This document shows, one piece after another, positions 1 to 64,000 of a stretch of DNA of 64,000 bases. The notes beneath the pieces are model-generated. The model had not been told where the DNA came from and ran no database searches. It was given only the letters and a program-made list of their open reading frames with translations. The position numbers were made by a program, and so were the translations under genes. Within the stretch, counting starts at the first letter, position 1. Each line of letters begins with the position of its first letter. The DNA is from Pseudomonadota bacterium (GTDB lineage Bacteria > Pseudomonadota > Alphaproteobacteria > Rickettsiales > Midichloriaceae). Where the stretch lies: assembly GCA_018242185.1 (NCBI GenBank), contig JAFECK010000005.1, positions 42,373 through 106,372 on the forward strand. Reading direction: 5' to 3'.

Positions 1-27
1 CTTAGGCAATCAAGATATGAGTAGTAT

Positions 28-1119
28 ATGCAACGCAATCTCCTAATATTATGTGGTGGGCGCTCCGCTGAGCATGAGGTTTCATTGGTCTCCGCACGTA
101 ATATTTTAACCGCACTTGATAAGGAGCAATACACTCCGCATGTAGTGCTGATCAGCCGTGATGGGCAGTGGCTTTACTTACCGCATTGGCAAGATATAGA
201 AACACTGAAAGCGGTGCCTAGCACGCTACCTAAAGCTGCCATATGCTCACTCATGCGCGTCGGCCAGCAGGTGTATATCATCAATGAAACCGGAGTAAAG
301 CAGGTCATAGATCTGGCCTTTCCAGTGCTACATGGCCCGATGGGCGAAGACGGCACCATACAGGGAATGTTTGAAGTGTTAGGGCTGCCATACGTTGGCT
401 CCGGAGTGCTATCCTCTGCAGTAGCTATGGATAAGTTGTATAGCAAAATGGCATTTGCTGCAGCAGGCCTGCCAATCGCACCATACTTTGCGCTAAGCGC
501 TGATGAGGTTAAACCAACATTCAATGACGCTCAAAAACGCCTTACTACAGAGATAGTGTTCGTAAAACCTGCCGTCATGGGCTCCTCTGTGGGCGTGAGC
601 AAAGTGCGTACCCAAGAGCAGTGGGACAAAGCTTTACGTTTAGCTTTTAGCTATGGCTCTAAAGTGATCGTGGAAGCGATGGTGGTAGGACGAGAAGTGG
701 AATGCGCTGTGCTTGGAGGAGAGCAGCCTAAAGCCTCTATATTAGGTGAAATTAGGCCTACTCATGACTTTTATTCTTATGAATCGAAATATCTTGACCC
801 TAACGGTGCTGAGCTGATTGTGCCAGCCCCATTGAGTGAAAAACATACCACTATGGTGCAACAGCTAGCGATTAAAGCGTTTCAAGCTCTGTCTTGCGCT
901 GGCATGGCAAGAATTGATTTCTTCTTCTGCGAAGATGGCCGAGCTATTGTTAATGAAGCCAACACCATCCCAGGGTTCACCTCAATTAGCATGTATCCCA
1001 TGCTCTGGCAGAATTCAGGCATGACTTATTCTGGGCTAATTTCAAAGCTGCTGGAGTTAGCGTTAAGCGAGTTTGCCGCAAAGCAAGTGGTGAGTACCGA
1101 CCATTTGTTGGCAGTGTAA
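28..1119 (+). CDS. ddl: D-alanine--D-alanine ligase
   Basis: 363-aa ORF. It has the N-terminal LILCGGRSAEHEVSLVSA and ATP-grasp motifs (EVECAVLG, ARIDFF, VNEANTIPGFT) typical of Ddl. Confidence 0.93.
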   Translation: MQRNLLILCGGRSAEHEVSLVSARNILTALDKEQYTPHVVLISRDGQWLYLPHWQDIETLKAVPSTLPKAAICSLMRVGQQVYIINETGVKQVIDLAFPVLHGPMGEDGTIQGMFEVLGLPYVGSGVLSSAVAMDKLYSKMAFAAAGLPIAPYFALSADEVKPTFNDAQKRLTTEIVFVKPAVMGSSVGVSKVRTQEQWDKALRLAFSYGSKVIVEAMVVGREVECAVLGGEQPKASILGEIRPTHDFYSYESKYLDPNGAELIVPAPLSEKHTTMVQQLAIKAFQALSCAGMARIDFFFCEDGRAIVNEANTIPGFTSISMYPMLWQNSGMTYSGLISKLLELALSEFAAKQVVSTDHLLAV

Positions 1120-1195
1120 CCCTCACACAGCCCTTGTTATTTATACAGTATTGTTGTAACATATGGCCACATTAAATAAAATGTAGGATTTTGTT

Positions 1196-2803
1196 ATGAA
1201 GACACTGAATTATTACGAGCTTTATTTAGTAGCAGGCTTCCCGTTAAGCGAGGGACGCTCGTTGACCAATAATATAGATCAAATTATGGCCACAGCCAAA
1301 GCTGAGCTAGAGAGGTTGACTGTCCTGGATGACAATACGAAAAAACGTGTGATGCACAAAGGTTCAGAATGCGTCTATAAGTTTAACCCCAAGGCGCTGA
1401 TGGAGCAAGATCATGAAATACTAGCTAAAAGTAACCCCCCTGCATGCTTCCTCTTATATTATATCTTTTATCGTAGCCATAACCAAAACTCTATATTCGA
1501 TAGATTACCGCAAGCATACAAAGATACAATCACAGCAGTACATGAATGTTTAGAAAAAATTGTACACCCTGATCATCATCCAACAGCAACCCCAGAATCT
1601 ATAGTAGAAAACGCTAAACAAATAGCTAAGACAATGAAAGCGCATCAGTGGTCAGAAAAGGTGGGCACAAAGATCTCGCCGTGGAACTCCGCTAAGGAAT
1701 TTAGTAAGATACGGGCTGAGGCTAAACGAGAGGTGTATAATTCGCCAGACGGCCAGCGTCATAGGATTACTAGTTATACAAGAGCAAATGAAGAACACTT
1801 TACAGAGAGACTGCCACACAAAATGGATTGGTTTAATGCAAACTTGAAGGTTACGCTCAATACAATCGCGCAGCATTTTAACGCCGCAAAACCAGCAGGC
1901 ATGCCGGATATCAAAGTTACCGCCGATGATATTCAAAAAGTGAAGGAAGGTATTATGGCCCGCCCGGATACCCTTAATAACTCTGACGAGGAAAAAGACC
2001 GACTGCCATATATAGATACCGCAGCAACCAACCCAAAAGTAGGCCATCTAATACAGCGTATTATTGATAAAGATAAAGGGACTGTAAATGCAGGCATAAA
2101 AAATAAATATACCCCAGATAAGGTAATAAAGAGCGATCTTGAACAAATGCAGATAAACTATAATCATTACTGCAACACACAATACCCAAATTATATGGGA
2201 GAAAACACAGAACCATCAGAGATAGATCGAAATATCCAAGACTTAATAGATTCAAGAAAATTGTATATAGAAATGCTGGAAGCCTACGCCACAGATTTTG
2301 CCACGCTGAAGCCTACTGCAGCGACTTATAGCAAAAATGATCTTGATGCGCATATACGGGACTGTAAGCTGAAGCTATATGCTCTTGAGGCAATGTGCTC
2401 CCGAGATGACCGCATCGCCATGGCTGCTGCCAAACGTGGGGTATACGTTCTCCCAGGCGCACTTATCGCTGCCGGCGGAGCATCATACACTGCATTCGCT
2501 CAAGATGAGTCAGCCCTGCAAGCTATGGAAGCCCTAATAGATATGGGGCGTGGCTCTTTTGATAAGCTATGGGAAGGCTTAGCTGCAGGCAACCCGGTGC
2601 TCTGGGCAGTCATGATAGGCTGTTGCCTCGGAGCAGTAGGCCTAATATTTGGCCTCGCTAAAGGTGCTGAAATGGCATCCCACATCAATAACCGCCACAA
2701 GGCTCTGGAATATTTTGAGCAGGAAATCGGTAAGATAGCTAATGAATTCCAGGCAAAGGAAGTAGTTGCATTCGAAGCCGGAAATTCAAGTCGCCACGTA
2801 TGA
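1196..2803 (+). CDS. hypothetical protein with C-terminal membrane-anchor module (GSFxKLxEGLAAGNP motif plus hydrophobic hairpin)
   Basis: Long uninterrupted 535-aa ORF with no recognisable enzymatic motifs. Its C-terminal ~150 aa are paralogous to the degraded gene at 58568-59685 (shared KLYIEMLEAY, CKLxL..E.MCS, GSF.KL.EGLAAGNP, KALEY). Confidence 0.6.
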   Translation: MKTLNYYELYLVAGFPLSEGRSLTNNIDQIMATAKAELERLTVLDDNTKKRVMHKGSECVYKFNPKALMEQDHEILAKSNPPACFLLYYIFYRSHNQNSIFDRLPQAYKDTITAVHECLEKIVHPDHHPTATPESIVENAKQIAKTMKAHQWSEKVGTKISPWNSAKEFSKIRAEAKREVYNSPDGQRHRITSYTRANEEHFTERLPHKMDWFNANLKVTLNTIAQHFNAAKPAGMPDIKVTADDIQKVKEGIMARPDTLNNSDEEKDRLPYIDTAATNPKVGHLIQRIIDKDKGTVNAGIKNKYTPDKVIKSDLEQMQINYNHYCNTQYPNYMGENTEPSEIDRNIQDLIDSRKLYIEMLEAYATDFATLKPTAATYSKNDLDAHIRDCKLKLYALEAMCSRDDRIAMAAAKRGVYVLPGALIAAGGASYTAFAQDESALQAMEALIDMGRGSFDKLWEGLAAGNPVLWAVMIGCCLGAVGLIFGLAKGAEMASHINNRHKALEYFEQEIGKIANEFQAKEVVAFEAGNSSRHV

Positions 2804-2949
2804 TATCAATCCTATTTAAAAACCAAAATCCAATTTCGGTTTTATTTGACTAACAGCTTCATAACCTTTATACTGCGCGCTGTCGCTTTACCTATTCATA
2901 TATTAATAGGCGCAAAGCTCAGTAAAATATCATAAATAGGGGACTATCT

Positions 2950-4365
2950 ATGAGTAAGCGCTCACAAAACATACAGTTATGCATACTGTTTATCCTCGGC
3001 ACAATATTATGGCAACTACCAGCGCCTGAAGGGCTCACTGTGCATGGATGGCATCTGCTCATTATATTTATGATGACCATCATAGGCGTGATACTAGGCC
3101 CGGTACCTATGAGCGTAACCGCACTGCTGGGCGGCCTAACCTGCGTGCTCACAAAAACCCTAACACTCAATGAACTGTTGGGCGGTTTTAGCTCTAGCAT
3201 CATCTGGATTGTGGTGTTGGCTTTCTTTATTGCTAGATGCTTGATCAAAACCGGCTTAGGCAGACGCGTTGCCTACTTCTTTATCTCGAAAATTGGCCAT
3301 ACCACTATCGGCCTCTCTTACGGCTTAATTTGCACCGAATTCCTATTATCCCCTATGATCCCAAGCGTTACTGCGCGTGGCGGCGGGATCATCTACCCTG
3401 TGGCTCGTTCAATTATCGATGCTTATGGCGCAGGCAACACCCAAGCTGCGATTCGCCGCACTGGTGCATTCATCATCCAAATCTGTTTTCATGCGGCCAC
3501 TATAACGAGTGCTATGTTTGTCACCGCTATGGCCGGCAACCCGCTCGCGGTCAACCTAGCTTCCACAATGGGCGTAGAGATAACTTGGGCTACCTGGGCG
3601 CTTGGCGCTATAGTTCCAGGCTTAGTGAGCTTATTAGTATTACCTCTAGTAGTCTTCATGGTTTGCCCTCCCGATATTAGATCTCATGAAGAAAGCCCGC
3701 AGCTTGCTCGGAGAGCTCTCGCAGAAATGGGGCCTTTAAGCCGAAATGAAATATACATGCTCCTGATCTTTGTATTGCTATTATTCTGCTGGATAATGGA
3801 TGCTAAGATTGGCTTAGATGCAACAACTAGCGCATTAATCGGAGTAGTGTCGCTACTTCTAGCTGGGGTATTGACCTGGGATGACGCTATTTCTGAAAAG
3901 AGCGCATGGGATACTATGGTGTGGTTTGCGATATTGTTGACCATGTCTGGGTTCCTCGGCAAACTTGGGGTAATGCAATGGCTTGGAACTCAAATACAAG
4001 ACCTGCTAGGTGAAGACCATTCTCCAACAGTAGTAATTGCTGCTATTCTTGGGATATATATTTATATACATTATTTCTTCGCAAGCATCACCGCGCATAT
4101 CACAGTGTTTTTTGTAGTCTTCTCCGGGCTACTAGTCAGTCTAGGTGGGATGCAACCACTACCAGCTGCGATTATGCTTGCTTATGCCTCTTCGTTGTCT
4201 GGAAGCTTAACCCATTACGGGAATTCAGTGGCTCCTATTTTTTATGGCGCCAAATACTTAACTACTATGGAATGGTGGAAAGTTGGTTTTGTAGTATGTA
4301 CAGTAAATGTTATAATCTGGATAGTATTTGGATATCTGTGGTGGTCCTTGCTTGGCTGGATATAA
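2950..4365 (+). CDS. DASS-family anion/dicarboxylate transporter (2-oxoglutarate/malate translocator-like)
   Basis: 471-aa polytopic membrane ORF. The N-terminal region (LPAPEGL..HGWHLL, GGFSSSIIWIVVLAFFIA, KTGLGRRVAYFFI) and PSVTARGGGIIYP match the DASS/SLC13-type permease pattern. Confidence 0.85.
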   Translation: MSKRSQNIQLCILFILGTILWQLPAPEGLTVHGWHLLIIFMMTIIGVILGPVPMSVTALLGGLTCVLTKTLTLNELLGGFSSSIIWIVVLAFFIARCLIKTGLGRRVAYFFISKIGHTTIGLSYGLICTEFLLSPMIPSVTARGGGIIYPVARSIIDAYGAGNTQAAIRRTGAFIIQICFHAATITSAMFVTAMAGNPLAVNLASTMGVEITWATWALGAIVPGLVSLLVLPLVVFMVCPPDIRSHEESPQLARRALAEMGPLSRNEIYMLLIFVLLLFCWIMDAKIGLDATTSALIGVVSLLLAGVLTWDDAISEKSAWDTMVWFAILLTMSGFLGKLGVMQWLGTQIQDLLGEDHSPTVVIAAILGIYIYIHYFFASITAHITVFFVVFSGLLVSLGGMQPLPAAIMLAYASSLSGSLTHYGNSVAPIFYGAKYLTTMEWWKVGFVVCTVNVIIWIVFGYLWWSLLGWI

Positions 4366-4421
4366 GTAATCATCACTTATAGGATGATTGTAGTAACGCA
4401 ACTGTGATTGGAAAGGGTTAG

Positions 4422-5774
4422 ATGGAGAATCGCCGATTATTTGGGACAGATGGTGTGCGCGGGCTAGCTAACCAATACCCCATGACTACTGAAATGGTAA
4501 CGCGTATCGGTATGGCAGCTGGCAGTCTGCTGAAAAAAGGAGCGCACCGTAACAGGGTGATTATCGCTAAAGATACAAGGCTTTCCGGGTATATGATAGA
4601 AAACGCGCTTACCGCTGGCTTTTTGTCTGTAGGTATCGACGTTATGTTAGTAGGGCCTATGCCAACACCTGCCGTTTCCATGCTGATTCGCGCTATGCGG
4701 GCAGATATGGGAGTGATGATCTCCGCTTCACATAACCCGTATCATGATAATGGCCTGAAGATCTTTAACCATCTGGGTTTGAAGCTAGAAGACGAGGTTG
4801 AAGAGCAGGTACAAAACATAGTAAACCAGCGTGATCTTAACCATTTGTTAGCGAGTGCAGAGAATATTGGCCGAGCAAAACGTTTGGATGATGCAGCTGG
4901 TAGATATGTAGAATACGCTAAATACACTTTCCCAAAAGAGCAGAATTTGGATGGCTTAAAGATGGTATTAGATTGCGCCAACGGCAGCGCTTACCACCTT
5001 GCACCTACTATATTCTGGGAATTAGGGGCAGATGTAACGAAGATTGCATGTGAACCAAATGGTTTTAACATCAATAAAGATTGTGGAGCCATGCACCCAC
5101 AAGAACTCGCGCAGCAAGTAAAGCAGCATCACGCAGATATCGGCATTGCTCTGGATGGCGACGCAGACCGCATTGTTGCCTGCGACGAGCATGGCCATAT
5201 AATCCACGGCGATCACCTAATTGCAGCTATCGCTACTTATCTTCATCAACACCGTAAGCTGAAGAATGAATCTGTAGTGCTTACCCACATGTCCAACATG
5301 GCCCTAGAGCATTATCTGAATAGCCTAGGCTTAAAAGTATGGCGCACTAAAGTGGGTGATAGACATGTGTTTAAGAAGATGCAGGAAGAGAAATGCCTAC
5401 TTGGCGCGGAACAGTCCGGCCATATTATATACAGTAAATGTGCTACTACCGGTGATGGCGTAGTGGCCGCACTAGCGCTGCTTGCTTATATAAGAGAACA
5501 TAATGTGACCGCCAGCAGCATCCACAAGCTGTTCAAGCTTTACCCACAAATGCTCAAAAACATACGGTATCAAGGGAATAGTCCGTTGGATTCACCTGAG
5601 ATTCAACAAAAAATAGAAGCTCTAAAAAGCAAACACCCAGACTACCGATTCCTCATCCGTCCATCAGGCACTGAAGATCTGGTCCGCGTAATGGTAGAGG
5701 GACCTGAGCAAGAGCAAATAGAAATTTTAGCGACTACTGTAGTTGGGTACCTTGATTCCAGATTCTCGTCGTAA
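4422..5774 (+). CDS. glmM: phosphoglucosamine mutase
   Basis: 450-aa ORF with FGTDGVRG, the active-site SASHNPYHDNGLK, the DGDADR Mg site and a GEQSGH sugar-binding loop. Confidence 0.94.
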   Translation: MENRRLFGTDGVRGLANQYPMTTEMVTRIGMAAGSLLKKGAHRNRVIIAKDTRLSGYMIENALTAGFLSVGIDVMLVGPMPTPAVSMLIRAMRADMGVMISASHNPYHDNGLKIFNHLGLKLEDEVEEQVQNIVNQRDLNHLLASAENIGRAKRLDDAAGRYVEYAKYTFPKEQNLDGLKMVLDCANGSAYHLAPTIFWELGADVTKIACEPNGFNINKDCGAMHPQELAQQVKQHHADIGIALDGDADRIVACDEHGHIIHGDHLIAAIATYLHQHRKLKNESVVLTHMSNMALEHYLNSLGLKVWRTKVGDRHVFKKMQEEKCLLGAEQSGHIIYSKCATTGDGVVAALALLAYIREHNVTASSIHKLFKLYPQMLKNIRYQGNSPLDSPEIQQKIEALKSKHPDYRFLIRPSGTEDLVRVMVEGPEQEQIEILATTVVGYLDSRFSS

Positions 5775-5793
5775 TTTTTATAAACTTAGGTGT

Positions 5794-5826
5794 TGTTGCA
5801 TGGAATAGGCTTGCAACATTTTTTGG
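5794..5826 (+). terminator. candidate Rho-independent terminator after glmM
   Basis: A 7-bp stem (tgttgca at 5794-5800 pairing with tgcaaca at 5812-5818) and an 11-nt loop are followed by a run of six T (5819-5824). It starts 20 nt after the glmM stop. Confidence 0.45.
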
Positions 5827-5877
5827 CAATATGGCGCACAAACGTACAAAGAATAGTATTAATGCACCCTGTTTCCT

Positions 5878-5906
5878 TTGTATTGCACTCTTATATGTGC
5901 TATAAT
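5878..5906 (+). promoter_or_regulatory. candidate sigma70 promoter (TTGTAT-17-TATAAT with TGn extended -10)
   Basis: -35 ttgtat at 5878-5883, a 17-bp spacer ending in tgc, and -10 tataat at 5901-5906. It lies 29 nt upstream of the ORF starting at 5935. Confidence 0.4.
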
Positions 5907-5934
5907 GTGAAGGGGTTATACAATATATTAAAAA

Positions 5935-7026
5935 ATGAGACAAACTTACTTACCAAGAGCGCGATCATCATACAACACCAATCAAGATAGCTTGGTGATC
6001 GCGGCAGATTTTGCGGATTATATCGTTGATGGGCAACCACTCGGCCGGATAGATTATACTGACGTCAAAGTCTTTCTAATGAAGCTTTTTAACGACGTAA
6101 GCAAAACATCTAACGGCATACCACAAGCACTTGAGTCAGAAATTGACGAGTATGACTTATTGAAAAGACATAAAGAGTACGTGATCCTTTATTGCACCGC
6201 TGTATATGAACACGCGAGAGTACAATTACTTCAAACGCATGGCAATAAAGAGTTAGTGCAGCATCGCATACGCATGGCTATAAATTTATTGTCCTTGTTT
6301 ATAGAGGGAGTTGGTATTACAACATCAACAGATGATGACACAATTGAACTAGAGTTTGACGATGATAACACTATCCAAGCAACGCGAGACTCGTCTCCTA
6401 TCAACCATGTTAACAAATATTATAAGGATCATGCTATTGCACTAGGCAATAACAGAGAATTTCAGAGCAAGATCCAAGAATATAACGAGTTTATACAACA
6501 TAATCCAATACTCTTTAAATGGTGGCACAACCTTATGGCAACCCCTACTCACTGGGGTATGCGTTATGGTCTAGGATTATCTAGCGTTACCATTGTTATG
6601 TTCAGCGTCGCCATGTGCGCTCTAAAACCTGATCTAGCAATAGAAGCACTCACCAATAAGGAACTAATGTGGCAATGGACTGGCATTGCGCTCTCTATCA
6701 TGGTTATCTCTGCTATTACCAGCGCTCTTATCACAAAAGCTACGACCCATCCTATGTTTGCCAGAGAAAGACAAGCACATAATAACGCCAGTAAGGCGGC
6801 CTGTATTGTTGGGTTTGTCTGTATGGCTGCAATGATGATACCTTGGATAAAAACTGAACTAGGAGAAACGCTAATTATAGAAGTTTCTACTTCACTTAGC
6901 TCGCATCTTGGTCTGCAAAGCGCAATTTTAGGAATCGCGGCACTCACCACAATTATCGCGGCTGCCATACCGTTTGCTGAGCACAAATACCAAGCACATA
7001 AAGCTAATCAGGTAGAAAGGGTGTAA
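5935..7026 (+). CDS. hypothetical membrane protein (C-terminal half with about four hydrophobic helices)
   Basis: 363-aa ORF with its own promoter-like element. It has a soluble N-terminal half followed by hydrophobic segments (LGLSSVTIVMFSVAMCAL, WTGIALSIMVISAITSALI, ACIVGFVCMAAMMIPW, AILGIAALTTIIAAAIPF). No family was recognised. Confidence 0.55.
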   Translation: MRQTYLPRARSSYNTNQDSLVIAADFADYIVDGQPLGRIDYTDVKVFLMKLFNDVSKTSNGIPQALESEIDEYDLLKRHKEYVILYCTAVYEHARVQLLQTHGNKELVQHRIRMAINLLSLFIEGVGITTSTDDDTIELEFDDDNTIQATRDSSPINHVNKYYKDHAIALGNNREFQSKIQEYNEFIQHNPILFKWWHNLMATPTHWGMRYGLGLSSVTIVMFSVAMCALKPDLAIEALTNKELMWQWTGIALSIMVISAITSALITKATTHPMFARERQAHNNASKAACIVGFVCMAAMMIPWIKTELGETLIIEVSTSLSSHLGLQSAILGIAALTTIIAAAIPFAEHKYQAHKANQVERV

Positions 7027-7029
7027 GCA

Positions 7030-7581
7030 CTACTTCGCCACCATCACCAGCGCAGCACGCAGCAAGCGGTCCTTGATAATATAACCAGCCTGCACAACCT
7101 GCACAATAGTGCCGCTGGGCTGATCAGCTGCCTCCACCTGCCCTATTGCTTGATGGAAATTATGGTCAAACTCCTGTCCCATAGGATCAAGGCGCCGTAT
7201 GCCGTGCTTCTCTCTATTCTTAACCAGCATGTTAAGGGTCATCTCAACGCCCTGGTATATGCTCTGCGCTAAAGCATCGTTAGACAAGCTATCTTTAGAG
7301 ATGCTCTCCATCGCCCGACGGAAATTCTCCTCCACTTCGATCATATCGTGCGCAAAATTAGAAATCGCATACTGCGCTGCATCCTCGATTTCCTTGCTTA
7401 AGCGACGACGAATATTCTCACTTTCTGCCACAGCGCGTAGCACTTTATCCTCAAGTTCAGCATTTTTAGAGCTTAGCTCCTCTATTTGCAACCGTAGTTG
7501 CGGCAGCTGCTCTGCTTCAGATACAGCATCATTTTCTGCTTGTTCTACACTGCTTGCTTCTTCTGATTTCATCCCCACCAT
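7030..7581 (-). CDS. grpE: nucleotide exchange factor GrpE
   Basis: The C-terminal 183 aa of the 286-aa ORF carry the GrpE pattern (LRAVAESENIRRR, FDHNFHQAIGQVE, GYIIKDRLLRAALV). Start chosen at the ATG at 7581 (MVGMKSEE), which is preceded by GGAGGAAAG. The longer ORF would overlap the divergent gene at 7675. Confidence 0.88.
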   Translation of the reverse strand: MVGMKSEEASSVEQAENDAVSEAEQLPQLRLQIEELSSKNAELEDKVLRAVAESENIRRRLSKEIEDAAQYAISNFAHDMIEVEENFRRAMESISKDSLSNDALAQSIYQGVEMTLNMLVKNREKHGIRRLDPMGQEFDHNFHQAIGQVEAADQPSGTIVQVVQAGYIIKDRLLRAALVMVAK

Positions 7582-7622
7582 ACTTTCCTCCGTATTTTTA
7601 TCACGTATTTGGTTACCACCGA

Positions 7623-7653
7623 AGATAGTGTATGATATACTATTTTTCAAGGG
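7623..7653 (-). promoter_or_regulatory. candidate sigma32 (RpoH)-type heat-shock promoter for grpE
   Basis: On the minus strand CCCTTGAA (7653-7646) is followed by a 15-nt spacer and CACTATCT (7630-7623). The -35 matches the E. coli sigma32 -35 core CCCTTGAA exactly. The -10 partly matches CCCCATnT. Confidence 0.4.
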
Positions 7654-7674
7654 TAACTCAAACAAATAGGTACC

Positions 7675-8238
7675 ATGAATAAACCAAACGAGATTAAAAC
7701 AGCCTATAGGGACAGGCTGCTGCATTTGCGCAAAAATATCGCTAACGAGACTACCGCGCAGTGGCTGGAGCAGATAGAAACGCGACTGCTTTCTGTGGTA
7801 GAGAACCAGCCTACATTTAAGGTGATCGCTGGGTATACGCCCATTAAAGGTGAAATAGATGCGCTTTTTATTATGCGCAGGCTGCACCAAATGGGCCGAA
7901 AACTTGCTTTACCCAAGGTAAACGGTGACCACTTGGAGTTTCTCTACTGGCAGCCAGGAGAAACATTGATGAGTGGTAAATTCGGCATTAAAGAGCCATT
8001 GCCAAAAGCCCTTCCAGCCACGCCTAATATGATTATCGTGCCCATAGTTGGTTTTGACCGTGAGTGTCATAGGATAGGCTACGGTGGCGGCTATTATGAC
8101 CGCATAGGATTGCGTTATCCTAATGCCAAGCGCATAGGCTTAGCTTATGAGGTACAAATGGTGCCAGAAGTACCGCGAGAAGCTTGGGACATGCAGCTGG
8201 ATATGATCATCACGGAGAATGAAATTATTACATCATAA
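7675..8238 (+). CDS. 5-formyltetrahydrofolate cyclo-ligase
   Basis: 187-aa ORF with an MTHFS-like layout (KGEID, LALPKV, GIKEP, VPIVGFDRECHRIGYGGGYYDR, DMQLDMIITE). Confidence 0.85.
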   Translation: MNKPNEIKTAYRDRLLHLRKNIANETTAQWLEQIETRLLSVVENQPTFKVIAGYTPIKGEIDALFIMRRLHQMGRKLALPKVNGDHLEFLYWQPGETLMSGKFGIKEPLPKALPATPNMIIVPIVGFDRECHRIGYGGGYYDRIGLRYPNAKRIGLAYEVQMVPEVPREAWDMQLDMIITENEIITS

Positions 8239-8239
8239 T

Positions 8240-9571
8240 CTAGAAATTCATTCTGATCCCAGTGAGCCAGACATATCCATGATTACTCGGAGTTTCAGCA
8301 GCGCTGCTAAAACGGAACCCAGTTACCTCTGTATAGGGCAACAATCCTGGAGCAACTAAGTATTGCGCCCCAAATGAAAGTGCTTTCATGCGGTTATCAG
8401 ATGTATCCGAGAACTCTGGCAATTGCAAGGGCGTGAAAAATGGTGCGCTATTATTAGTGAGCTGTGAACCTACTCCTTCTAGGCCACCTGCCCTGCGCGA
8501 ATGGATATAGGTTAAGCTGTAGCCCAGCTTTTCCATCTGCTGGGAAGCTGTTAGAGTCCAATACGATGCGCCCTGCTTAGTGCCTGGGAACTGCGCTCTG
8601 TATGTGCCAGTCTTGCCCCAGTTACCATAAGTGGCACCTGCGGAATAAGTCTTATAACTCACAATTCCGCCAACCTCATATGCCCGTAAATCTCTGATGT
8701 AATCTGTATTACGATATTTCTTAGCTGAGCCAATCTCCCCAGCTACATTCATTGTAAATACCCAATCTGCGAGTTTCTTTTTATACTGCGCACCACCGCT
8801 GATGATATTGCGATATGTTGGGCGATAACCCAATGCAAACCGCTGTGAGTCTACAGGACCGCCAGTTAGTGGCGCAATCCCAACAACTGTGCCAGTGCTG
8901 TCAAGATCAGGAATATAGCTCACACCAATAGTGAGATCATCCAAAGGCTTAGTGTAATAGGTTAATTTCGGTGCATCAGAGTAAAATAGGCCGGAATAGT
9001 TGGATGGCAGGTTAGGGCTCGCCAAATAACGGAAACCTGAGAGGCCTGATAGTAATACTGGAGTAGGCCCAGGCAACACAACTAACGCCACATCATTCAT
9101 CCACTTCAGCCAAAAACCCTCAACACCATAACCAGCTTTCGCATAAGTTGAGATATCCATCTCAAACATAGCACCAGCACCTGGGTAATTACCGCCCTCA
9201 ATACGGCCGAACCTATTGCTTTGGACAAAGAACATCGTTTTATCAGCAATGCTGTCTTCGCCGCTAGTTGCAGTAGAGGTATCAGCATTCAAACGAATCA
9301 GACCTCCATAAGCAATTTCGCAATCCTCGGGGCTGTTAACCTTAATATCAATCTTAGTATCATTCACGATAGCATGGTCACGCAAGTCTGGAGAAATGGT
9401 ATATCCCGGGGTAAAGCTATACATCCTATCATAAGGCGCGTTTTGATGGCGCAAGCCCCAAGTGGTGTCCATACGCCCTTCTATAGTAACTTTTGGTGCA
9501 CCGCCAACTTGGCCTGCATATGCAATACCTGGCAATACTAAGCTTAGCAGAATAAATCGACGTGTTTTCAT
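8240..9571 (-). CDS. outer-membrane porin (alphaproteobacterial porin-like beta-barrel), paralog 1
   Basis: 443-aa ORF with a signal peptide (MKTRRFILLSLVLPGIAYA), alternating beta-strand pattern, aromatic girdle residues and a terminal Phe (GIRMNF). It is paralogous to 25130-26395 (YGGLIRLNADTS, FGRIEGGNYPGA). Confidence 0.75.
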   Translation of the reverse strand: MKTRRFILLSLVLPGIAYAGQVGGAPKVTIEGRMDTTWGLRHQNAPYDRMYSFTPGYTISPDLRDHAIVNDTKIDIKVNSPEDCEIAYGGLIRLNADTSTATSGEDSIADKTMFFVQSNRFGRIEGGNYPGAGAMFEMDISTYAKAGYGVEGFWLKWMNDVALVVLPGPTPVLLSGLSGFRYLASPNLPSNYSGLFYSDAPKLTYYTKPLDDLTIGVSYIPDLDSTGTVVGIAPLTGGPVDSQRFALGYRPTYRNIISGGAQYKKKLADWVFTMNVAGEIGSAKKYRNTDYIRDLRAYEVGGIVSYKTYSAGATYGNWGKTGTYRAQFPGTKQGASYWTLTASQQMEKLGYSLTYIHSRRAGGLEGVGSQLTNNSAPFFTPLQLPEFSDTSDNRMKALSFGAQYLVAPGLLPYTEVTGFRFSSAAETPSNHGYVWLTGIRMNF

Positions 9572-9666
9572 TACAACCTCCAGTCATACATTTGGGGATT
9601 GTCTAACAGGAAAATACAAACTACGCAAGGAAGAAATTCCTGAACACTGTTTATTAGCGATATAAC

Positions 9667-9695
9667 TTGGACTGTAGCTAGTAATGTGCTACAAT
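9667..9695 (+). promoter_or_regulatory. candidate sigma70 promoter (TTGGAC-17-TACAAT with TGn extended -10)
   Basis: -35 ttggac at 9667-9672, a 17-bp spacer ending in tgc, and -10 tacaat at 9690-9695. It overlaps the first ATG of the ORF at 9694, which argues for the downstream ATG at 9727. Confidence 0.4.
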
Positions 9696-10233
9696 GCCGA
9701 ATATTGTTATTGAATATCGAATAAAAATGTTGCACTTTTTGCGTCAAAATACACCTCCAGCCCTGTTTATTATAGGCGGTATTGCTGCTTTACCCCTCCT
9801 ACATGTAGTTTCTTACTGGCTGGGCTGCGTCATTCCTCTGCATATGGATATTGCCCAGAAAGTAGGTGCGGACCACTTACTTTCTGCACCTAGCAACCCA
9901 ATCATTGCAAGCATGACTCCAAGCTCTACCTCAGCCCTAACACCTCAGCTTATTGGTTGCTCCCTTGGCGCTGCCCTCTTTATAGCAATTGGCGCGGCTC
10001 TTTGTGTTGGTGGATTCTTCAGCATAGACACTCCAGCCTTTATTAGCCTCGCTATATGCCCGTTTTATTTGTCCACTCTCTTTATAACTGGAATTGCTGG
10101 CACAGCGCAGTATGAGCAGTTGTTCCTATCACAAGCCCTCGATGCCACATTAACGAATTTAGGTATTTCCATAGGATCCCTAGTCGGCATCGGCGCAACT
10201 TCTTTGGCTGCCGCCTTTATCCTTACTCGGTAA
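9694..10233 (+). CDS. small 4-TM membrane protein, family member 1 (AGTAQYE motif)
   Basis: 179-aa ORF. The likely true start is the ATG at 9727 (MLHFLRQ), judged from the promoter position and alignment to the neighbouring paralog. It shares VSYWLGCVIPL, TPQLIGCSLGAA and GIAGTAQYEQLFLSQA with 10235-10789. Confidence 0.6.
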   Translation: MPNIVIEYRIKMLHFLRQNTPPALFIIGGIAALPLLHVVSYWLGCVIPLHMDIAQKVGADHLLSAPSNPIIASMTPSSTSALTPQLIGCSLGAALFIAIGAALCVGGFFSIDTPAFISLAICPFYLSTLFITGIAGTAQYEQLFLSQALDATLTNLGISIGSLVGIGATSLAAAFILTR

Positions 10234-10234
10234 T

Positions 10235-10789
10235 TTGAAAATGCGGAACATAATAAAACAACGCTTGCCCTTAGTATTATGGATAGTCAGCGGGTTATCT
10301 GGTGTATCTTTGCTAACGCTGGTGTCGTATCTAGCAGGGCTGTCCATACCATTGAACCAAGATCTTATAGACAAGATGGGTTTTGAAGCCGAGCAAGCCT
10401 TCTTAGAAACGTCTCCATCAATAGGTGATATACTCGCTAAAATAGGAACACCGCATAGCACCTCTTTTTTCACTCCTCAACTCCTGGGATGCACCCTTGC
10501 CACAGCTGCTTTTGCGGCACTTAGCGTTGCGTTGCTGGCTGGAAGCTTATATGACGGCGACCCTTTTAGTTCAGGAAAATCAACCGCAGCTTTTATTTGC
10601 GGGCTTATCTCTACCGAAATATTCTTTTTCTTTACCGGCGGCGTCGCTGGAACCGCGCAATATGAACATGTTATACTCTCTCAAGCTTACGAATCTACCA
10701 TTCTACATTGCGTAATTGCTATTGGAGTGTTCGCCGGCGTCTGCGCACTTTCTATCAGTTCCGGCTGTGCCATAGAAAACTGTCTATAG
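10235..10789 (+). CDS. small 4-TM membrane protein, family member 2 (tandem duplicate)
   Basis: 184-aa ORF starting 1 nt after the previous stop (TTG at 10235, ATG at 10241). It shows clear paralogy with VSYLAGLSIPL, TPQLLGCTLATAA and GVAGTAQYEHVILSQA. Confidence 0.6.
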   Translation: MKMRNIIKQRLPLVLWIVSGLSGVSLLTLVSYLAGLSIPLNQDLIDKMGFEAEQAFLETSPSIGDILAKIGTPHSTSFFTPQLLGCTLATAAFAALSVALLAGSLYDGDPFSSGKSTAAFICGLISTEIFFFFTGGVAGTAQYEHVILSQAYESTILHCVIAIGVFAGVCALSISSGCAIENCL

Positions 10790-10867
10790 AGAAAGCTGCT
10801 TGAAACTTCACTGACTTGCTATATTATACCCAGACAACATTACTAATCTGCTCAGAAGGTTTCTCAA

Positions 10868-13800
10868 ATGGCGACTAAAGAAAAGCAATCTCACTATCCC
10901 CAAGCCAATCATAACCCTAACTTCGCCAAGCTAGAGCTTGCTGCCCTGGCGAAGTGGAAGGCAGAGGAGACATTCCGCACTTCTGTCCGCGGGGAATCCG
11001 AGTTTATCTTCTATGATGGCCCTCCATTTGCTAATGGCTTACCCCATTATGGCCATTTTTTGACTAGCTTTATCAAAGACTTATTCGCGCGCTATCAAAC
11101 CATGCGTGGTAAAAAAGTAGATAGGCGCTTCGGTTGGGACTGCCACGGTTTGCCAGCGGAAATGGAAGCTGAGAAAACTTTGGGGATTTCCGGCCGCTTG
11201 GCCGTAGAAGAATATGGAGTGGATAAATTCAATGAACATTGCCGCAACTCAGTATTGCGCTATACCAAAGAATGGGAGAATTACGTCACCCGCCAAGGCC
11301 GCTGGGTCGACTTCACCAACGATTATAAAACCATGGATATAAGCTTCATGGAAAGCGTGATCTGGGCGTTTAAAGCACTATTCGACAAAGGCCTGATCTA
11401 CGAATCCACCAGGGTCATGCCATATTCTTGGGCTTGCCAGACACCTGTTTCCGATTTTGAAACCAGGATGGATAACTCTTACAGAGAGAAAACTAGCAAA
11501 GCCGTGACTGTGGCGTTTAATCTAGCTAGCAGGCCGGCTTTCTTGCCGGACGGATATCGCGAATATAAATTGCTTGCCTGGACAACAACACCTTGGACCC
11601 TCCCCTCAAATCTCGCGCTTGCTGTAGGAGAAGAGTTGGAATATGTGGCACTCAAATACGATGATGTACTCTATATCATAGCTGCTGCCTTAGCTGAAAA
11701 ATACGAGCAAGAACTCGGCCTCAATGAGGTAGCGCGCTTTACCGGCAAGCAACTACTCGGCTTATCTTATCGCCCCTTATTTGACTACTTCGCAGATCAG
11801 CCAAATGCTTTTCAAATACTCCCAGGTGATTTTGTCACCACTGAAGATGGCACTGGCATAGTGCACATAGCTCCAGGATTTGGCGAAGATGATCATGCAT
11901 TATGTCAAAAATACAATATAGACGTAGTCTGCCCTGTAGATGAAGGTGCACGCTTCACTTATCCAGTGCATGATTTTCTAGACCAGCATGTTTTCGATGC
12001 TAATGATGAGATAATTAAGAAGCTGAAAACACAGGGCAATTGGGTACGCACCGAACAATATATCCATAACTACCCACACTGCTGGCGCACAGACACACCG
12101 CTGATTTATAAAGCCATGCCATCTTGGTACCTCAAAGTGACCGCCATTAAAGATAAAATGATTGCCAATAACCAGCAAATCAACTGGATCCCTGGACATG
12201 TTAAGAATGGCTTGTTTGGCAAGTGGCTGGAGAATGCCAGAGATTGGTCGATCTCACGCAACCGTTTCTGGGGCTGCCCAATACCAGTATGGGTCAGTGA
12301 TGATCCACAGTATCCTCATATCGAAGTATATGGCTCCATCGCAGAGATAGAGGCAGCTTTTAAAGTAAAGGTGGAAGACTTACATAAGCCGTTTATCGAT
12401 ACTTTGACGAGATCTAACCCAAAAGATCCAACTGGGAAGTCAGTGATGCGCCGAGTGCCAGATGTGTTGGATTGCTGGTTTGAAAGTGGCTCCATGCCAT
12501 ATGCCCAAGTGCATTATCCATTCGAAAACAAAGAGTGGTTTGAAAGCCATTTCCCCGCTGATTTCATCGTGGAATACGTAGCACAAACCAGAGGTTGGTT
12601 CTACACTCTACTCGTACTCTCTACTGCACTATTTGATCGCCCTCCATTCCTCAATTGCATATGCCATGGTGTGATACTAGGTGATGGCGGCCAGAAACTT
12701 TCTAAGCGCCTAAAGAATTACGCAGATCCAAACGAAGTATTTGAGCAGATAGGCGCTGATGCCTTAAGATGGTATATGATTTCTTCACCTGTCATGCGTG
12801 GCAATGAGATTGTCATCGACCACGATGCCAAAGGAGTGCGGGAAGTAGTGCGATTGGTGATGAAGCCAATATGGAACGCATATACTTTCTTCTGCCTTTA
12901 TGCAAACGCTGATTGCATTCAAGCAAAGTTTGATCTCACTTCAAGTAATATGATGGACCGCTATATTATAGCTAAGTGCCAAGAAATGGCTAATAACGTT
13001 ATATCAGCCCTGGACGGATATGACACCATCGCGGCCACAGCAGCAGTTGAAGTATTCATAGAGTGCCTGAATAATTGGTATATCCGGCGCTGCCGTGAAC
13101 GCTTCTGGAAATCCGAGCATGACCAAGATAAGCTAACGGCTTATAATACGTTGTATTCGGTGTTAGATTTACTTTGCCGCACAATTGCGCCTATGCTGCC
13201 AATGTTAAGCGAGGAGATATTCACCGGTCTCATTAATGCTGGGGTGGACGAAAGCGTGCACCTCACTAGTATGGAAAGCTTTGTAAACATGGATAGCGCT
13301 TTGATCGCCCAAATGGACCGAGTTCGCGATGCTTGTAATGCTGCATTATCAGTGCGGAACGAAGCGAAAGTACGGGTACGGCAACCATTATCTAAAGTTA
13401 CCTTCATTGGTGTAAGCGACAGCGGATTCGATACAGACATGCAGCAACTAGTGTTAGAGGAAATAAACGTAAAAGAATGGCATAACTTGGATCGCTCGCA
13501 GATTAGTAAATATGCGCATCACAAACTCCATATACTTTTCCCAGCACTTGGAAAACGTCTCCCAAATAAGGTGAAAGAAATCATAGCCGCTAATAAAGCT
13601 GGCCTATGGGAAGCAGAAGGAGATTCTATCCGCATAGCGGGTGAGCTCCTCTTGCCAGCAGAATTCGAACTCAAACTGGAGCCAAAATTAGAATATGCAG
13701 GGGTGGTAGCAGCACTTCCCTCTCACGACGCTTTAGTTATGCTAGATACCAATGTCACTGATGACTTGCGTAAAGAAGGAATATACCGCGATATAGTGCG

Positions 13801-14026
13801 CGCTATACAGCAGATACGCAAAGAGCAGACACGTAATATAACGGATAAAGTAGAGCTTGTTTTCTATACAGATGATGAGTATATGACGCAGGTTATTACG
13901 GCTTTTCAAACGGAAATAGCCTATAATACTCTGTCTACAAAACTTACCATGAAGCGTGAAGCAGAACAGAAGAAAGCATCTTTAATCGAGCTTGAGCAAG
14001 GGGTTGTATACGTAGAGGTGGTTTGA
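10868..14026 (+). CDS. ileS: isoleucine--tRNA ligase, type 2 (eukaryote-like)
   Basis: 1052-aa ORF with the HIGH-type motif PFANGLPHYGH, KMSKS-type KLSKRLKNY, and the GWDCHGLP editing/CP1 region. It lacks the long N-terminal and Zn-finger layout of type 1 enzymes. Confidence 0.95.
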   Translation: MATKEKQSHYPQANHNPNFAKLELAALAKWKAEETFRTSVRGESEFIFYDGPPFANGLPHYGHFLTSFIKDLFARYQTMRGKKVDRRFGWDCHGLPAEMEAEKTLGISGRLAVEEYGVDKFNEHCRNSVLRYTKEWENYVTRQGRWVDFTNDYKTMDISFMESVIWAFKALFDKGLIYESTRVMPYSWACQTPVSDFETRMDNSYREKTSKAVTVAFNLASRPAFLPDGYREYKLLAWTTTPWTLPSNLALAVGEELEYVALKYDDVLYIIAAALAEKYEQELGLNEVARFTGKQLLGLSYRPLFDYFADQPNAFQILPGDFVTTEDGTGIVHIAPGFGEDDHALCQKYNIDVVCPVDEGARFTYPVHDFLDQHVFDANDEIIKKLKTQGNWVRTEQYIHNYPHCWRTDTPLIYKAMPSWYLKVTAIKDKMIANNQQINWIPGHVKNGLFGKWLENARDWSISRNRFWGCPIPVWVSDDPQYPHIEVYGSIAEIEAAFKVKVEDLHKPFIDTLTRSNPKDPTGKSVMRRVPDVLDCWFESGSMPYAQVHYPFENKEWFESHFPADFIVEYVAQTRGWFYTLLVLSTALFDRPPFLNCICHGVILGDGGQKLSKRLKNYADPNEVFEQIGADALRWYMISSPVMRGNEIVIDHDAKGVREVVRLVMKPIWNAYTFFCLYANADCIQAKFDLTSSNMMDRYIIAKCQEMANNVISALDGYDTIAATAAVEVFIECLNNWYIRRCRERFWKSEHDQDKLTAYNTLYSVLDLLCRTIAPMLPMLSEEIFTGLINAGVDESVHLTSMESFVNMDSALIAQMDRVRDACNAALSVRNEAKVRVRQPLSKVTFIGVSDSGFDTDMQQLVLEEINVKEWHNLDRSQISKYAHHKLHILFPALGKRLPNKVKEIIAANKAGLWEAEGDSIRIAGELLLPAEFELKLEPKLEYAGVVAALPSHDALVMLDTNVTDDLRKEGIYRDIVRAIQQIRKEQTRNITDKVELVFYTDDEYMTQVITAFQTEIAYNTLSTKLTMKREAEQKKASLIELEQGVVYVEVV

Positions 14027-14137
14027 GGCCATATAGTGTGCTAACTCTTCTTTATTATTCGCATTGAAGTGCGCTGTAACTAGTTTGCAACGTTTTTCCT
14101 ATAAATGTTAAAAATGTGAAATAATATAGGTGGCATT

Positions 14138-16768
14138 ATGTTTAAAACTCTGCGTTCTCTTTTCTTTAAACAAGCAGCTGTAGCACATGAAGATATAGTG
14201 GCGAAACTACGCACAATAAGCGCACAAACCCCTGATAAAGCATTAGAAACACTTCAAACATCCGAAGCTGGGCTCACACACCACGAAGTGTCTAAGCGCC
14301 TAACGATATATGGGCAAAACATGGTAGAATCCAAAGCAACGCCATTGTATGTTCAGGCGCTGCATTGCATATTTAGCCATTTTAACCTAATCCTGTTCTT
14401 GCTTGCCTTTATTTCATGGCTCACTGACGATATGAGAGCAACTATCCTGATGGTTACCATGGCTTTTCTAAGCGCTATTATCCGCTTTTATCAAGAACTC
14501 CGCTCAGGCCAAGCTGCCGCTAAACTGAAACAATTAGTACAAAATACTTCGAGGGTTAGGCGTCTAAATCATCAAGGCTCAAAAGAAGAGGATGTGCCAA
14601 TACAACAGATAGTTCCCGGCGATATCGTGGTACTTTCTGCTGGAGACATGGTCCCTGCAGACTTGAGGATTATTGCATCTAGAGACTTGTACATAAACCA
14701 ATCTATGCTAACGGGAGAGGCTCTACCAGTAGAAAAAAATGTCAATAACGCTAAACCAGAAACAGCTTTACTCGAACAACAAAATCTTTGCTTTATGGGT
14801 AGCAACGTAGTCAGTGGCAGCGCTCAAGGAGTAATATTGGCAACTGGTCAAGGAAGTTATTTAGGAGCTTTAGCTACTGAAATAAGTAGAGCACCTGCTC
14901 CTAGTAGTTTTGACAAAGGGGTATACGGCGTGAGTATGATCTTAATAAAAACTATTTTCCTTGTTGGAGTATTGGTATTTATTATCAACGCCCTGAACAC
15001 TGAATCGTGGATCGAAGCATTGATGTTTGCCATTGCAGTGGCAGTTGGCTTAACGCCGGAGATGCTACCTATGGTGGTCTCCGCCAATCTCGCCAAAGGA
15101 GCGGTATTAATGGCGCGCTCCAAAGTAGTAGTAAAACACCTTAGCGCAATTAATAATTTTGGTTCTATGGACATACTGTGCACTGATAAAACCGGTACTC
15201 TCACCATGGATAAAATCGTGCTGCAGCATCACTTAAACCTGCATTACAAAGAAGATCAGGACGTATTGAAATATGCTTATTTGAATAGCTATAATCAAAC
15301 CGGTCTGCGCAATCTGCTGGATAGCGCGATTTTGGAGCACGTGCAACATGATCATATCGAAGATGACATGGAAGTAGATAAGTTTGCTAAAATTGACGAG
15401 TTACCATTTGATTTTGCCAGACGCAGAATGTCAGTAGTGGTAGAGGATAAAAAAGGTACTAGGATGCTGATCTGCAAAGGAGCAGTGGAAGAAGTAAGCG
15501 AATTATGTACTCATTATGAAAAAGACGGCAAGCTATATACGCTTACCCCATCAGTTTTGAAAAAACTTAGTAAACAAGCACATGGTCTCAATGAAAATGG
15601 GTTTAAAGTGTTGTTACTTACCTATCGTCATTTAGATAAAAACTCACATTATAGCGTAAAAGATGAGAAAGATCTGACTATTAAAGGATTGCTTGCCTTC
15701 TTAGATCCACCTAAAGAATCAGCTTATCAAGCCATTCCGGCTTTAATTTCTCATGGAGTAGAAATTAAAGTCATTACTGGTGATAACGCCGAGGTCACGC
15801 GCTATGTATGCAAGCAGGTGGGGTTAGAGATAAAATCTGTACTGTTAGGCGAAGAAATCGAGAGAATGAGCGATGAAGAGCTTCTTGAGAAAGCTCCAGA
15901 GGTCACAATTTTTGCTAAGATTTCCCCTATACAAAAAGCAAAAATTATCAAAACCCTGCGCAGCTGTAATTACACCGTTGGCTTTATGGGCGATGGCGTG
16001 AATGATGCATTAGCACTTCATGAGGCAGACGTAGGCATTTCTGTAGATACAGGGGTTGATATAGCGAAGGAATCAGCAGATATTATTTTGTTAGAGAAAA
16101 GTCTATCTGTATTGGAACGCGGTATTATAGAGGGTCGCATTACTTTTATGAACGTAATGAAGTACATCAAGATGACCTTGAGTTCAAACTTTGGCAACGT
16201 GTTTAGTATAATTGGTGGTAGTGCCCTGTTTCCGTTTTTGCCTATGATGCCAGCACAGCTATTATTACAAAACTTTTTATACGATATATCGCAAACAACC
16301 ATCCCATTTGATAAAGTTGATCCAGATTCTATCGAAAAGCCGAAGCAGTGGAGCCAAAAAGACATACTCAGATTCATGGTTTGCATGGGTCCAATCAGTT
16401 CAATTTTTGACTATCTAACATTTGCGATGTTATGGTTCTACTTCGGCGGTAATACTATAGATACACAAGATATCTTCCAAACTGGCTGGTTTATGTCTGG
16501 CTTGCTAACGCAAACGCTAATAGTGCATATGATTAGAACAAGTAAAATCCCTTTCTTGGAGAGCACCGCTGCACCTATTATATTATTCAGCACAGTGCTA
16601 ATTGCGACAATTGGCCTAACATTGCCTTATACACATCTCGCTAATTATGCGCAATTTACTCCGCTACCAATGTCATATTTCTTGTTCCTAGCATGTGTCG
16701 CAGTGGGATATTGGGTTGTGACTAGTATGGTTAAGAAGATATACATCAAAAAATTTAATACATGGTAG
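14138..16768 (+). CDS. mgtA: magnesium-translocating P-type ATPase
   Basis: 876-aa ORF with TGE (MLTGEALP), the phosphorylation site CTDKTGTLT, the hinge MGDGVNDALAL and an MgtA-like TM arrangement. Confidence 0.9.
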   Translation: MFKTLRSLFFKQAAVAHEDIVAKLRTISAQTPDKALETLQTSEAGLTHHEVSKRLTIYGQNMVESKATPLYVQALHCIFSHFNLILFLLAFISWLTDDMRATILMVTMAFLSAIIRFYQELRSGQAAAKLKQLVQNTSRVRRLNHQGSKEEDVPIQQIVPGDIVVLSAGDMVPADLRIIASRDLYINQSMLTGEALPVEKNVNNAKPETALLEQQNLCFMGSNVVSGSAQGVILATGQGSYLGALATEISRAPAPSSFDKGVYGVSMILIKTIFLVGVLVFIINALNTESWIEALMFAIAVAVGLTPEMLPMVVSANLAKGAVLMARSKVVVKHLSAINNFGSMDILCTDKTGTLTMDKIVLQHHLNLHYKEDQDVLKYAYLNSYNQTGLRNLLDSAILEHVQHDHIEDDMEVDKFAKIDELPFDFARRRMSVVVEDKKGTRMLICKGAVEEVSELCTHYEKDGKLYTLTPSVLKKLSKQAHGLNENGFKVLLLTYRHLDKNSHYSVKDEKDLTIKGLLAFLDPPKESAYQAIPALISHGVEIKVITGDNAEVTRYVCKQVGLEIKSVLLGEEIERMSDEELLEKAPEVTIFAKISPIQKAKIIKTLRSCNYTVGFMGDGVNDALALHEADVGISVDTGVDIAKESADIILLEKSLSVLERGIIEGRITFMNVMKYIKMTLSSNFGNVFSIIGGSALFPFLPMMPAQLLLQNFLYDISQTTIPFDKVDPDSIEKPKQWSQKDILRFMVCMGPISSIFDYLTFAMLWFYFGGNTIDTQDIFQTGWFMSGLLTQTLIVHMIRTSKIPFLESTAAPIILFSTVLIATIGLTLPYTHLANYAQFTPLPMSYFLFLACVAVGYWVVTSMVKKIYIKKFNTW

Positions 16769-16855
16769 AGATTGAAAAATTTATCATGCTACTGTATAGA
16801 GGTAATCGCTTGTTTTTAACCAGCACCGGCTAACTCAAACTATACAAATAACAAC

Positions 16856-17854
16856 ATGGCAAACAAACATACCGTATTAACTGGAGACCGTCCAACTGGG
16901 CCGCTGCACCTCGGGCATTATGTTGGCTCGCTGCTTAGCAGAGTCGCCCTGCAAGACACACACAATCAATATATCATGATAGCCGATATCCAAGCTCTCA
17001 CTGATAACTTTGAAACTCCCCAAAAAGTTCGTGATAACGTATTTGAAGTGGCAAAAGATTATCTGGCAATCGGCATAGATCCTAGCAAAAGCACTATTTT
17101 CATTCAGTCCTTAATCCCAGCTCTGGCCGAACTTACTGTGTTTTACTTAAACCTGGTCACTGTTAGTCGGCTAGAACGCAACCCTACTGTTAAAGCAGAA
17201 ATCCAACAGAAAGGCTTTGACACCTCTCTACCTGCTGGCTTTTTGTGTTACCCAGTGAGCCAAGCTGCAGACATTACTGCTTTTCAAGCTAAGGTGGTCC
17301 CCGTAGGAGAAGATCAACTGCCAATGCTTGAGCAAACCAACGAGATTGTACGGCGTTTCAACCGTATATATAGCTGCGAAGTGCTGAAAGAGGTTGAGAT
17401 ATGGCCTGGTAAAGTTGGGCGCTTAGTCGGTATCGACGGCCAGCTTAAAGCAAGCAAATCCGCAGGTAATGCCATATATTTAAGCGATGGCGAGGAGGAG
17501 GTAAAACGCAAAGTGATGGCGATGTTCACTGATCCTACCCATCTCAAAGTGAGCGATCCTGGTAAAGTGGATGGTAATGTGGTTTTTGCATATCTAGACG
17601 CATTCCACCATGATAAGGAAGAGGTGGCAGCCCTGAAAGCACATTACCAGCGAGGTGGCTTAGGAGATATGACCATCAAAAAACTACTGCTGGAAACTTT
17701 GGAAGCTCTGCTGGCGCCAATACGCCAGCGGCGCGCCAGCATCAGTGAGAAACAGGTGCGCGAGATTCTGCTTGAAGGCACTCAGTTGGCTAATAAAACA
17801 GCTAACCATACCTTGCAAATGGTGCGAGAGGCTATAGGAGTGGAGTATTTTTAG
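16856..17854 (+). CDS. trpS: tryptophan--tRNA ligase
   Basis: 332-aa ORF with the HIGH-type [16 protein letters not shown], a KMSKS-type KASKSAGN region and a VPVGEDQ motif. Confidence 0.93.
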
Positions 17855-17942
17855 CTAAGCAAACCTTTGGCTAGAGATGAGATAGACTTTTACACTACTT
17901 TCTGCTACAATACGGTAAGATAATCATTTTTGAGAGAACGTT

Positions 17943-19622
17943 GTGAAAACGTCGGAGACAATAACGTGGAATAGCTTTGAACAAGACCAAGCAATATCCT
18001 GGCCAGCTCTGTTGGGAAATGGCGCAACTCTTAAGCTTAAACAAACCGTTAGCTTAATACGCAAAGTATTGGAAAATGATCTAGACGCGTTTATTGGCAC
18101 CACAGAGCAAGACAAAAAAATCAAAACCCTAGTGATCGCTCTGCACTCCGATCGACTCAACCGCTTACTTCCCAATAACATAGAGAATCGCGAACAAAAA
18201 CTTGCATGGCTGCAAGATAAAGCAGACGGTGCGGGCAAGAAAATCGCGCAATATAGTAGCATGCACAAGCCTACAAAAGTCTCGAAGGATTGGCAAGACC
18301 CTAAGCATTTGATGTATGAAAACGCTGTGACCTGGGCTAAAACTATGACGGTTCGCTGGTCGATCAAGGAGACAACGTCTGAAGATCTGCTAGCGAGTTT
18401 TGCGATTCTCACAAAAAAAGGTGTAGATGTGATGCTGAGCAAAGAGGGTGATGAGCATTTATTGAATATACCCAGCGTATACGCCTTACCTAAAGAAGTA
18501 TTAGAAGCTATACTAGCGTATTACAAAACAAATAGTCCTACGTCATTCGATCAATTATTTGAGAACGTCGCACCTATAGTATCTGTCCTCGATATGGCAT
18601 TAAAGGAACACAGACAGGCATTGCTGCAGAATTTCATAAAGAGCGGCAATATAGATTTCAATGCGGCGAAGTTGCAAAACATCGTATCCAACATAGTCAG
18701 AAAAGTAGCTTTGCCAATGCAATACGGCATGGGTGCTGGATATTTATTCATCCCTCTAGGTGAGAATGGTGAGCCGTTTATTGGTCTGATGCTGCAAAAA
18801 TATACTAAAGACCATACGCCTGTAGAAATAGCTTCTATGTTTGTTTGCGCTTTAGTGGATTACCTGGAACTGCAGAACGCGGCACTAGAGAAAGATAAAC
18901 CAGAGAAAGGTGCCATTATAGCCGTTGAAAAACAGACTATACCAACTATGAGTGTTGAGGAGCGCATCCGAGTAAATAAAGGGATGATTACAGGCATCAA
19001 GTCCTGGAAATTCCAAAATATAAACCTGTACATCAATAAAAAAGATAGGTCAGCCAACATCATTGGAGGCCATGATGGTGAGATGGCACACTACGTACAT
19101 CGTATACCAGCCATCGTCTGCTTTCTCCCAATACTGAGTTACACCGCGCTTTACGCTCATTGCAGTCTTGCAGTTTTCATAGGCGTGGGCTATGGCACAG
19201 CTCCATTACTAGGCATTGCTAGTAACTTGCTAGTATTAAAGTTCTTACCGAATAACCGTATGGTATATAAACCCAGCAATGAAGAGCTACAACATGTTAC
19301 TGAAAGTGCTGGCCCTAAGCGCAACTACGTAATAGCTGTGATCACCGGCGCTATAGGCGGTATACTTAGCTTTGGAATAGTGCACGCCACCCATGAAGCA
19401 TACCTGTACCTCATAGCTCCCCAGGTTTTCTCTTACACCACTTTTGGCGAATATATGGGGCGAGAATCTATTATTTCGCTCATCTCTGATGAAGCCTTGC
19501 GAGAGAGTATGACTAAATATCTTGAACTAGTCTCATTAGCTTCCATCGTTCTAGTGAGCTTAGCGGCTTGCCTGACTACATACCTTGCAGTTAAGGATGA
19601 GGTAAATCCTAAAGGGAAGTAG
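17943..19622 (+). CDS. hypothetical protein with C-terminal hydrophobic helices
   Basis: 559-aa ORF with a GTG start. It is preceded by TAGACT-17-TACAAT (17883-17911, TGn extended -10). The N-terminal ~380 aa are soluble, followed by several hydrophobic segments. No family was recognised. Confidence 0.55.
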   Translation: MKTSETITWNSFEQDQAISWPALLGNGATLKLKQTVSLIRKVLENDLDAFIGTTEQDKKIKTLVIALHSDRLNRLLPNNIENREQKLAWLQDKADGAGKKIAQYSSMHKPTKVSKDWQDPKHLMYENAVTWAKTMTVRWSIKETTSEDLLASFAILTKKGVDVMLSKEGDEHLLNIPSVYALPKEVLEAILAYYKTNSPTSFDQLFENVAPIVSVLDMALKEHRQALLQNFIKSGNIDFNAAKLQNIVSNIVRKVALPMQYGMGAGYLFIPLGENGEPFIGLMLQKYTKDHTPVEIASMFVCALVDYLELQNAALEKDKPEKGAIIAVEKQTIPTMSVEERIRVNKGMITGIKSWKFQNINLYINKKDRSANIIGGHDGEMAHYVHRIPAIVCFLPILSYTALYAHCSLAVFIGVGYGTAPLLGIASNLLVLKFLPNNRMVYKPSNEELQHVTESAGPKRNYVIAVITGAIGGILSFGIVHATHEAYLYLIAPQVFSYTTFGEYMGRESIISLISDEALRESMTKYLELVSLASIVLVSLAACLTTYLAVKDEVNPKGK

Positions 19623-19632
19623 GCTTCATGCT

Positions 19633-21225
19633 CTACACTAACCGTTCCACCGCCGTTTTAATGAGAGTGATAGTATTAGCCACCCCGTATAGCGCTATGA
19701 ACGAACCGAAACGCGGACCTTGTTCGGCGCCCAATAGAACTTGATAAAGAGCTTGGAACCACAACCGTTGCTCTATTTCATGATCTCTGGCAACAGCATA
19801 GACTATGCTTTGCAGTTCTTCTGCATGCTCAAAACTTTCAACTCGCTCCAATCGCGCCGCAAGGTCTAGCATGGCAATCTTCTCAGCATCAGTAGGATTG
19901 CGGTATTTTTTCTGTGGCTTGACAAAGTCCTGGTAGTAATTAACCGCGCTAGCTACCATTCGCGTTAGCATCGGACACTTCTCCATATTAGCCTTCTGGT
20001 CAAACTTTCTGATATAGCCCCAAATCAACTCACTATCATCAGAGTTACAAGCGTTCACCAAATTTAGTAGTAGTGCATAGTTGATCCCATCTACCTCTAG
20101 ATGCGGCACTTGACCTTTATGTATATGATGCACCGGATTGGCTAAGCGTGCACTCTCATCCTCACTGGCGTGGTATTTTGCCAGATGAGTAAGATATTCG
20201 TCCACGCATTTAGGTATAACATCAAAGTACAGCTTTTTCGCTTTTTGCGGCGACTGATACATAAATAACGCCAAACTTTCCTGTGGGGCATAGCGCAGCC
20301 ACTCATCAATAGTTATACCATTACCTTTAGATTTAGATATCTTCTCACCTTTCTCATCCAGAAATAACTCATAAAACATTTGATGTGGCGGCCTTCCACC
20401 TATAATGCTACAAATTCTGGAATATATAGGACCATTTACGAGATGGTCTTTGCCATACATCTCAAAGTCTACATCAAAAGCAGCCCAGCGCATGCCAAAG
20501 TCTGGTTTCCATTGCAACTTACAGTGGCCATCAATAATTGGAGCCCATATAAGTTCACTAGTGTCTTGATCTTTATACGCTATTTTTTTTGCATTAAGAT
20601 CGCGCTCGACTATAGGCACTTGCAATACTCGGCCGGTTTTCTTACATACCGGCAGAAATGGGCTATATGTAGCTTGACGTTCTGCTCCTAGAGTAGGCAA
20701 CATTACCTGCATTACTTCATCGTAATGCTCTAAAACCTTTACTAACATCTTGTTAAATATACCATTTTTATAGCATTCCGAGGCACTAAAAAATGTATAT
20801 TGAAAGCCAAATGTATCCAAGAATTTGCGCAGGCGAGCATTCATATTATGACCGAAACTCTCATGAGTACCAAAGGGGTCTGGAATTTTAGTTAGCGGTA
20901 AATCTAGGTATTGCTTATAATTTTGCGGGTTCGGAATGGTGTCAGGGATTTTGCGCATGCCATCCATGTCATCAGAAATACACCAGAGCTCAGTGGGGAT
21001 CTTACCTTCTGTCATGCTTATAAACGCGTGACGTACCATACTGGTGCGCGCAACTTCGCCAAACGTACCTATATGAGGCAGGCCGGAAGGGCCATAACCA
21101 GTTTCAAATAACACGAATCCCTTGTCTGGAATGCGATTATTAATTCTTTGGAGAATCTTTTCAGCCTCTTTAAAGGGCCAAGCGTTGCTTTTTAAATACT
21201 TCTCTATGTTATGCATCCAATCCAT
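19633..21225 (-). CDS. lysK: lysine--tRNA ligase, class I
   Basis: 530-aa ORF with the class I LysRS N-terminus (WPFKEAEKIL, ETGYGPSGLPHIGTFGEV) and KISKSKGNG (KMSKS). This is not the class II architecture. Confidence 0.92.
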   Translation of the reverse strand: MDWMHNIEKYLKSNAWPFKEAEKILQRINNRIPDKGFVLFETGYGPSGLPHIGTFGEVARTSMVRHAFISMTEGKIPTELWCISDDMDGMRKIPDTIPNPQNYKQYLDLPLTKIPDPFGTHESFGHNMNARLRKFLDTFGFQYTFFSASECYKNGIFNKMLVKVLEHYDEVMQVMLPTLGAERQATYSPFLPVCKKTGRVLQVPIVERDLNAKKIAYKDQDTSELIWAPIIDGHCKLQWKPDFGMRWAAFDVDFEMYGKDHLVNGPIYSRICSIIGGRPPHQMFYELFLDEKGEKISKSKGNGITIDEWLRYAPQESLALFMYQSPQKAKKLYFDVIPKCVDEYLTHLAKYHASEDESARLANPVHHIHKGQVPHLEVDGINYALLLNLVNACNSDDSELIWGYIRKFDQKANMEKCPMLTRMVASAVNYYQDFVKPQKKYRNPTDAEKIAMLDLAARLERVESFEHAEELQSIVYAVARDHEIEQRLWFQALYQVLLGAEQGPRFGSFIALYGVANTITLIKTAVERLV

Positions 21226-21237
21226 CTCACAGGCCTC

Positions 21238-22323
21238 CTAAATATCAGTCCAATGGTACTTCACCCGCAACTGTACGCCGCAGATCAAGTCATAAACCGA
21301 ATTGCCGGTGTGTGCAACAACCTCCTCTATTGGGAGCTCTTCACCCCACAGGGTGACGCTATCGCCTATTTGCGCATCTGGACAATGGCTTAAGTCTATA
21401 GTGCTCATATCCATAGAGATTCGGCCAACTATTTTACATCTACGACCATTTACTATAACCGGCGTATTATTAGCAGTATTGCGACTATAACCATCACCAT
21501 AACCAATAGCGATGACCCCTATGCGCATATCCGCTGGACATTGAAATCCTCCTCCATATCCAATGTATTCTCCTTTTTCTACATCTCTAATTGCGACTAT
21601 TCTAGTTTGTAGGGTCAATACCGGGCGTAAGCCTAAATCTAGGCCAGTTTTACCATTCAAGGGGGAAATACCATATAAAGAAATGCCGGGGCGTACCACC
21701 TCGTAATGTGTCTTTGGCATAAGTAAAATGGAAGCGGAATTAGCAAGACTTTTATATCCTCCTATACCAGCAGTAGCCTTATTAAAGCTGGCAATTTGCG
21801 TTTGAGTGAGCGGGTGCGCCGGATCTTCGGCCACCGCCAAGTGCGACATTATATGAATCGGATGCACTAGATTACGATTGTTCTTAAGCTGATGATAAGC
21901 CTGTTCAAATTCTTTCTGATTAAAACCTAGCCTATTCATCCCAGTATCCAGTTTAATCCAAGCATGCAACTTATTAGGTAGCTTGGAATGTTCTAGCCAC
22001 TGCAGCTGCGTGAAATTATGCAGCACTACTGGGAAGTTATGGCAGGATGCTAATAATAACTCATCTTGGTTAAACACACCTTCCATTAGAGTAATAGGTA
22101 TTTTAATCCCCGCCTGCCTTAATGCCAGCGCCTCATCTATCCTGGCAACACCAAGGCTCCATATATGAGGCTCTAAACGTTTAGCAGTGGAGCGCAAACC
22201 GTGACCATATGCATTAGCTTTAACCATGGCTAGTATGCGGCTGTTAGGCGCTTGTGCTTGCATGATTTTGACGTTATGTATCAGATTTTCTGTCGAAAGA
22301 ATAGCGATTGCGGAGCCAGTCAT
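21238..22323 (-). CDS. alr: alanine racemase
   Basis: 361-aa ORF with the PLP-lysine motif AMVKANAYGHG and the C-terminal beta domain (GRISMDM). Its stop lies 12 nt upstream of the lysK start, so co-transcription is likely. Confidence 0.92.
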   Translation of the reverse strand: MTGSAIAILSTENLIHNVKIMQAQAPNSRILAMVKANAYGHGLRSTAKRLEPHIWSLGVARIDEALALRQAGIKIPITLMEGVFNQDELLLASCHNFPVVLHNFTQLQWLEHSKLPNKLHAWIKLDTGMNRLGFNQKEFEQAYHQLKNNRNLVHPIHIMSHLAVAEDPAHPLTQTQIASFNKATAGIGGYKSLANSASILLMPKTHYEVVRPGISLYGISPLNGKTGLDLGLRPVLTLQTRIVAIRDVEKGEYIGYGGGFQCPADMRIGVIAIGYGDGYSRNTANNTPVIVNGRRCKIVGRISMDMSTIDLSHCPDAQIGDSVTLWGEELPIEEVVAHTGNSVYDLICGVQLRVKYHWTDI

Positions 22324-22736
22324 TATTATAACCTAACAATATGTAGTAATTTGCCTGATACTACCCCCTTCACGCCCTCATTGCAACAACATACCGCGCT
22401 AAATAAAAAAACGGCTTAATGTCGTATGAATATTTTAATATCACCTACTAGTATTATAATGGATGCATTATGTAAAAAATATGTGTATAAATATGATTTT
22501 AATTATTGTGAGACGTTGCTGCAATACTACAGCATAGGGTTTGCAGCCTGTTGCCACTCTTATATAAAGTCAACATTTTTATTTACTCTCTAAACTAAAA
22601 AAGACCCTTTACGAATCAATTTATATCGGGAGAATAGTACCTATTGGCTAAACATTGTGCACTCACATTTCAGTGCATTTTCATAACTCCAAGAGGGGAA
22701 GCCTAATTCAAAGTTTGATTTATGGGAAGATAGACC

Positions 22737-23159
22737 ATGCATGGTTCTGTGATTAATGAAATAATGCCAAAAGCAGCTTGGGAAATGCTGCAAAATGAGC
22801 ATGATGCTTACCTGATTGATGTCCGCACCCAAGAGGAATGGCAGTTTGTTGGCATCCCTGATTTGTCCTCCCTTAACCGTGAAACAGTCTTCTTGTCTTG
22901 GCGCTTGTATCCTACAATGCGTATTAACGATGATTTCGCTATACTATTAGAGGAGCGTTTACCAGATCACCATGCTCATCTTCTGTTTATATGTAAAAGC
23001 GGCGCAAGGTCTACAGAAGCCGCTATTATGATGCTGCAACATGGTTATAAGTCTTGTTATAATGTCACTGGAGGATTTGAGGGAGATATGGATAAAAACA
23101 GCCATCGTGGCATAATCAACGGCTGGAAAGCAGCTGGACTTCCCTGGAGGCAAAGTTAA
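22737..23159 (+). CDS. rhodanese-like domain protein
   Basis: 140-aa ORF with LIDVRTQEEW and the active-site loop CKSGARS, plus GGFEG near the C-terminus. Confidence 0.8.
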   Translation: MHGSVINEIMPKAAWEMLQNEHDAYLIDVRTQEEWQFVGIPDLSSLNRETVFLSWRLYPTMRINDDFAILLEERLPDHHAHLLFICKSGARSTEAAIMMLQHGYKSCYNVTGGFEGDMDKNSHRGIINGWKAAGLPWRQS

Positions 23160-24565
23160 TGCTGCATTTACTAAATAGTGTGGAAGAAGCCTCTTCGGCT
23201 AAAGATGAGCTAACTTGGAAGAAAGTGATTGATAGGATGAAGGAAGAGCATGGTGAGGCAGCCTTTAATTCCTGGTTTAGGCACATGCGTCTTACAGGGC
23301 GTAAGGATGGCACCTTATACGTAGTAGTGCCAAGTAGATTTATTAGGGAGTGGGTCATCACTAACTATTACTCCAAAGTTAGACAAGCCCTAATGGAAGA
23401 AGATGAAACTATCAAGATTTTTGACCTGAGAGTGCAAGCACCTTCTGCAAACGAGCAGGACACAGCCACTTCTGATGGTAAAGAGACAGCAGTGGGATTA
23501 GCTAATGCCCACAACGATAACGAGCTAGGCATACAAATAAATCATATCCTGGATTCGCGCTTTACTTTTGATACCTTCGTTACCAGCGAAAGTAACATGC
23601 TTGCATATGCGGCTGCCTATAACTTAGCACAGGGTAAGAGTGATTTGTCTGCTGCCAATTCTCTTTATATACATGGTACAGTGGGTATGGGTAAAACCCA
23701 CTTGATGCAGGCCATCTCCCACTATATAGCCTGCCATTATCCTAATAAACAAGTTCTATACTTAAGCGCAGAACGATTCATGCACCAATACGTGGTAGCA
23801 GTCAAGCACTCTAAAGTGGTGGCTTTCAGGGATAGACTGCGTGCCATGGATATACTTTTGGTGGATGACATACAGTTTCTATGCGGCAAAGCTGCGATTC
23901 AGCAGGAATTTGCCAAAACCCTTAATGCTTTTATTGAAGCGGGCAAAACTGTAGTAGTTGCTGCTGATCGATCACCTTATGAACTGGATATAGACCAACG
24001 CACTAAGTCTAGGCTTTGTGGCGGTATGGTGGTAGGTATTAGCTTGCCGGATTTGGAAATGCGTATGAAAATTATCCAGAGCAAAGTCAGCTTGATTCGC
24101 AAACAGATTGCCGATGATGTGCTAGAGTTTATCGCCACTAATGTTACGTCTTCAGTGCGCGAGTTGGAAGCATCTCTTCATAAGATAGTCGCATATGCTG
24201 AGATTTCTTCGTCCATGATCAGTGTAGGGCTAGCAAAAACAGTACTCAAGGATTGCCTCAATGCGCATGAATGCATAGCCACGCCTGATAAGATATTGGA
24301 AGCGGTGGCCGAGTTTTACGGCATCAGCAGGTCTGATCTTTGCTCAAAAGGCAGGGCTAGCAACCTAGTCAAAGCGCGACAAGTGGCAGCTCTACTATGC
24401 AAGAAGTTGACAGACCTTAGTCTCCATGCGATCGGCGTGACGCTTGGAAATCGCGATCATGCTACAATTATTTATTCAATTAAGACTATAGAAAAACACC
24501 TGCTGTCTGATGGTAAACTCGCTGAGGACGTGGGAAAAATCAATGCTATGATTAGCAGGATATAG
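23159..24565 (+). CDS. dnaA: chromosomal replication initiator protein DnaA
   Basis: 468-aa ORF with Walker A GTVGMGKTHL, Walker B LLVDDIQF, sensor/box VII motifs and C-terminal domain IV (ARQVAALLCKKLT, IGVTLGNRDHATIIYS). Confidence 0.94.
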   Translation: MLHLLNSVEEASSAKDELTWKKVIDRMKEEHGEAAFNSWFRHMRLTGRKDGTLYVVVPSRFIREWVITNYYSKVRQALMEEDETIKIFDLRVQAPSANEQDTATSDGKETAVGLANAHNDNELGIQINHILDSRFTFDTFVTSESNMLAYAAAYNLAQGKSDLSAANSLYIHGTVGMGKTHLMQAISHYIACHYPNKQVLYLSAERFMHQYVVAVKHSKVVAFRDRLRAMDILLVDDIQFLCGKAAIQQEFAKTLNAFIEAGKTVVVAADRSPYELDIDQRTKSRLCGGMVVGISLPDLEMRMKIIQSKVSLIRKQIADDVLEFIATNVTSSVRELEASLHKIVAYAEISSSMISVGLAKTVLKDCLNAHECIATPDKILEAVAEFYGISRSDLCSKGRASNLVKARQVAALLCKKLTDLSLHAIGVTLGNRDHATIIYSIKTIEKHLLSDGKLAEDVGKINAMISRI

Positions 24566-24593
24566 TTTTCTTCGCTTTCCAGTCCGATATAAT

Positions 24594-24622
24594 TTGCCTA
24601 ATACGCATATTGGTGATATAAT
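24594..24622 (+). promoter_or_regulatory. candidate sigma70 promoter (TTGCCT-17-TATAAT with TGn extended -10)
   Basis: -35 ttgcct at 24594-24599, a 17-bp spacer ending in tga, and -10 tataat at 24617-24622. It lies 30 nt upstream of the ORF at 24653. Confidence 0.4.
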
Positions 24623-24652
24623 GCGCACCATGAATAATAAAAGCGAGGCGTT

Positions 24653-25159
24653 ATGCGTAAGGTTTATTTTGCAGGTGCGTACATAAGTGGGGGTGTTGTA
24701 TTTTCACTGTTTGGATGTAACATGACGCTTTCTTCGATCTTGGCTGGCAACTTGACTTCTGAGCAAACAATGCAGCTTAAGCAGCTATCTTGGGGGCAAT
24801 CCTATTATGATGTGCTAGACGCAGTCACGCCAACGTCCGCCTCTTCTCTAGAACCAACAGTTGTTGGATTGGCAGCCACTACCGCTGTACTCGCGGTGTT
24901 ATCTTTGAGTGCTTTAGCGTATGGAAGCTATAATAAAAATAATTTACTTAGAACAGCCGGAATTCTTGGAATAGGAATAACGGCAGCGTTTTCTTCTGCA
25001 GCTGCTTCTGCTTTCCAATATGAGTCTTTGTTTGCAAACCATACCTTGCAACAGGTCATAGAAAGCGCCATGATAGCGACAGTTGTGTTGATAGCGTTCT
25101 CTATAGCATGTTATATGTGTGCATGGAGATCAGAAATTCAGCAAGAAGCCAACCCGTAG
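24653..25159 (+). CDS. small 4-TM membrane protein, family member 3
   Basis: 168-aa ORF with the same layout as 9694-10789 (TPTSASSLEPTVVGLAATTA, AASAFQYESLFANHTL). Its 3' end overlaps the 3' end of the porin gene by 30 nt. Confidence 0.55.
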   Translation: MRKVYFAGAYISGGVVFSLFGCNMTLSSILAGNLTSEQTMQLKQLSWGQSYYDVLDAVTPTSASSLEPTVVGLAATTAVLAVLSLSALAYGSYNKNNLLRTAGILGIGITAAFSSAAASAFQYESLFANHTLQQVIESAMIATVVLIAFSIACYMCAWRSEIQQEANP

Positions 25160-26395
25160 CACAGTACCTCGGTTACCAGGCTCATGCACTTCTACCTCCT
25201 TTAAGCTGAAATGCACTGCATCGGCGTATAGTTTAATCCCATCTGCCATCCTCCAATCAGCACCTAGTGATACTGTATGAGCCCTAGATTTCCATTCAAA
25301 GGTATACTCAAAAATATCGAATACAGTATGCGCTACTGCATAAGCAGCGCTAATACCAATAGGTCCCCGCTGATATGCAACACCAACAGTCCAGTATTTA
25401 CTATTATTTCCAGTCGGGGTAAAAACGGCTGAAGTACCGGTCTTGCCTAAATTGCCATAAGCGGAAGCTATAGTCCATCTTCTCCACCCTACAGCCATCC
25501 CCGCTTCCCATGCTCGCATCCTACGGAATTTGTCAAGGGCAGTGTCGAACTTGGGATTACCTATCTCACCTACTAAGCCAACTTTGAAGCTGAAAGGCCT
25601 GTATTCCCCGGCATACTGAATTCCGCCTTCAAATATATCACGATATTTACCGCCAGAAGCTCCAGTCATTCCGTCAGTGGCGTTATATTTAAATACGTTG
25701 TGCATGGCATAGCTCACCGTGCCAAACGATTCGATATCAGGGGTATAGCTAATACCAGCCTGGAAGCCATAATAGCGTGGTGTGTAATAAGTAATCTTTG
25801 AAGCGTTCACGCTTTTTATCCCTAACAGCGCTATATTATTAGTGTAAAGCTGGGGTAGCAGCAAAAACTCAAAAGCTATGTTAGATTCGTTCACACCATC
25901 CATTGGATTAACCCATTTCCACCAGTCACTATCGATACCACCACCATCAATACCACTATGGCCTCTGGAGATTTGTGTAGGGCTCACATGCAATGCATGC
26001 GATGCACCGGTATAGCTACCAGCTTCCACACGGCCAAAATTTCCTTCAAAATACACCATGGTTTGCTGCGCGTCAAAGAAGTCATCATAGTGATCATCTG
26101 AGGTGTCGGCATTAAGCGCTATCAGACCGCCGTATTTAAGGCCGCATCCACAACTATCCCTGATGCCATCAGCACGCAGGATCAGCTTTGTCTCGCTAGC
26201 AATCGCATTATTGCGCCGTCTCTCAGAAGAAATGTTGGTGGGGTTTGTATGACGAAAGATATTGGCTTCTGAAACGTAACCCCAATATGCATCTTGGTAC
26301 CCGCCAAAAGTAATAGTAGGCACGCTATCTGCAATAGCAGCACTGACAGTGCCAAATGCGGTGAACGCGGCAAGTATAGAGCTTATCTTTTTCAT
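25130..26395 (-). CDS. outer-membrane porin, paralog 2
   Basis: 421-aa ORF with a signal peptide (MKKISSILAAFTAFGTVSAA), YGGLIALNADTS, FGRVEAGSYTGA and a terminal Phe (GFLLNF). Confidence 0.75.
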   Translation of the reverse strand: MKKISSILAAFTAFGTVSAAIADSVPTITFGGYQDAYWGYVSEANIFRHTNPTNISSERRRNNAIASETKLILRADGIRDSCGCGLKYGGLIALNADTSDDHYDDFFDAQQTMVYFEGNFGRVEAGSYTGASHALHVSPTQISRGHSGIDGGGIDSDWWKWVNPMDGVNESNIAFEFLLLPQLYTNNIALLGIKSVNASKITYYTPRYYGFQAGISYTPDIESFGTVSYAMHNVFKYNATDGMTGASGGKYRDIFEGGIQYAGEYRPFSFKVGLVGEIGNPKFDTALDKFRRMRAWEAGMAVGWRRWTIASAYGNLGKTGTSAVFTPTGNNSKYWTVGVAYQRGPIGISAAYAVAHTVFDIFEYTFEWKSRAHTVSLGADWRMADGIKLYADAVHFSLKEVEVHEPGNRGTVLRVGFLLNF

Positions 26396-26655
26396 CTTCT
26401 ACCTTTGTTTGAGTCGGCGAGACTGGGTTTGCAACATTGAACAGCCTCCTTGCGCTTAAGGTAAAGGGTACAGAATTATTGTCAATATATTAAGTTTGAG
26501 TTGCGTATAGCAAATGATAACTTTGCTATTGGGTAACCTTGGAAGAATTGGAGTAATTTTCTTGCCCTTCACTAATAACAGCAGAAGTGACCAGCTGTGC
26601 AATCACGTAGTATTGTGGTATATGCAATGCTTATGGACAAAGATCCGTATAAAAT

Positions 26656-29600
26656 TTACACCTTATCTATAAGGCTCACATATTCCCCGCTGGAGCTGGC
26701 GCTGATATCTATCCGTTTGTTTATCGCTTCATTTAGAAATGAGTATTCTATGGTCGAGAGTATACCGCTTAACAAGTGCGTAGTGAGCATGATGGCTAGA
26801 GTTATCTCTGGCGAGGAAAGTATAGTACTGCTTACATACTTGGGCAATAAAGTCTCAGCTGCGTATTGCAGTAAATACTGCTGAGCTACGTAAGCAAAGC
26901 CAGAGACTGCACCTGCTGCCATACCCGAAAGTAAGGTAGTATACTCGCCCTCAAATTCTCGCAACGCGACCTGCTTATCATCCTGGCTAGAAGTCTGCAT
27001 TATGCCACCAAATACCGCGCCTAGAACCATACCTATGCTCATGTAGACCAGTAAAGTTTGATAATTAAACGCACCGAGCACATTTTGCGATAGTAGGGAA
27101 GGAAGAGAGAAAGCCGTACTCTCTGCAATACCTGCTTGCACCAACACATCGGTAATAAATGATGGCACAAACAACATGGTAGAGCTCATGCACAGCATAA
27201 AGAAGACCCGATTACCTGCTATAGCAGCACGGGTCTTCTTATCCTCAGAGTCAGTAAATACGGCGGCTATGCCTATAAAGATAGCGTTACCAAGCAGATC
27301 AGTAAATTGATATGGCGCTGTAAGTACTCGAAAAAACAGATTACTCTGCTTTGTAGCAGTATCTTCATAAGCCACTCTCACATTAGCCTCACGAGCCTTC
27401 AGATACTTGGCTAGGCGCACCTCTACATTCGTGTCAAGCTGAGATTTTATATTCTGAGGTAAGTCTTCTATCGCTTGCGTAACCAATCGCTTCCATTCTC
27501 CAGCAGCATATTCCGCAGCCATTTCTCGATCCGCAGCAGTATCGGCCTGGAAATAACGCGCAAGCTGATCCTGTAAGACCCTGTTCACAAATGATAATAG
27601 CTTGAGCGGTGACTCATAATCTGCAGGTTGCGATCCCTTTTGTTGCAAGCTTTTTTCTTTTATATCACTAAGTCTGTTTAAGAGATGAAATGTCTCAAAT
27701 TGGAGATATTGCCAAATCTGATCTGCTAGCCTTGATTTATCTCTAGATAGACGGCTTTTTATAGAATTACGTGCCCCCAATTCTCTAACGTCTTCTACTT
27801 TAACAAGCTTAGGACGGTAGTGCTTGACCTGACCAGGAGCTTTCTGTGCCTCATACTTATTAAGCGCATCTGCTATTTCTGTATTAATCAAGATAAAGCC
27901 AGCGCGGCCTTCTTCAAAACGACCATGCGTCCTGCCGGCACCTTGTACAGCTCCACTCTTAGTAATACGCTTGGCGCTAAGCATTATAGTGGTAACACGG
28001 GTGGTGATTGGGTTGCGGTTAGAGTCTAGCAATGGTTTGTTATCAGCACCTAATACTAATGCCGGCTTGCTATCAGTACCGCGGGCCATTGTGCCTTCTG
28101 TACCTATGGTAATAACGCCCAACTGTGACATCTGCTTGACCACCTTTGCGTGTAGATCTTTTTGCTTGTCCCTAGATTTGCGGCGCCCTAGCGCCTCTCG
28201 TGCGTTTTTATAATTCTTATCATCATAAGAGAGCAGCTGCCCATTCTCATCGAGATCTTTCACCATACCCTTAGTGTAAGTTTGTATCGCTGGGAATAAT
28301 TTTTTTAAGGCAGGATTGTCATCTATCCTAGTTTTCAGAGCATTGTACAGATCCTTGACCTGTTTTTCCGTCTCACATATCAGGTTCAAGGGCTCCCCTC
28401 GACCTGTATAGTTCAAAGGCTGCTGATTAATCTGCATAGCAGTCTGAATGAGTGTATCTATTTGTTCTTCTACATTATTGACTAGCAATATGTGGTTATT
28501 TTTGCGGTATGCTGGGGCTTTTTGATGTGCCGGCACCTCAAGGTTTTCAAACAATCCTTTAACCCGCCATTCCTCATGAGTTGGATACTTGATTAGCGTA
28601 TATTTCTGATGCGCTATAAACTCCTGCTCATCGTATTCATTGCCCATGGTGGCGCTGTAGCCTTCACAAGTCTCAAAACCAAAATCTTCTAACGCAGCGA
28701 TATCGGGTATACTAGCCACTCCAAGCAGCTCTTCCTGTGCTGAACTCTTAGCTATGGTATTGCTCAAAGGCTCAATAACAAAGTGACGCCTCTGACCCTC
28801 AGGCTTATCTCGCTCTGCTTCATTAGCCCATAGATGCCAGAATTGCTGCATTCCTCGATCGTAAATAATGCTACGATTAGACTTATTAAAAGTGCCATTA
28901 ACAATAGCAACTTTGCGGTATTGCGTCACTATTGTTGGACTATGTCCCATATCATTCCAGTCATATTCTGGCACGTCGTAGTAGTCTACCCCTGCCTCCC
29001 ACCTGTTCATAACGTGCTTAGAATCGATCGCTGCCTCCACTAGTGAGTGGATAGCTTCCCGATCTAACTTGCCAGCAGCAGCTATCTTGAGCTCTTGTCT
29101 AGAATCCGCTTCATCCGTGGTGCACAGCATTGCCTTAGCTTCTCTAACAAGAGTCAAGTCGTCCTCAAGGCTATCCTTAATCTTTGGGTCGTTAGTCGCG
29201 CGTACGCTGGTATATAATGCTGCAATTTTGCGGTCTAGGAAAAGGAGTAGGTTATGGTGGTTTTGCTTGGCAGGAAAGCTTCTCTGTGGTTGCTCTTTAT
29301 ATGGAGCATATAAAAGCTGCATGCTGTGTGCATCGCTTTGCTCCCTCTCCACCATCTCAACAATGAGGTATAGCAACCTCTCCCACGCTGCGGTGCTCTT
29401 AGTAGAAACTTCACGTTTTGCTAGACGCTGTTTTACTGGTGAATGCGCATCTCTATCTATCTCATCCACCTTTAGCCTAATACGCATAGGTTTGCCATCA
29501 TATGCAAACCTTTCGCCTTTAGCTTTTTGATTTAGGCGCCACGTAATGACATCTGAGAGTGTACCATAGTGGATGTCATAATGTCGAAATTCTTCCATAG

Positions 29601-32600
29601 TAGTCCCAAGCGGCGTAATCGGAGTATTGGAAGATTTTAATTCCAGATAGTTATGGAATTTTCTTTGCCCTAAAGCGTCGCGAGAAGCCAATTCATAAGT
29701 TGAAGTGGATACCACAACCTTGGCACCAAGCAGGGCATCAAAGGCATCACTCAGCGCTATAGTTATAGTTTTACCTTGCCCGGTATTAAAGCCGTGGAAG
29801 ATGTTCTTTTTGTCATTCAGCTTGGAGTATAATGGAGCGATCAGCTGTAACGGTCGTGGGAATTGACCGATAGTGCGGTGCCTAGCCACTGCTATATAAG
29901 CAAGCAGCGTAGTAATGGTGTCAGGGTTCTTTTCGATAGCGCAAGCCTTTTTCGCTGCTTCTAGGCCTGTAACGAAATCTGCATCATTCTTCTTCATAAC
30001 GTTGGTTGTAACCTCAGTTATGATACGATCCCAACCGTTGATCAGAGTCTCTATACTGTCTTCATTTAGTGGCTGCCAGGCAGTATCGGCATTCTCTCTG
30101 ATCAATATTTTATTTAGCTTGGCTCGCAATTTTATTTTATCATCTGCTAAATTCTGCTTCTGATCTGCACCGCTGGCCCAGCCGAACTTAATCTTATTAG
30201 CGGTGCTACTGAAAAATTCCGTGGATTTCCCCTCACAATACTCTTTATTTAACTGAACATTTTCTATTATATCTCTTTTGATTTGGAGCGAGTGACAGAT
30301 AGGCGGGGTCACCAATTTTTCCAATGCAGGTAGTGCTTTTTTATTAAGATTTGTGATTTTATCCACGAATTGCGGTAACAATGCTATTATTTCAGCTATA
30401 GATAATTTGGTTGTTTCCGAAGCGTCAGGAGTATCAGGGGTTTTCTCAGGGTTGGCAAACTCATTGCGCAAAATCTGATCTAGAATTCTGATAATTTGTA
30501 GATTGGTTTTTTGGTTATAATTTCTAGAGACTTTATCTAGCAATAAGCACATAAACTCGGGAGCAGTAGGCTGCTTGTTTTTACCCAAATAACGCTCCAC
30601 TGAGAAGACTAAGTTCATTACTAGATCTGGCGCCTCACTCAGCATATCCATAAAGCACTGCAAGGGCTTTGTTGAATCTGTAATCTGCAGTTCATCAGTA
30701 AACTGAGGTTTAGTAAATGCCGCAACATATTTGACCAGCAACATCTTATCTTGCTGTCTGCATACTCTTTCCAATATCTCAAAAAGCTTCAGTGGTATAT
30801 GTTCTATCTTCTGCTGAATAGCTGTACTGGAGGAATTAGAAGAGTTTGAGCTATTCGGCTCTTGTTTTTTATCATAACGGCGTAGATCCCGCAATTGATA
30901 TAGGTTATATGCAGCTTGCACTAGATCGCTAAAGTTATAACCTTTAATTTCTTGGGCAAAGGTAGCAAACTTCATTACTGCACTGGAAAAACGCTGGAAA
31001 TCTGCTTTATATAGATCGTGATCATACTGTTGCTCTAGCTTTCCATCCTTGTTTACGAACATCTTTGAAGGCGTTGCCCACATGTGCGCTGTTCTCGCCA
31101 TTTTTTCCACCAGGTTGCTAGGGGTCATCATACGCTCTGGTTTCTTGAACCGCTGCATTATGCGCATAGCCTTTATCGTATTCCATACAAATTCTGTGCC
31201 GGAAGCATGCTGCAAATCAGAATCATAACTTCGTTTTATCAACTCGATATTACGCATATGCCCCTGCATATTCATAGGCTGCAGTCGGATTAACGTAGCT
31301 AGTTTACCCCTTATTTGTGTATCTATTTCATCCATAGTAGTATGAACACGCAAAAAGCTATATGCATCACCTTGCACCAGCTCCCCTAGCATGGTAGGGA
31401 TATAGGCTTTAGCATTATCACCTAACTTCTCAGCCCTACCGCTCTCATGGTGCAGAACTGTCTGGTGCGGCATAAAGCAAAGTAGGTAATGGCGCAATAC
31501 TATAGCAGCGATACGCTGTTTCTCTAGCTCAGTGGCGCCCCATGTGTCAATCGTGGAGACAGCCGTAGCTATGATACTACGCACTTCTTGTTTTGCTTCC
31601 ATAGCAGTTTCTATTGCTGTCTTAGAGGAAGATGAAGAAGATAACAGCTGTTTCCACTGCTTATAGCTTTGGCCTGCTATTGTTATCTCTGGTATCATAC
31701 CAGCCAATAATTCATCCCAAGAGATCTGCTCGGAGATTAAATTAGTCTTGAGCAGTAGATCTGGGAATAGGCTTGTCATCGCTTTCTTGCACTCTTCAAA
31801 GGTAACTTTGCCCTTCAAAGCATCACAAAACTGTGCATACGGCACTTGCTTAAAGTTTTGCACTTGCTCCCAGTCTATGTCGTCTAACCATAGATTGACG
31901 TGCTGCATGGTTTGTAGAGCTGTGCTATTTTGCAGCATCTGTGTTCTATCCATATTGTGATCAAAGCCGGATAAATCCCGTTTCCAATAACGTGGATCTT
32001 TGGGCAAAGTGTCGTTGATACACAGTGCGCATAACGAGAGAAAATGCTTATTGTTATATTGGTCATTCATCAAGTTAGCTTTAGCACGATCTTTAGTAAC
32101 TTGATCCGGCTCCAAGTGTTGACCAGCCCAATATGGATCGACTGGGTAGTGCATATCCCCATTACGCAATGGAAATCCATTCATTATAGCGGGAATAGAG
32201 TGATCATAGCGCTTGGCGGCAAACCATATAGCAAGGCATCTAGATGGTAAGCTAAGATAGGTTATTTCTTCAAAATGCATCTTCAGCATATACCGTGTGC
32301 GTTGCAAGGTATTTTTCATACTCTTCATCAAAGAAGCGCCGGTTATTCCTGAATTCTTCAAATGATCAACTAAGGCACCAGAAGCTTCGCTCTTGATATC
32401 CATGGTATCCAGTGCTCTTTTGATATTGACACGCGTCACCCCTGGTGCTTCGCTGAGTTCCTTTAAGGCTTGCATGAAGCGCTCAAACTCTGCCTTCACT
32501 TCAGCCCTTGCTTCATCAGTAATGCTATGGCTATCATATTTGAGGTTGCTCTGGAAACTCATCGCATATTCCATGAAGAATTCCAGCACCCTGTCTACGT

Positions 32601-35600
32601 ACTCTTGCTTGAAGCCTGTGATAATCCTATAATACCAACGCCTGCTCCATTCAATATCTGCGGGTGGGATGAGCTTTTCATCAGTTGTATTTAACCTGCG
32701 GGAATATAGATTCCGCCAATATGGACCGTTGTATAGATGACGCCAATCACTGAGTCTAGTATCCTTACCATAGTACGCTAGTTCACCTACGTCTGGTAGC
32801 GGTATATTAGCCCCTATTTTATATCTCCCTATGCCTGAATCAGGCGCTAAGTTCATCTCAGGCGTAATGATTATAGGATCCCATATGCCGTGTAGTAATT
32901 CGTTGCTCTTCGATTCTGCGGTGCCCTCATATGTTTTAGCTAAGTCTAGCATATAAACATCACCATGCGGAGCCAAAGAACAACGCATTGGGTGTATAAC
33001 TAGGGGATCCTTAGTGGAACGATTACTGTTCATGATCTCCACTTGCTTCTCTATGGTAGTAGCATTAGGACCAACTGCTTCTAAAGCTTCCTTATATTCA
33101 GGCTCAGCATTTAAGGCGATAAGTTGTTGTTCTAGTATCTGCGGGCCTTTAACGGCTGCATGGTCGAGGATACGGTATAGCCTATAAAGGTCGGTCTGCA
33201 CATTACCACTAACGCCATCCAGGATGATGCGACGCCTGCCATGCACATCAAGATCTGTGGTACGTCGTACTAAAGTTTGTTGTAACTTACTAACCAATGC
33301 ATTATCTCGATTGCTATGAGTATCATTAGTCATCTCTTTAAAGCGTATCCAGAAATACTCGAATGCTTTCATCGTAGTCTGTACATCTGTATTACCGGTA
33401 TAACTTGATCTCGCGTCACCCGCAACAGCAGGGCCGCTAGCGCTATTTAGTACTGCTTCTAAGAACTGCAGTTTAACCTCTAGTTTCCTAATTTCCTGCG
33501 GAGTGCTATCCTTAACTGTTCCCTGGCTTTTAGAGGAAGATGGCTGCTTGGATGCATCAGAAACACTCACCTGCTTAATTTTTTTTAGGTCTTTGATTAA
33601 GTAGCTGAGTTTCTCCAACATATCAAAACCTGCGAGATAGCTCCAGTCCTGGCGTGAGGTATTGCGGCCGATACAGTTAATTAATGCATTGTAGATATTG
33701 CTATCCAGCTCTCTTATAGCTAGTAAATGTGAGGCAAATCCTGCTATAGCTTCCATGCCATATACTGCAACGATGGATAGGATGTTATGGCGCACTTTAA
33801 CCCTGCCGCACACATCATGTATAACTTCACGTATACGGTTATTTTGATGACCAACAGGCAACTTATCATATAGTGCATCGATAAGAGGGTGTGCTGGCGG
33901 ATTAGCCTGTAAGCCACGGTAGTAGTTGATGTGCTGATCGAGTGGATCAGTACCTGGAATAAATCCAGCGTGAGAAATTGTGTTTGGCCGTTTCTGATCT
34001 TGCCTCAATGGTGCTGGATCATAAAGTGGAGGCGCGTATGTATTGACTGCTCGGTAGTGCGCAGCCAGTGATTGCTGCTTAAATTGATCTGTGTGTCGCG
34101 TGTTAGCTAAAGGATCAATGCGTAACCCATTTTCGTTAGCCTCTGTATCTTGTTTGTATTGCTTAAGATTCCAGCTTAATGTGCGGATTTTATGTGGGGT
34201 ATTGGCTGCCTCGCTTGGACGGGCTTTATATTGATGGTTTGCTGCAGTGTATTTCTCGACACGAAATCCAAGCGGTAAGTTATGGTAATCTATCCCGCCT
34301 TTGAAAACACAGTAATTATTGCAGGCTAGCGTTAGTACAGATTCACTTATATACCAAGAGTTTATTCCCATCTCTAACGTGTATTTATGCATGAACATTT
34401 GCCAGCTGATACCAGCAATGTCATCATCATTCCCCAACACATCTACGTGCACAGGAGCAGCGCCAGTCAACCCAGACATAAATCTCACATATTGCCGGGC
34501 AACATAGTTATAGGCCTTCTTGGCGAGCACTGCATCTGCCCGGTTATTAGATTGCATGATGGTTCGCAGCTGCGTCATCAAGTTAAAAGGCTGACCCGTG
34601 CTGCAGTCTTGCTTTATTTGATCGAAACACGTTATACCTAGTGGCAGAGAATCACAATATTCTGTAAATATACTGACAATCAGGGTGTGGGTAGCCTTAT
34701 TTAACCTTTCTCCTTTACTTGAACCCCCAACAATACCTAAGTGCGTTACAAAGATATTACTTTTTTCATGCCCTTGCGTAAGCGCCCAACTTTTTTCATC
34801 TGGGTTTGCAGTTAGCAGAGTAGGATCCCACTCAGCAAAGCTACCTATAGTTTGTGATTCTTGCCCATTTGGTCTTTCTGTATGGATTATTGGTATACCA
34901 AGAAGCTCATCAAGCCTATAGACTTTATTTGTTTCTGCATCACCCATATCGGCGTCTCCTGGACCTGATAAGGCGGTTTTGCTCTGATATTGATGTTGCA
35001 ACTGATGCTCTGCCTGATGTTCTATAGAGAAGTTTTGTTGACTCTCCACCTGTATATTCATCTGCCCCACAGTTTCTACAGAGACATCAACATTTACTTC
35101 TAACTTCGCATTGGTAATGCCGGCTCGGTTTACGGCATCTTCCATGTATTGACCCACCACTTGTGGACCATGATCACCATCATTTTGTATCTTAGCTTCT
35201 GATGTATTCTCTAGATTAATATCTACCTTTCTTTCAAACCATAGCTGTAATGCTATCCTTCTGCTAGGCCATATCGTCTGTTGCTGCACTATACCATTGG
35301 CATCATCTAAGCAAATGGCCACATATAGCTTGCCCAAGTAGTGATGGCGTGTATGTGATTCATCTATCTTCTGCAACCGTTGATTTAATTCTGCATACTG
35401 TTGTTGATCTGTACAATGTAGCTCTAGAGACTGAGTACCACGGTCAACTATATGCTTAAGGAACGCTTCGAAAGTGCAGTCATTGCCATATCTATAAGGA
35501 TCAAAGGGGTGACGCGTAGGAAGTTTAGCTTTTATTACCTCCTCATTTAGGATAATCATTCCTGGTTCGATATTACGTAATATCAAAGACTGAGGCCATA

Positions 35601-36060
35601 CAATAAAAGATTGTGCCCACGCTGCCATGCCAACCGGGACGCCATTGCTACTACGGGTAGATATTTCCAACTCGTCTTGAATTAGGCAACATATGCCTTC
35701 AAAGAGGAAGCTAAGCTTGTGGGCAGGCAAGACCTCTTTTATGGCATTGATTATCTCACGATTGTTGATGAATAATGGCTGCGCATTGAATGTAGTAGAA
35801 ACATTCAATGCAGCAGAAATATTCAAAGTAGTAGATGGCACCCCGCTCCAGTCAATTGGCTTAAAAGTGCCTAAGTCTAGTTCTACTGCATTCAACCGGC
35901 GACCTGAGTAAAACAGACCCCAATCAACAACACTAGTGGCACTCACTATTTGTTGGAGACGGCGCAGGCCCTTCATGTCTTTGATAGACAAGGTATTTTC
36001 TAAAGTCCAGCCATCTCGATTAATAAGAGATAAACCACCTTCATATAAAAGTATTCTCAT
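26656..36060 (-). CDS. giant protein 1 (3134 aa): SecA-like DEAD motor plus C-terminal multi-TM block
   Basis: Uninterrupted 9405-nt ORF that is colinear with 36888-46220. It has SecA-like motifs (NTGQGKTIT, VVVSTSTYELASRDA, YDIHYGT, VDEIDRDAHSP, TMARGTDS, GRTHGRFEEGRAG) and about 5-6 hydrophobic helices in the last ~300 aa. Confidence 0.85.
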   Translation of the reverse strand: MRILLYEGGLSLINRDGWTLENTLSIKDMKGLRRLQQIVSATSVVDWGLFYSGRRLNAVELDLGTFKPIDWSGVPSTTLNISAALNVSTTFNAQPLFINNREIINAIKEVLPAHKLSFLFEGICCLIQDELEISTRSSNGVPVGMAAWAQSFIVWPQSLILRNIEPGMIILNEEVIKAKLPTRHPFDPYRYGNDCTFEAFLKHIVDRGTQSLELHCTDQQQYAELNQRLQKIDESHTRHHYLGKLYVAICLDDANGIVQQQTIWPSRRIALQLWFERKVDINLENTSEAKIQNDGDHGPQVVGQYMEDAVNRAGITNAKLEVNVDVSVETVGQMNIQVESQQNFSIEHQAEHQLQHQYQSKTALSGPGDADMGDAETNKVYRLDELLGIPIIHTERPNGQESQTIGSFAEWDPTLLTANPDEKSWALTQGHEKSNIFVTHLGIVGGSSKGERLNKATHTLIVSIFTEYCDSLPLGITCFDQIKQDCSTGQPFNLMTQLRTIMQSNNRADAVLAKKAYNYVARQYVRFMSGLTGAAPVHVDVLGNDDDIAGISWQMFMHKYTLEMGINSWYISESVLTLACNNYCVFKGGIDYHNLPLGFRVEKYTAANHQYKARPSEAANTPHKIRTLSWNLKQYKQDTEANENGLRIDPLANTRHTDQFKQQSLAAHYRAVNTYAPPLYDPAPLRQDQKRPNTISHAGFIPGTDPLDQHINYYRGLQANPPAHPLIDALYDKLPVGHQNNRIREVIHDVCGRVKVRHNILSIVAVYGMEAIAGFASHLLAIRELDSNIYNALINCIGRNTSRQDWSYLAGFDMLEKLSYLIKDLKKIKQVSVSDASKQPSSSKSQGTVKDSTPQEIRKLEVKLQFLEAVLNSASGPAVAGDARSSYTGNTDVQTTMKAFEYFWIRFKEMTNDTHSNRDNALVSKLQQTLVRRTTDLDVHGRRRIILDGVSGNVQTDLYRLYRILDHAAVKGPQILEQQLIALNAEPEYKEALEAVGPNATTIEKQVEIMNSNRSTKDPLVIHPMRCSLAPHGDVYMLDLAKTYEGTAESKSNELLHGIWDPIIITPEMNLAPDSGIGRYKIGANIPLPDVGELAYYGKDTRLSDWRHLYNGPYWRNLYSRRLNTTDEKLIPPADIEWSRRWYYRIITGFKQEYVDRVLEFFMEYAMSFQSNLKYDSHSITDEARAEVKAEFERFMQALKELSEAPGVTRVNIKRALDTMDIKSEASGALVDHLKNSGITGASLMKSMKNTLQRTRYMLKMHFEEITYLSLPSRCLAIWFAAKRYDHSIPAIMNGFPLRNGDMHYPVDPYWAGQHLEPDQVTKDRAKANLMNDQYNNKHFLSLCALCINDTLPKDPRYWKRDLSGFDHNMDRTQMLQNSTALQTMQHVNLWLDDIDWEQVQNFKQVPYAQFCDALKGKVTFEECKKAMTSLFPDLLLKTNLISEQISWDELLAGMIPEITIAGQSYKQWKQLLSSSSSSKTAIETAMEAKQEVRSIIATAVSTIDTWGATELEKQRIAAIVLRHYLLCFMPHQTVLHHESGRAEKLGDNAKAYIPTMLGELVQGDAYSFLRVHTTMDEIDTQIRGKLATLIRLQPMNMQGHMRNIELIKRSYDSDLQHASGTEFVWNTIKAMRIMQRFKKPERMMTPSNLVEKMARTAHMWATPSKMFVNKDGKLEQQYDHDLYKADFQRFSSAVMKFATFAQEIKGYNFSDLVQAAYNLYQLRDLRRYDKKQEPNSSNSSNSSSTAIQQKIEHIPLKLFEILERVCRQQDKMLLVKYVAAFTKPQFTDELQITDSTKPLQCFMDMLSEAPDLVMNLVFSVERYLGKNKQPTAPEFMCLLLDKVSRNYNQKTNLQIIRILDQILRNEFANPEKTPDTPDASETTKLSIAEIIALLPQFVDKITNLNKKALPALEKLVTPPICHSLQIKRDIIENVQLNKEYCEGKSTEFFSSTANKIKFGWASGADQKQNLADDKIKLRAKLNKILIRENADTAWQPLNEDSIETLINGWDRIITEVTTNVMKKNDADFVTGLEAAKKACAIEKNPDTITTLLAYIAVARHRTIGQFPRPLQLIAPLYSKLNDKKNIFHGFNTGQGKTITIALSDAFDALLGAKVVVSTSTYELASRDALGQRKFHNYLELKSSNTPITPLGTTMEEFRHYDIHYGTLSDVITWRLNQKAKGERFAYDGKPMRIRLKVDEIDRDAHSPVKQRLAKREVSTKSTAAWERLLYLIVEMVEREQSDAHSMQLLYAPYKEQPQRSFPAKQNHHNLLLFLDRKIAALYTSVRATNDPKIKDSLEDDLTLVREAKAMLCTTDEADSRQELKIAAAGKLDREAIHSLVEAAIDSKHVMNRWEAGVDYYDVPEYDWNDMGHSPTIVTQYRKVAIVNGTFNKSNRSIIYDRGMQQFWHLWANEAERDKPEGQRRHFVIEPLSNTIAKSSAQEELLGVASIPDIAALEDFGFETCEGYSATMGNEYDEQEFIAHQKYTLIKYPTHEEWRVKGLFENLEVPAHQKAPAYRKNNHILLVNNVEEQIDTLIQTAMQINQQPLNYTGRGEPLNLICETEKQVKDLYNALKTRIDDNPALKKLFPAIQTYTKGMVKDLDENGQLLSYDDKNYKNAREALGRRKSRDKQKDLHAKVVKQMSQLGVITIGTEGTMARGTDSKPALVLGADNKPLLDSNRNPITTRVTTIMLSAKRITKSGAVQGAGRTHGRFEEGRAGFILINTEIADALNKYEAQKAPGQVKHYRPKLVKVEDVRELGARNSIKSRLSRDKSRLADQIWQYLQFETFHLLNRLSDIKEKSLQQKGSQPADYESPLKLLSFVNRVLQDQLARYFQADTAADREMAAEYAAGEWKRLVTQAIEDLPQNIKSQLDTNVEVRLAKYLKAREANVRVAYEDTATKQSNLFFRVLTAPYQFTDLLGNAIFIGIAAVFTDSEDKKTRAAIAGNRVFFMLCMSSTMLFVPSFITDVLVQAGIAESTAFSLPSLLSQNVLGAFNYQTLLVYMSIGMVLGAVFGGIMQTSSQDDKQVALREFEGEYTTLLSGMAAGAVSGFAYVAQQYLLQYAAETLLPKYVSSTILSSPEITLAIMLTTHLLSGILSTIEYSFLNEAINKRIDISASSSGEYVSLIDKV

Positions 36061-36176
36061 TCTTCATTTCTATAAATTCATTATCGGCCAAACAATATAG
36101 CGTAGATTTTTATATACCCCACCTCATTTTCCTTAGCTTATAAGCAAATATTTGATATTACCTATGACAGGCACCA

Positions 36177-36205
36177 ATTATACCGTAATATCACAAAAAT
36201 ATCAA
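36177..36205 (-). promoter_or_regulatory. candidate sigma70 promoter of giant gene 1 (TTGATA-17-TATAAT)
   Basis: On the minus strand TTGATA (36205-36200) is followed by a 17-nt spacer and TATAAT (36182-36177), about 115 nt upstream of the ATG at 36060. It lies inside a ~60-bp block conserved upstream of giant gene 2. Confidence 0.55.
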
Positions 36206-36251
36206 CACCGTATGTGTCGTTTGCGCTTCGTTCTGGAATAGGCGTATCGAT

Positions 36252-36674
36252 ATGTACAACGCTTGCCTTCACATGATGCAACAGTTACAGGGCACGCACC
36301 TGAAGAGATGTTCTAACACAAATAGAATTATTAATGCAGAATCTGCGTCACCTGTGTCACCTACCCCCAAGCAACTCCCTGTAGCAGTGCTACCAATGAC
36401 GATTACTCCTCTGCAACGTAGAATCAGGATTAATAACTTGCACTTATCCAAGGATTATTATCAGATGCTTTATGACGAACGTGCTGGTATATATCAGTAT
36501 GATGCTGGGATGAGCCAGGATGATGCTGAAGCCAAAGCTAGAAATGACGTGTTGAACCTATGGTTGGAGCATGAGCACGTCCTCGTCGGACATCAAGGGC
36601 CGCTGTCCGTGCAGTTCAAGAAGGATAATTACTCACGGGGTGTGCAGCAGCTGCAGAAATACGGGTCCTGGTGA
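36252..36674 (+). CDS. small conserved protein with ERAGIYQYD motif, copy 1
   Basis: 140-aa ORF whose C-terminal ~85 aa are paralogous to 50276-50536 (ERAGIYQYDA, ARNDVLNLWLEHE, F.KDNY.RG.Q.LQKYG.W). The true start may be the ATG at 36396 (MTITPLQ). Confidence 0.65.
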   Translation: MYNACLHMMQQLQGTHLKRCSNTNRIINAESASPVSPTPKQLPVAVLPMTITPLQRRIRINNLHLSKDYYQMLYDERAGIYQYDAGMSQDDAEAKARNDVLNLWLEHEHVLVGHQGPLSVQFKKDNYSRGVQQLQKYGSW

Positions 36675-36887
36675 ATATGCAAAGCTAAGCCTGTAGCATG
36701 CTTCAGCTTGTAGCCTTAGTAAAACTCTAAAGAATAGCTGCTACAGACGCATATGCCATTTACTTCACTTTAAAAGGCGCTAGAGAAGAAAGATGGTTGT
36801 TATGCGGGCCCCCAAGCAAAAATCATTTACTCTCTTCTGTGGCCTCCGTAGCGCAAATAAATCATAATGATGGTACTCATGACACGG

Positions 36888-39800
36888 TCATCCTTCTATA
36901 AGGCTCGCAGTGTTTTCACCAACGCCAGCGCTCATATGCTTGTTTATAGTCTCATTTAGGAATGAGTACTCTATAGTCGATAATATACCGCTTATCAGGT
37001 GTGTGGCGAGCAGAATAGCCAGCGTTGCCTCAGGTGATGACAGAATAGTGCTGGTTGCATATTTGGTTAATAGAATTTCGGTGGCGTATTGCAATGAATA
37101 CCGCTGTGCTGCATATAGCAGGCCAGATATGGCACCAGACGTCACACCGGAAAACAATGCTGAGTGAGATTCGCCAAATTGTCTAAGCGCGATTTGCTGC
37201 TTATCTCGGCTCGAAGACTGCAGTAGCCCACCAAATGTGGCGCCAACTATCATACCAATACCCATATATACCAGCATTGTCTGATATTCGAACGCACCAA
37301 GCACATAATGCGACAGCGGAGATGGCAGGGCTTTCACAGCAAGATCAGTAACATTAGCCTGCTCTAAGACACCAGTAACCAGGGATGGCACAAACATCAT
37401 AGTCGAGCTCATAAGGAGCATAAAAAACGTGCGGTTACCCACCATGGCAACACGCTTTTGCGTCGCTTTGGACTTGGTAATGACGCTTGCTGTACTCATG
37501 AAAATAGCATTGCTAGCCACATCAATAGCATAGTACGGCGCGGTAATTGCTTTAATAAAAGTACTATCCTTCTTCTGAGGGATGCTCTTGCTCTCAGGAA
37601 GTACAGGCTGAACAACATGCCGGGCCGCTAGATGTCGATCAAGGCGCTCTTTTATGCCGTCTATACGAATCTCTGGTCGTAGAGGTATTCCGGGCGCCTG
37701 GTTAACCAATCTAGCCCACTCCCCAGCTGCATATTGGACAAATTGCTCGTTAGTGGCATCAGGGTTATCCTGGAAGTACCTAGAAAGCTTGACATGCAGC
37801 AACCTAGTAACAAATGGCAACAGGTCCAGAGCCTGACTATAATTTATAGGCTTCCCACTGCCTCCTTCTTGCCGCTCTGCCGCCTTGTCGGCCAATTCAC
37901 GCACTGCACCTATGAGGCGGAAGGTCTCATACTGTAGGTATCTCCACACTCTATCTGGCAATCTCGATGCTTCACGAGCTTGGCGGTTTTTAGCAGCATT
38001 ACGCGCTGCCAAGTCTACAACGTCAGGCACACTAATGTTATTCTCATCATAGTGACGTTTTTGTACCTTTTGCTCTTCGTGTTCATTCAAGCTATTTGCT
38101 ACATCTGAGCCAATCAGGATAAACCCGGCGCGCCCACCCTTGAAACGACCGTGTGTTCGTCCTAGCGACTGGGTAGCAGCGGGCCTGGTTATGCTCTTAG
38201 AGCTCAGTACTATGGTGGTGAGGTTCGTCGTCATTGGTGCTCTGGTCACCGGATCTTGCAGCTGCTGCCCCGTGTCATTTAAAATCGGTATAGACTTAGC
38301 ATCAACACCACGCGCCATGGTGCCGATTGTACCTATGGTGATTACCCCTAGATGCGACATTTGCTTTACTACCTTTGCATGCAGGTCCTTCTGCTTATTG
38401 GTATTCTTCTCCAGTCCCAGAGCTTCGCGGGCCTTCTTGTAATTCTCATAGTCATAGGAGTATAGCCGTCCATCTTTAAGCTCATGAACCATGCCTTTAG
38501 TGTACGTCTGTAGAGCTGGAAATAGTGTTCTTAGCTGCGGGTTATCCCTTAGCTTCTCTGCAAGTTTCGCGTATAGAGCCCTAACCTCCGCTTCTGTCTC
38601 GCATAGCAAGTTCAGAGGTTGCGCCTGCTTCGTGAGTGCGATGGTTGGCTTGTTGATCTCTATGGCGGTCTGTATTAACGCGTCTACTTGAGCGTCTAAG
38701 TCGTCCACTATAAGCACATGGCCGTTCTTATTCTTGGGATCCGCATCCCTATGGGCTTCCACATCAAGGTCAGCAAAAAGCTCCTTAGATTCCCACTCCT
38801 CATGTGTAGGGTACTTGATCAGCGTGAACTTCTGGTTCGCTATAAACTCCTGTTGATCGTGTTCGTTACCCATAGTTGCGCTGTAGCCTTCACAAGTCTC
38901 GAAACCAAAATCTTCTAGTGCAGCTAACTCTTCAATGCTCTGTACCCCCAGCAGCTCCTCCTGCGAGCTACTCATAGCGATAGTATCGCTTAGGTCATCG
39001 ATTACAAAGTGGCGTGGTTGTGCACCAGGTTGAGCCTGCTCCTGTGCATTAGCTCGTAGATGCAAGAACTGCTGCATACTGCGGCCATATACAATGCTAC
39101 GGCTAGCTTTACTGAATATGCCATCTACAATCGAAACCTTGCGGTGTTGTGCGGACATAACTGGGCTACGACCAAGGTCGTTCCAGTTATATTCCGGCAC
39201 ATCATAGTAATCCACACCCTGTTTCCAATGTGCCAGAGCTGCTTTTGAGTCAACAGCTGCTTCCACTAATGAGTGGATCGTGTCCCTGTCCAACAAGCCT
39301 TTAGCAGCGTTTTCCAGCTCTTTCTCCGGTCTACTATCCGCCTTAGGACAAAGCATGCCTTTAGCCCTTTTTACCAAGGCCAGGTCATCCTCAAGCTTGA
39401 TCTTATCTCGTGGATCGACTGCGGCCTCCACCTCTGCGCTCAATTTCTCTTTCTTGTGCTCCAGGAAGACTAGCAGATTGTGGTGGTTATCTTCCGCAGT
39501 AAAGCCCTGCTGTGGGTCTCTACTGTAAGGTTCATATAGTAGCTGCCACAGATTTTGCTCGCTCTTCTCAGTATCCACCATCTCTACAATCAGCTCTAGC
39601 AGCCTCTGCCACACTGCGGCACTCTTGCCAGCTTCTCCACCATTGCTAAGCTCCTGCCGTTTTGCTAATCGTTGCTTGATAGGTGAATGCGCGTCGCGGT
39701 CCATCTCATCCGCTTTTAGCCTGATACGCATATCCTTAAAGCTCGCATTTTCTGACTGCTGTTTCATGCGCCATAGAATTATATCAGGGAGCGTGCCATA

Positions 39801-42800
39801 ATGAATGTTATACTGCTTGAAATCTTCCATGGTGGTTGCTAGAGGCGTAATTGGCGTATTATTGGACTGAAGCCCGAGGTATGCATGGAATTTTCTCTGG
39901 CTCACTGCATCCCTTGAAGCTAAGTCATAAGTTGAGGTGGAAATGATCAACTTAGCTCCAAGCAGCGCATCAACGGCATCGTTTATGGCAATCGCTATAG
40001 TTTTACCTGACCCAGTCTTCATGCCATGGAAAATATTTTGCTCACCTTTCGCTCGCGTTTTGGAATAAAGCACGCTAACCAGCTGAATTGGCCTTGGGAA
40101 TTCGCCAGTAGTACGGTATCTGCCAACCGCTATGTAGGCAAGCAGGTTAGCGAGATTACTAGGATCTTGCTTGTAAAGTTCGACGGTCTCCTTTAGGCCA
40201 TCAGCAAACTGCTTATCGGTGTATGAGATAAGCCCATTCTGGACCTTAAGGATAGCCTCACTCCAACCATTAGCTAAGGCGTTAATAGTATTATTATCTA
40301 GCTGTTGCCACTGGGTATCCCCTGGTTTTTTAACCTGCACCTGCGCAAGTTTCTCCCGCAGCTTGAGCATATCTTCTTGCATTCGTGCGTCGGCATTTTT
40401 ATTCTTTGACCAGCCGAATACGAGGTTTCTGCCAGCATCCTGGAAGAATGCCTTGGACTTCTCCTCGCAATACTCTTTGGATAACTCCTGGCGCTCAAGC
40501 AGGTCACGCTTTAAGTCAATAGAGTGACAAATAGGCTTAGTTACTAGCCTTTCCAACGCAGTAAGTGTGTCATTATCTAAACCCGCAATTCTAGCGATAA
40601 ATGTATTTAACAAATTTATATCAGACATCTGCAATCGTTGTAGGGCAGGCGCGCCTTCGCTTTTATCAGGGTTAGCAAACTTATTGCGTAGGATTTGATC
40701 AGCTATGCGTATTAGGTGCACATGCACAGCAGGATTTTTTTGGCTTATACTACTAATCAAGTCTACGAACACTTGTGGTGCCGGCTTCTGCTGATTTTTA
40801 CCCAGACGGCGATCCAACGCAAAGACCAGATTCATCACTAAATCTGGGGCCGTTTTTAGCAGGTTCATTACGCACTCAAGAGAGCTTCCCATGCTGGATT
40901 GTTGTGCTTTACTAGCATCCTTAGCTGGGCTGAATGCGGCTATATACTTCATCAGCAGCATCTTATCCTGTTGCCTGCACACTCGCTCTAATACTTCAAA
41001 AAGCTGCAGCGGGATATGCGCTATTTCTCTTTTCGCTGCAATAACAGAAGAACTAGAGCTTGAATTGCTATCCGCAGTAACGCTCTTATCATAACGCCTC
41101 ACGTCACGTAGCTGGTACAGGTTCAATGCCGCCTGCGTAAGCTCACTAAAGTTAAATCCTTTAATCTCCTGGGCGAAGGTGGCAAACTTCATCACCGTGC
41201 TTAAAAAGAGCCGTAAATCGTTTTTGTATAAGTCATGATTATACCTCTGTACACGGTTTCTACCGCTACCACTTACTTCGGATGGCGTCGCCCACAAATC
41301 AGCATTATAGGCCATGGTCCGCATTAGGTTATCAGGCGTCTGCTCTCTACGAGGGTGCTTAAACGGCTGCTTAATTTTCATCGCCCCTAGGATCTGCAGC
41401 AAGAACTCTATGCCTTGGGCATGCTCCATGTCAGTATCATAACTGCTTCTAATCAGCTCAATGCTACGCATGTGATGTTGCATACCCATAGGCTGTAGCC
41501 TAACTAAAGTAGCTAGCTTAGCCCTGATCTGCGCGTCTATCTCATCTACGCTATTGTCACCGATGAACTGGTAGGCATCACCCCCGGTAAGCGCCTCTAG
41601 CATGTCATCGACATAGCGAGTAGCTTTGCTATCTAGCCTGTCTGCGCGGCCAGTTTCATGGTTTCTGACTACCTGGCGTGGTAGGAAATGTAGCAGATAA
41701 TGATGCAGCACTAGGGCTGATATGCGCTTCTTTTCTTGATCATCAGCGCCCCATTCGCTCGTTGTGACAAATGCATCAGAAACCATGCTGCGTATGCCCT
41801 GTTTCCCCGTTAACTTCCCGATAACCTCTGGCGACTGTTCTTGCTTCCATTGTGCATAGCCTTTGCCTACTATAGTCACCGCCGGCTGTTTATTCGCTAG
41901 CAGCTCATCCCATGAAATTTGATCCAAGATCAGGTCAGCTTTTCTGATAAGATTCGGGAATAGGCGATCCATCTCCTTTCTGCATGCTTCACTTGTAGTC
42001 TTCCCTTTTAAAGCCTTACAAAGCTCCTGATAGTCAACCTGATGAAAGTTAACCACGTTTTCCCAGTCGATCTCATCCAGCCATTCATTCACATACTTTA
42101 TGGTTCGCAAAGCGGCGCTATTCTTCAGTATATCCGCGGGACTCACGGTAGCATCATGGATCGACAAATCTTTTTTCCACTCGCGTGGATCCTTCGGTAA
42201 GCTGCTATTAGTACAGAGTATGCATAAGGTAAGTAGATCTTCGTTTTTATACCGATCGTAAAGCAGCATATCAGCCCCGGTCGGCTCAACTACTTGGTTA
42301 TTCCAAAATGCGTTATCTGGGTACCGGAAGCCGCTGATGTCATGAGAAAAATCCGTAAGCAAAGGAGGGATCGAGCTATCACAGCGGTGAGCAGCAAACC
42401 ATATAGCCCTACACCTTGATGCAGCGTGCCTTGCGTCAATGTATTTATTGTCCAGTTTAACCCGATAGCGTGTGTGCAACAGCTCTTCCTGCAAGCGCCC
42501 CATAAAATAGGTGCCGCTAGTTTTATGCTTTTTCGCATCATCCATGTCACTCTCATATAGCACCATTGCTACACCAGAGCCAGAGAGTCCAATTTGGGCA
42601 TTTGCTAATTTTACACTCAACCTTGCGGTGTATTCCTTCAAGGTGTCTATCAAGCGCTCAAATTCTGCCTGCACTGCAGTCTTATCTTGCTCACGTATAC
42701 TTGCGCTATCGTACTTGAGAATCAGTTGAAACTGGCGTAAATAGTCAGAGAAAAACTGTAATACCTCATCAGCGTACTCTGGTTGGAACTCGGTGAGGAT

Positions 42801-45800
42801 CCTATAATACTGGCGTCTACTCCATTCAATATCTTTAGGTGCGGTCACCTTATCATCATTGCTGTTTGGTTCCCTGGCATACAGTGCACGCCAATGCGCT
42901 CCTGTATACAATAGGCTCCGATTTGCAGAGTCGGCATATTTATCATATGTATTATAGTAGGTAAGTTCGCCTATCTCTGGCCTCGCTACGTTATGCGGCC
43001 CTGTATAACGCCCAATTGCTGCGCCAGATGCCAGGCTCATCTCCGGAGTAATGATGATAGGATCCCATATATCGTGTAGGAATGCGGTTTGCTTGTATTC
43101 CTCAGAGCCCTCGCAAGTTTTTGCCAAATCCATGGCATAGACCGCGCTATGCTGTGCCAATGAGCATTTTAGAGAATGGTAACTGTTTAGTTGTACTGCT
43201 GCGACCCTAGCATTCACAAACTTCAAGTGCTCCTCTATAGTATTGGCGTTGGGGCCAGCTGCCTCCAGTGCTGCCTTGTATTCAGGTTCAGCATTCAGGG
43301 CGACGATTTGCTGCATAAGCATCTCAGGGCTTTTGCTAGCCGCATGGTCGAGGATGCGATATAGCCTATACAGGTCCGTCTGCGTATTGCCGCTCACGCC
43401 GTCTAGGATGATGCAACGGCCTTTTGCGCTAGATCCAGTGACCCTACGTACCAACTCTTCCTGTAGCTCTGCCACGAATTCGTTATTCTGATTGCCAGGA
43501 ATATCGCCTGTCATCGCCTGGACACGCTCCCAGAAATACTCGAACGCCTTGATCGTGGTATCCAGGTCTGTGTTACCGGTGTGGCTGCTTCTCGCCTCGC
43601 CATCGATTGCAGGTCCGCTAGCGCTGTTGAGCACTGCTTCCAGGAACTGCAACTTGACTTTTAGTTTTCTGGCTTCTAACGGGCTTACCTCGTCAGTAGT
43701 GGCTGAAGTAGTAGGATCTCCTTCCTTTGGCTGTACATACTCGCGTTTCAATACCTCTAGGTTGCTAGCCAGCCATTTTAGCTTGTCTAACATCTCCTTA
43801 GTTGCAAGATAACTCCAATCTGGGCGAGAAGTGTTATAGCGGATACAATGAATTAGCGCTCGGTATGTCTTGTTATCAGGCGTGCCTTTATTCAGTTCGC
43901 GAATGGCAAGTAGGTGGGTCGCAATCCCCGCCAGCGCGTCAATGCCATATACAGCGACAATAGATAGGATATTATAATTAATCTTCTCAGTGCCGCACAT
44001 ATCCTCGATAACCGCACGAACACTGTCATTTTTATAGGTGTCCGGCAGTTTATCATATAACACATCAACCAAAGGTTGAGGTGGTAAATTCTGCTGCAGG
44101 CCTCGGTAGTAGTTGATGTATTGGTCTAGTGGGTCATCACCTGCGATCAACCCAGCCTTAGAGATAACATCTGGTCTACCTGGATCTTTTGGTAACTCTT
44201 CCCTAGCACTGCTGGCTACATCAGCGTTTTGAGCGCGATAGTGCATAGCCAGAGATTGCTGTTTGAAGGGGTCTTGATGCGTAGTATTGGCAAGAGGGTC
44301 TATCCGCAGCTTGTTTTGATTATTTTCCTTATCTTCTTTGTAATGATCCGAACGCCAGGCTATTGAATAGACGATGTCATCCTTATTGCTCCAGCTTCCA
44401 TTTCGCGCGATATGGTCATGACGCCGCTGGTCAGCATGTTCGGTGGGGGTAGCCTTGTAGATGTAATAAGGAACCTTGCATTTATATACACGTGTGCCCA
44501 GTGGGAGATTATTATAATCTATCCCACCCTTGAAGAGTTGGTAATTATGGCAGGCCAGCATCAATATTGAGTCATCGATATGCCAGGAGTTGAGGCCACC
44601 CTTTGCGGTATATTGCTGCATCAGCGTCTGCCAGCTGATACCGGTGATCTCATCATCATTCCCCAGCACCTCAACATGCACTGATGCTGCACCAGTCAAT
44701 CCAGAGATAAACCGCACGTATTGGCGGGCTACATAGCTATAAGCTTGCTTACTCAAGGTAGGGTTGCTTAAGCTACGAACATTCTTTATCTCTTCCATTA
44801 AATCAAAGCTTTCTCCTGCCTTACAGCGTGCTTGAAGTGCATCAAACGACCTTTCATTTTCCGGCAGAGAACGGCAGTATTCTTCAAATATAGAGGCTAC
44901 CAAGACATGTATAGCCCTGTTGATCTGTTTTACCTTGTAAATCTTACGGTTGGTGGGATTACGCTCCCCATCGTCATATCGGTTAGAGCCGGCATATAGC
45001 ATAGCAGCCTTAGCTCTTGGCTCCCTTGTAAGCATGCCCGGATCCCAGGTATCATACGTGCCTACGGTTAGCGCCTCTTGGTTGTTGGCTCGCTCGGTGA
45101 CGGATACCGGTATACCAAGGAGCTCATCTAGCCTATAGGCGTCACTATGACCTATAATGCCCCTATCTTCTACTGCTGGGCCATTGAGGTTGAGATTGCT
45201 TTGATATTGCTGTTGCAACTGCTTGTCTACATGCGTCTCTATAGTGATTTCGCGCTGCGCTTGTACCTGCTTTGTTACTTCCACTTGTGCTTCTACGTTT
45301 ACTGCAACCTCTAGCTCAGCCTTAGTATGCCCTGTTCTAGGTGTGGCATCCTCTTTATAATGCTCGACTACCTTTCTTGGCGCACTCATGCTAGTGCTAG
45401 CTGACACTCCAACATGCACAGGCTGCCATTGCTGCATGCTAACTTTTTTCTGCGGCCAAATGGTTTGCTCTGTAACCACCCCATTAACATCATCCAAACA
45501 AGCGACCACGTATAGCTTTCCAGATAGCTGATAAGCTCCTAATCTACGGTTAAGCTCTTCATAATGCGCCACATCTTTACAATGCAATTCCAGGGATTGC
45601 ACGCCAAACCCGTCAAGCTCAGCCAGGAACTCCTCTAAGGTTGTGAGGGTCTGGAGCTTCTTTTCTATGTACTTGGCTTGCTGTCGTTTCTCATCTCCAG
45701 GCTTATCTTGATATTTAAAGATATCCAGCGGCGCTCCTTCCTCGTCATCCCCGGTTTTCTTTGACTCAGCGCTACTCCCTGCTGCCTGTGCGTCAGCGTT

Positions 45801-46220
45801 TTTCCCTTCTTGTACTAGTCGCTCTATTTCAGGTCTTGCGGCATCTATTGTGGCTTGTTTAACATCGCTGGTTAACAGAGCATCAATGTGGACATTGCGT
45901 AATACTAAAGACTGCATTCGTACAATGTGTGAGCGCAGTTTTTCGAAGGATTTTAGGATAAAGCCTAGTTTATAAAACTCATCAACTGCATCAACTCCTC
46001 CTAAAAATACCCGCCCTTTTTGGGTATCTACCTGCCCAAGATTCAATTCTATTGTTACAGACCCAGTCCATGTACTACCAAATCCAGTACCACGTATCGA
46101 ACTTATATATCCGTTGGCAGATATACCGTAATAACTCGTATCACCCAGTACATCTTCAACAACGCTGTTAACCTCTTGTGTCAGAGAGAGCGAATTATCA
46201 TCATGCAGGATTACTTTCAT
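36888..46220 (-). CDS. giant protein 2 (3110 aa): SecA-like DEAD motor plus C-terminal multi-TM block
   Basis: Uninterrupted 9333-nt ORF, a diverged paralog of 26656-36060. Motifs: MKTGSGKTIA, LIISTSTYDLASRDA, YNIHYGT, ADEMDRDAHSP, TMARGVDA, GRTHGRFKGGRAG, plus a homologous C-terminal TM block. Confidence 0.85.
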   Translation of the reverse strand: MKVILHDDNSLSLTQEVNSVVEDVLGDTSYYGISANGYISSIRGTGFGSTWTGSVTIELNLGQVDTQKGRVFLGGVDAVDEFYKLGFILKSFEKLRSHIVRMQSLVLRNVHIDALLTSDVKQATIDAARPEIERLVQEGKNADAQAAGSSAESKKTGDDEEGAPLDIFKYQDKPGDEKRQQAKYIEKKLQTLTTLEEFLAELDGFGVQSLELHCKDVAHYEELNRRLGAYQLSGKLYVVACLDDVNGVVTEQTIWPQKKVSMQQWQPVHVGVSASTSMSAPRKVVEHYKEDATPRTGHTKAELEVAVNVEAQVEVTKQVQAQREITIETHVDKQLQQQYQSNLNLNGPAVEDRGIIGHSDAYRLDELLGIPVSVTERANNQEALTVGTYDTWDPGMLTREPRAKAAMLYAGSNRYDDGERNPTNRKIYKVKQINRAIHVLVASIFEEYCRSLPENERSFDALQARCKAGESFDLMEEIKNVRSLSNPTLSKQAYSYVARQYVRFISGLTGAASVHVEVLGNDDEITGISWQTLMQQYTAKGGLNSWHIDDSILMLACHNYQLFKGGIDYNNLPLGTRVYKCKVPYYIYKATPTEHADQRRHDHIARNGSWSNKDDIVYSIAWRSDHYKEDKENNQNKLRIDPLANTTHQDPFKQQSLAMHYRAQNADVASSAREELPKDPGRPDVISKAGLIAGDDPLDQYINYYRGLQQNLPPQPLVDVLYDKLPDTYKNDSVRAVIEDMCGTEKINYNILSIVAVYGIDALAGIATHLLAIRELNKGTPDNKTYRALIHCIRYNTSRPDWSYLATKEMLDKLKWLASNLEVLKREYVQPKEGDPTTSATTDEVSPLEARKLKVKLQFLEAVLNSASGPAIDGEARSSHTGNTDLDTTIKAFEYFWERVQAMTGDIPGNQNNEFVAELQEELVRRVTGSSAKGRCIILDGVSGNTQTDLYRLYRILDHAASKSPEMLMQQIVALNAEPEYKAALEAAGPNANTIEEHLKFVNARVAAVQLNSYHSLKCSLAQHSAVYAMDLAKTCEGSEEYKQTAFLHDIWDPIIITPEMSLASGAAIGRYTGPHNVARPEIGELTYYNTYDKYADSANRSLLYTGAHWRALYAREPNSNDDKVTAPKDIEWSRRQYYRILTEFQPEYADEVLQFFSDYLRQFQLILKYDSASIREQDKTAVQAEFERLIDTLKEYTARLSVKLANAQIGLSGSGVAMVLYESDMDDAKKHKTSGTYFMGRLQEELLHTRYRVKLDNKYIDARHAASRCRAIWFAAHRCDSSIPPLLTDFSHDISGFRYPDNAFWNNQVVEPTGADMLLYDRYKNEDLLTLCILCTNSSLPKDPREWKKDLSIHDATVSPADILKNSAALRTIKYVNEWLDEIDWENVVNFHQVDYQELCKALKGKTTSEACRKEMDRLFPNLIRKADLILDQISWDELLANKQPAVTIVGKGYAQWKQEQSPEVIGKLTGKQGIRSMVSDAFVTTSEWGADDQEKKRISALVLHHYLLHFLPRQVVRNHETGRADRLDSKATRYVDDMLEALTGGDAYQFIGDNSVDEIDAQIRAKLATLVRLQPMGMQHHMRSIELIRSSYDTDMEHAQGIEFLLQILGAMKIKQPFKHPRREQTPDNLMRTMAYNADLWATPSEVSGSGRNRVQRYNHDLYKNDLRLFLSTVMKFATFAQEIKGFNFSELTQAALNLYQLRDVRRYDKSVTADSNSSSSSSVIAAKREIAHIPLQLFEVLERVCRQQDKMLLMKYIAAFSPAKDASKAQQSSMGSSLECVMNLLKTAPDLVMNLVFALDRRLGKNQQKPAPQVFVDLISSISQKNPAVHVHLIRIADQILRNKFANPDKSEGAPALQRLQMSDINLLNTFIARIAGLDNDTLTALERLVTKPICHSIDLKRDLLERQELSKEYCEEKSKAFFQDAGRNLVFGWSKNKNADARMQEDMLKLREKLAQVQVKKPGDTQWQQLDNNTINALANGWSEAILKVQNGLISYTDKQFADGLKETVELYKQDPSNLANLLAYIAVGRYRTTGEFPRPIQLVSVLYSKTRAKGEQNIFHGMKTGSGKTIAIAINDAVDALLGAKLIISTSTYDLASRDAVSQRKFHAYLGLQSNNTPITPLATTMEDFKQYNIHYGTLPDIILWRMKQQSENASFKDMRIRLKADEMDRDAHSPIKQRLAKRQELSNGGEAGKSAAVWQRLLELIVEMVDTEKSEQNLWQLLYEPYSRDPQQGFTAEDNHHNLLVFLEHKKEKLSAEVEAAVDPRDKIKLEDDLALVKRAKGMLCPKADSRPEKELENAAKGLLDRDTIHSLVEAAVDSKAALAHWKQGVDYYDVPEYNWNDLGRSPVMSAQHRKVSIVDGIFSKASRSIVYGRSMQQFLHLRANAQEQAQPGAQPRHFVIDDLSDTIAMSSSQEELLGVQSIEELAALEDFGFETCEGYSATMGNEHDQQEFIANQKFTLIKYPTHEEWESKELFADLDVEAHRDADPKNKNGHVLIVDDLDAQVDALIQTAIEINKPTIALTKQAQPLNLLCETEAEVRALYAKLAEKLRDNPQLRTLFPALQTYTKGMVHELKDGRLYSYDYENYKKAREALGLEKNTNKQKDLHAKVVKQMSHLGVITIGTIGTMARGVDAKSIPILNDTGQQLQDPVTRAPMTTNLTTIVLSSKSITRPAATQSLGRTHGRFKGGRAGFILIGSDVANSLNEHEEQKVQKRHYDENNISVPDVVDLAARNAAKNRQAREASRLPDRVWRYLQYETFRLIGAVRELADKAAERQEGGSGKPINYSQALDLLPFVTRLLHVKLSRYFQDNPDATNEQFVQYAAGEWARLVNQAPGIPLRPEIRIDGIKERLDRHLAARHVVQPVLPESKSIPQKKDSTFIKAITAPYYAIDVASNAIFMSTASVITKSKATQKRVAMVGNRTFFMLLMSSTMMFVPSLVTGVLEQANVTDLAVKALPSPLSHYVLGAFEYQTMLVYMGIGMIVGATFGGLLQSSSRDKQQIALRQFGESHSALFSGVTSGAISGLLYAAQRYSLQYATEILLTKYATSTILSSPEATLAILLATHLISGILSTIEYSFLNETINKHMSAGVGENTASLIEG

Positions 46221-46286
46221 TTTTTAAGGTCCATTTTTTTATAGGTTATTGCTAAAATATTTAACAATAGTTAACAATAAGGCGCT

Positions 46287-46315
46287 GGTATACCATAATA
46301 TCGCGAAAATATCAA
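46287..46315 (-). promoter_or_regulatory. candidate sigma70 promoter of giant gene 2 (TTGATA-17-TATACC)
   Basis: On the minus strand TTGATA (46315-46310) is followed by a 17-nt spacer and TATACC (46292-46287), about 65 nt upstream of the ATG at 46220. It is homologous to the element at 36177-36205. Confidence 0.45.
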
Positions 46316-46401
46316 CAGTGCGTGCGCAGTTTGGTGCAATATAGCTGAACATGCAGTATAATATGGGTGCAATGCTGAAGTGAACCCACGGAGGAGTAGG
46401 T

Positions 46402-46722
46402 ATGACAATACACAGATTACACTCTATAAAAAAGGAATTCCCGGTTATACTGGAGCAATCCAAAGGTATTATTAGTATCGCCTGCAGAAAGGCTGGCATA
46501 GAGCGCAAGACTTACTATAACTGGTGCAGCAAGGACTGGGAGTTCGCCGCTAAGTGCGATGATGTGCTGGAACTAGCAGCTGATATGGTGGAGTATGCCT
46601 TGCTGCAGAAGATAGATAAGGGTGACACTACAGCTATGATTTTCTATCTTAAGACTAAATGCAAGCACCGCGGCTACACGGAGCGTATCGAGAGGGTGCA
46701 AGCCACACAACCTAAAAGCTGA
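46402..46722 (+). CDS. HTH protein resembling phage terminase small-subunit / DNA-packaging HTH proteins
   Basis: 106-aa ORF preceded by GGAGGAG. The pattern IACRKAGIERKTYYNWCSKD....A.D.VE.AL....DKGDTTAMIFYLKTKCKHRGY resembles the small-terminase-type HTH family. Confidence 0.5.
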   Translation: MTIHRLHSIKKEFPVILEQSKGIISIACRKAGIERKTYYNWCSKDWEFAAKCDDVLELAADMVEYALLQKIDKGDTTAMIFYLKTKCKHRGYTERIERVQATQPKS

Positions 46723-46866
46723 ACATAGATTACATGCAATGCATTAGGGGATTTAGGGGATGATTTTCTTAAAAGCAAGTGGTGTAGGGACTATTTGAGC
46801 AGCAAGAAACGGCACTCCATGATATACCACGAAGAAAGGCCTTGCTGCGCTAAGCCGCTAAAAGCT

Positions 46867-46913
46867 TGGTTGCGGGGGCTGGATTTGAACCAACGACCTT
46901 CAGGTTATGAGCC
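46867..46913 (-). other. 3' fragment (47 nt) of an initiator-like tRNA-Met(CAU) gene; presumed att-site scar
   Basis: The minus strand reads GGCTCATAACCTGAAGGTCGTTGGTTCAAATCCAGCCCCCGCAACCA. This covers the anticodon loop CTCATAA, variable loop, T-arm, 3' acceptor strand, discriminator A and CCA. It is nearly identical to the 3' half of E. coli tRNA-fMet as remembered. No matching 5' acceptor strand, D-arm or 5' anticodon-stem strand follows. Confidence 0.75.
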
Positions 46914-46987
46914 AGCTGGACAGTTTATTTATACTCACTTATAAGTATTGACAAATTGGGCATTTTCAGCCATATTTCAAGGATTCA

Positions 46988-47042
46988 ATTTTGATCATTT
47001 TTGATCGAATTGGATACATGCTGCGGCACCAGTGCGGCACCA
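46988..47042. repeat. two pairs of short tandem direct repeats between att scar and int start
   Basis: ATTTTGATC (46988-46996) is followed by ATTTTTGATC (46997-47006). TGCGGCACCA (47022-47031) is followed by TGCGGCACCA (47033-47042). Confidence 0.6.
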
Positions 47043-48231
47043 AGTTAATATGCAATATGGAGAGGAATCAATGGATAAGGAGTTTAATTTTACCAAGAGA
47101 GCGCTGATGGCTCTAAAAGCGCCATCTAAGGGTAAGGCGTATTATAAGGATACTACTGAGCGCGGCCTATCCCTTTATATCACTGCAACTGAGGTCATTA
47201 CCTTCTTTATACGCAAAAGAGTGCATGGTAAAGATGAACGTATTATACTTGGTAACTTCCCAACAATGAGCGTAGAGCAGGCTAGAAAAGAAGCCCTCAA
47301 AGCAAAAGCACAAGTAGCGGAAGGCAAGCATCCTAATGAAGAAAAGCATAAATTACGGCTAGACATTACCTTTGGCATGATGTTTGAACAGTTTATGGAG
47401 CGCTATAGTAAGCCTTTCAAAAAATCTTGGCAGTATGATGAACGGGAAGTGCCTAAATTCTGCACACACTGGTTCCTACTTAAAGCCTCGCAAATATCCA
47501 AATTAGAGATACAAAAATTGCATGAAGAGGTGTTTAAGAACAATGGCCTATACCAGGCAAATAGGATATTATAGCGAATTAGAGCCATATATAACAAAGC
47601 TATAGAATGGGGTTGGGATGGCGTAAACCCGAGCAATGGTATCAAGAAATTTAAAGAAAAATCTCGTGATAGGTTCCTACAACAAAATGAATTACCTAGG
47701 TTTTTCGATGCTTTAGCTGAAGAGCCAAATGAAGTAGTAAGAGATTACATATTGCTTTCAATGTTCACTGGAGCTCGTAAAAGCAACATGCTAGCTATGC
47801 GTTGGTGCGATATAGACCTTGATATGGCTATTTGGCGGATTCCAGATACAAAAAATGGAGACCCAGTAGTGATACCGCTGGTAGGCATTGCCTTAGAGAT
47901 TCTAAAGAAGCGTAAGCTCAGCAATGACGCAACGGGCTTTATAGAGCATCCGTATGTCTTTCCTGGACAAAAGCCAAATAAGCCTATTGCAGACCCTAAA
48001 CGTACATGGAAAAGAGTGCTAAAAATCTCTGGAATCTCTAACCTACGTCTACATGATTTACGCCGTACTCTAGGTAGCTGGCAAGCTATGACAGGCGCTA
48101 CTACCGCGGTCATAGGAAAAAGTCTGGGCCATAAGAGCAAGCATGCAACAGCGGTATATGAACGCTTACAACTCGACCCTGTACGAGCAGCATTCGAAGC
48201 TGCTACTGAAGCTATGTATAAACATACATGA
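47032..48231 (+). pseudogene. int: tyrosine recombinase/integrase (P4-type, DUF4102-like N-terminal arm domain) interrupted by one in-frame TAG
   Basis: ORFs 47032-47574 and 47752-48231 share a frame and read through continuously except for the TAG at 47572-47574 (ANRIL*RIRAIYNKAIEWG). The N-terminus has YYKDTTERGLSLYIT. The C-terminus has catalytic-domain motifs (FTGARKSN, LRLHDLRRT, GHKSKHATAVYERL). The likely ATG is at 47071 with GGAGAGG upstream. Confidence 0.8.
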
Positions 48232-48596
48232 GTTGCGTCACTATTAGGCTGGCATTTACTGATAACCACTAAATTAGCTGCTTTGACGCGCCTTTACTCC
48301 CCTATATCCAGGCTTATAAAATTTTTCTGATTTTGTTATAATAACACTTGCATTGATTTGTTAATATATTATATTATAAAGACTCGTATCTGTTCTCGCG
48401 TTAGTAGGCAGCATGTTCGTACGGCATGTAAACTCGTATGTCCTGTATTGCCAAAAGGCAAAAGCAGATTCGTGCTGGTCCGCGTTAGTGACTTTATCAA
48501 TCAAGTGGTATGACAAGAGCTGCTGCTGCCTACATGTAGCGCTGCACGCTGGCCCTTTACCATACCTGCATTTCATCTAATTTTTAGAATACCGAT

Positions 48597-48800
48597 ATGA
48601 ATATTAACATAGATAAATTATTAACTAGGAAGCAGGCTGCAGCTTATTTAGGGGTCAAAGAAAATACTTTGGCAGTTTGGTCCAGTAAAAACCGCTATAA
48701 ACTAAAATCCTTGAAAATAGGTAGGCTTGTACGGTATCGCCAGTCAGATCTGATACAGTTCGCTAACGCAAACAGCGCTAATTCGCATAGCGAGGTATAA
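48597..48800 (+). CDS. excisionase/AlpA-type helix-turn-helix DNA-binding protein
   Basis: 67-aa ORF. LLTRKQAAAYLGVKENTLAVWS....IGRLVRYRQSDL matches the excisionase-family HTH pattern. Confidence 0.7.
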   Translation: MNINIDKLLTRKQAAAYLGVKENTLAVWSSKNRYKLKSLKIGRLVRYRQSDLIQFANANSANSHSEV

Positions 48801-48804
48801 GGCT

Positions 48805-64000: not shown

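Follow-up and report, generated by a model that had tools for sequence, protein, structure and literature searches.

Two giant genes, G1 and G2, lie on the minus strand of the 64,000 nucleotides analysed here (hereafter, the window), and their coordinates are collected in Table 1. Their ATG starts are 10160 nt apart, and together the genes occupy 18738 of the 64000 nt (29.3%). An earlier reading made from the letters alone (hereafter, the sequence-only reading) had described both reading frames, their common strand, their spacing, and a share of about 29% of the window, and the ORF list agreed with it on each of these points. Open frames of 3100 codons at 43–47% GC cannot have arisen by chance. 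Moreover, the codon-position GC of the giant genes followed the order GC1 > GC3 > GC2, which was the same as in the housekeeping genes of the window.

A pairwise alignment and a dN/dS comparison, both proposed in the sequence-only reading, were performed on the two genes. BLASTP gave 1523 identities over 2978 aligned residues (51%) and 67% positives, with the alignment beginning at residue 196 in one protein and 194 in the other, and the identity over the global MAFFT alignment was 53%. The shared blocks LQFLEAVLNSASGPA, RLYRILDHAA, and MKFATFAQEIKG.NFS were found in both translations, and the proteins are colinear paralogs as had been proposed. The identity estimated by eye, half to two-thirds, fits the values computed in 200-codon windows, which ranged from 36% in the first window to 65% in the motor region. 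The N-terminal ~200 residues had been called barely alignable; this holds for about residues 25–195, but the paralogs have a conserved stretch of ~25 residues at the very start (M[RK][IV]I[LW][YH]...[LF]SL[IT]..). With respect to substitutions, pS between G1 and G2 was 0.77 (saturated), while pN was 0.31 and dN 0.41. As dS was saturated, most windows yielded no dN/dS ratio and pN was compared with pS instead; in the windows with computable dS, omega was 0.14–0.29, well under 1. Because pS was saturated while pN was only 0.31, G1 and G2 are old copies under purifying selection. The sequence comparison thus indicates that both are functional, intact copies under selection, as the earlier reading had supposed.

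Upstream of G1, a promoter-like element was found, and a matching element lies upstream of G2. The element is conserved between the genes although their synonymous sites are saturated, and each of the two seems to be served by a copy of its own. Beside the pair lies a mobile island in visible decay, in which an integrase fragment, TraI/DUF7146 fragments, and IS1595 were identified. The small ORF between G1 and G2 has a pseudogene copy within this island. The tRNA scan returned none, hence no tRNA-linked island boundary was found. Rfam and PADLOC gave no match in the window, and the 64-kb window contains no canonical secA.

Table 1. Coordinates of the giant genes, their predicted parts, and the elements upstream
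Feature	Position in window	Strand	Description	Evidence
Giant gene G1	26656..36060	-	3134 aa, MBS0236028.1, JSS50_01675	ORF list, translation, exact database-protein match
Giant gene G2, paralog of G1	36888..46220	-	3110 aa, MBS0236030.1, JSS50_01685	ORF list, translation, BLASTP (51% identity over 2978 aa)
Promoter-like element upstream of G1	36179..36223	-	TTGATA-17-TATAAT	11/12 consensus matches
Matching element upstream of G2	46289..46333	-		78% identity over 45 nt; core 30/33 identical
G1 N-terminal family-specific region	30094..36060	-	aa 1-1989	Pfam/NCBIfam/PDB profile searches, segment-wise jackhmmer
G1 SecA-type ATPase	27841..30042	-	aa ~2007-2740	Pfam SecA_DEAD, motif alignment, AF2, Foldseek
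G1 Walker A	29767..29781	-	GQGKT, aa 2094-2098	Conservation in family
G1 DExD motif	29455..29466	-	DEID, aa 2199-2202	Aligns to SecA DEVD motif
G1 helical scaffold-like region	27376..27840	-	aa ~2741-2895	AF2, Foldseek
G1 hydrophobic tail	26686..27348	-	aa ~2905-3125, 4-5 predicted transmembrane helices	Hydropathy peaks
G2 SecA-type ATPase	38067..40283	-	aa ~1980-2718	TGSGKT, DEMD, SAT, TMARGVD, GRTHGR motifs
G2 hydrophobic tail	36906..37577	-	aa ~2882-3105	Hydropathy, conservation

Further copies and relatives

The sequence-only reading correctly treated G1 and G2 as tandem paralogs, but it missed that the same genome holds at least four copies. At least two more are present in this MAG, namely, P0004 (3191 aa, JSS50_02635) and P0148 (partial, at least 1514 aa, JSS50_02300), and the copies amount to about 33 kb of coding sequence. 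The GenBank protein MBS0236217.1 also belongs to this MAG (locus tags JSS50_). Accordingly, G1 and G2 are assigned, by sequence, to a lineage-specific expansion.

The phyletic distribution, which had also been proposed for checking, was determined with an exhaustive HMMER search of 1.84 billion proteins using a profile built on aa 1990–3134. The family was found to be rare, with five distant full-length relatives and three fragments. The distant colinear relatives are chromosomal and lie among housekeeping genes, with synteny conserved between two of them, and the genomes of the relatives are compact and ankyrin-rich. In one relative, P0149, ankyrin repeats are fused to the SecA motor. The same search also brought up a broader group of giant SecA-motor proteins that are uncharacterised, among them a Legionella protein (L. 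adelaidensis WP_058461170.1, 2513 aa), and a member of this wider superfamily adjoins an Arf/Ras + DrrA_P4M protein. A word-index protein search returned only the two proteins of the window and one partial paralog, and missed P0004–P0008, which came from the HMMER search; a pattern scan of GTDB genomes returned only an ordinary SecA of 874 aa (L001), and a metagenome scan gave no match.

Regarding the host, the best named relatives of DnaA were from Holosporaceae (46%), a Rickettsiales endosymbiont, and Midichloria. Together with the ankyrin-rich, compact genomes of the relatives, this supports the intracellular lifestyle suggested earlier, and the source, an uncultured Holospora/Rickettsia-like bacterium, is likely intracellular.

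Architecture of the giant proteins

SecA_DEAD was the only domain that Pfam and NCBIfam identified in G1 and G2. The N-terminal ~2000 residues had no match in Pfam, NCBIfam, or PDB sequences, in agreement with the earlier failure to recognise a domain there. In segment-wise jackhmmer searches, most N-terminal segments were recognisable in the paralogs of this MAG only, and G1 aa 887–985 and 1375–1470 were the sole N-terminal blocks recognisable in distant relatives. Among the giant paralogs, divergence was fastest at the N-terminus. Neither a signal peptide nor another export signal could be seen in this region. Searches with Pfam, NCBIfam, PADLOC, PHROGs, and PDB profiles detected no glycosyltransferase, protease, repeat, beta-barrel, or toxin domain. 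Known giant toxins and adhesins (large clostridial toxin/LifA-Efa1, RTX, autotransporters, and polymorphic toxins) were considered and rejected, as the profile searches gave no diagnostic domain.

The ATPase part of G1 matched SecA_DEAD with an E-value of 5e-10 (39.6 bits against a gathering cut-off of 24.6). The order of its parts is NBD1, a PPXD-like insertion (aa ~2217–2444), the end of NBD1 with the SAT motif, and NBD2. G2094, G2096, and K2097 of Walker A and D2199 and E2200 of the DExD motif are invariant in eight family members, and T2098 is invariant between G1 and G2. The motifs are colinear with those of SecA, including the PPXD signature IV(D/N)..G(R/K)...R..S.G(L/M)(H/Q)Q and (T/S)(G/A)T. 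The insertion of ~230 aa stands at the PPXD position, in NBD1 between motifs II and III, and its IVN..NK..RS..Y..GMQQ aligns to SecA; in NBD2, ITIGTEGTMARGTD and QGAGRTHGRFEEGRAG (motifs V/VI) are colinear with SecA RGTD and GRxGR. When a profile of eight sequences was compared with the PDB, SecA alone was matched (E 3e-16), and PHROGs gave a single weak SecA-like match. Pfam SecA_PP_bind, P-loop_SecA, and SecA_SW were not detected in the giant proteins, the isolated PPXD region, NBD2, scaffold, and tail gave only sub-threshold noise against Pfam, and the SEC-C zinc motif was not found at the C-terminus.

The C-terminal third was modelled with AF2 from a 30-sequence alignment, with a pLDDT of 81 and a pTM of 0.76; the ATPase stretch was mostly at 80–97. 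NBD2 was modelled as an alpha/beta domain (pLDDT 85–95), directly followed in G1 by a 52-residue helix (model residues 766–817, pLDDT ~86–92) and then by four shorter helices. On searching with this model, Foldseek placed only SecA or SecA2 at ranks 1–35 (best E 1.7e-19), with alignments running along whole SecA chains (~980 columns). The TM-scores, normalised to the target, were 0.64 to 5eul_A and 0.73–0.74 to the isolated SecA DEAD motor 3bxz. The first non-SecA helicase in the list had an E-value of 3e-5, and the best non-SecA structures (MDA5, Pol theta helicase, DinG, and CshA) ranged from 3e-5 to 7e-4 with TM-scores of 0.2–0.4. The model predicts an entire SecA fold (NBD1-PPXD-NBD2-scaffold helix) rather than a DEAD core alone. 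The SecA-like core noted in the sequence-only reading was thus supported by Pfam, AF2, and Foldseek, but that reading had missed the rest of the fold, including the scaffold helix.

The hydrophobic tail that had been read as transmembrane was supported by the hydropathy peaks and by its conservation, since every full-length family member, distant relatives included, has four to five hydrophobic segments at the C-terminus. AF2 modelled the tail helices at low to moderate confidence (pLDDT 45–75). The tail hydropathy did not differ from that of the bona fide inner-membrane proteins of the window (Mann-Whitney p = 0.28). Because of this match, insertion into a bacterial membrane would be the default expectation. 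By the same comparison, tail hydrophobicity as a sign of a secreted membrane effector was dropped.

Proposed role and rival explanations

From their sequences and the predicted fold, G1 and G2 are most likely membrane-tethered polypeptide-handling ATPases. It is tentatively proposed that they form a functional, rare, giant SecA-derived family that is anchored by the tail in the bacterial inner membrane and moves unfolded polypeptide. The giant protein would stay N-in, and the tail would tether it to what is presumably the bacterial inner membrane. There, an ATP-driven clamp and motor of the SecA type would grip and move unfolded polypeptide, with both the substrate and the direction of transport being presumed. 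The polypeptide may be a dedicated client or part of the giant protein's own N-terminal region. A precedent is found in giant proteins with SecA_DEAD and transmembrane regions, for which self-export has been proposed (bioRxiv 10.1101/2023.11.21.568195). The giant ATPases would work in parallel with the housekeeping Sec system, and the divergent N-termini of the paralogs may direct them to different clients or targets.

Two sets of observations speak against this proposal. The bacteria in which the family and the wider superfamily occur look intracellular, as judged from the ankyrin proteins, the DrrA_P4M neighbour, and the occurrence in Legionella, and one relative carries fused ankyrin repeats. 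In addition, the N-terminus has no visible export signal, and no gene for a partner channel, a chaperone, or secretion recurs beside the family members examined. The intracellular-looking hosts and the ankyrin fusion fit a host-directed effector at least as well. Such an effector, which is possible though rather doubtful, would be exported (e.g., by a type IV system) and would lodge in a host or vacuolar membrane by way of its C-terminal helices, with the ATPase and N-terminus acting on host proteins or membranes. The lineage-specific expansion with the N-terminus diverging fastest, the absent signal peptide, and the compact, ankyrin-rich genomes of the family members are consistent with this explanation. 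So are P0149, the Arf/Ras + DrrA_P4M neighbour of the wider-superfamily member, the superfamily member of L. adelaidensis, and the literature on SecA-like domains in Amoebophilus effectors (PMC3482391) and on a 'SecA DEAD-like' Legionella protein (PMC4256840). However, no secretion system or secretion signal was found, and a membrane protein of 3100 aa would be an unusually large secretion substrate. Moreover, the tail matches ordinary inner-membrane proteins of this genome in hydrophobicity, which would speak for the protein staying in the bacterium.

A further candidate, considered unlikely, is a self-contained Sec-independent translocase or unfoldase, in which a complete SecA motor is covalently joined to its own membrane domain, which may oligomerise into a conduit, and the variable N-terminal platform of ~2000 aa selects the cargo. 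It may work in the symbiont envelope, or it may be delivered to a host membrane, where it would pull polypeptides of the host or the bacterium over the vacuolar boundary. If true, each of these would represent a new way for proteins to pass between an intracellular bacterium and its host.

It is very improbable that the giants are helicases or translocases acting on nucleic acids for a mobile element or a defence system, as 'polyvalent' proteins of a conjugative element that score with the SecA_DEAD model by coincidence. The decaying island beside the pair, the pseudogene copy of the intergenic ORF in it, and a Pfam DEAD match of G2 below the cut-off (17.6 bits against 26) point in this direction. 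On the other hand, Foldseek matched SecA at E 1e-19 but nucleic-acid helicases only at E 3e-5 or worse, PADLOC gave no match, the relatives lie among housekeeping genes with synteny conserved in two genomes, and the codon composition resembles that of host genes. A DEAD-box/SF2 nucleic-acid helicase in particular was rejected because the two-RecA core matches SecA far better and a PPXD-type insertion, along with the scaffold helix, is present. Lastly, that the genes are non-functional relics or assembly or annotation artefacts, as a visibly decaying island and a MAG source might suggest, is hardly credible and is effectively refuted by the two unbroken frames of >9.3 kb each, a pN far below pS, ATPase motifs kept in paralogs and distant relatives, and a third full-length paralog on another contig.

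SecA is among the best-understood molecular motors and normally docks on SecYEG. Thus, a whole SecA fold joined to a private membrane anchor and an uncharacterised region of 2000 residues would be a new arrangement. The presence of at least four diverged copies (~33 kb) in an apparently intracellular bacterium implies an important, probably host-related function. Because the family is linked to the wide and entirely uncharacterised group of giant SecA-motor proteins in Legionella and further intracellular bacteria, working out what one member does would give an annotation to hundreds of the largest 'hypothetical' genes of symbionts and pathogens, and the cultivable Legionella relative opens giant SecA-motor proteins to experiment.

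Comparison with known SecA-motor proteins

SecA and SecA2 (B. subtilis 1tf5 and 5eul; M. tuberculosis SecA2 4uaq) were the best and only strong structural matches of the giant proteins. The order of NBD1, PPXD, NBD2, and long helix is the same, and the Walker A, DExD, (S/T)(A/G)T, RGTD, and GRxxR motifs are colinear, but the sequences are only 12–15% identical. SecA has ~800–1000 aa with NBD1 at the N-terminus, whereas G1 has 3134 aa with NBD1 from ~2007, such that ~2000 unrelated residues precede the motor. The lipid- and zinc-binding C-terminus of SecA is replaced by a hydrophobic tail of four to five helices. Furthermore, SecA is a universal, single-copy gene, whereas the giant family is multi-copy and lineage-specific.

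Kamneva et al. (2015, PMC4452313) described secondary SecA_DEAD proteins that are recognised by three T1SS-related genes conserved in their neighbourhood. Like these, which stand beside canonical SecA, the giant proteins would be extra SecA_DEAD proteins, and they have no Pfam SecA_SW. However, no T1SS genes flank G1, G2, or the relatives examined; ABC exporter, HlyD, and TolC-like genes were absent beside G1, G2, and the relatives at loci L002–L006 and L013.

The wider set of giant SecA-motor proteins, from Legionellales and further intracellular bacteria, resembles G1 and G2 in size (2300–3500 aa) and in having the motor in the last third. A Pfam domain other than SecA/helicase was present in one of the 15 scanned (ankyrin repeats). 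Their relatedness to G1 and G2 is weak but significant in the motor, where alone the alignment is reliable, and apart from weak matches in two, their N-terminal regions have no detectable relatedness to G1 and G2. Their motifs (GxTGTAG and GRSGR) are nearer to canonical SecA than those of G1 and G2. Some have a C-terminal hydrophobic segment, and many have no transmembrane tail. In Legionella, L. fallonii lfa2470 has been listed as 'SecA DEAD-like' among eukaryote-like genes (PMC4256840).

Giant proteins with divergent SecA_DEAD and transmembrane regions have been described in silico from Omnitrophota and Actinobacteria (West-Roberts et al., bioRxiv 10.1101/2023.11.21.568195; also 10.64898/2026.06.07.730766). 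Those proteins reach 30,000–85,000 aa with many enzymatic and adhesion domains, their transmembrane anchors are described as preceding the SecA domains, and their hosts are free-living or predatory, with the genes often near type II secretion genes (bioRxiv 10.1101/2023.11.21.568195). Compared by description, they share with G1 and G2 a very large size, a divergent SecA_DEAD (sometimes with PP_bind in those proteins) with no Pfam SecA_SW, transmembrane segments towards the C-terminus, and an N-terminus that is largely unannotated. By the same descriptions, G1 and G2 differ in being 10–25 times smaller (3.1 kaa), in having the tail after the motor and no enzyme or adhesin domains, and in their Holosporales/Rickettsiales-like host. 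As giant SecA_DEAD proteins with transmembrane regions, Amoebophilus effectors with SecA-like domains, and the Legionella protein were already on record (bioRxiv 10.1101/2023.11.21.568195; PMC3482391; PMC4256840), the claim of the sequence-only reading that the machinery is of an 'undescribed type' was overstated. Rather than being wholly undescribed, the family is a variation on the theme of giant SecA_DEAD proteins known in silico.

The giant gene pair and its surroundings

The tandem pair of giant paralogs described by the sequence-only reading was confirmed. Both ORFs, G1 and G2, were present, with starts 10160 nt apart and covering 29.3% of the window in the ORF list, and the three peptide blocks quoted from them were all found in the translations (3/3). 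Their database entries are labelled 'MAG: Proteobacteria bacterium'. BLASTP aligned G1 196-3132 with G2 194-3109 at 1523/2978 identities (51%), 67% positives and 3% gaps, and global identity was 53% (MAFFT). Identity was 36-42% in the first ~480 aa of G1, 56-61% in G1 aa 486-1095, 58-65% in the SecA-type motor, 40% in the linker after the motor and 60% in the C-terminal tail. As the first ~25 residues were conserved among the paralogs, the unalignable part was limited to about residues 25-195.

Selection was assessed by Nei-Gojobori counts on the codon alignment, which gave pS 0.77, pN 0.31 and dN 0.41. Since this pS reached or exceeded the 0.75 saturation limit, dS was undefined; in the five alignment windows with computable dS, it was 1.9-2.6 and omega was 0.14-0.29. 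The duplication is old, and both copies have stayed open and under constraint across 9.3 kb. Codon-position GC of the pair was similar to that of housekeeping genes. GC3 was 0.48 in G2 and 0.415 in G1 (overall GC, 0.473 and 0.433), and the GC3 of G2 exceeded that of every other window gene examined.

Features of the giant gene pair and its surroundings
Feature	Position	Strand	Details
Porin_4 gene	8240-9571	-	
dnaA	23159-24565		
Porin_4 gene	25130-26395	-	directly adjoins G1; weakly similar to Wolbachia WD0745-type porin
G1	26656-36060	-	3134 aa, ATG start; MBS0236028.1, JSS50_01675
Upstream element of G1	36179-36223	-	45 nt, conserved with G2 counterpart
140-aa ORF between giant genes	36252-36674	+	opposite strand to G1 and G2
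G2	36888-46220	-	3110 aa, ATG start; MBS0236030.1, JSS50_01685
Upstream element of G2	46289-46333	-	45 nt, conserved with G1 counterpart
Integrative/conjugative element remains	47032-50191 and 55203-55850		integrase arm-binding fragment, TraI/DUF7146 fragments, IS1595 transposase
Copy of 140-aa ORF in decaying island	50099-50533	+	41% identical, 3 in-frame stops
Ulp1-like and AriA/AriB-like protein, mobile island	50820-54926	-	1368 aa

The upstream elements were 78% identical, with 30/33 identical positions in the core, although the synonymous sites of the genes were saturated. A near-consensus TTGATA-17-TATAAT site and a direct repeat, TGATATT...TGATATT, lie inside the element. The element is a candidate shared promoter or operator, and the upstream sequences suggest that each giant gene has its own, similarly controlled promoter.

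The pair is located two genes away from dnaA (in the order dnaA, small membrane ORF, Porin_4 gene, G1), amid the housekeeping genes ddl, IleRS, class I LysRS and alr. The far side, directly upstream of G2, is a decaying mobile island, in which the two TraI/DUF7146 fragments overlap. The 1368-aa island protein has a weak Ulp1/Peptidase_C48-like match at its N-terminus (E 4e-4), together with an AAA_21/AriA-like ATPase and an AriB/DUF4435-like region (PADLOC AriAB, E 3e-14); in such a protein, a PARIS-like defence ATPase would be joined to a SUMO-protease-like domain of eukaryote type. The tRNA scan found no tRNA gene anywhere in the window. The 140-aa ORF had no family match in Pfam, PHROG or PADLOC and could be what is left of a mobile element inserted between the two paralogs.

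The SecA-type motor and the hydrophobic tail

SecA_DEAD was the only Pfam domain found (G1 aa 2014-2171, E 5e-10; G2, E 1e-8); NCBIfam returned weak SecA models and nothing else, and PHROGs one weak SecA-like match. PDB sequence profile searches matched SecA only, with E 5e-5 for a 2-sequence profile and E 3e-16 for an 8-sequence profile, both within NBD1. For the first ~2000 residues, no match was obtained in Pfam, NCBIfam or profile searches of all PDB sequences, and PADLOC gave no match on G1 or G2. In local alignments, the motifs of G1 were colinear with those of an ordinary SecA.

Motifs of G1 and of an ordinary SecA
Motif	G1	SecA
Walker A	GQGKT	GEGKT
Motif II	DEID	DEVD
PPXD signature	VAIVNGTFNKSNRSIIYDRGMQQ	counterpart of 23 letters
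Motif III	GYSATMG	GMTGTA
Strand after motif III	LIKYPTHEE	VMVIPTNRP
Motif V	ITIGTEGTMARGTD	ITIATNMAGRGTD
Motif VI	GRTHGRFEEGRAG	GRSGRQGDPG

AlphaFold gave a pLDDT of 33 from an alignment of the two paralogs only, and a mean pLDDT of 81 (pTM 0.76) from 30 aligned sequences of the family and superfamily, with high confidence over model residues 10-900 (G1 aa 2000-2890). When the model was compared with the PDB using Foldseek, ranks 1-35 were all SecA or SecA2 (E 1.7e-19 to 1.6e-7), with alignments of ~980 columns, i.e., whole SecA chains. Target-normalised TM was 0.64 to substrate-engaged SecA (5eul_A) and 0.73-0.74 to the isolated motor (3bxz); the best non-SecA match was MDA5 (E 3e-5). Directly after NBD2, the model has a 52-residue helix resembling the SecA scaffold helix, then four shorter helices.

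Over the final ~230 residues there are 4-5 hydrophobic segments, modelled as long helices with low to moderate confidence, and their hydropathy was no different from that of inner-membrane proteins of the same window (p = 0.28). Pfam searches on sub-segments found no SEC-C motif in the C-terminal region of G1; the conserved hydrophobic tail stands in place of SecA's C-terminus. As modelled, the C-terminal third comprises an entire SecA-type ATPase, its catalytic motifs intact, and a membrane tail.

Family, superfamily and bearer

A word-index protein search returned the window's two proteins only. An exhaustive HMMER search of 1.84 billion representatives with G1 aa 1990-3134 gave 145 proteins at E <= 1e-3, nine of them at E <= 1e-30. 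P0004 (3191 aa, MBS0236217.1, JSS50_02635), from another contig of the same MAG, shared 46% identity with G1 across 3216 aligned positions, and the partial P0148 (JSS50_02300, 1514 aa) makes a fourth copy; G1 and G2 belong to an expansion of at least four copies in the MAG. The distant relatives P0005-P0008 (2324-2554 aa) and P0010 (1756 aa) were 21-25% identical and colinear, all with the hydrophobic tail; a further three (P0009, P0011, P0015) are fragmentary.

The distant relatives come from five assemblies. Their surroundings consist of housekeeping genes, and ankyrin-repeat proteins and a Rickettsia-type 17-kDa antigen are encoded close by; no conserved partner gene was found beside those examined. 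P0008 (locus L004) and P0010 (L013) are followed by a syntenic set of genes (DUF4385, entericidin, MscS, 4Fe-4S ferredoxin), an indication of vertical inheritance at a fixed chromosomal site. At L002 (Logan contig SRR14932654_699039), P0005 occupies exactly the interval between two 325-aa zinc-ADH genes (8966-9943 and 17398-18375), as if inserted into a tandem pair or as if the flank had been duplicated.

Of the N-terminal 2000 residues, distant relatives had recognisable counterparts only to aa 887-985 and 1375-1470, the remaining segments being matched only by the same MAG's paralogs. This region is fast-diverging and without a detectable domain. Its family-invariant residues are mostly hydrophobic or aromatic, which hints at a structural rather than enzymatic role.

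The ~130 further HMMER matches covered the motor only, many being 2300-3500 aa long with the motor in the last third. Among 15 scanned, SecA_DEAD was found in 15, P-loop_SecA in seven and SecA_PP_bind in two, and one, P0149 (3772 aa), carried many ankyrin repeats besides the motor. P0149 is in the same ENA sample as P0008. The C-terminus has a strongly hydrophobic segment in one subgroup and none in others. L008 3706-5205, two genes away from the giant SecA-motor protein P0014, encodes a 499-aa Arf/Ras/Roc GTPase and DrrA_P4M protein, an architecture typical of Legionella-type effectors. Legionella adelaidensis also has a member, the hypothetical protein WP_058461170.1 (2513 aa; L011 4432-11973, NZ_LR134418.1), encoded between bioC and phhA/letA/uvrC. 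This relative is cultivable, so the function of giant SecA-motor proteins is testable.

DnaA of the window was 65% identical to that of one MAG, 46% to Holosporaceae bacterium 'Namur', 41% to the Rickettsiales endosymbiont of Peranema and 38% to Midichloria. The bearer is therefore a deep Holosporales/Rickettsiales-like alphaproteobacterium, for which an intracellular lifestyle is plausible. The G1/G2 family is rare, occurs in Rickettsiales/Holosporales-like genomes and is nested within a broader superfamily of intracellular bacteria.

Proposed function and comparison with known systems

We infer that the tail would tether the protein in a membrane, its ATPase facing the side that has ATP, and that the motor would grip and move unfolded polypeptide in the manner of SecA. 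The bacterial inner membrane was tentatively taken as the default site, because the tail matches ordinary inner-membrane proteins in hydrophobicity and neither a secretion signal nor a secretion system for G1 and G2 is in evidence. An effector acting at a host membrane is possible, if somewhat doubtful, and was placed a close second in view of the expansion specific to this lineage, the fusion to ankyrin repeats in P0149 and the superfamily company of Legionella and DrrA_P4M. A nucleic-acid helicase of a mobile element is poorly supported and improbable, and a relic or artefact, equally poorly supported, is hardly credible.

Giant Omnitrophota and actinobacterial proteins have TM regions and a divergent SecA_DEAD without scaffold or wing, and it was proposed that these SecA parts drive export of the very protein that carries them (bioRxiv 10.1101/2023.11.21.568195). 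Helicase-related domains resembling SecA have been described among Amoebophilus effectors (PMC3482391), and L. fallonii lfa2470, 'SecA DEAD-like', is among listed eukaryote-like genes (PMC4256840). A separate class is formed by secondary SecA_DEAD proteins associated with type I secretion genes (PMC4452313); unlike them, G1 and G2 have no type I secretion neighbours. No paper describing this alphaproteobacterial giant SecA-motor family was found. An undescribed type of host-interaction or envelope machinery had been suggested from the sequence; selection, the SecA-like core with its tail and the domain-less ~2000 aa held up, and the novelty of type did not. Giant SecA_DEAD proteins had been noted in silico before, and G1 and G2 add a variant to that theme rather than a categorically new system.

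Follow-up and report, generated by a model that had tools for sequence, protein, structure and literature searches.

Giant proteins of the Omnitrophota and Actinobacteriota carry a divergent SecA_DEAD motor that may have a preprotein-binding domain but lacks the scaffold/wing; the motor lies beside transmembrane (TM) segments, and a normal SecA is also present (bioRxiv 10.1101/2023.11.21.568195; 10.64898/2026.06.07.730766). Those of the Omnitrophota type exceed 30,000 aa, combine many TM helices with carbohydrate-active, peptidase and adhesion domains, and belong to free-living predatory bacteria (10.1101/2023.11.21.568195). 'SecA-like helicase-related domains' occur as well in large proteins with a predicted action on the host, the APD1/APD2 effectors of the amoeba endosymbiont Amoebophilus asiaticus, which start with a signal peptide, a lipobox and the APD domain and have their variable domain C-terminally; Ulp1 peptidases belong to this effector repertoire too, as do SbcC-like ATPases (Zhang et al. 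2012, PMC3482391). SecA2 is free-standing (~760–790 aa in the NCBIfam models) and, like the family described below, is a second SecA paralogue alongside the essential SecA.

Here, we analyzed two giant proteins encoded in a 64,000-nucleotide stretch of DNA (the window) from a metagenome-assembled genome (MAG). They differ from the Omnitrophota-type giants, to which we liken them by description, in being ~3100 aa long, in having no recognisable domain other than a SecA-derived module, and in coming from an uncultured intracellular alphaproteobacterium. Unlike the Amoebophilus APD effectors, neither has a signal peptide, and the TM bundle is at the end.

Two neighbouring genes encode giant paralogues

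The genes are neighbours of 9.4 kb (Table 1), each with a product of ~350 kDa. The two proteins are 51% identical over aa ~195–3130, and giant 2 is identical to GenBank MBS0236030.1 (JSS50_01685, MAG 'Proteobacteria bacterium'). Three divergent paralogues, tandem and dispersed, are present in the source MAG, and their first 200 aa are merely 23% identical. The layout comprises ~2000 aa of lineage-specific sequence, then the ~800-aa SecA-derived module, then a C-terminal hydrophobic bundle. The upstream ~2000 aa have no known match, no detectable relatives beyond a small subfamily, and no hydrophobic segments. Giant 1 lacks a signal-like hydrophobic N-terminus (maximum hydrophobicity 0.67 over the first 60 aa), no secretion signal was found in the giants, and the window contains no secretion-system genes.

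Table 1. Features of the two giant genes (positions are those of the window; residues are those of each protein)
Feature	Window position	Strand	Residues	Evidence or remark
Giant gene 1 ORF	26656-36060	(-)	3134 aa	ORF list, translation
Giant 1 SecA-derived module	27547-29925	(-)	2046-2838	hhalign, AF2, Foldseek
Giant 1 NBD1, first part	29404-29925	(-)	2046-2219	SecA_DEAD aa 2014-2171; conservation counts
Giant 1 Q motif residue			Q2072	in NBD1, first part
Giant 1 Walker A TGQGKT	29767-29784		2093-2098	
Giant 1 motifs Ia STSTYELASRD and Ib IHYGT				in NBD1, first part
Giant 1 motif II DEID	29455-29466		2199-2202	
Giant 1 inserted domain	28765-29403	(-)	2220-2432	at position of SecA preprotein cross-linking domain
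Giant 1 NBD1 return	28588-28764	(-)	2433-2491	motif III GYSATMG
Giant 1 motif III SAT	28648-28656		2469-2471	
Giant 1 NBD2	27844-28587	(-)	2492-2739	hhalign, AF2, conservation
Giant 1 motif V MARGTD			2658-2663	in NBD2
Giant 1 motif VI QGAGRTHGR			2706-2714	in NBD2
Giant 1 scaffold-like helices	27547-27798	(-)	2755-2838	AF2, hhalign
Giant 1 C-terminal hydrophobic bundle	26731-27315	(-)	2916-3110	five segments
Giant 1 FHGFNTGQGKTITIAL	29752-29799		2088-2103	quoted peptide
Giant 1 VVVSTSTYELASRDA			2115-2129	quoted peptide
Giant 1 FRHYDIHYGTLSDV			2158-2171	quoted peptide
Giant 1 LKVDEIDRDAHSPVK			2196-2210	quoted peptide
Giant 1 GVITIGTEGTMARGTDSK			2648-2665	quoted peptide
Giant 1 GAGRTHGRFEEGRAGFILI	27886-27942		2707-2725	quoted peptide
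Giant gene 2 ORF	36888-46220	(-)	3110 aa	tandem paralogue of giant 1
Giant 2 SecA-derived module	37770-40163	(-)	2020-2817	SecA_DEAD E 1.1e-8
Giant 2 Walker A TGSGKT	39999-40016		2069-2074	
Giant 2 DEMD			2171-2174	
Giant 2 SAT			2447-2449	
Giant 2 MARGVD			2635-2640	
Giant 2 QSLGRTHGR			2684-2692	
Giant 2 C-terminal hydrophobic bundle	36954-37538	(-)	2895-3089	
Giant 2 MKTGSGKTIA			2067-2076	quoted peptide
Giant 2 ISTSTYDLASRDA			2093-2105	quoted peptide
Giant 2 YNIHYGT			2137-2143	quoted peptide
Giant 2 ADEMDRDAHSP			2170-2180	quoted peptide
Giant 2 TMARGVDA			2634-2641	quoted peptide
Giant 2 GRTHGRFKGGRAG			2687-2699	quoted peptide

The module descends from SecA

A sequence-only reading had placed a SecA-type motor in both giants on the strength of 12 quoted peptides. 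All 12 are found, in the order given, across the two ORFs, and the motifs from Q, I, Ia and Ib through II, III, V and VI occur in the order seen in SecA. The location was right but the span too narrow (module limits in Table 1), and the gap from the DEID to the GVITIGT motif, put at ~500 aa, is actually about 440–450 aa.

In profile searches, the region falls within SecA and not in a generic SF2 family. Pfam SecA_DEAD matches giant 1 with 39.6 bits (E 4.8e-10) and giant 2 with 35.1 bits (E 1.1e-8), against a gathering score of 24.6, and is the sole Pfam family to pass its threshold; generic DEAD reaches 17.6 bits (cutoff 26). All 20 matches in a search of PDB sequences are SecA. BLASTP aligns NBD1 with E. 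coli SecA at E 1e-8, with a second, collinear match at motif V, and a profile of 61 family sequences aligns by hhalign with E. coli SecA residues 62–707 (E 1.2e-43, probability 100%, 605 columns). The AF2 model of the giant 1 module (pLDDT 86.1, pTM 0.86) gave the same answer: Foldseek ranks 1–32 against the PDB are all SecA or SecA2 (E 1e-20 to 1e-7, ~800 columns aligned). Beyond rank 32 come MDA5 and DinG at ~3e-7, and helicases other than SecA match ~13 orders of magnitude more weakly. Thus SecA (PF07517, PF21090; PDB 6itc, 5eul, 1tf5, 2fsf) is the best match in every sequence and structure search, far beyond chance, at ~15–19% identity.

The catalytic residues are kept in relatives, as the earlier reading would have it. 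Across the 61 family sequences, the Walker A glycine and lysine and the motif VI glutamine and arginine are each found in 61/61, the three acidic residues of DExD in 56, 61 and 60, the motif III threonine in 58 and the motif V arginine in 59. The ~800-aa module descends from SecA, as a two-lobed DEAD motor with every ATPase motif intact, and the motor is complete and apparently active in both giants.

Its architecture is likewise that of SecA in having an insertion between motifs II and III and a long helix after the two lobes; in giant 1, a 52-residue helix directly follows NBD2 (AF2 helices at model residues 716–767 and 777–799). The inserted domain sits exactly at the point of the SecA preprotein cross-linking domain (PPXD) but is heavily remodelled: a larger, largely helical domain fills the position, with a helical sub-domain and a β-hairpin in the AF2 secondary structure of giant 1. 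There, hhalign pairs GVDYYDV and GMQQFWH with SecA DVDYIV and GLHQAVE, respectively. In Pfam, SecA_DEAD is found in 16/16 relatives, P-loop_SecA (NBD2) in 8/16 and SecA_PP_bind in 2/16, the last not being detected in giant 1 or 2. SecA_SW (wing/scaffold) matches neither the giants nor the 16 relatives, and no match to the SecA C-terminal tail was detected in the giants.

Could the giants instead be membrane-anchored helicases or translocases of nucleic acid, with SF2 activity on RNA or DNA retained or regained? The SecA motor is itself an SF2/DEAD-type fold, some relatives show weak DEAD, Helicase_C and ResIII matches, helicases rank next after SecA structurally, and among viral structures the best matches are to proteins of SF2 type. 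We nonetheless judge this quite improbable, given that SecA ranks far above helicases in every comparison and that the SecA-specific insertion point and scaffold helix are kept.

The giants are a paralogous offshoot of SecA

In contrast to SecA, the giants have their motor embedded at aa ~2046–2838 of a 3100-aa protein, lack a SecA_SW match, are fused to their own hydrophobic C-terminus and occur in multiple copies. SecA2 structures (Mycobacterium 4uaq, Clostridioides 6sxh) appear among the structural matches at ranks 11, 14 and 19, but SecA2 models score the giants at 13–23 bits (cutoffs 725–1085). RefSeq names a relative from Legionella sp. W05-934-2 (WP_367606858.1, 2780 aa) 'preprotein translocase subunit SecA', which would fit a giant that is no more than the SecA of its organism, or an accessory SecA2, extended by further domains. 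Such an identity is highly improbable: scores of ~25 bits compare with SecA/SecA2 equivalog cutoffs of 725–1085 (at least 800 for SecA), the wing/scaffold has no match, one genome carries three divergent copies, and L. adelaidensis has, besides its giant relative (P0025, WP_058461170.1, 2513 aa), a canonical secA 64.5% identical to that of E. coli. The giants are a divergent paralogous SecA offshoot and, as had been argued from their anatomy, not the housekeeping translocase.

The family consists of widespread proteins of 2000–4400 aa, some from Legionella. In the two Legionella members, the same module is recognisable from NBD1 through the middle region to NBD2 and lies 1500–2200 aa from the N-terminus. 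Only the motor is common with giants 1 and 2; the N- and C-terminal regions are unrelated, and the C-terminal hydrophobic part is a two-segment hairpin or is absent. Both are single genes without partners.

The C-terminal bundle and the question of self-export

The C-terminal bundle of each giant comprises about five helices of moderate hydrophobicity; the five segments of giant 1 have 17-residue Kyte-Doolittle means of 1.8, 1.82, 1.99, 1.51 and 1.70. Two GxxxGxxxG glycine zippers lie within each bundle (aa 3010 and 3046 in giant 1, 2989 and 3025 in giant 2), and the C-terminal region with these motifs is kept within the subfamily.

Because the motor immediately precedes the TM bundle and, with no signal peptide, most of the chain is initially in the cytoplasm of the bacterium, the giants may be resident inner-membrane proteins whose motor docks on SecYEG or on their own helices and inserts or exports part of the giant or a partner. 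A role of this kind in its own biogenesis has been suggested for the Omnitrophota giants, where the SecA_DEAD motor would help to export the giant protein itself (West-Roberts et al., bioRxiv 10.1101/2023.11.21.568195). We consider it unlikely here. The 2000-aa region upstream of the motor offers no hydrophobic segments to export, some members of the wider family, such as that of L. adelaidensis, have the motor without the hydrophobic C-terminus, and in the absence of a SecA_SW match the SecY-engaging regions of SecA are not evident. In addition, the loops between the segments are short (about 15–30 aa), and in the Sec pathway short loops normally need no SecA-type pushing.

Genomic setting and proposed role

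Relatives of the giants stand as single genes amid ordinary chromosomal surroundings, where ankyrin-repeat and RasGEF genes adjoin but conserved neighbours or operon partners are absent. The named members come from intracellular bacteria, namely the Holosporales-like source MAG and Legionella/Legionellaceae; a restriction to such bacteria rests on these few, as the majority of relatives are metagenomic sequences without an organism name. By DnaA, the nearest named relatives belong to Holosporaceae, Midichloria and a Rickettsiales endosymbiont.

The DNA directly upstream of giant 2 holds a degraded integrative element (split integrase, AlpA-like gene, DUF7146), and the vicinity also includes a gene for a PARIS-like AriAB ATPase. 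Helices with glycine zippers are known from pore-forming proteins. With two such zippers per giant, this setting recalls a conflict or anti-phage system, in which a sensor ATPase with a membrane-disrupting glycine-zipper effector is carried on a mobile island. PADLOC, however, matches neither giant, the neighbourhoods of relatives are not defence islands, and low phage pressure is expected in the intracellular habitat of the named members; we regard a defence function as improbable.

The interpretation we favor, and hold at about even, is that the giants are membrane-tethered polypeptide motors used in host interaction. The C-terminal helices would tether the motor flat against the membrane, and ATP, bound and hydrolysed where NBD1 meets NBD2, would drive the opening and closing of a polypeptide clamp like that of SecA. 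By such cycling, which we infer from homology to SecA, the motor would grip, unfold or thread a protein chain at the membrane, with the N-terminal 2000 aa serving in target recognition or scaffolding. The earlier suggestion that the giants could be self-contained devices for translocation or remodelling would be compatible with this anatomy. The fast-diverging tandem and dispersed paralogues, the mobile-element remnant, the absence of operon partners and the occurrence of the family in protist-associated intracellular bacteria recall host-interaction factors and suggest action at the symbiont–host interface (the host or vacuolar membrane after export, or the envelope of the symbiont), not in general secretion. 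Against this reading, a secretion substrate of 350 kDa that contains five hydrophobic helices would be exceptionally large, neither a secretion signal nor, in the window, secretion-system genes were found, the PPXD position that bears on the clamp is heavily remodelled, and parts of the wider family lack the hydrophobic C-terminus. The product of a gene 4.6 kb from giant 2 combines a Ulp1 domain with an ABC-type ATPase; in this respect the window resembles, by description, the effector repertoire of Amoebophilus.

Identity and extent of the embedded motor

SecA, among the best-understood molecular motors, is normally a single, essential, free-standing protein. The sequence-only reading had placed a SecA-type motor within each of two tandem paralogues, giant 1 (26656-36060, minus strand; 3134 aa) and giant 2 (36888-46220, minus strand; 3110 aa), and profile searches, PDB sequence matches and Foldseek all point to SecA. 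In giant 1, no Pfam family other than SecA_DEAD (PF07517) is significant (E = 4.8e-10, 39.6 bits versus a gathering score of 24.6), and SecA_DEAD also ranks first in giant 2 (E = 1.1e-8, 35.1 bits versus 24.6). It was matched in 16/16 full-length relatives, for which Pfam returned no family beyond SecA or helicase types. Sequence comparison with the PDB gave 20 chains, every one of them SecA. BLASTP aligned the giants' module to E. coli SecA with 29% identity over NBD1, one of the two motor lobes (E = 1e-8), and gave a second, collinear match at motif V. When a 61-sequence module profile was compared with E. coli SecA using hhalign, the probability was 100% and the E value 1.2e-43 over 605 columns. 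Query positions 8-786 aligned to SecA 62-707, and hence the alignment spans NBD1, the end of the preprotein cross-linking domain (PPXD), motif III and NBD2, and extends into the scaffold helix. The NBD2 profile (PF21090) was matched in 8/16 relatives, and Pfam did not detect it in giants 1 and 2; the giants' NBD2 aligns to SecA residues 482-594 by hhalign, and motifs V and VI are conserved in the family.

Structure prediction gave a pLDDT of 35.6 from the two window sequences alone, and a pLDDT of 86.1 with a pTM of 0.86 from a 40-row alignment. When this model was compared with PDB structures by Foldseek, ranks 1 to 32 were all SecA or SecA2 (E values 9.7e-21 to 1e-7, ~800 aligned columns), with TM scores of about 0.5, as we would expect of a flexible multi-domain chain. 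The first matches other than SecA were MDA5, DinG and RIG-I, at ~3e-7. Membership in a generic DEAD-box/SF2 helicase family was considered and rejected: DEAD (PF00270) showed up only in giant 2, with 17.6 bits where the cutoff is 26, and Helicase_C (PF00271) had no Pfam match in either giant. That the module works as a nucleic-acid helicase, as those three structural matches might suggest, seems to us highly improbable. We conclude that it is almost certainly a SecA-derived motor.

All twelve peptides quoted in the sequence-only reading are found in giants 1 and 2, in the order described. The distance from DEID to GVITIGT, given there as ~500 aa, is actually ~440-450 aa. The extent of the module was also understated, the homologous region being wider in both proteins (see table). 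The map of giant 1 uses domain names and boundaries that we take to be the established ones for SecA structures. At the position of SecA's PPXD lies an inserted domain, in which GVDYYDV and GMQQFWH align with SecA DVDYIV and GLHQAVE, respectively (hhalign).

Features of giant 1 and of the surrounding window
Feature	Location	Basis or description
Giant 1, homologous region	window 27547-29925	
Giant 2, homologous region	window 37770-40163	
Giant 1 NBD1, first part	aa 2046-2219	hhalign, AF2 model
Giant 1 Walker A	aa 2093-2098	TGQGKT
Giant 1 motif DEID	aa 2199-2202	
Giant 1 inserted domain, at SecA's PPXD position	aa 2220-2432	mostly helical, plus beta-hairpin
Giant 1 NBD1 return, with motif III	aa 2433-2491	SAT; hhalign, AF2 model
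Giant 1 NBD2	aa 2492-2739	hhalign, AF2 model
Giant 1 motif V	aa 2658-2663	MARGTD
Giant 1 motif VI	aa 2709-2714	GRTHGR
Giant 1 scaffold-like helices	aa 2755-2838	52-residue helix (2755-2806) and second helix
Porin_4-type outer-membrane porin genes, two	window 8240-9571(-), 25130-26395(-)	one immediately downstream of giant 1
IleRS carrying DUF5915 domain and class I LysRS	window 10868-14026 and 19633-21225	
DnaA gene	window 23159-24565	
Small ORF between giants	window 36252-36674(+)	140 aa
Degraded integrative element	window 46402-50191	directly upstream of giant 2
Element: small HTH-like ORF	within window 46402-50191	
Element: integrase split in two ORFs	window 47032-47574, 47752-48231	Arm-DNA-binding domain in 47032-47574
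Element: AlpA-like ORF	window 48597-48800	
Element: DUF7146 protein	window 48805-49560	
Element: overlapping ORF	window 49490-50191	
Paralogue of small ORF	window 50276-50536(+)	86 aa; at end of element remnant
Ulp1-ATPase protein	window 50820-54926(-)	1368 aa; beyond element

The active site is well preserved. Among 61 aligned family members, the Q-motif glutamine is found in 61/61, the Walker A glycine and lysine each in 61/61, and the motif II (DExD) residues D, E and D in 56/61, 61/61 and 60/61, respectively. Conservation is similarly high for the motif III threonine (58/61), the motif V arginine (59/61), and the glutamine and first arginine of motif VI (both 61/61). The second motif VI arginine of giants 1 and 2 is shifted by a one-residue insertion (GRTHGR versus the usual GRxxR). 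The catalytic Lys and DExD residues, proposed earlier as the place where a SecA analogy might fail, are thus kept in the relatives, and loss of catalytic residues does not argue against it.

A separate comparison of the giant 1 model (aa 2040-2840) with a viral structure library gave large DUF3638-containing proteins as the best matches (E values 9e-10 to 1e-7), ahead of ordinary viral helicases. These proteins, some named 'ubiquitinyl hydrolase 1', come from giant viruses such as Hokovirus, Fadolivirus, Harvfovirus and Hyperionvirus. No link between DUF3638 and the giants was seen at the sequence level, Pfam DUF3638 having no match in the giants, and the literature on DUF3638/DUF3645 and PF07517 yielded nothing mechanistic for the module.

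Relation to the housekeeping SecA

The contention that the giants are not the housekeeping translocase is supported by several lines of evidence. Only SecA and SecA2 models are listed for the giants in NCBIfam, with scores about 3% of the cutoffs. Assignment as a canonical SecA equivalog was rejected at ~25 bits versus cutoffs of 800-814 (TIGR00963, NF009538), and assignment as an accessory SecA2 at 13-23 bits versus cutoffs of 725-1085 (TIGR04221, TIGR03714, TIGR04397). Scores this far below such cutoffs indicate homology, not equivalence. The helical wing/scaffold profile (PF07516), which includes the two-helix finger, had no match in the giants or in the 16 full-length relatives, and the only scaffold feature predicted, in a model covering aa 2040-2840, is the long scaffold-like helix. 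The PPXD profile (PF01043) is unmatched in giants 1 and 2 and matched in 2/16 relatives; the domain at the same position has conserved flanks.

Copy number and genome content bear on the same point. The MAG encodes at least three divergent copies of the family, giants 1 and 2 plus a third on another contig. In Legionella adelaidensis NCTC12735, the family member WP_058461170.1 (P0025, 2513 aa) is found beside a canonical secA whose product is 64.5% identical to that of E. coli. No other SecA-type gene lies within the window. Despite their SecA homology, it is hardly credible that the giants are a true SecA or SecA2. There is an annotation hazard here: one relative (WP_367606858.1 or P0085; Legionella sp. 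W05-934-2, locus L004 8001-16343; 2780 aa) carries the RefSeq name 'preprotein translocase subunit SecA', probably an over-annotation that stems from its NBD1 match.

Family and distribution

At E <= 1e-3, phmmer run exhaustively against 1.84 billion representatives picked up 84 proteins, among them giant 2 and the third paralogue, P0001 (MBS0236217.1, 3191 aa), which is 54% identical to giant 1 over the motor. With three paralogues in the MAG, the genome spends about 28 kb on this family. Giants 1 and 2 are 51% identical in pairwise alignment from aa ~195 to the end; in 200-aa bins, identity is 23% in the first 200 aa and 39-62% in later bins. The exact sequence of giant 2 is on record and that of giant 1 is not; the start codon or gene call of the deposited giant 1 may differ.

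Relatives P0003-P0008 make up a subfamily with 28-32% identity over the motor. Two islands in the N-terminal part (aa 770-985 and 1640-1737) and the hydrophobic C-terminal region are also common to it. About 70 more proteins, mostly of 2000-4400 aa, have only the motor in common, and an iterated profile recovers its NBD1, middle region and NBD2 in these. Three short matches (P0048, P0052, P0069) are SecA-like proteins of ordinary architecture with SecA_SW. Named family members come from Legionella sp. W05-934-2, a Legionellaceae MAG and L. adelaidensis. In many of the Legionella-type proteins, a pair of adjacent hydrophobic segments forms the C-terminal end, and others are without any.

Word-indexed protein searches with the module, or with an alignment of giants 1 and 2, returned nothing, though giant 2 and P0001 are in the collection searched. 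This miss is a blind spot of the tool, not an absence of relatives. Very long proteins seem to escape the word index, which may hence systematically undercount giant-protein families. Two scans of genome contigs gave no confirmed relative.

In the six relatives whose contexts we inspected, the genes are single and have no conserved neighbours, several lying near ankyrin-repeat or RasGEF genes. Because the neighbourhood is not conserved across these six, an explanation in terms of an operon partner was dropped. On either side of the gene for P0003 (2442 aa), a member of the subfamily, lie genes for 325-aa zinc alcohol dehydrogenases of the same domain content (locus L002, 8966-9943 and 17398-18375), and it looks as if the giant gene was inserted into or between a duplicated alcohol dehydrogenase gene.

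Regions flanking the motor

The giants have no N-terminal hydrophobic signal. Neither Pfam nor PADLOC nor the PDB gave a match to their first ~2000 aa, in which no internal repeats were found either. When these 2000 aa and the last 334 aa of the protein were compared with PDB sequences, nothing meaningful emerged, the sole match (FlhA, E = 0.69) being noise. About 80 residues downstream of the motor begins a hydrophobic bundle, which in giant 1 consists of five moderately hydrophobic segments (17-residue Kyte-Doolittle means of 1.8, 1.82, 1.99, 1.51 and 1.70). Both paralogues keep two GxxxGxxxG glycine zippers. Most Lys/Arg residues of the C-terminal loops lie before segment 1, between segments 1 and 2 and segments 3 and 4, and in the tail. 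Judging from the sequence, it is plausible that the number of spans is even, which would put motor and tail on the same side of the membrane.

Published parallels and possible function

West-Roberts et al. (bioRxiv 10.1101/2023.11.21.568195) described divergent SecA_DEAD and preprotein-binding domains in most of the giant (>30,000 aa) proteins of Omnitrophota and in some actinobacterial ones. These domains are without the scaffold/wing and adjoin TM regions, and a normal SecA is also present. A 2026 preprint (10.64898/2026.06.07.730766) recovered a PF07517 architecture cluster among long Omnitrophota proteins. Compared by architecture, giants 1 and 2 agree with the West-Roberts class in having SecA_DEAD without wing/scaffold in a protein of several thousand residues with adjoining TM segments. 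They differ in length (3.1 kaa versus >30 kaa), and a normal SecA alongside is seen here only in the relative L. adelaidensis. The giants are a new form of something noted in earlier papers and do not make a category of their own. We found no experimental work on any such embedded-SecA giant protein in the literature, and no description of the Holosporales/Legionella family.

What has to be explained is that a giant protein of an intracellular bacterium, one that diverges fast, occurs in several copies and has no partners, contains a SecA-type motor that is complete and conserved in its active site. Going by its homology to SecA, the tethered motor would use ATP to clamp and move, or unfold, polypeptide at the membrane, and the context suggests that it may serve host interaction. 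A precedent for the latter is the set of host-directed effectors of Amoebophilus, which includes 'SecA-like helicase-related domains', Ulp1 and SbcC-like ATPases (Zhang et al. 2012, PMC3482391). We hold this reading as a whole, a membrane-tethered polypeptide motor in host interaction, with moderate confidence.

West-Roberts et al. suggested that SecA_DEAD has a role in export of the giant protein itself. Self-insertion or self-export in the bacterial inner membrane would fit the nearby hydrophobic bundle of giants 1 and 2, and we consider it unlikely. A bolder idea is that the SecA motor and glycine-zipper bundle make up an autonomous, SecYEG-independent protein-conducting machine, motor and channel in one polypeptide, planted in the bacterium's own envelope or in the host vacuolar membrane and pulling host proteins in or pushing bacterial proteins out. 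This is a speculation to which we give little credence; if true, it would be a previously unrecognised Sec-derived route of protein translocation.

The giants represent a well-supported case of a whole SecA motor being captured, with NBD1, NBD2, insertion point and scaffold helix kept and the active site intact. The members of their subfamily have the motor coupled directly to a membrane anchor, and dozens of giant proteins, some from Legionella, contain this motor. This raises the question of what job a SecA motor does outside the Sec translocase. The finding matters because a cultured and tractable carrier, L. adelaidensis NCTC12735, makes that question directly testable. Should the proteins prove to be host-directed, the effectors of intracellular bacteria would include an unusual activity driven by ATP; a motor working with its own helices would be a new translocation device.

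Source organism and genomic surroundings

The DNA comes from an alphaproteobacterium whose DnaA has its closest counterparts in Holosporaceae bacterium 'Namur' (46%), a Rickettsiales endosymbiont (41%) and Midichloria (38%), and in our judgement the DUF5915-carrying IleRS and class I LysRS fit an alphaproteobacterial intracellular lineage. The DnaA gene is 2 kb away from giant 1, which may place the giants close to the origin of replication. The window contains two porin genes; it contains no tRNA genes and no secretion-system genes.

The 1368-aa protein beyond the integrative element combines an N-terminal Ulp1/C48 peptidase, an ABC-type ATPase and DUF4435, and matches the model for fused PARIS-like AriAB (E = 2.9e-14). 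It is unusual to see a defence-type ATPase combined with a eukaryote-type deSUMOylase-like peptidase, and the pairing brings to mind the Ulp1 and SbcC-like ATPase domains given for the Amoebophilus effectors. With such a neighbour, one could imagine the giants as part of a conflict or defence system. PADLOC assigned 0 families to both giants and lends an anti-phage defence reading no support; we regard a conflict or defence role as very improbable.

The small ORF between the giants has its paralogue 14 kb away. The two share the sequence '...ERAGIYQYDA...ARNDVLNLWLEHE...DNY.RG.Q.LQKYG.W', and the pair may mark mobile DNA that carried or duplicated the giants.
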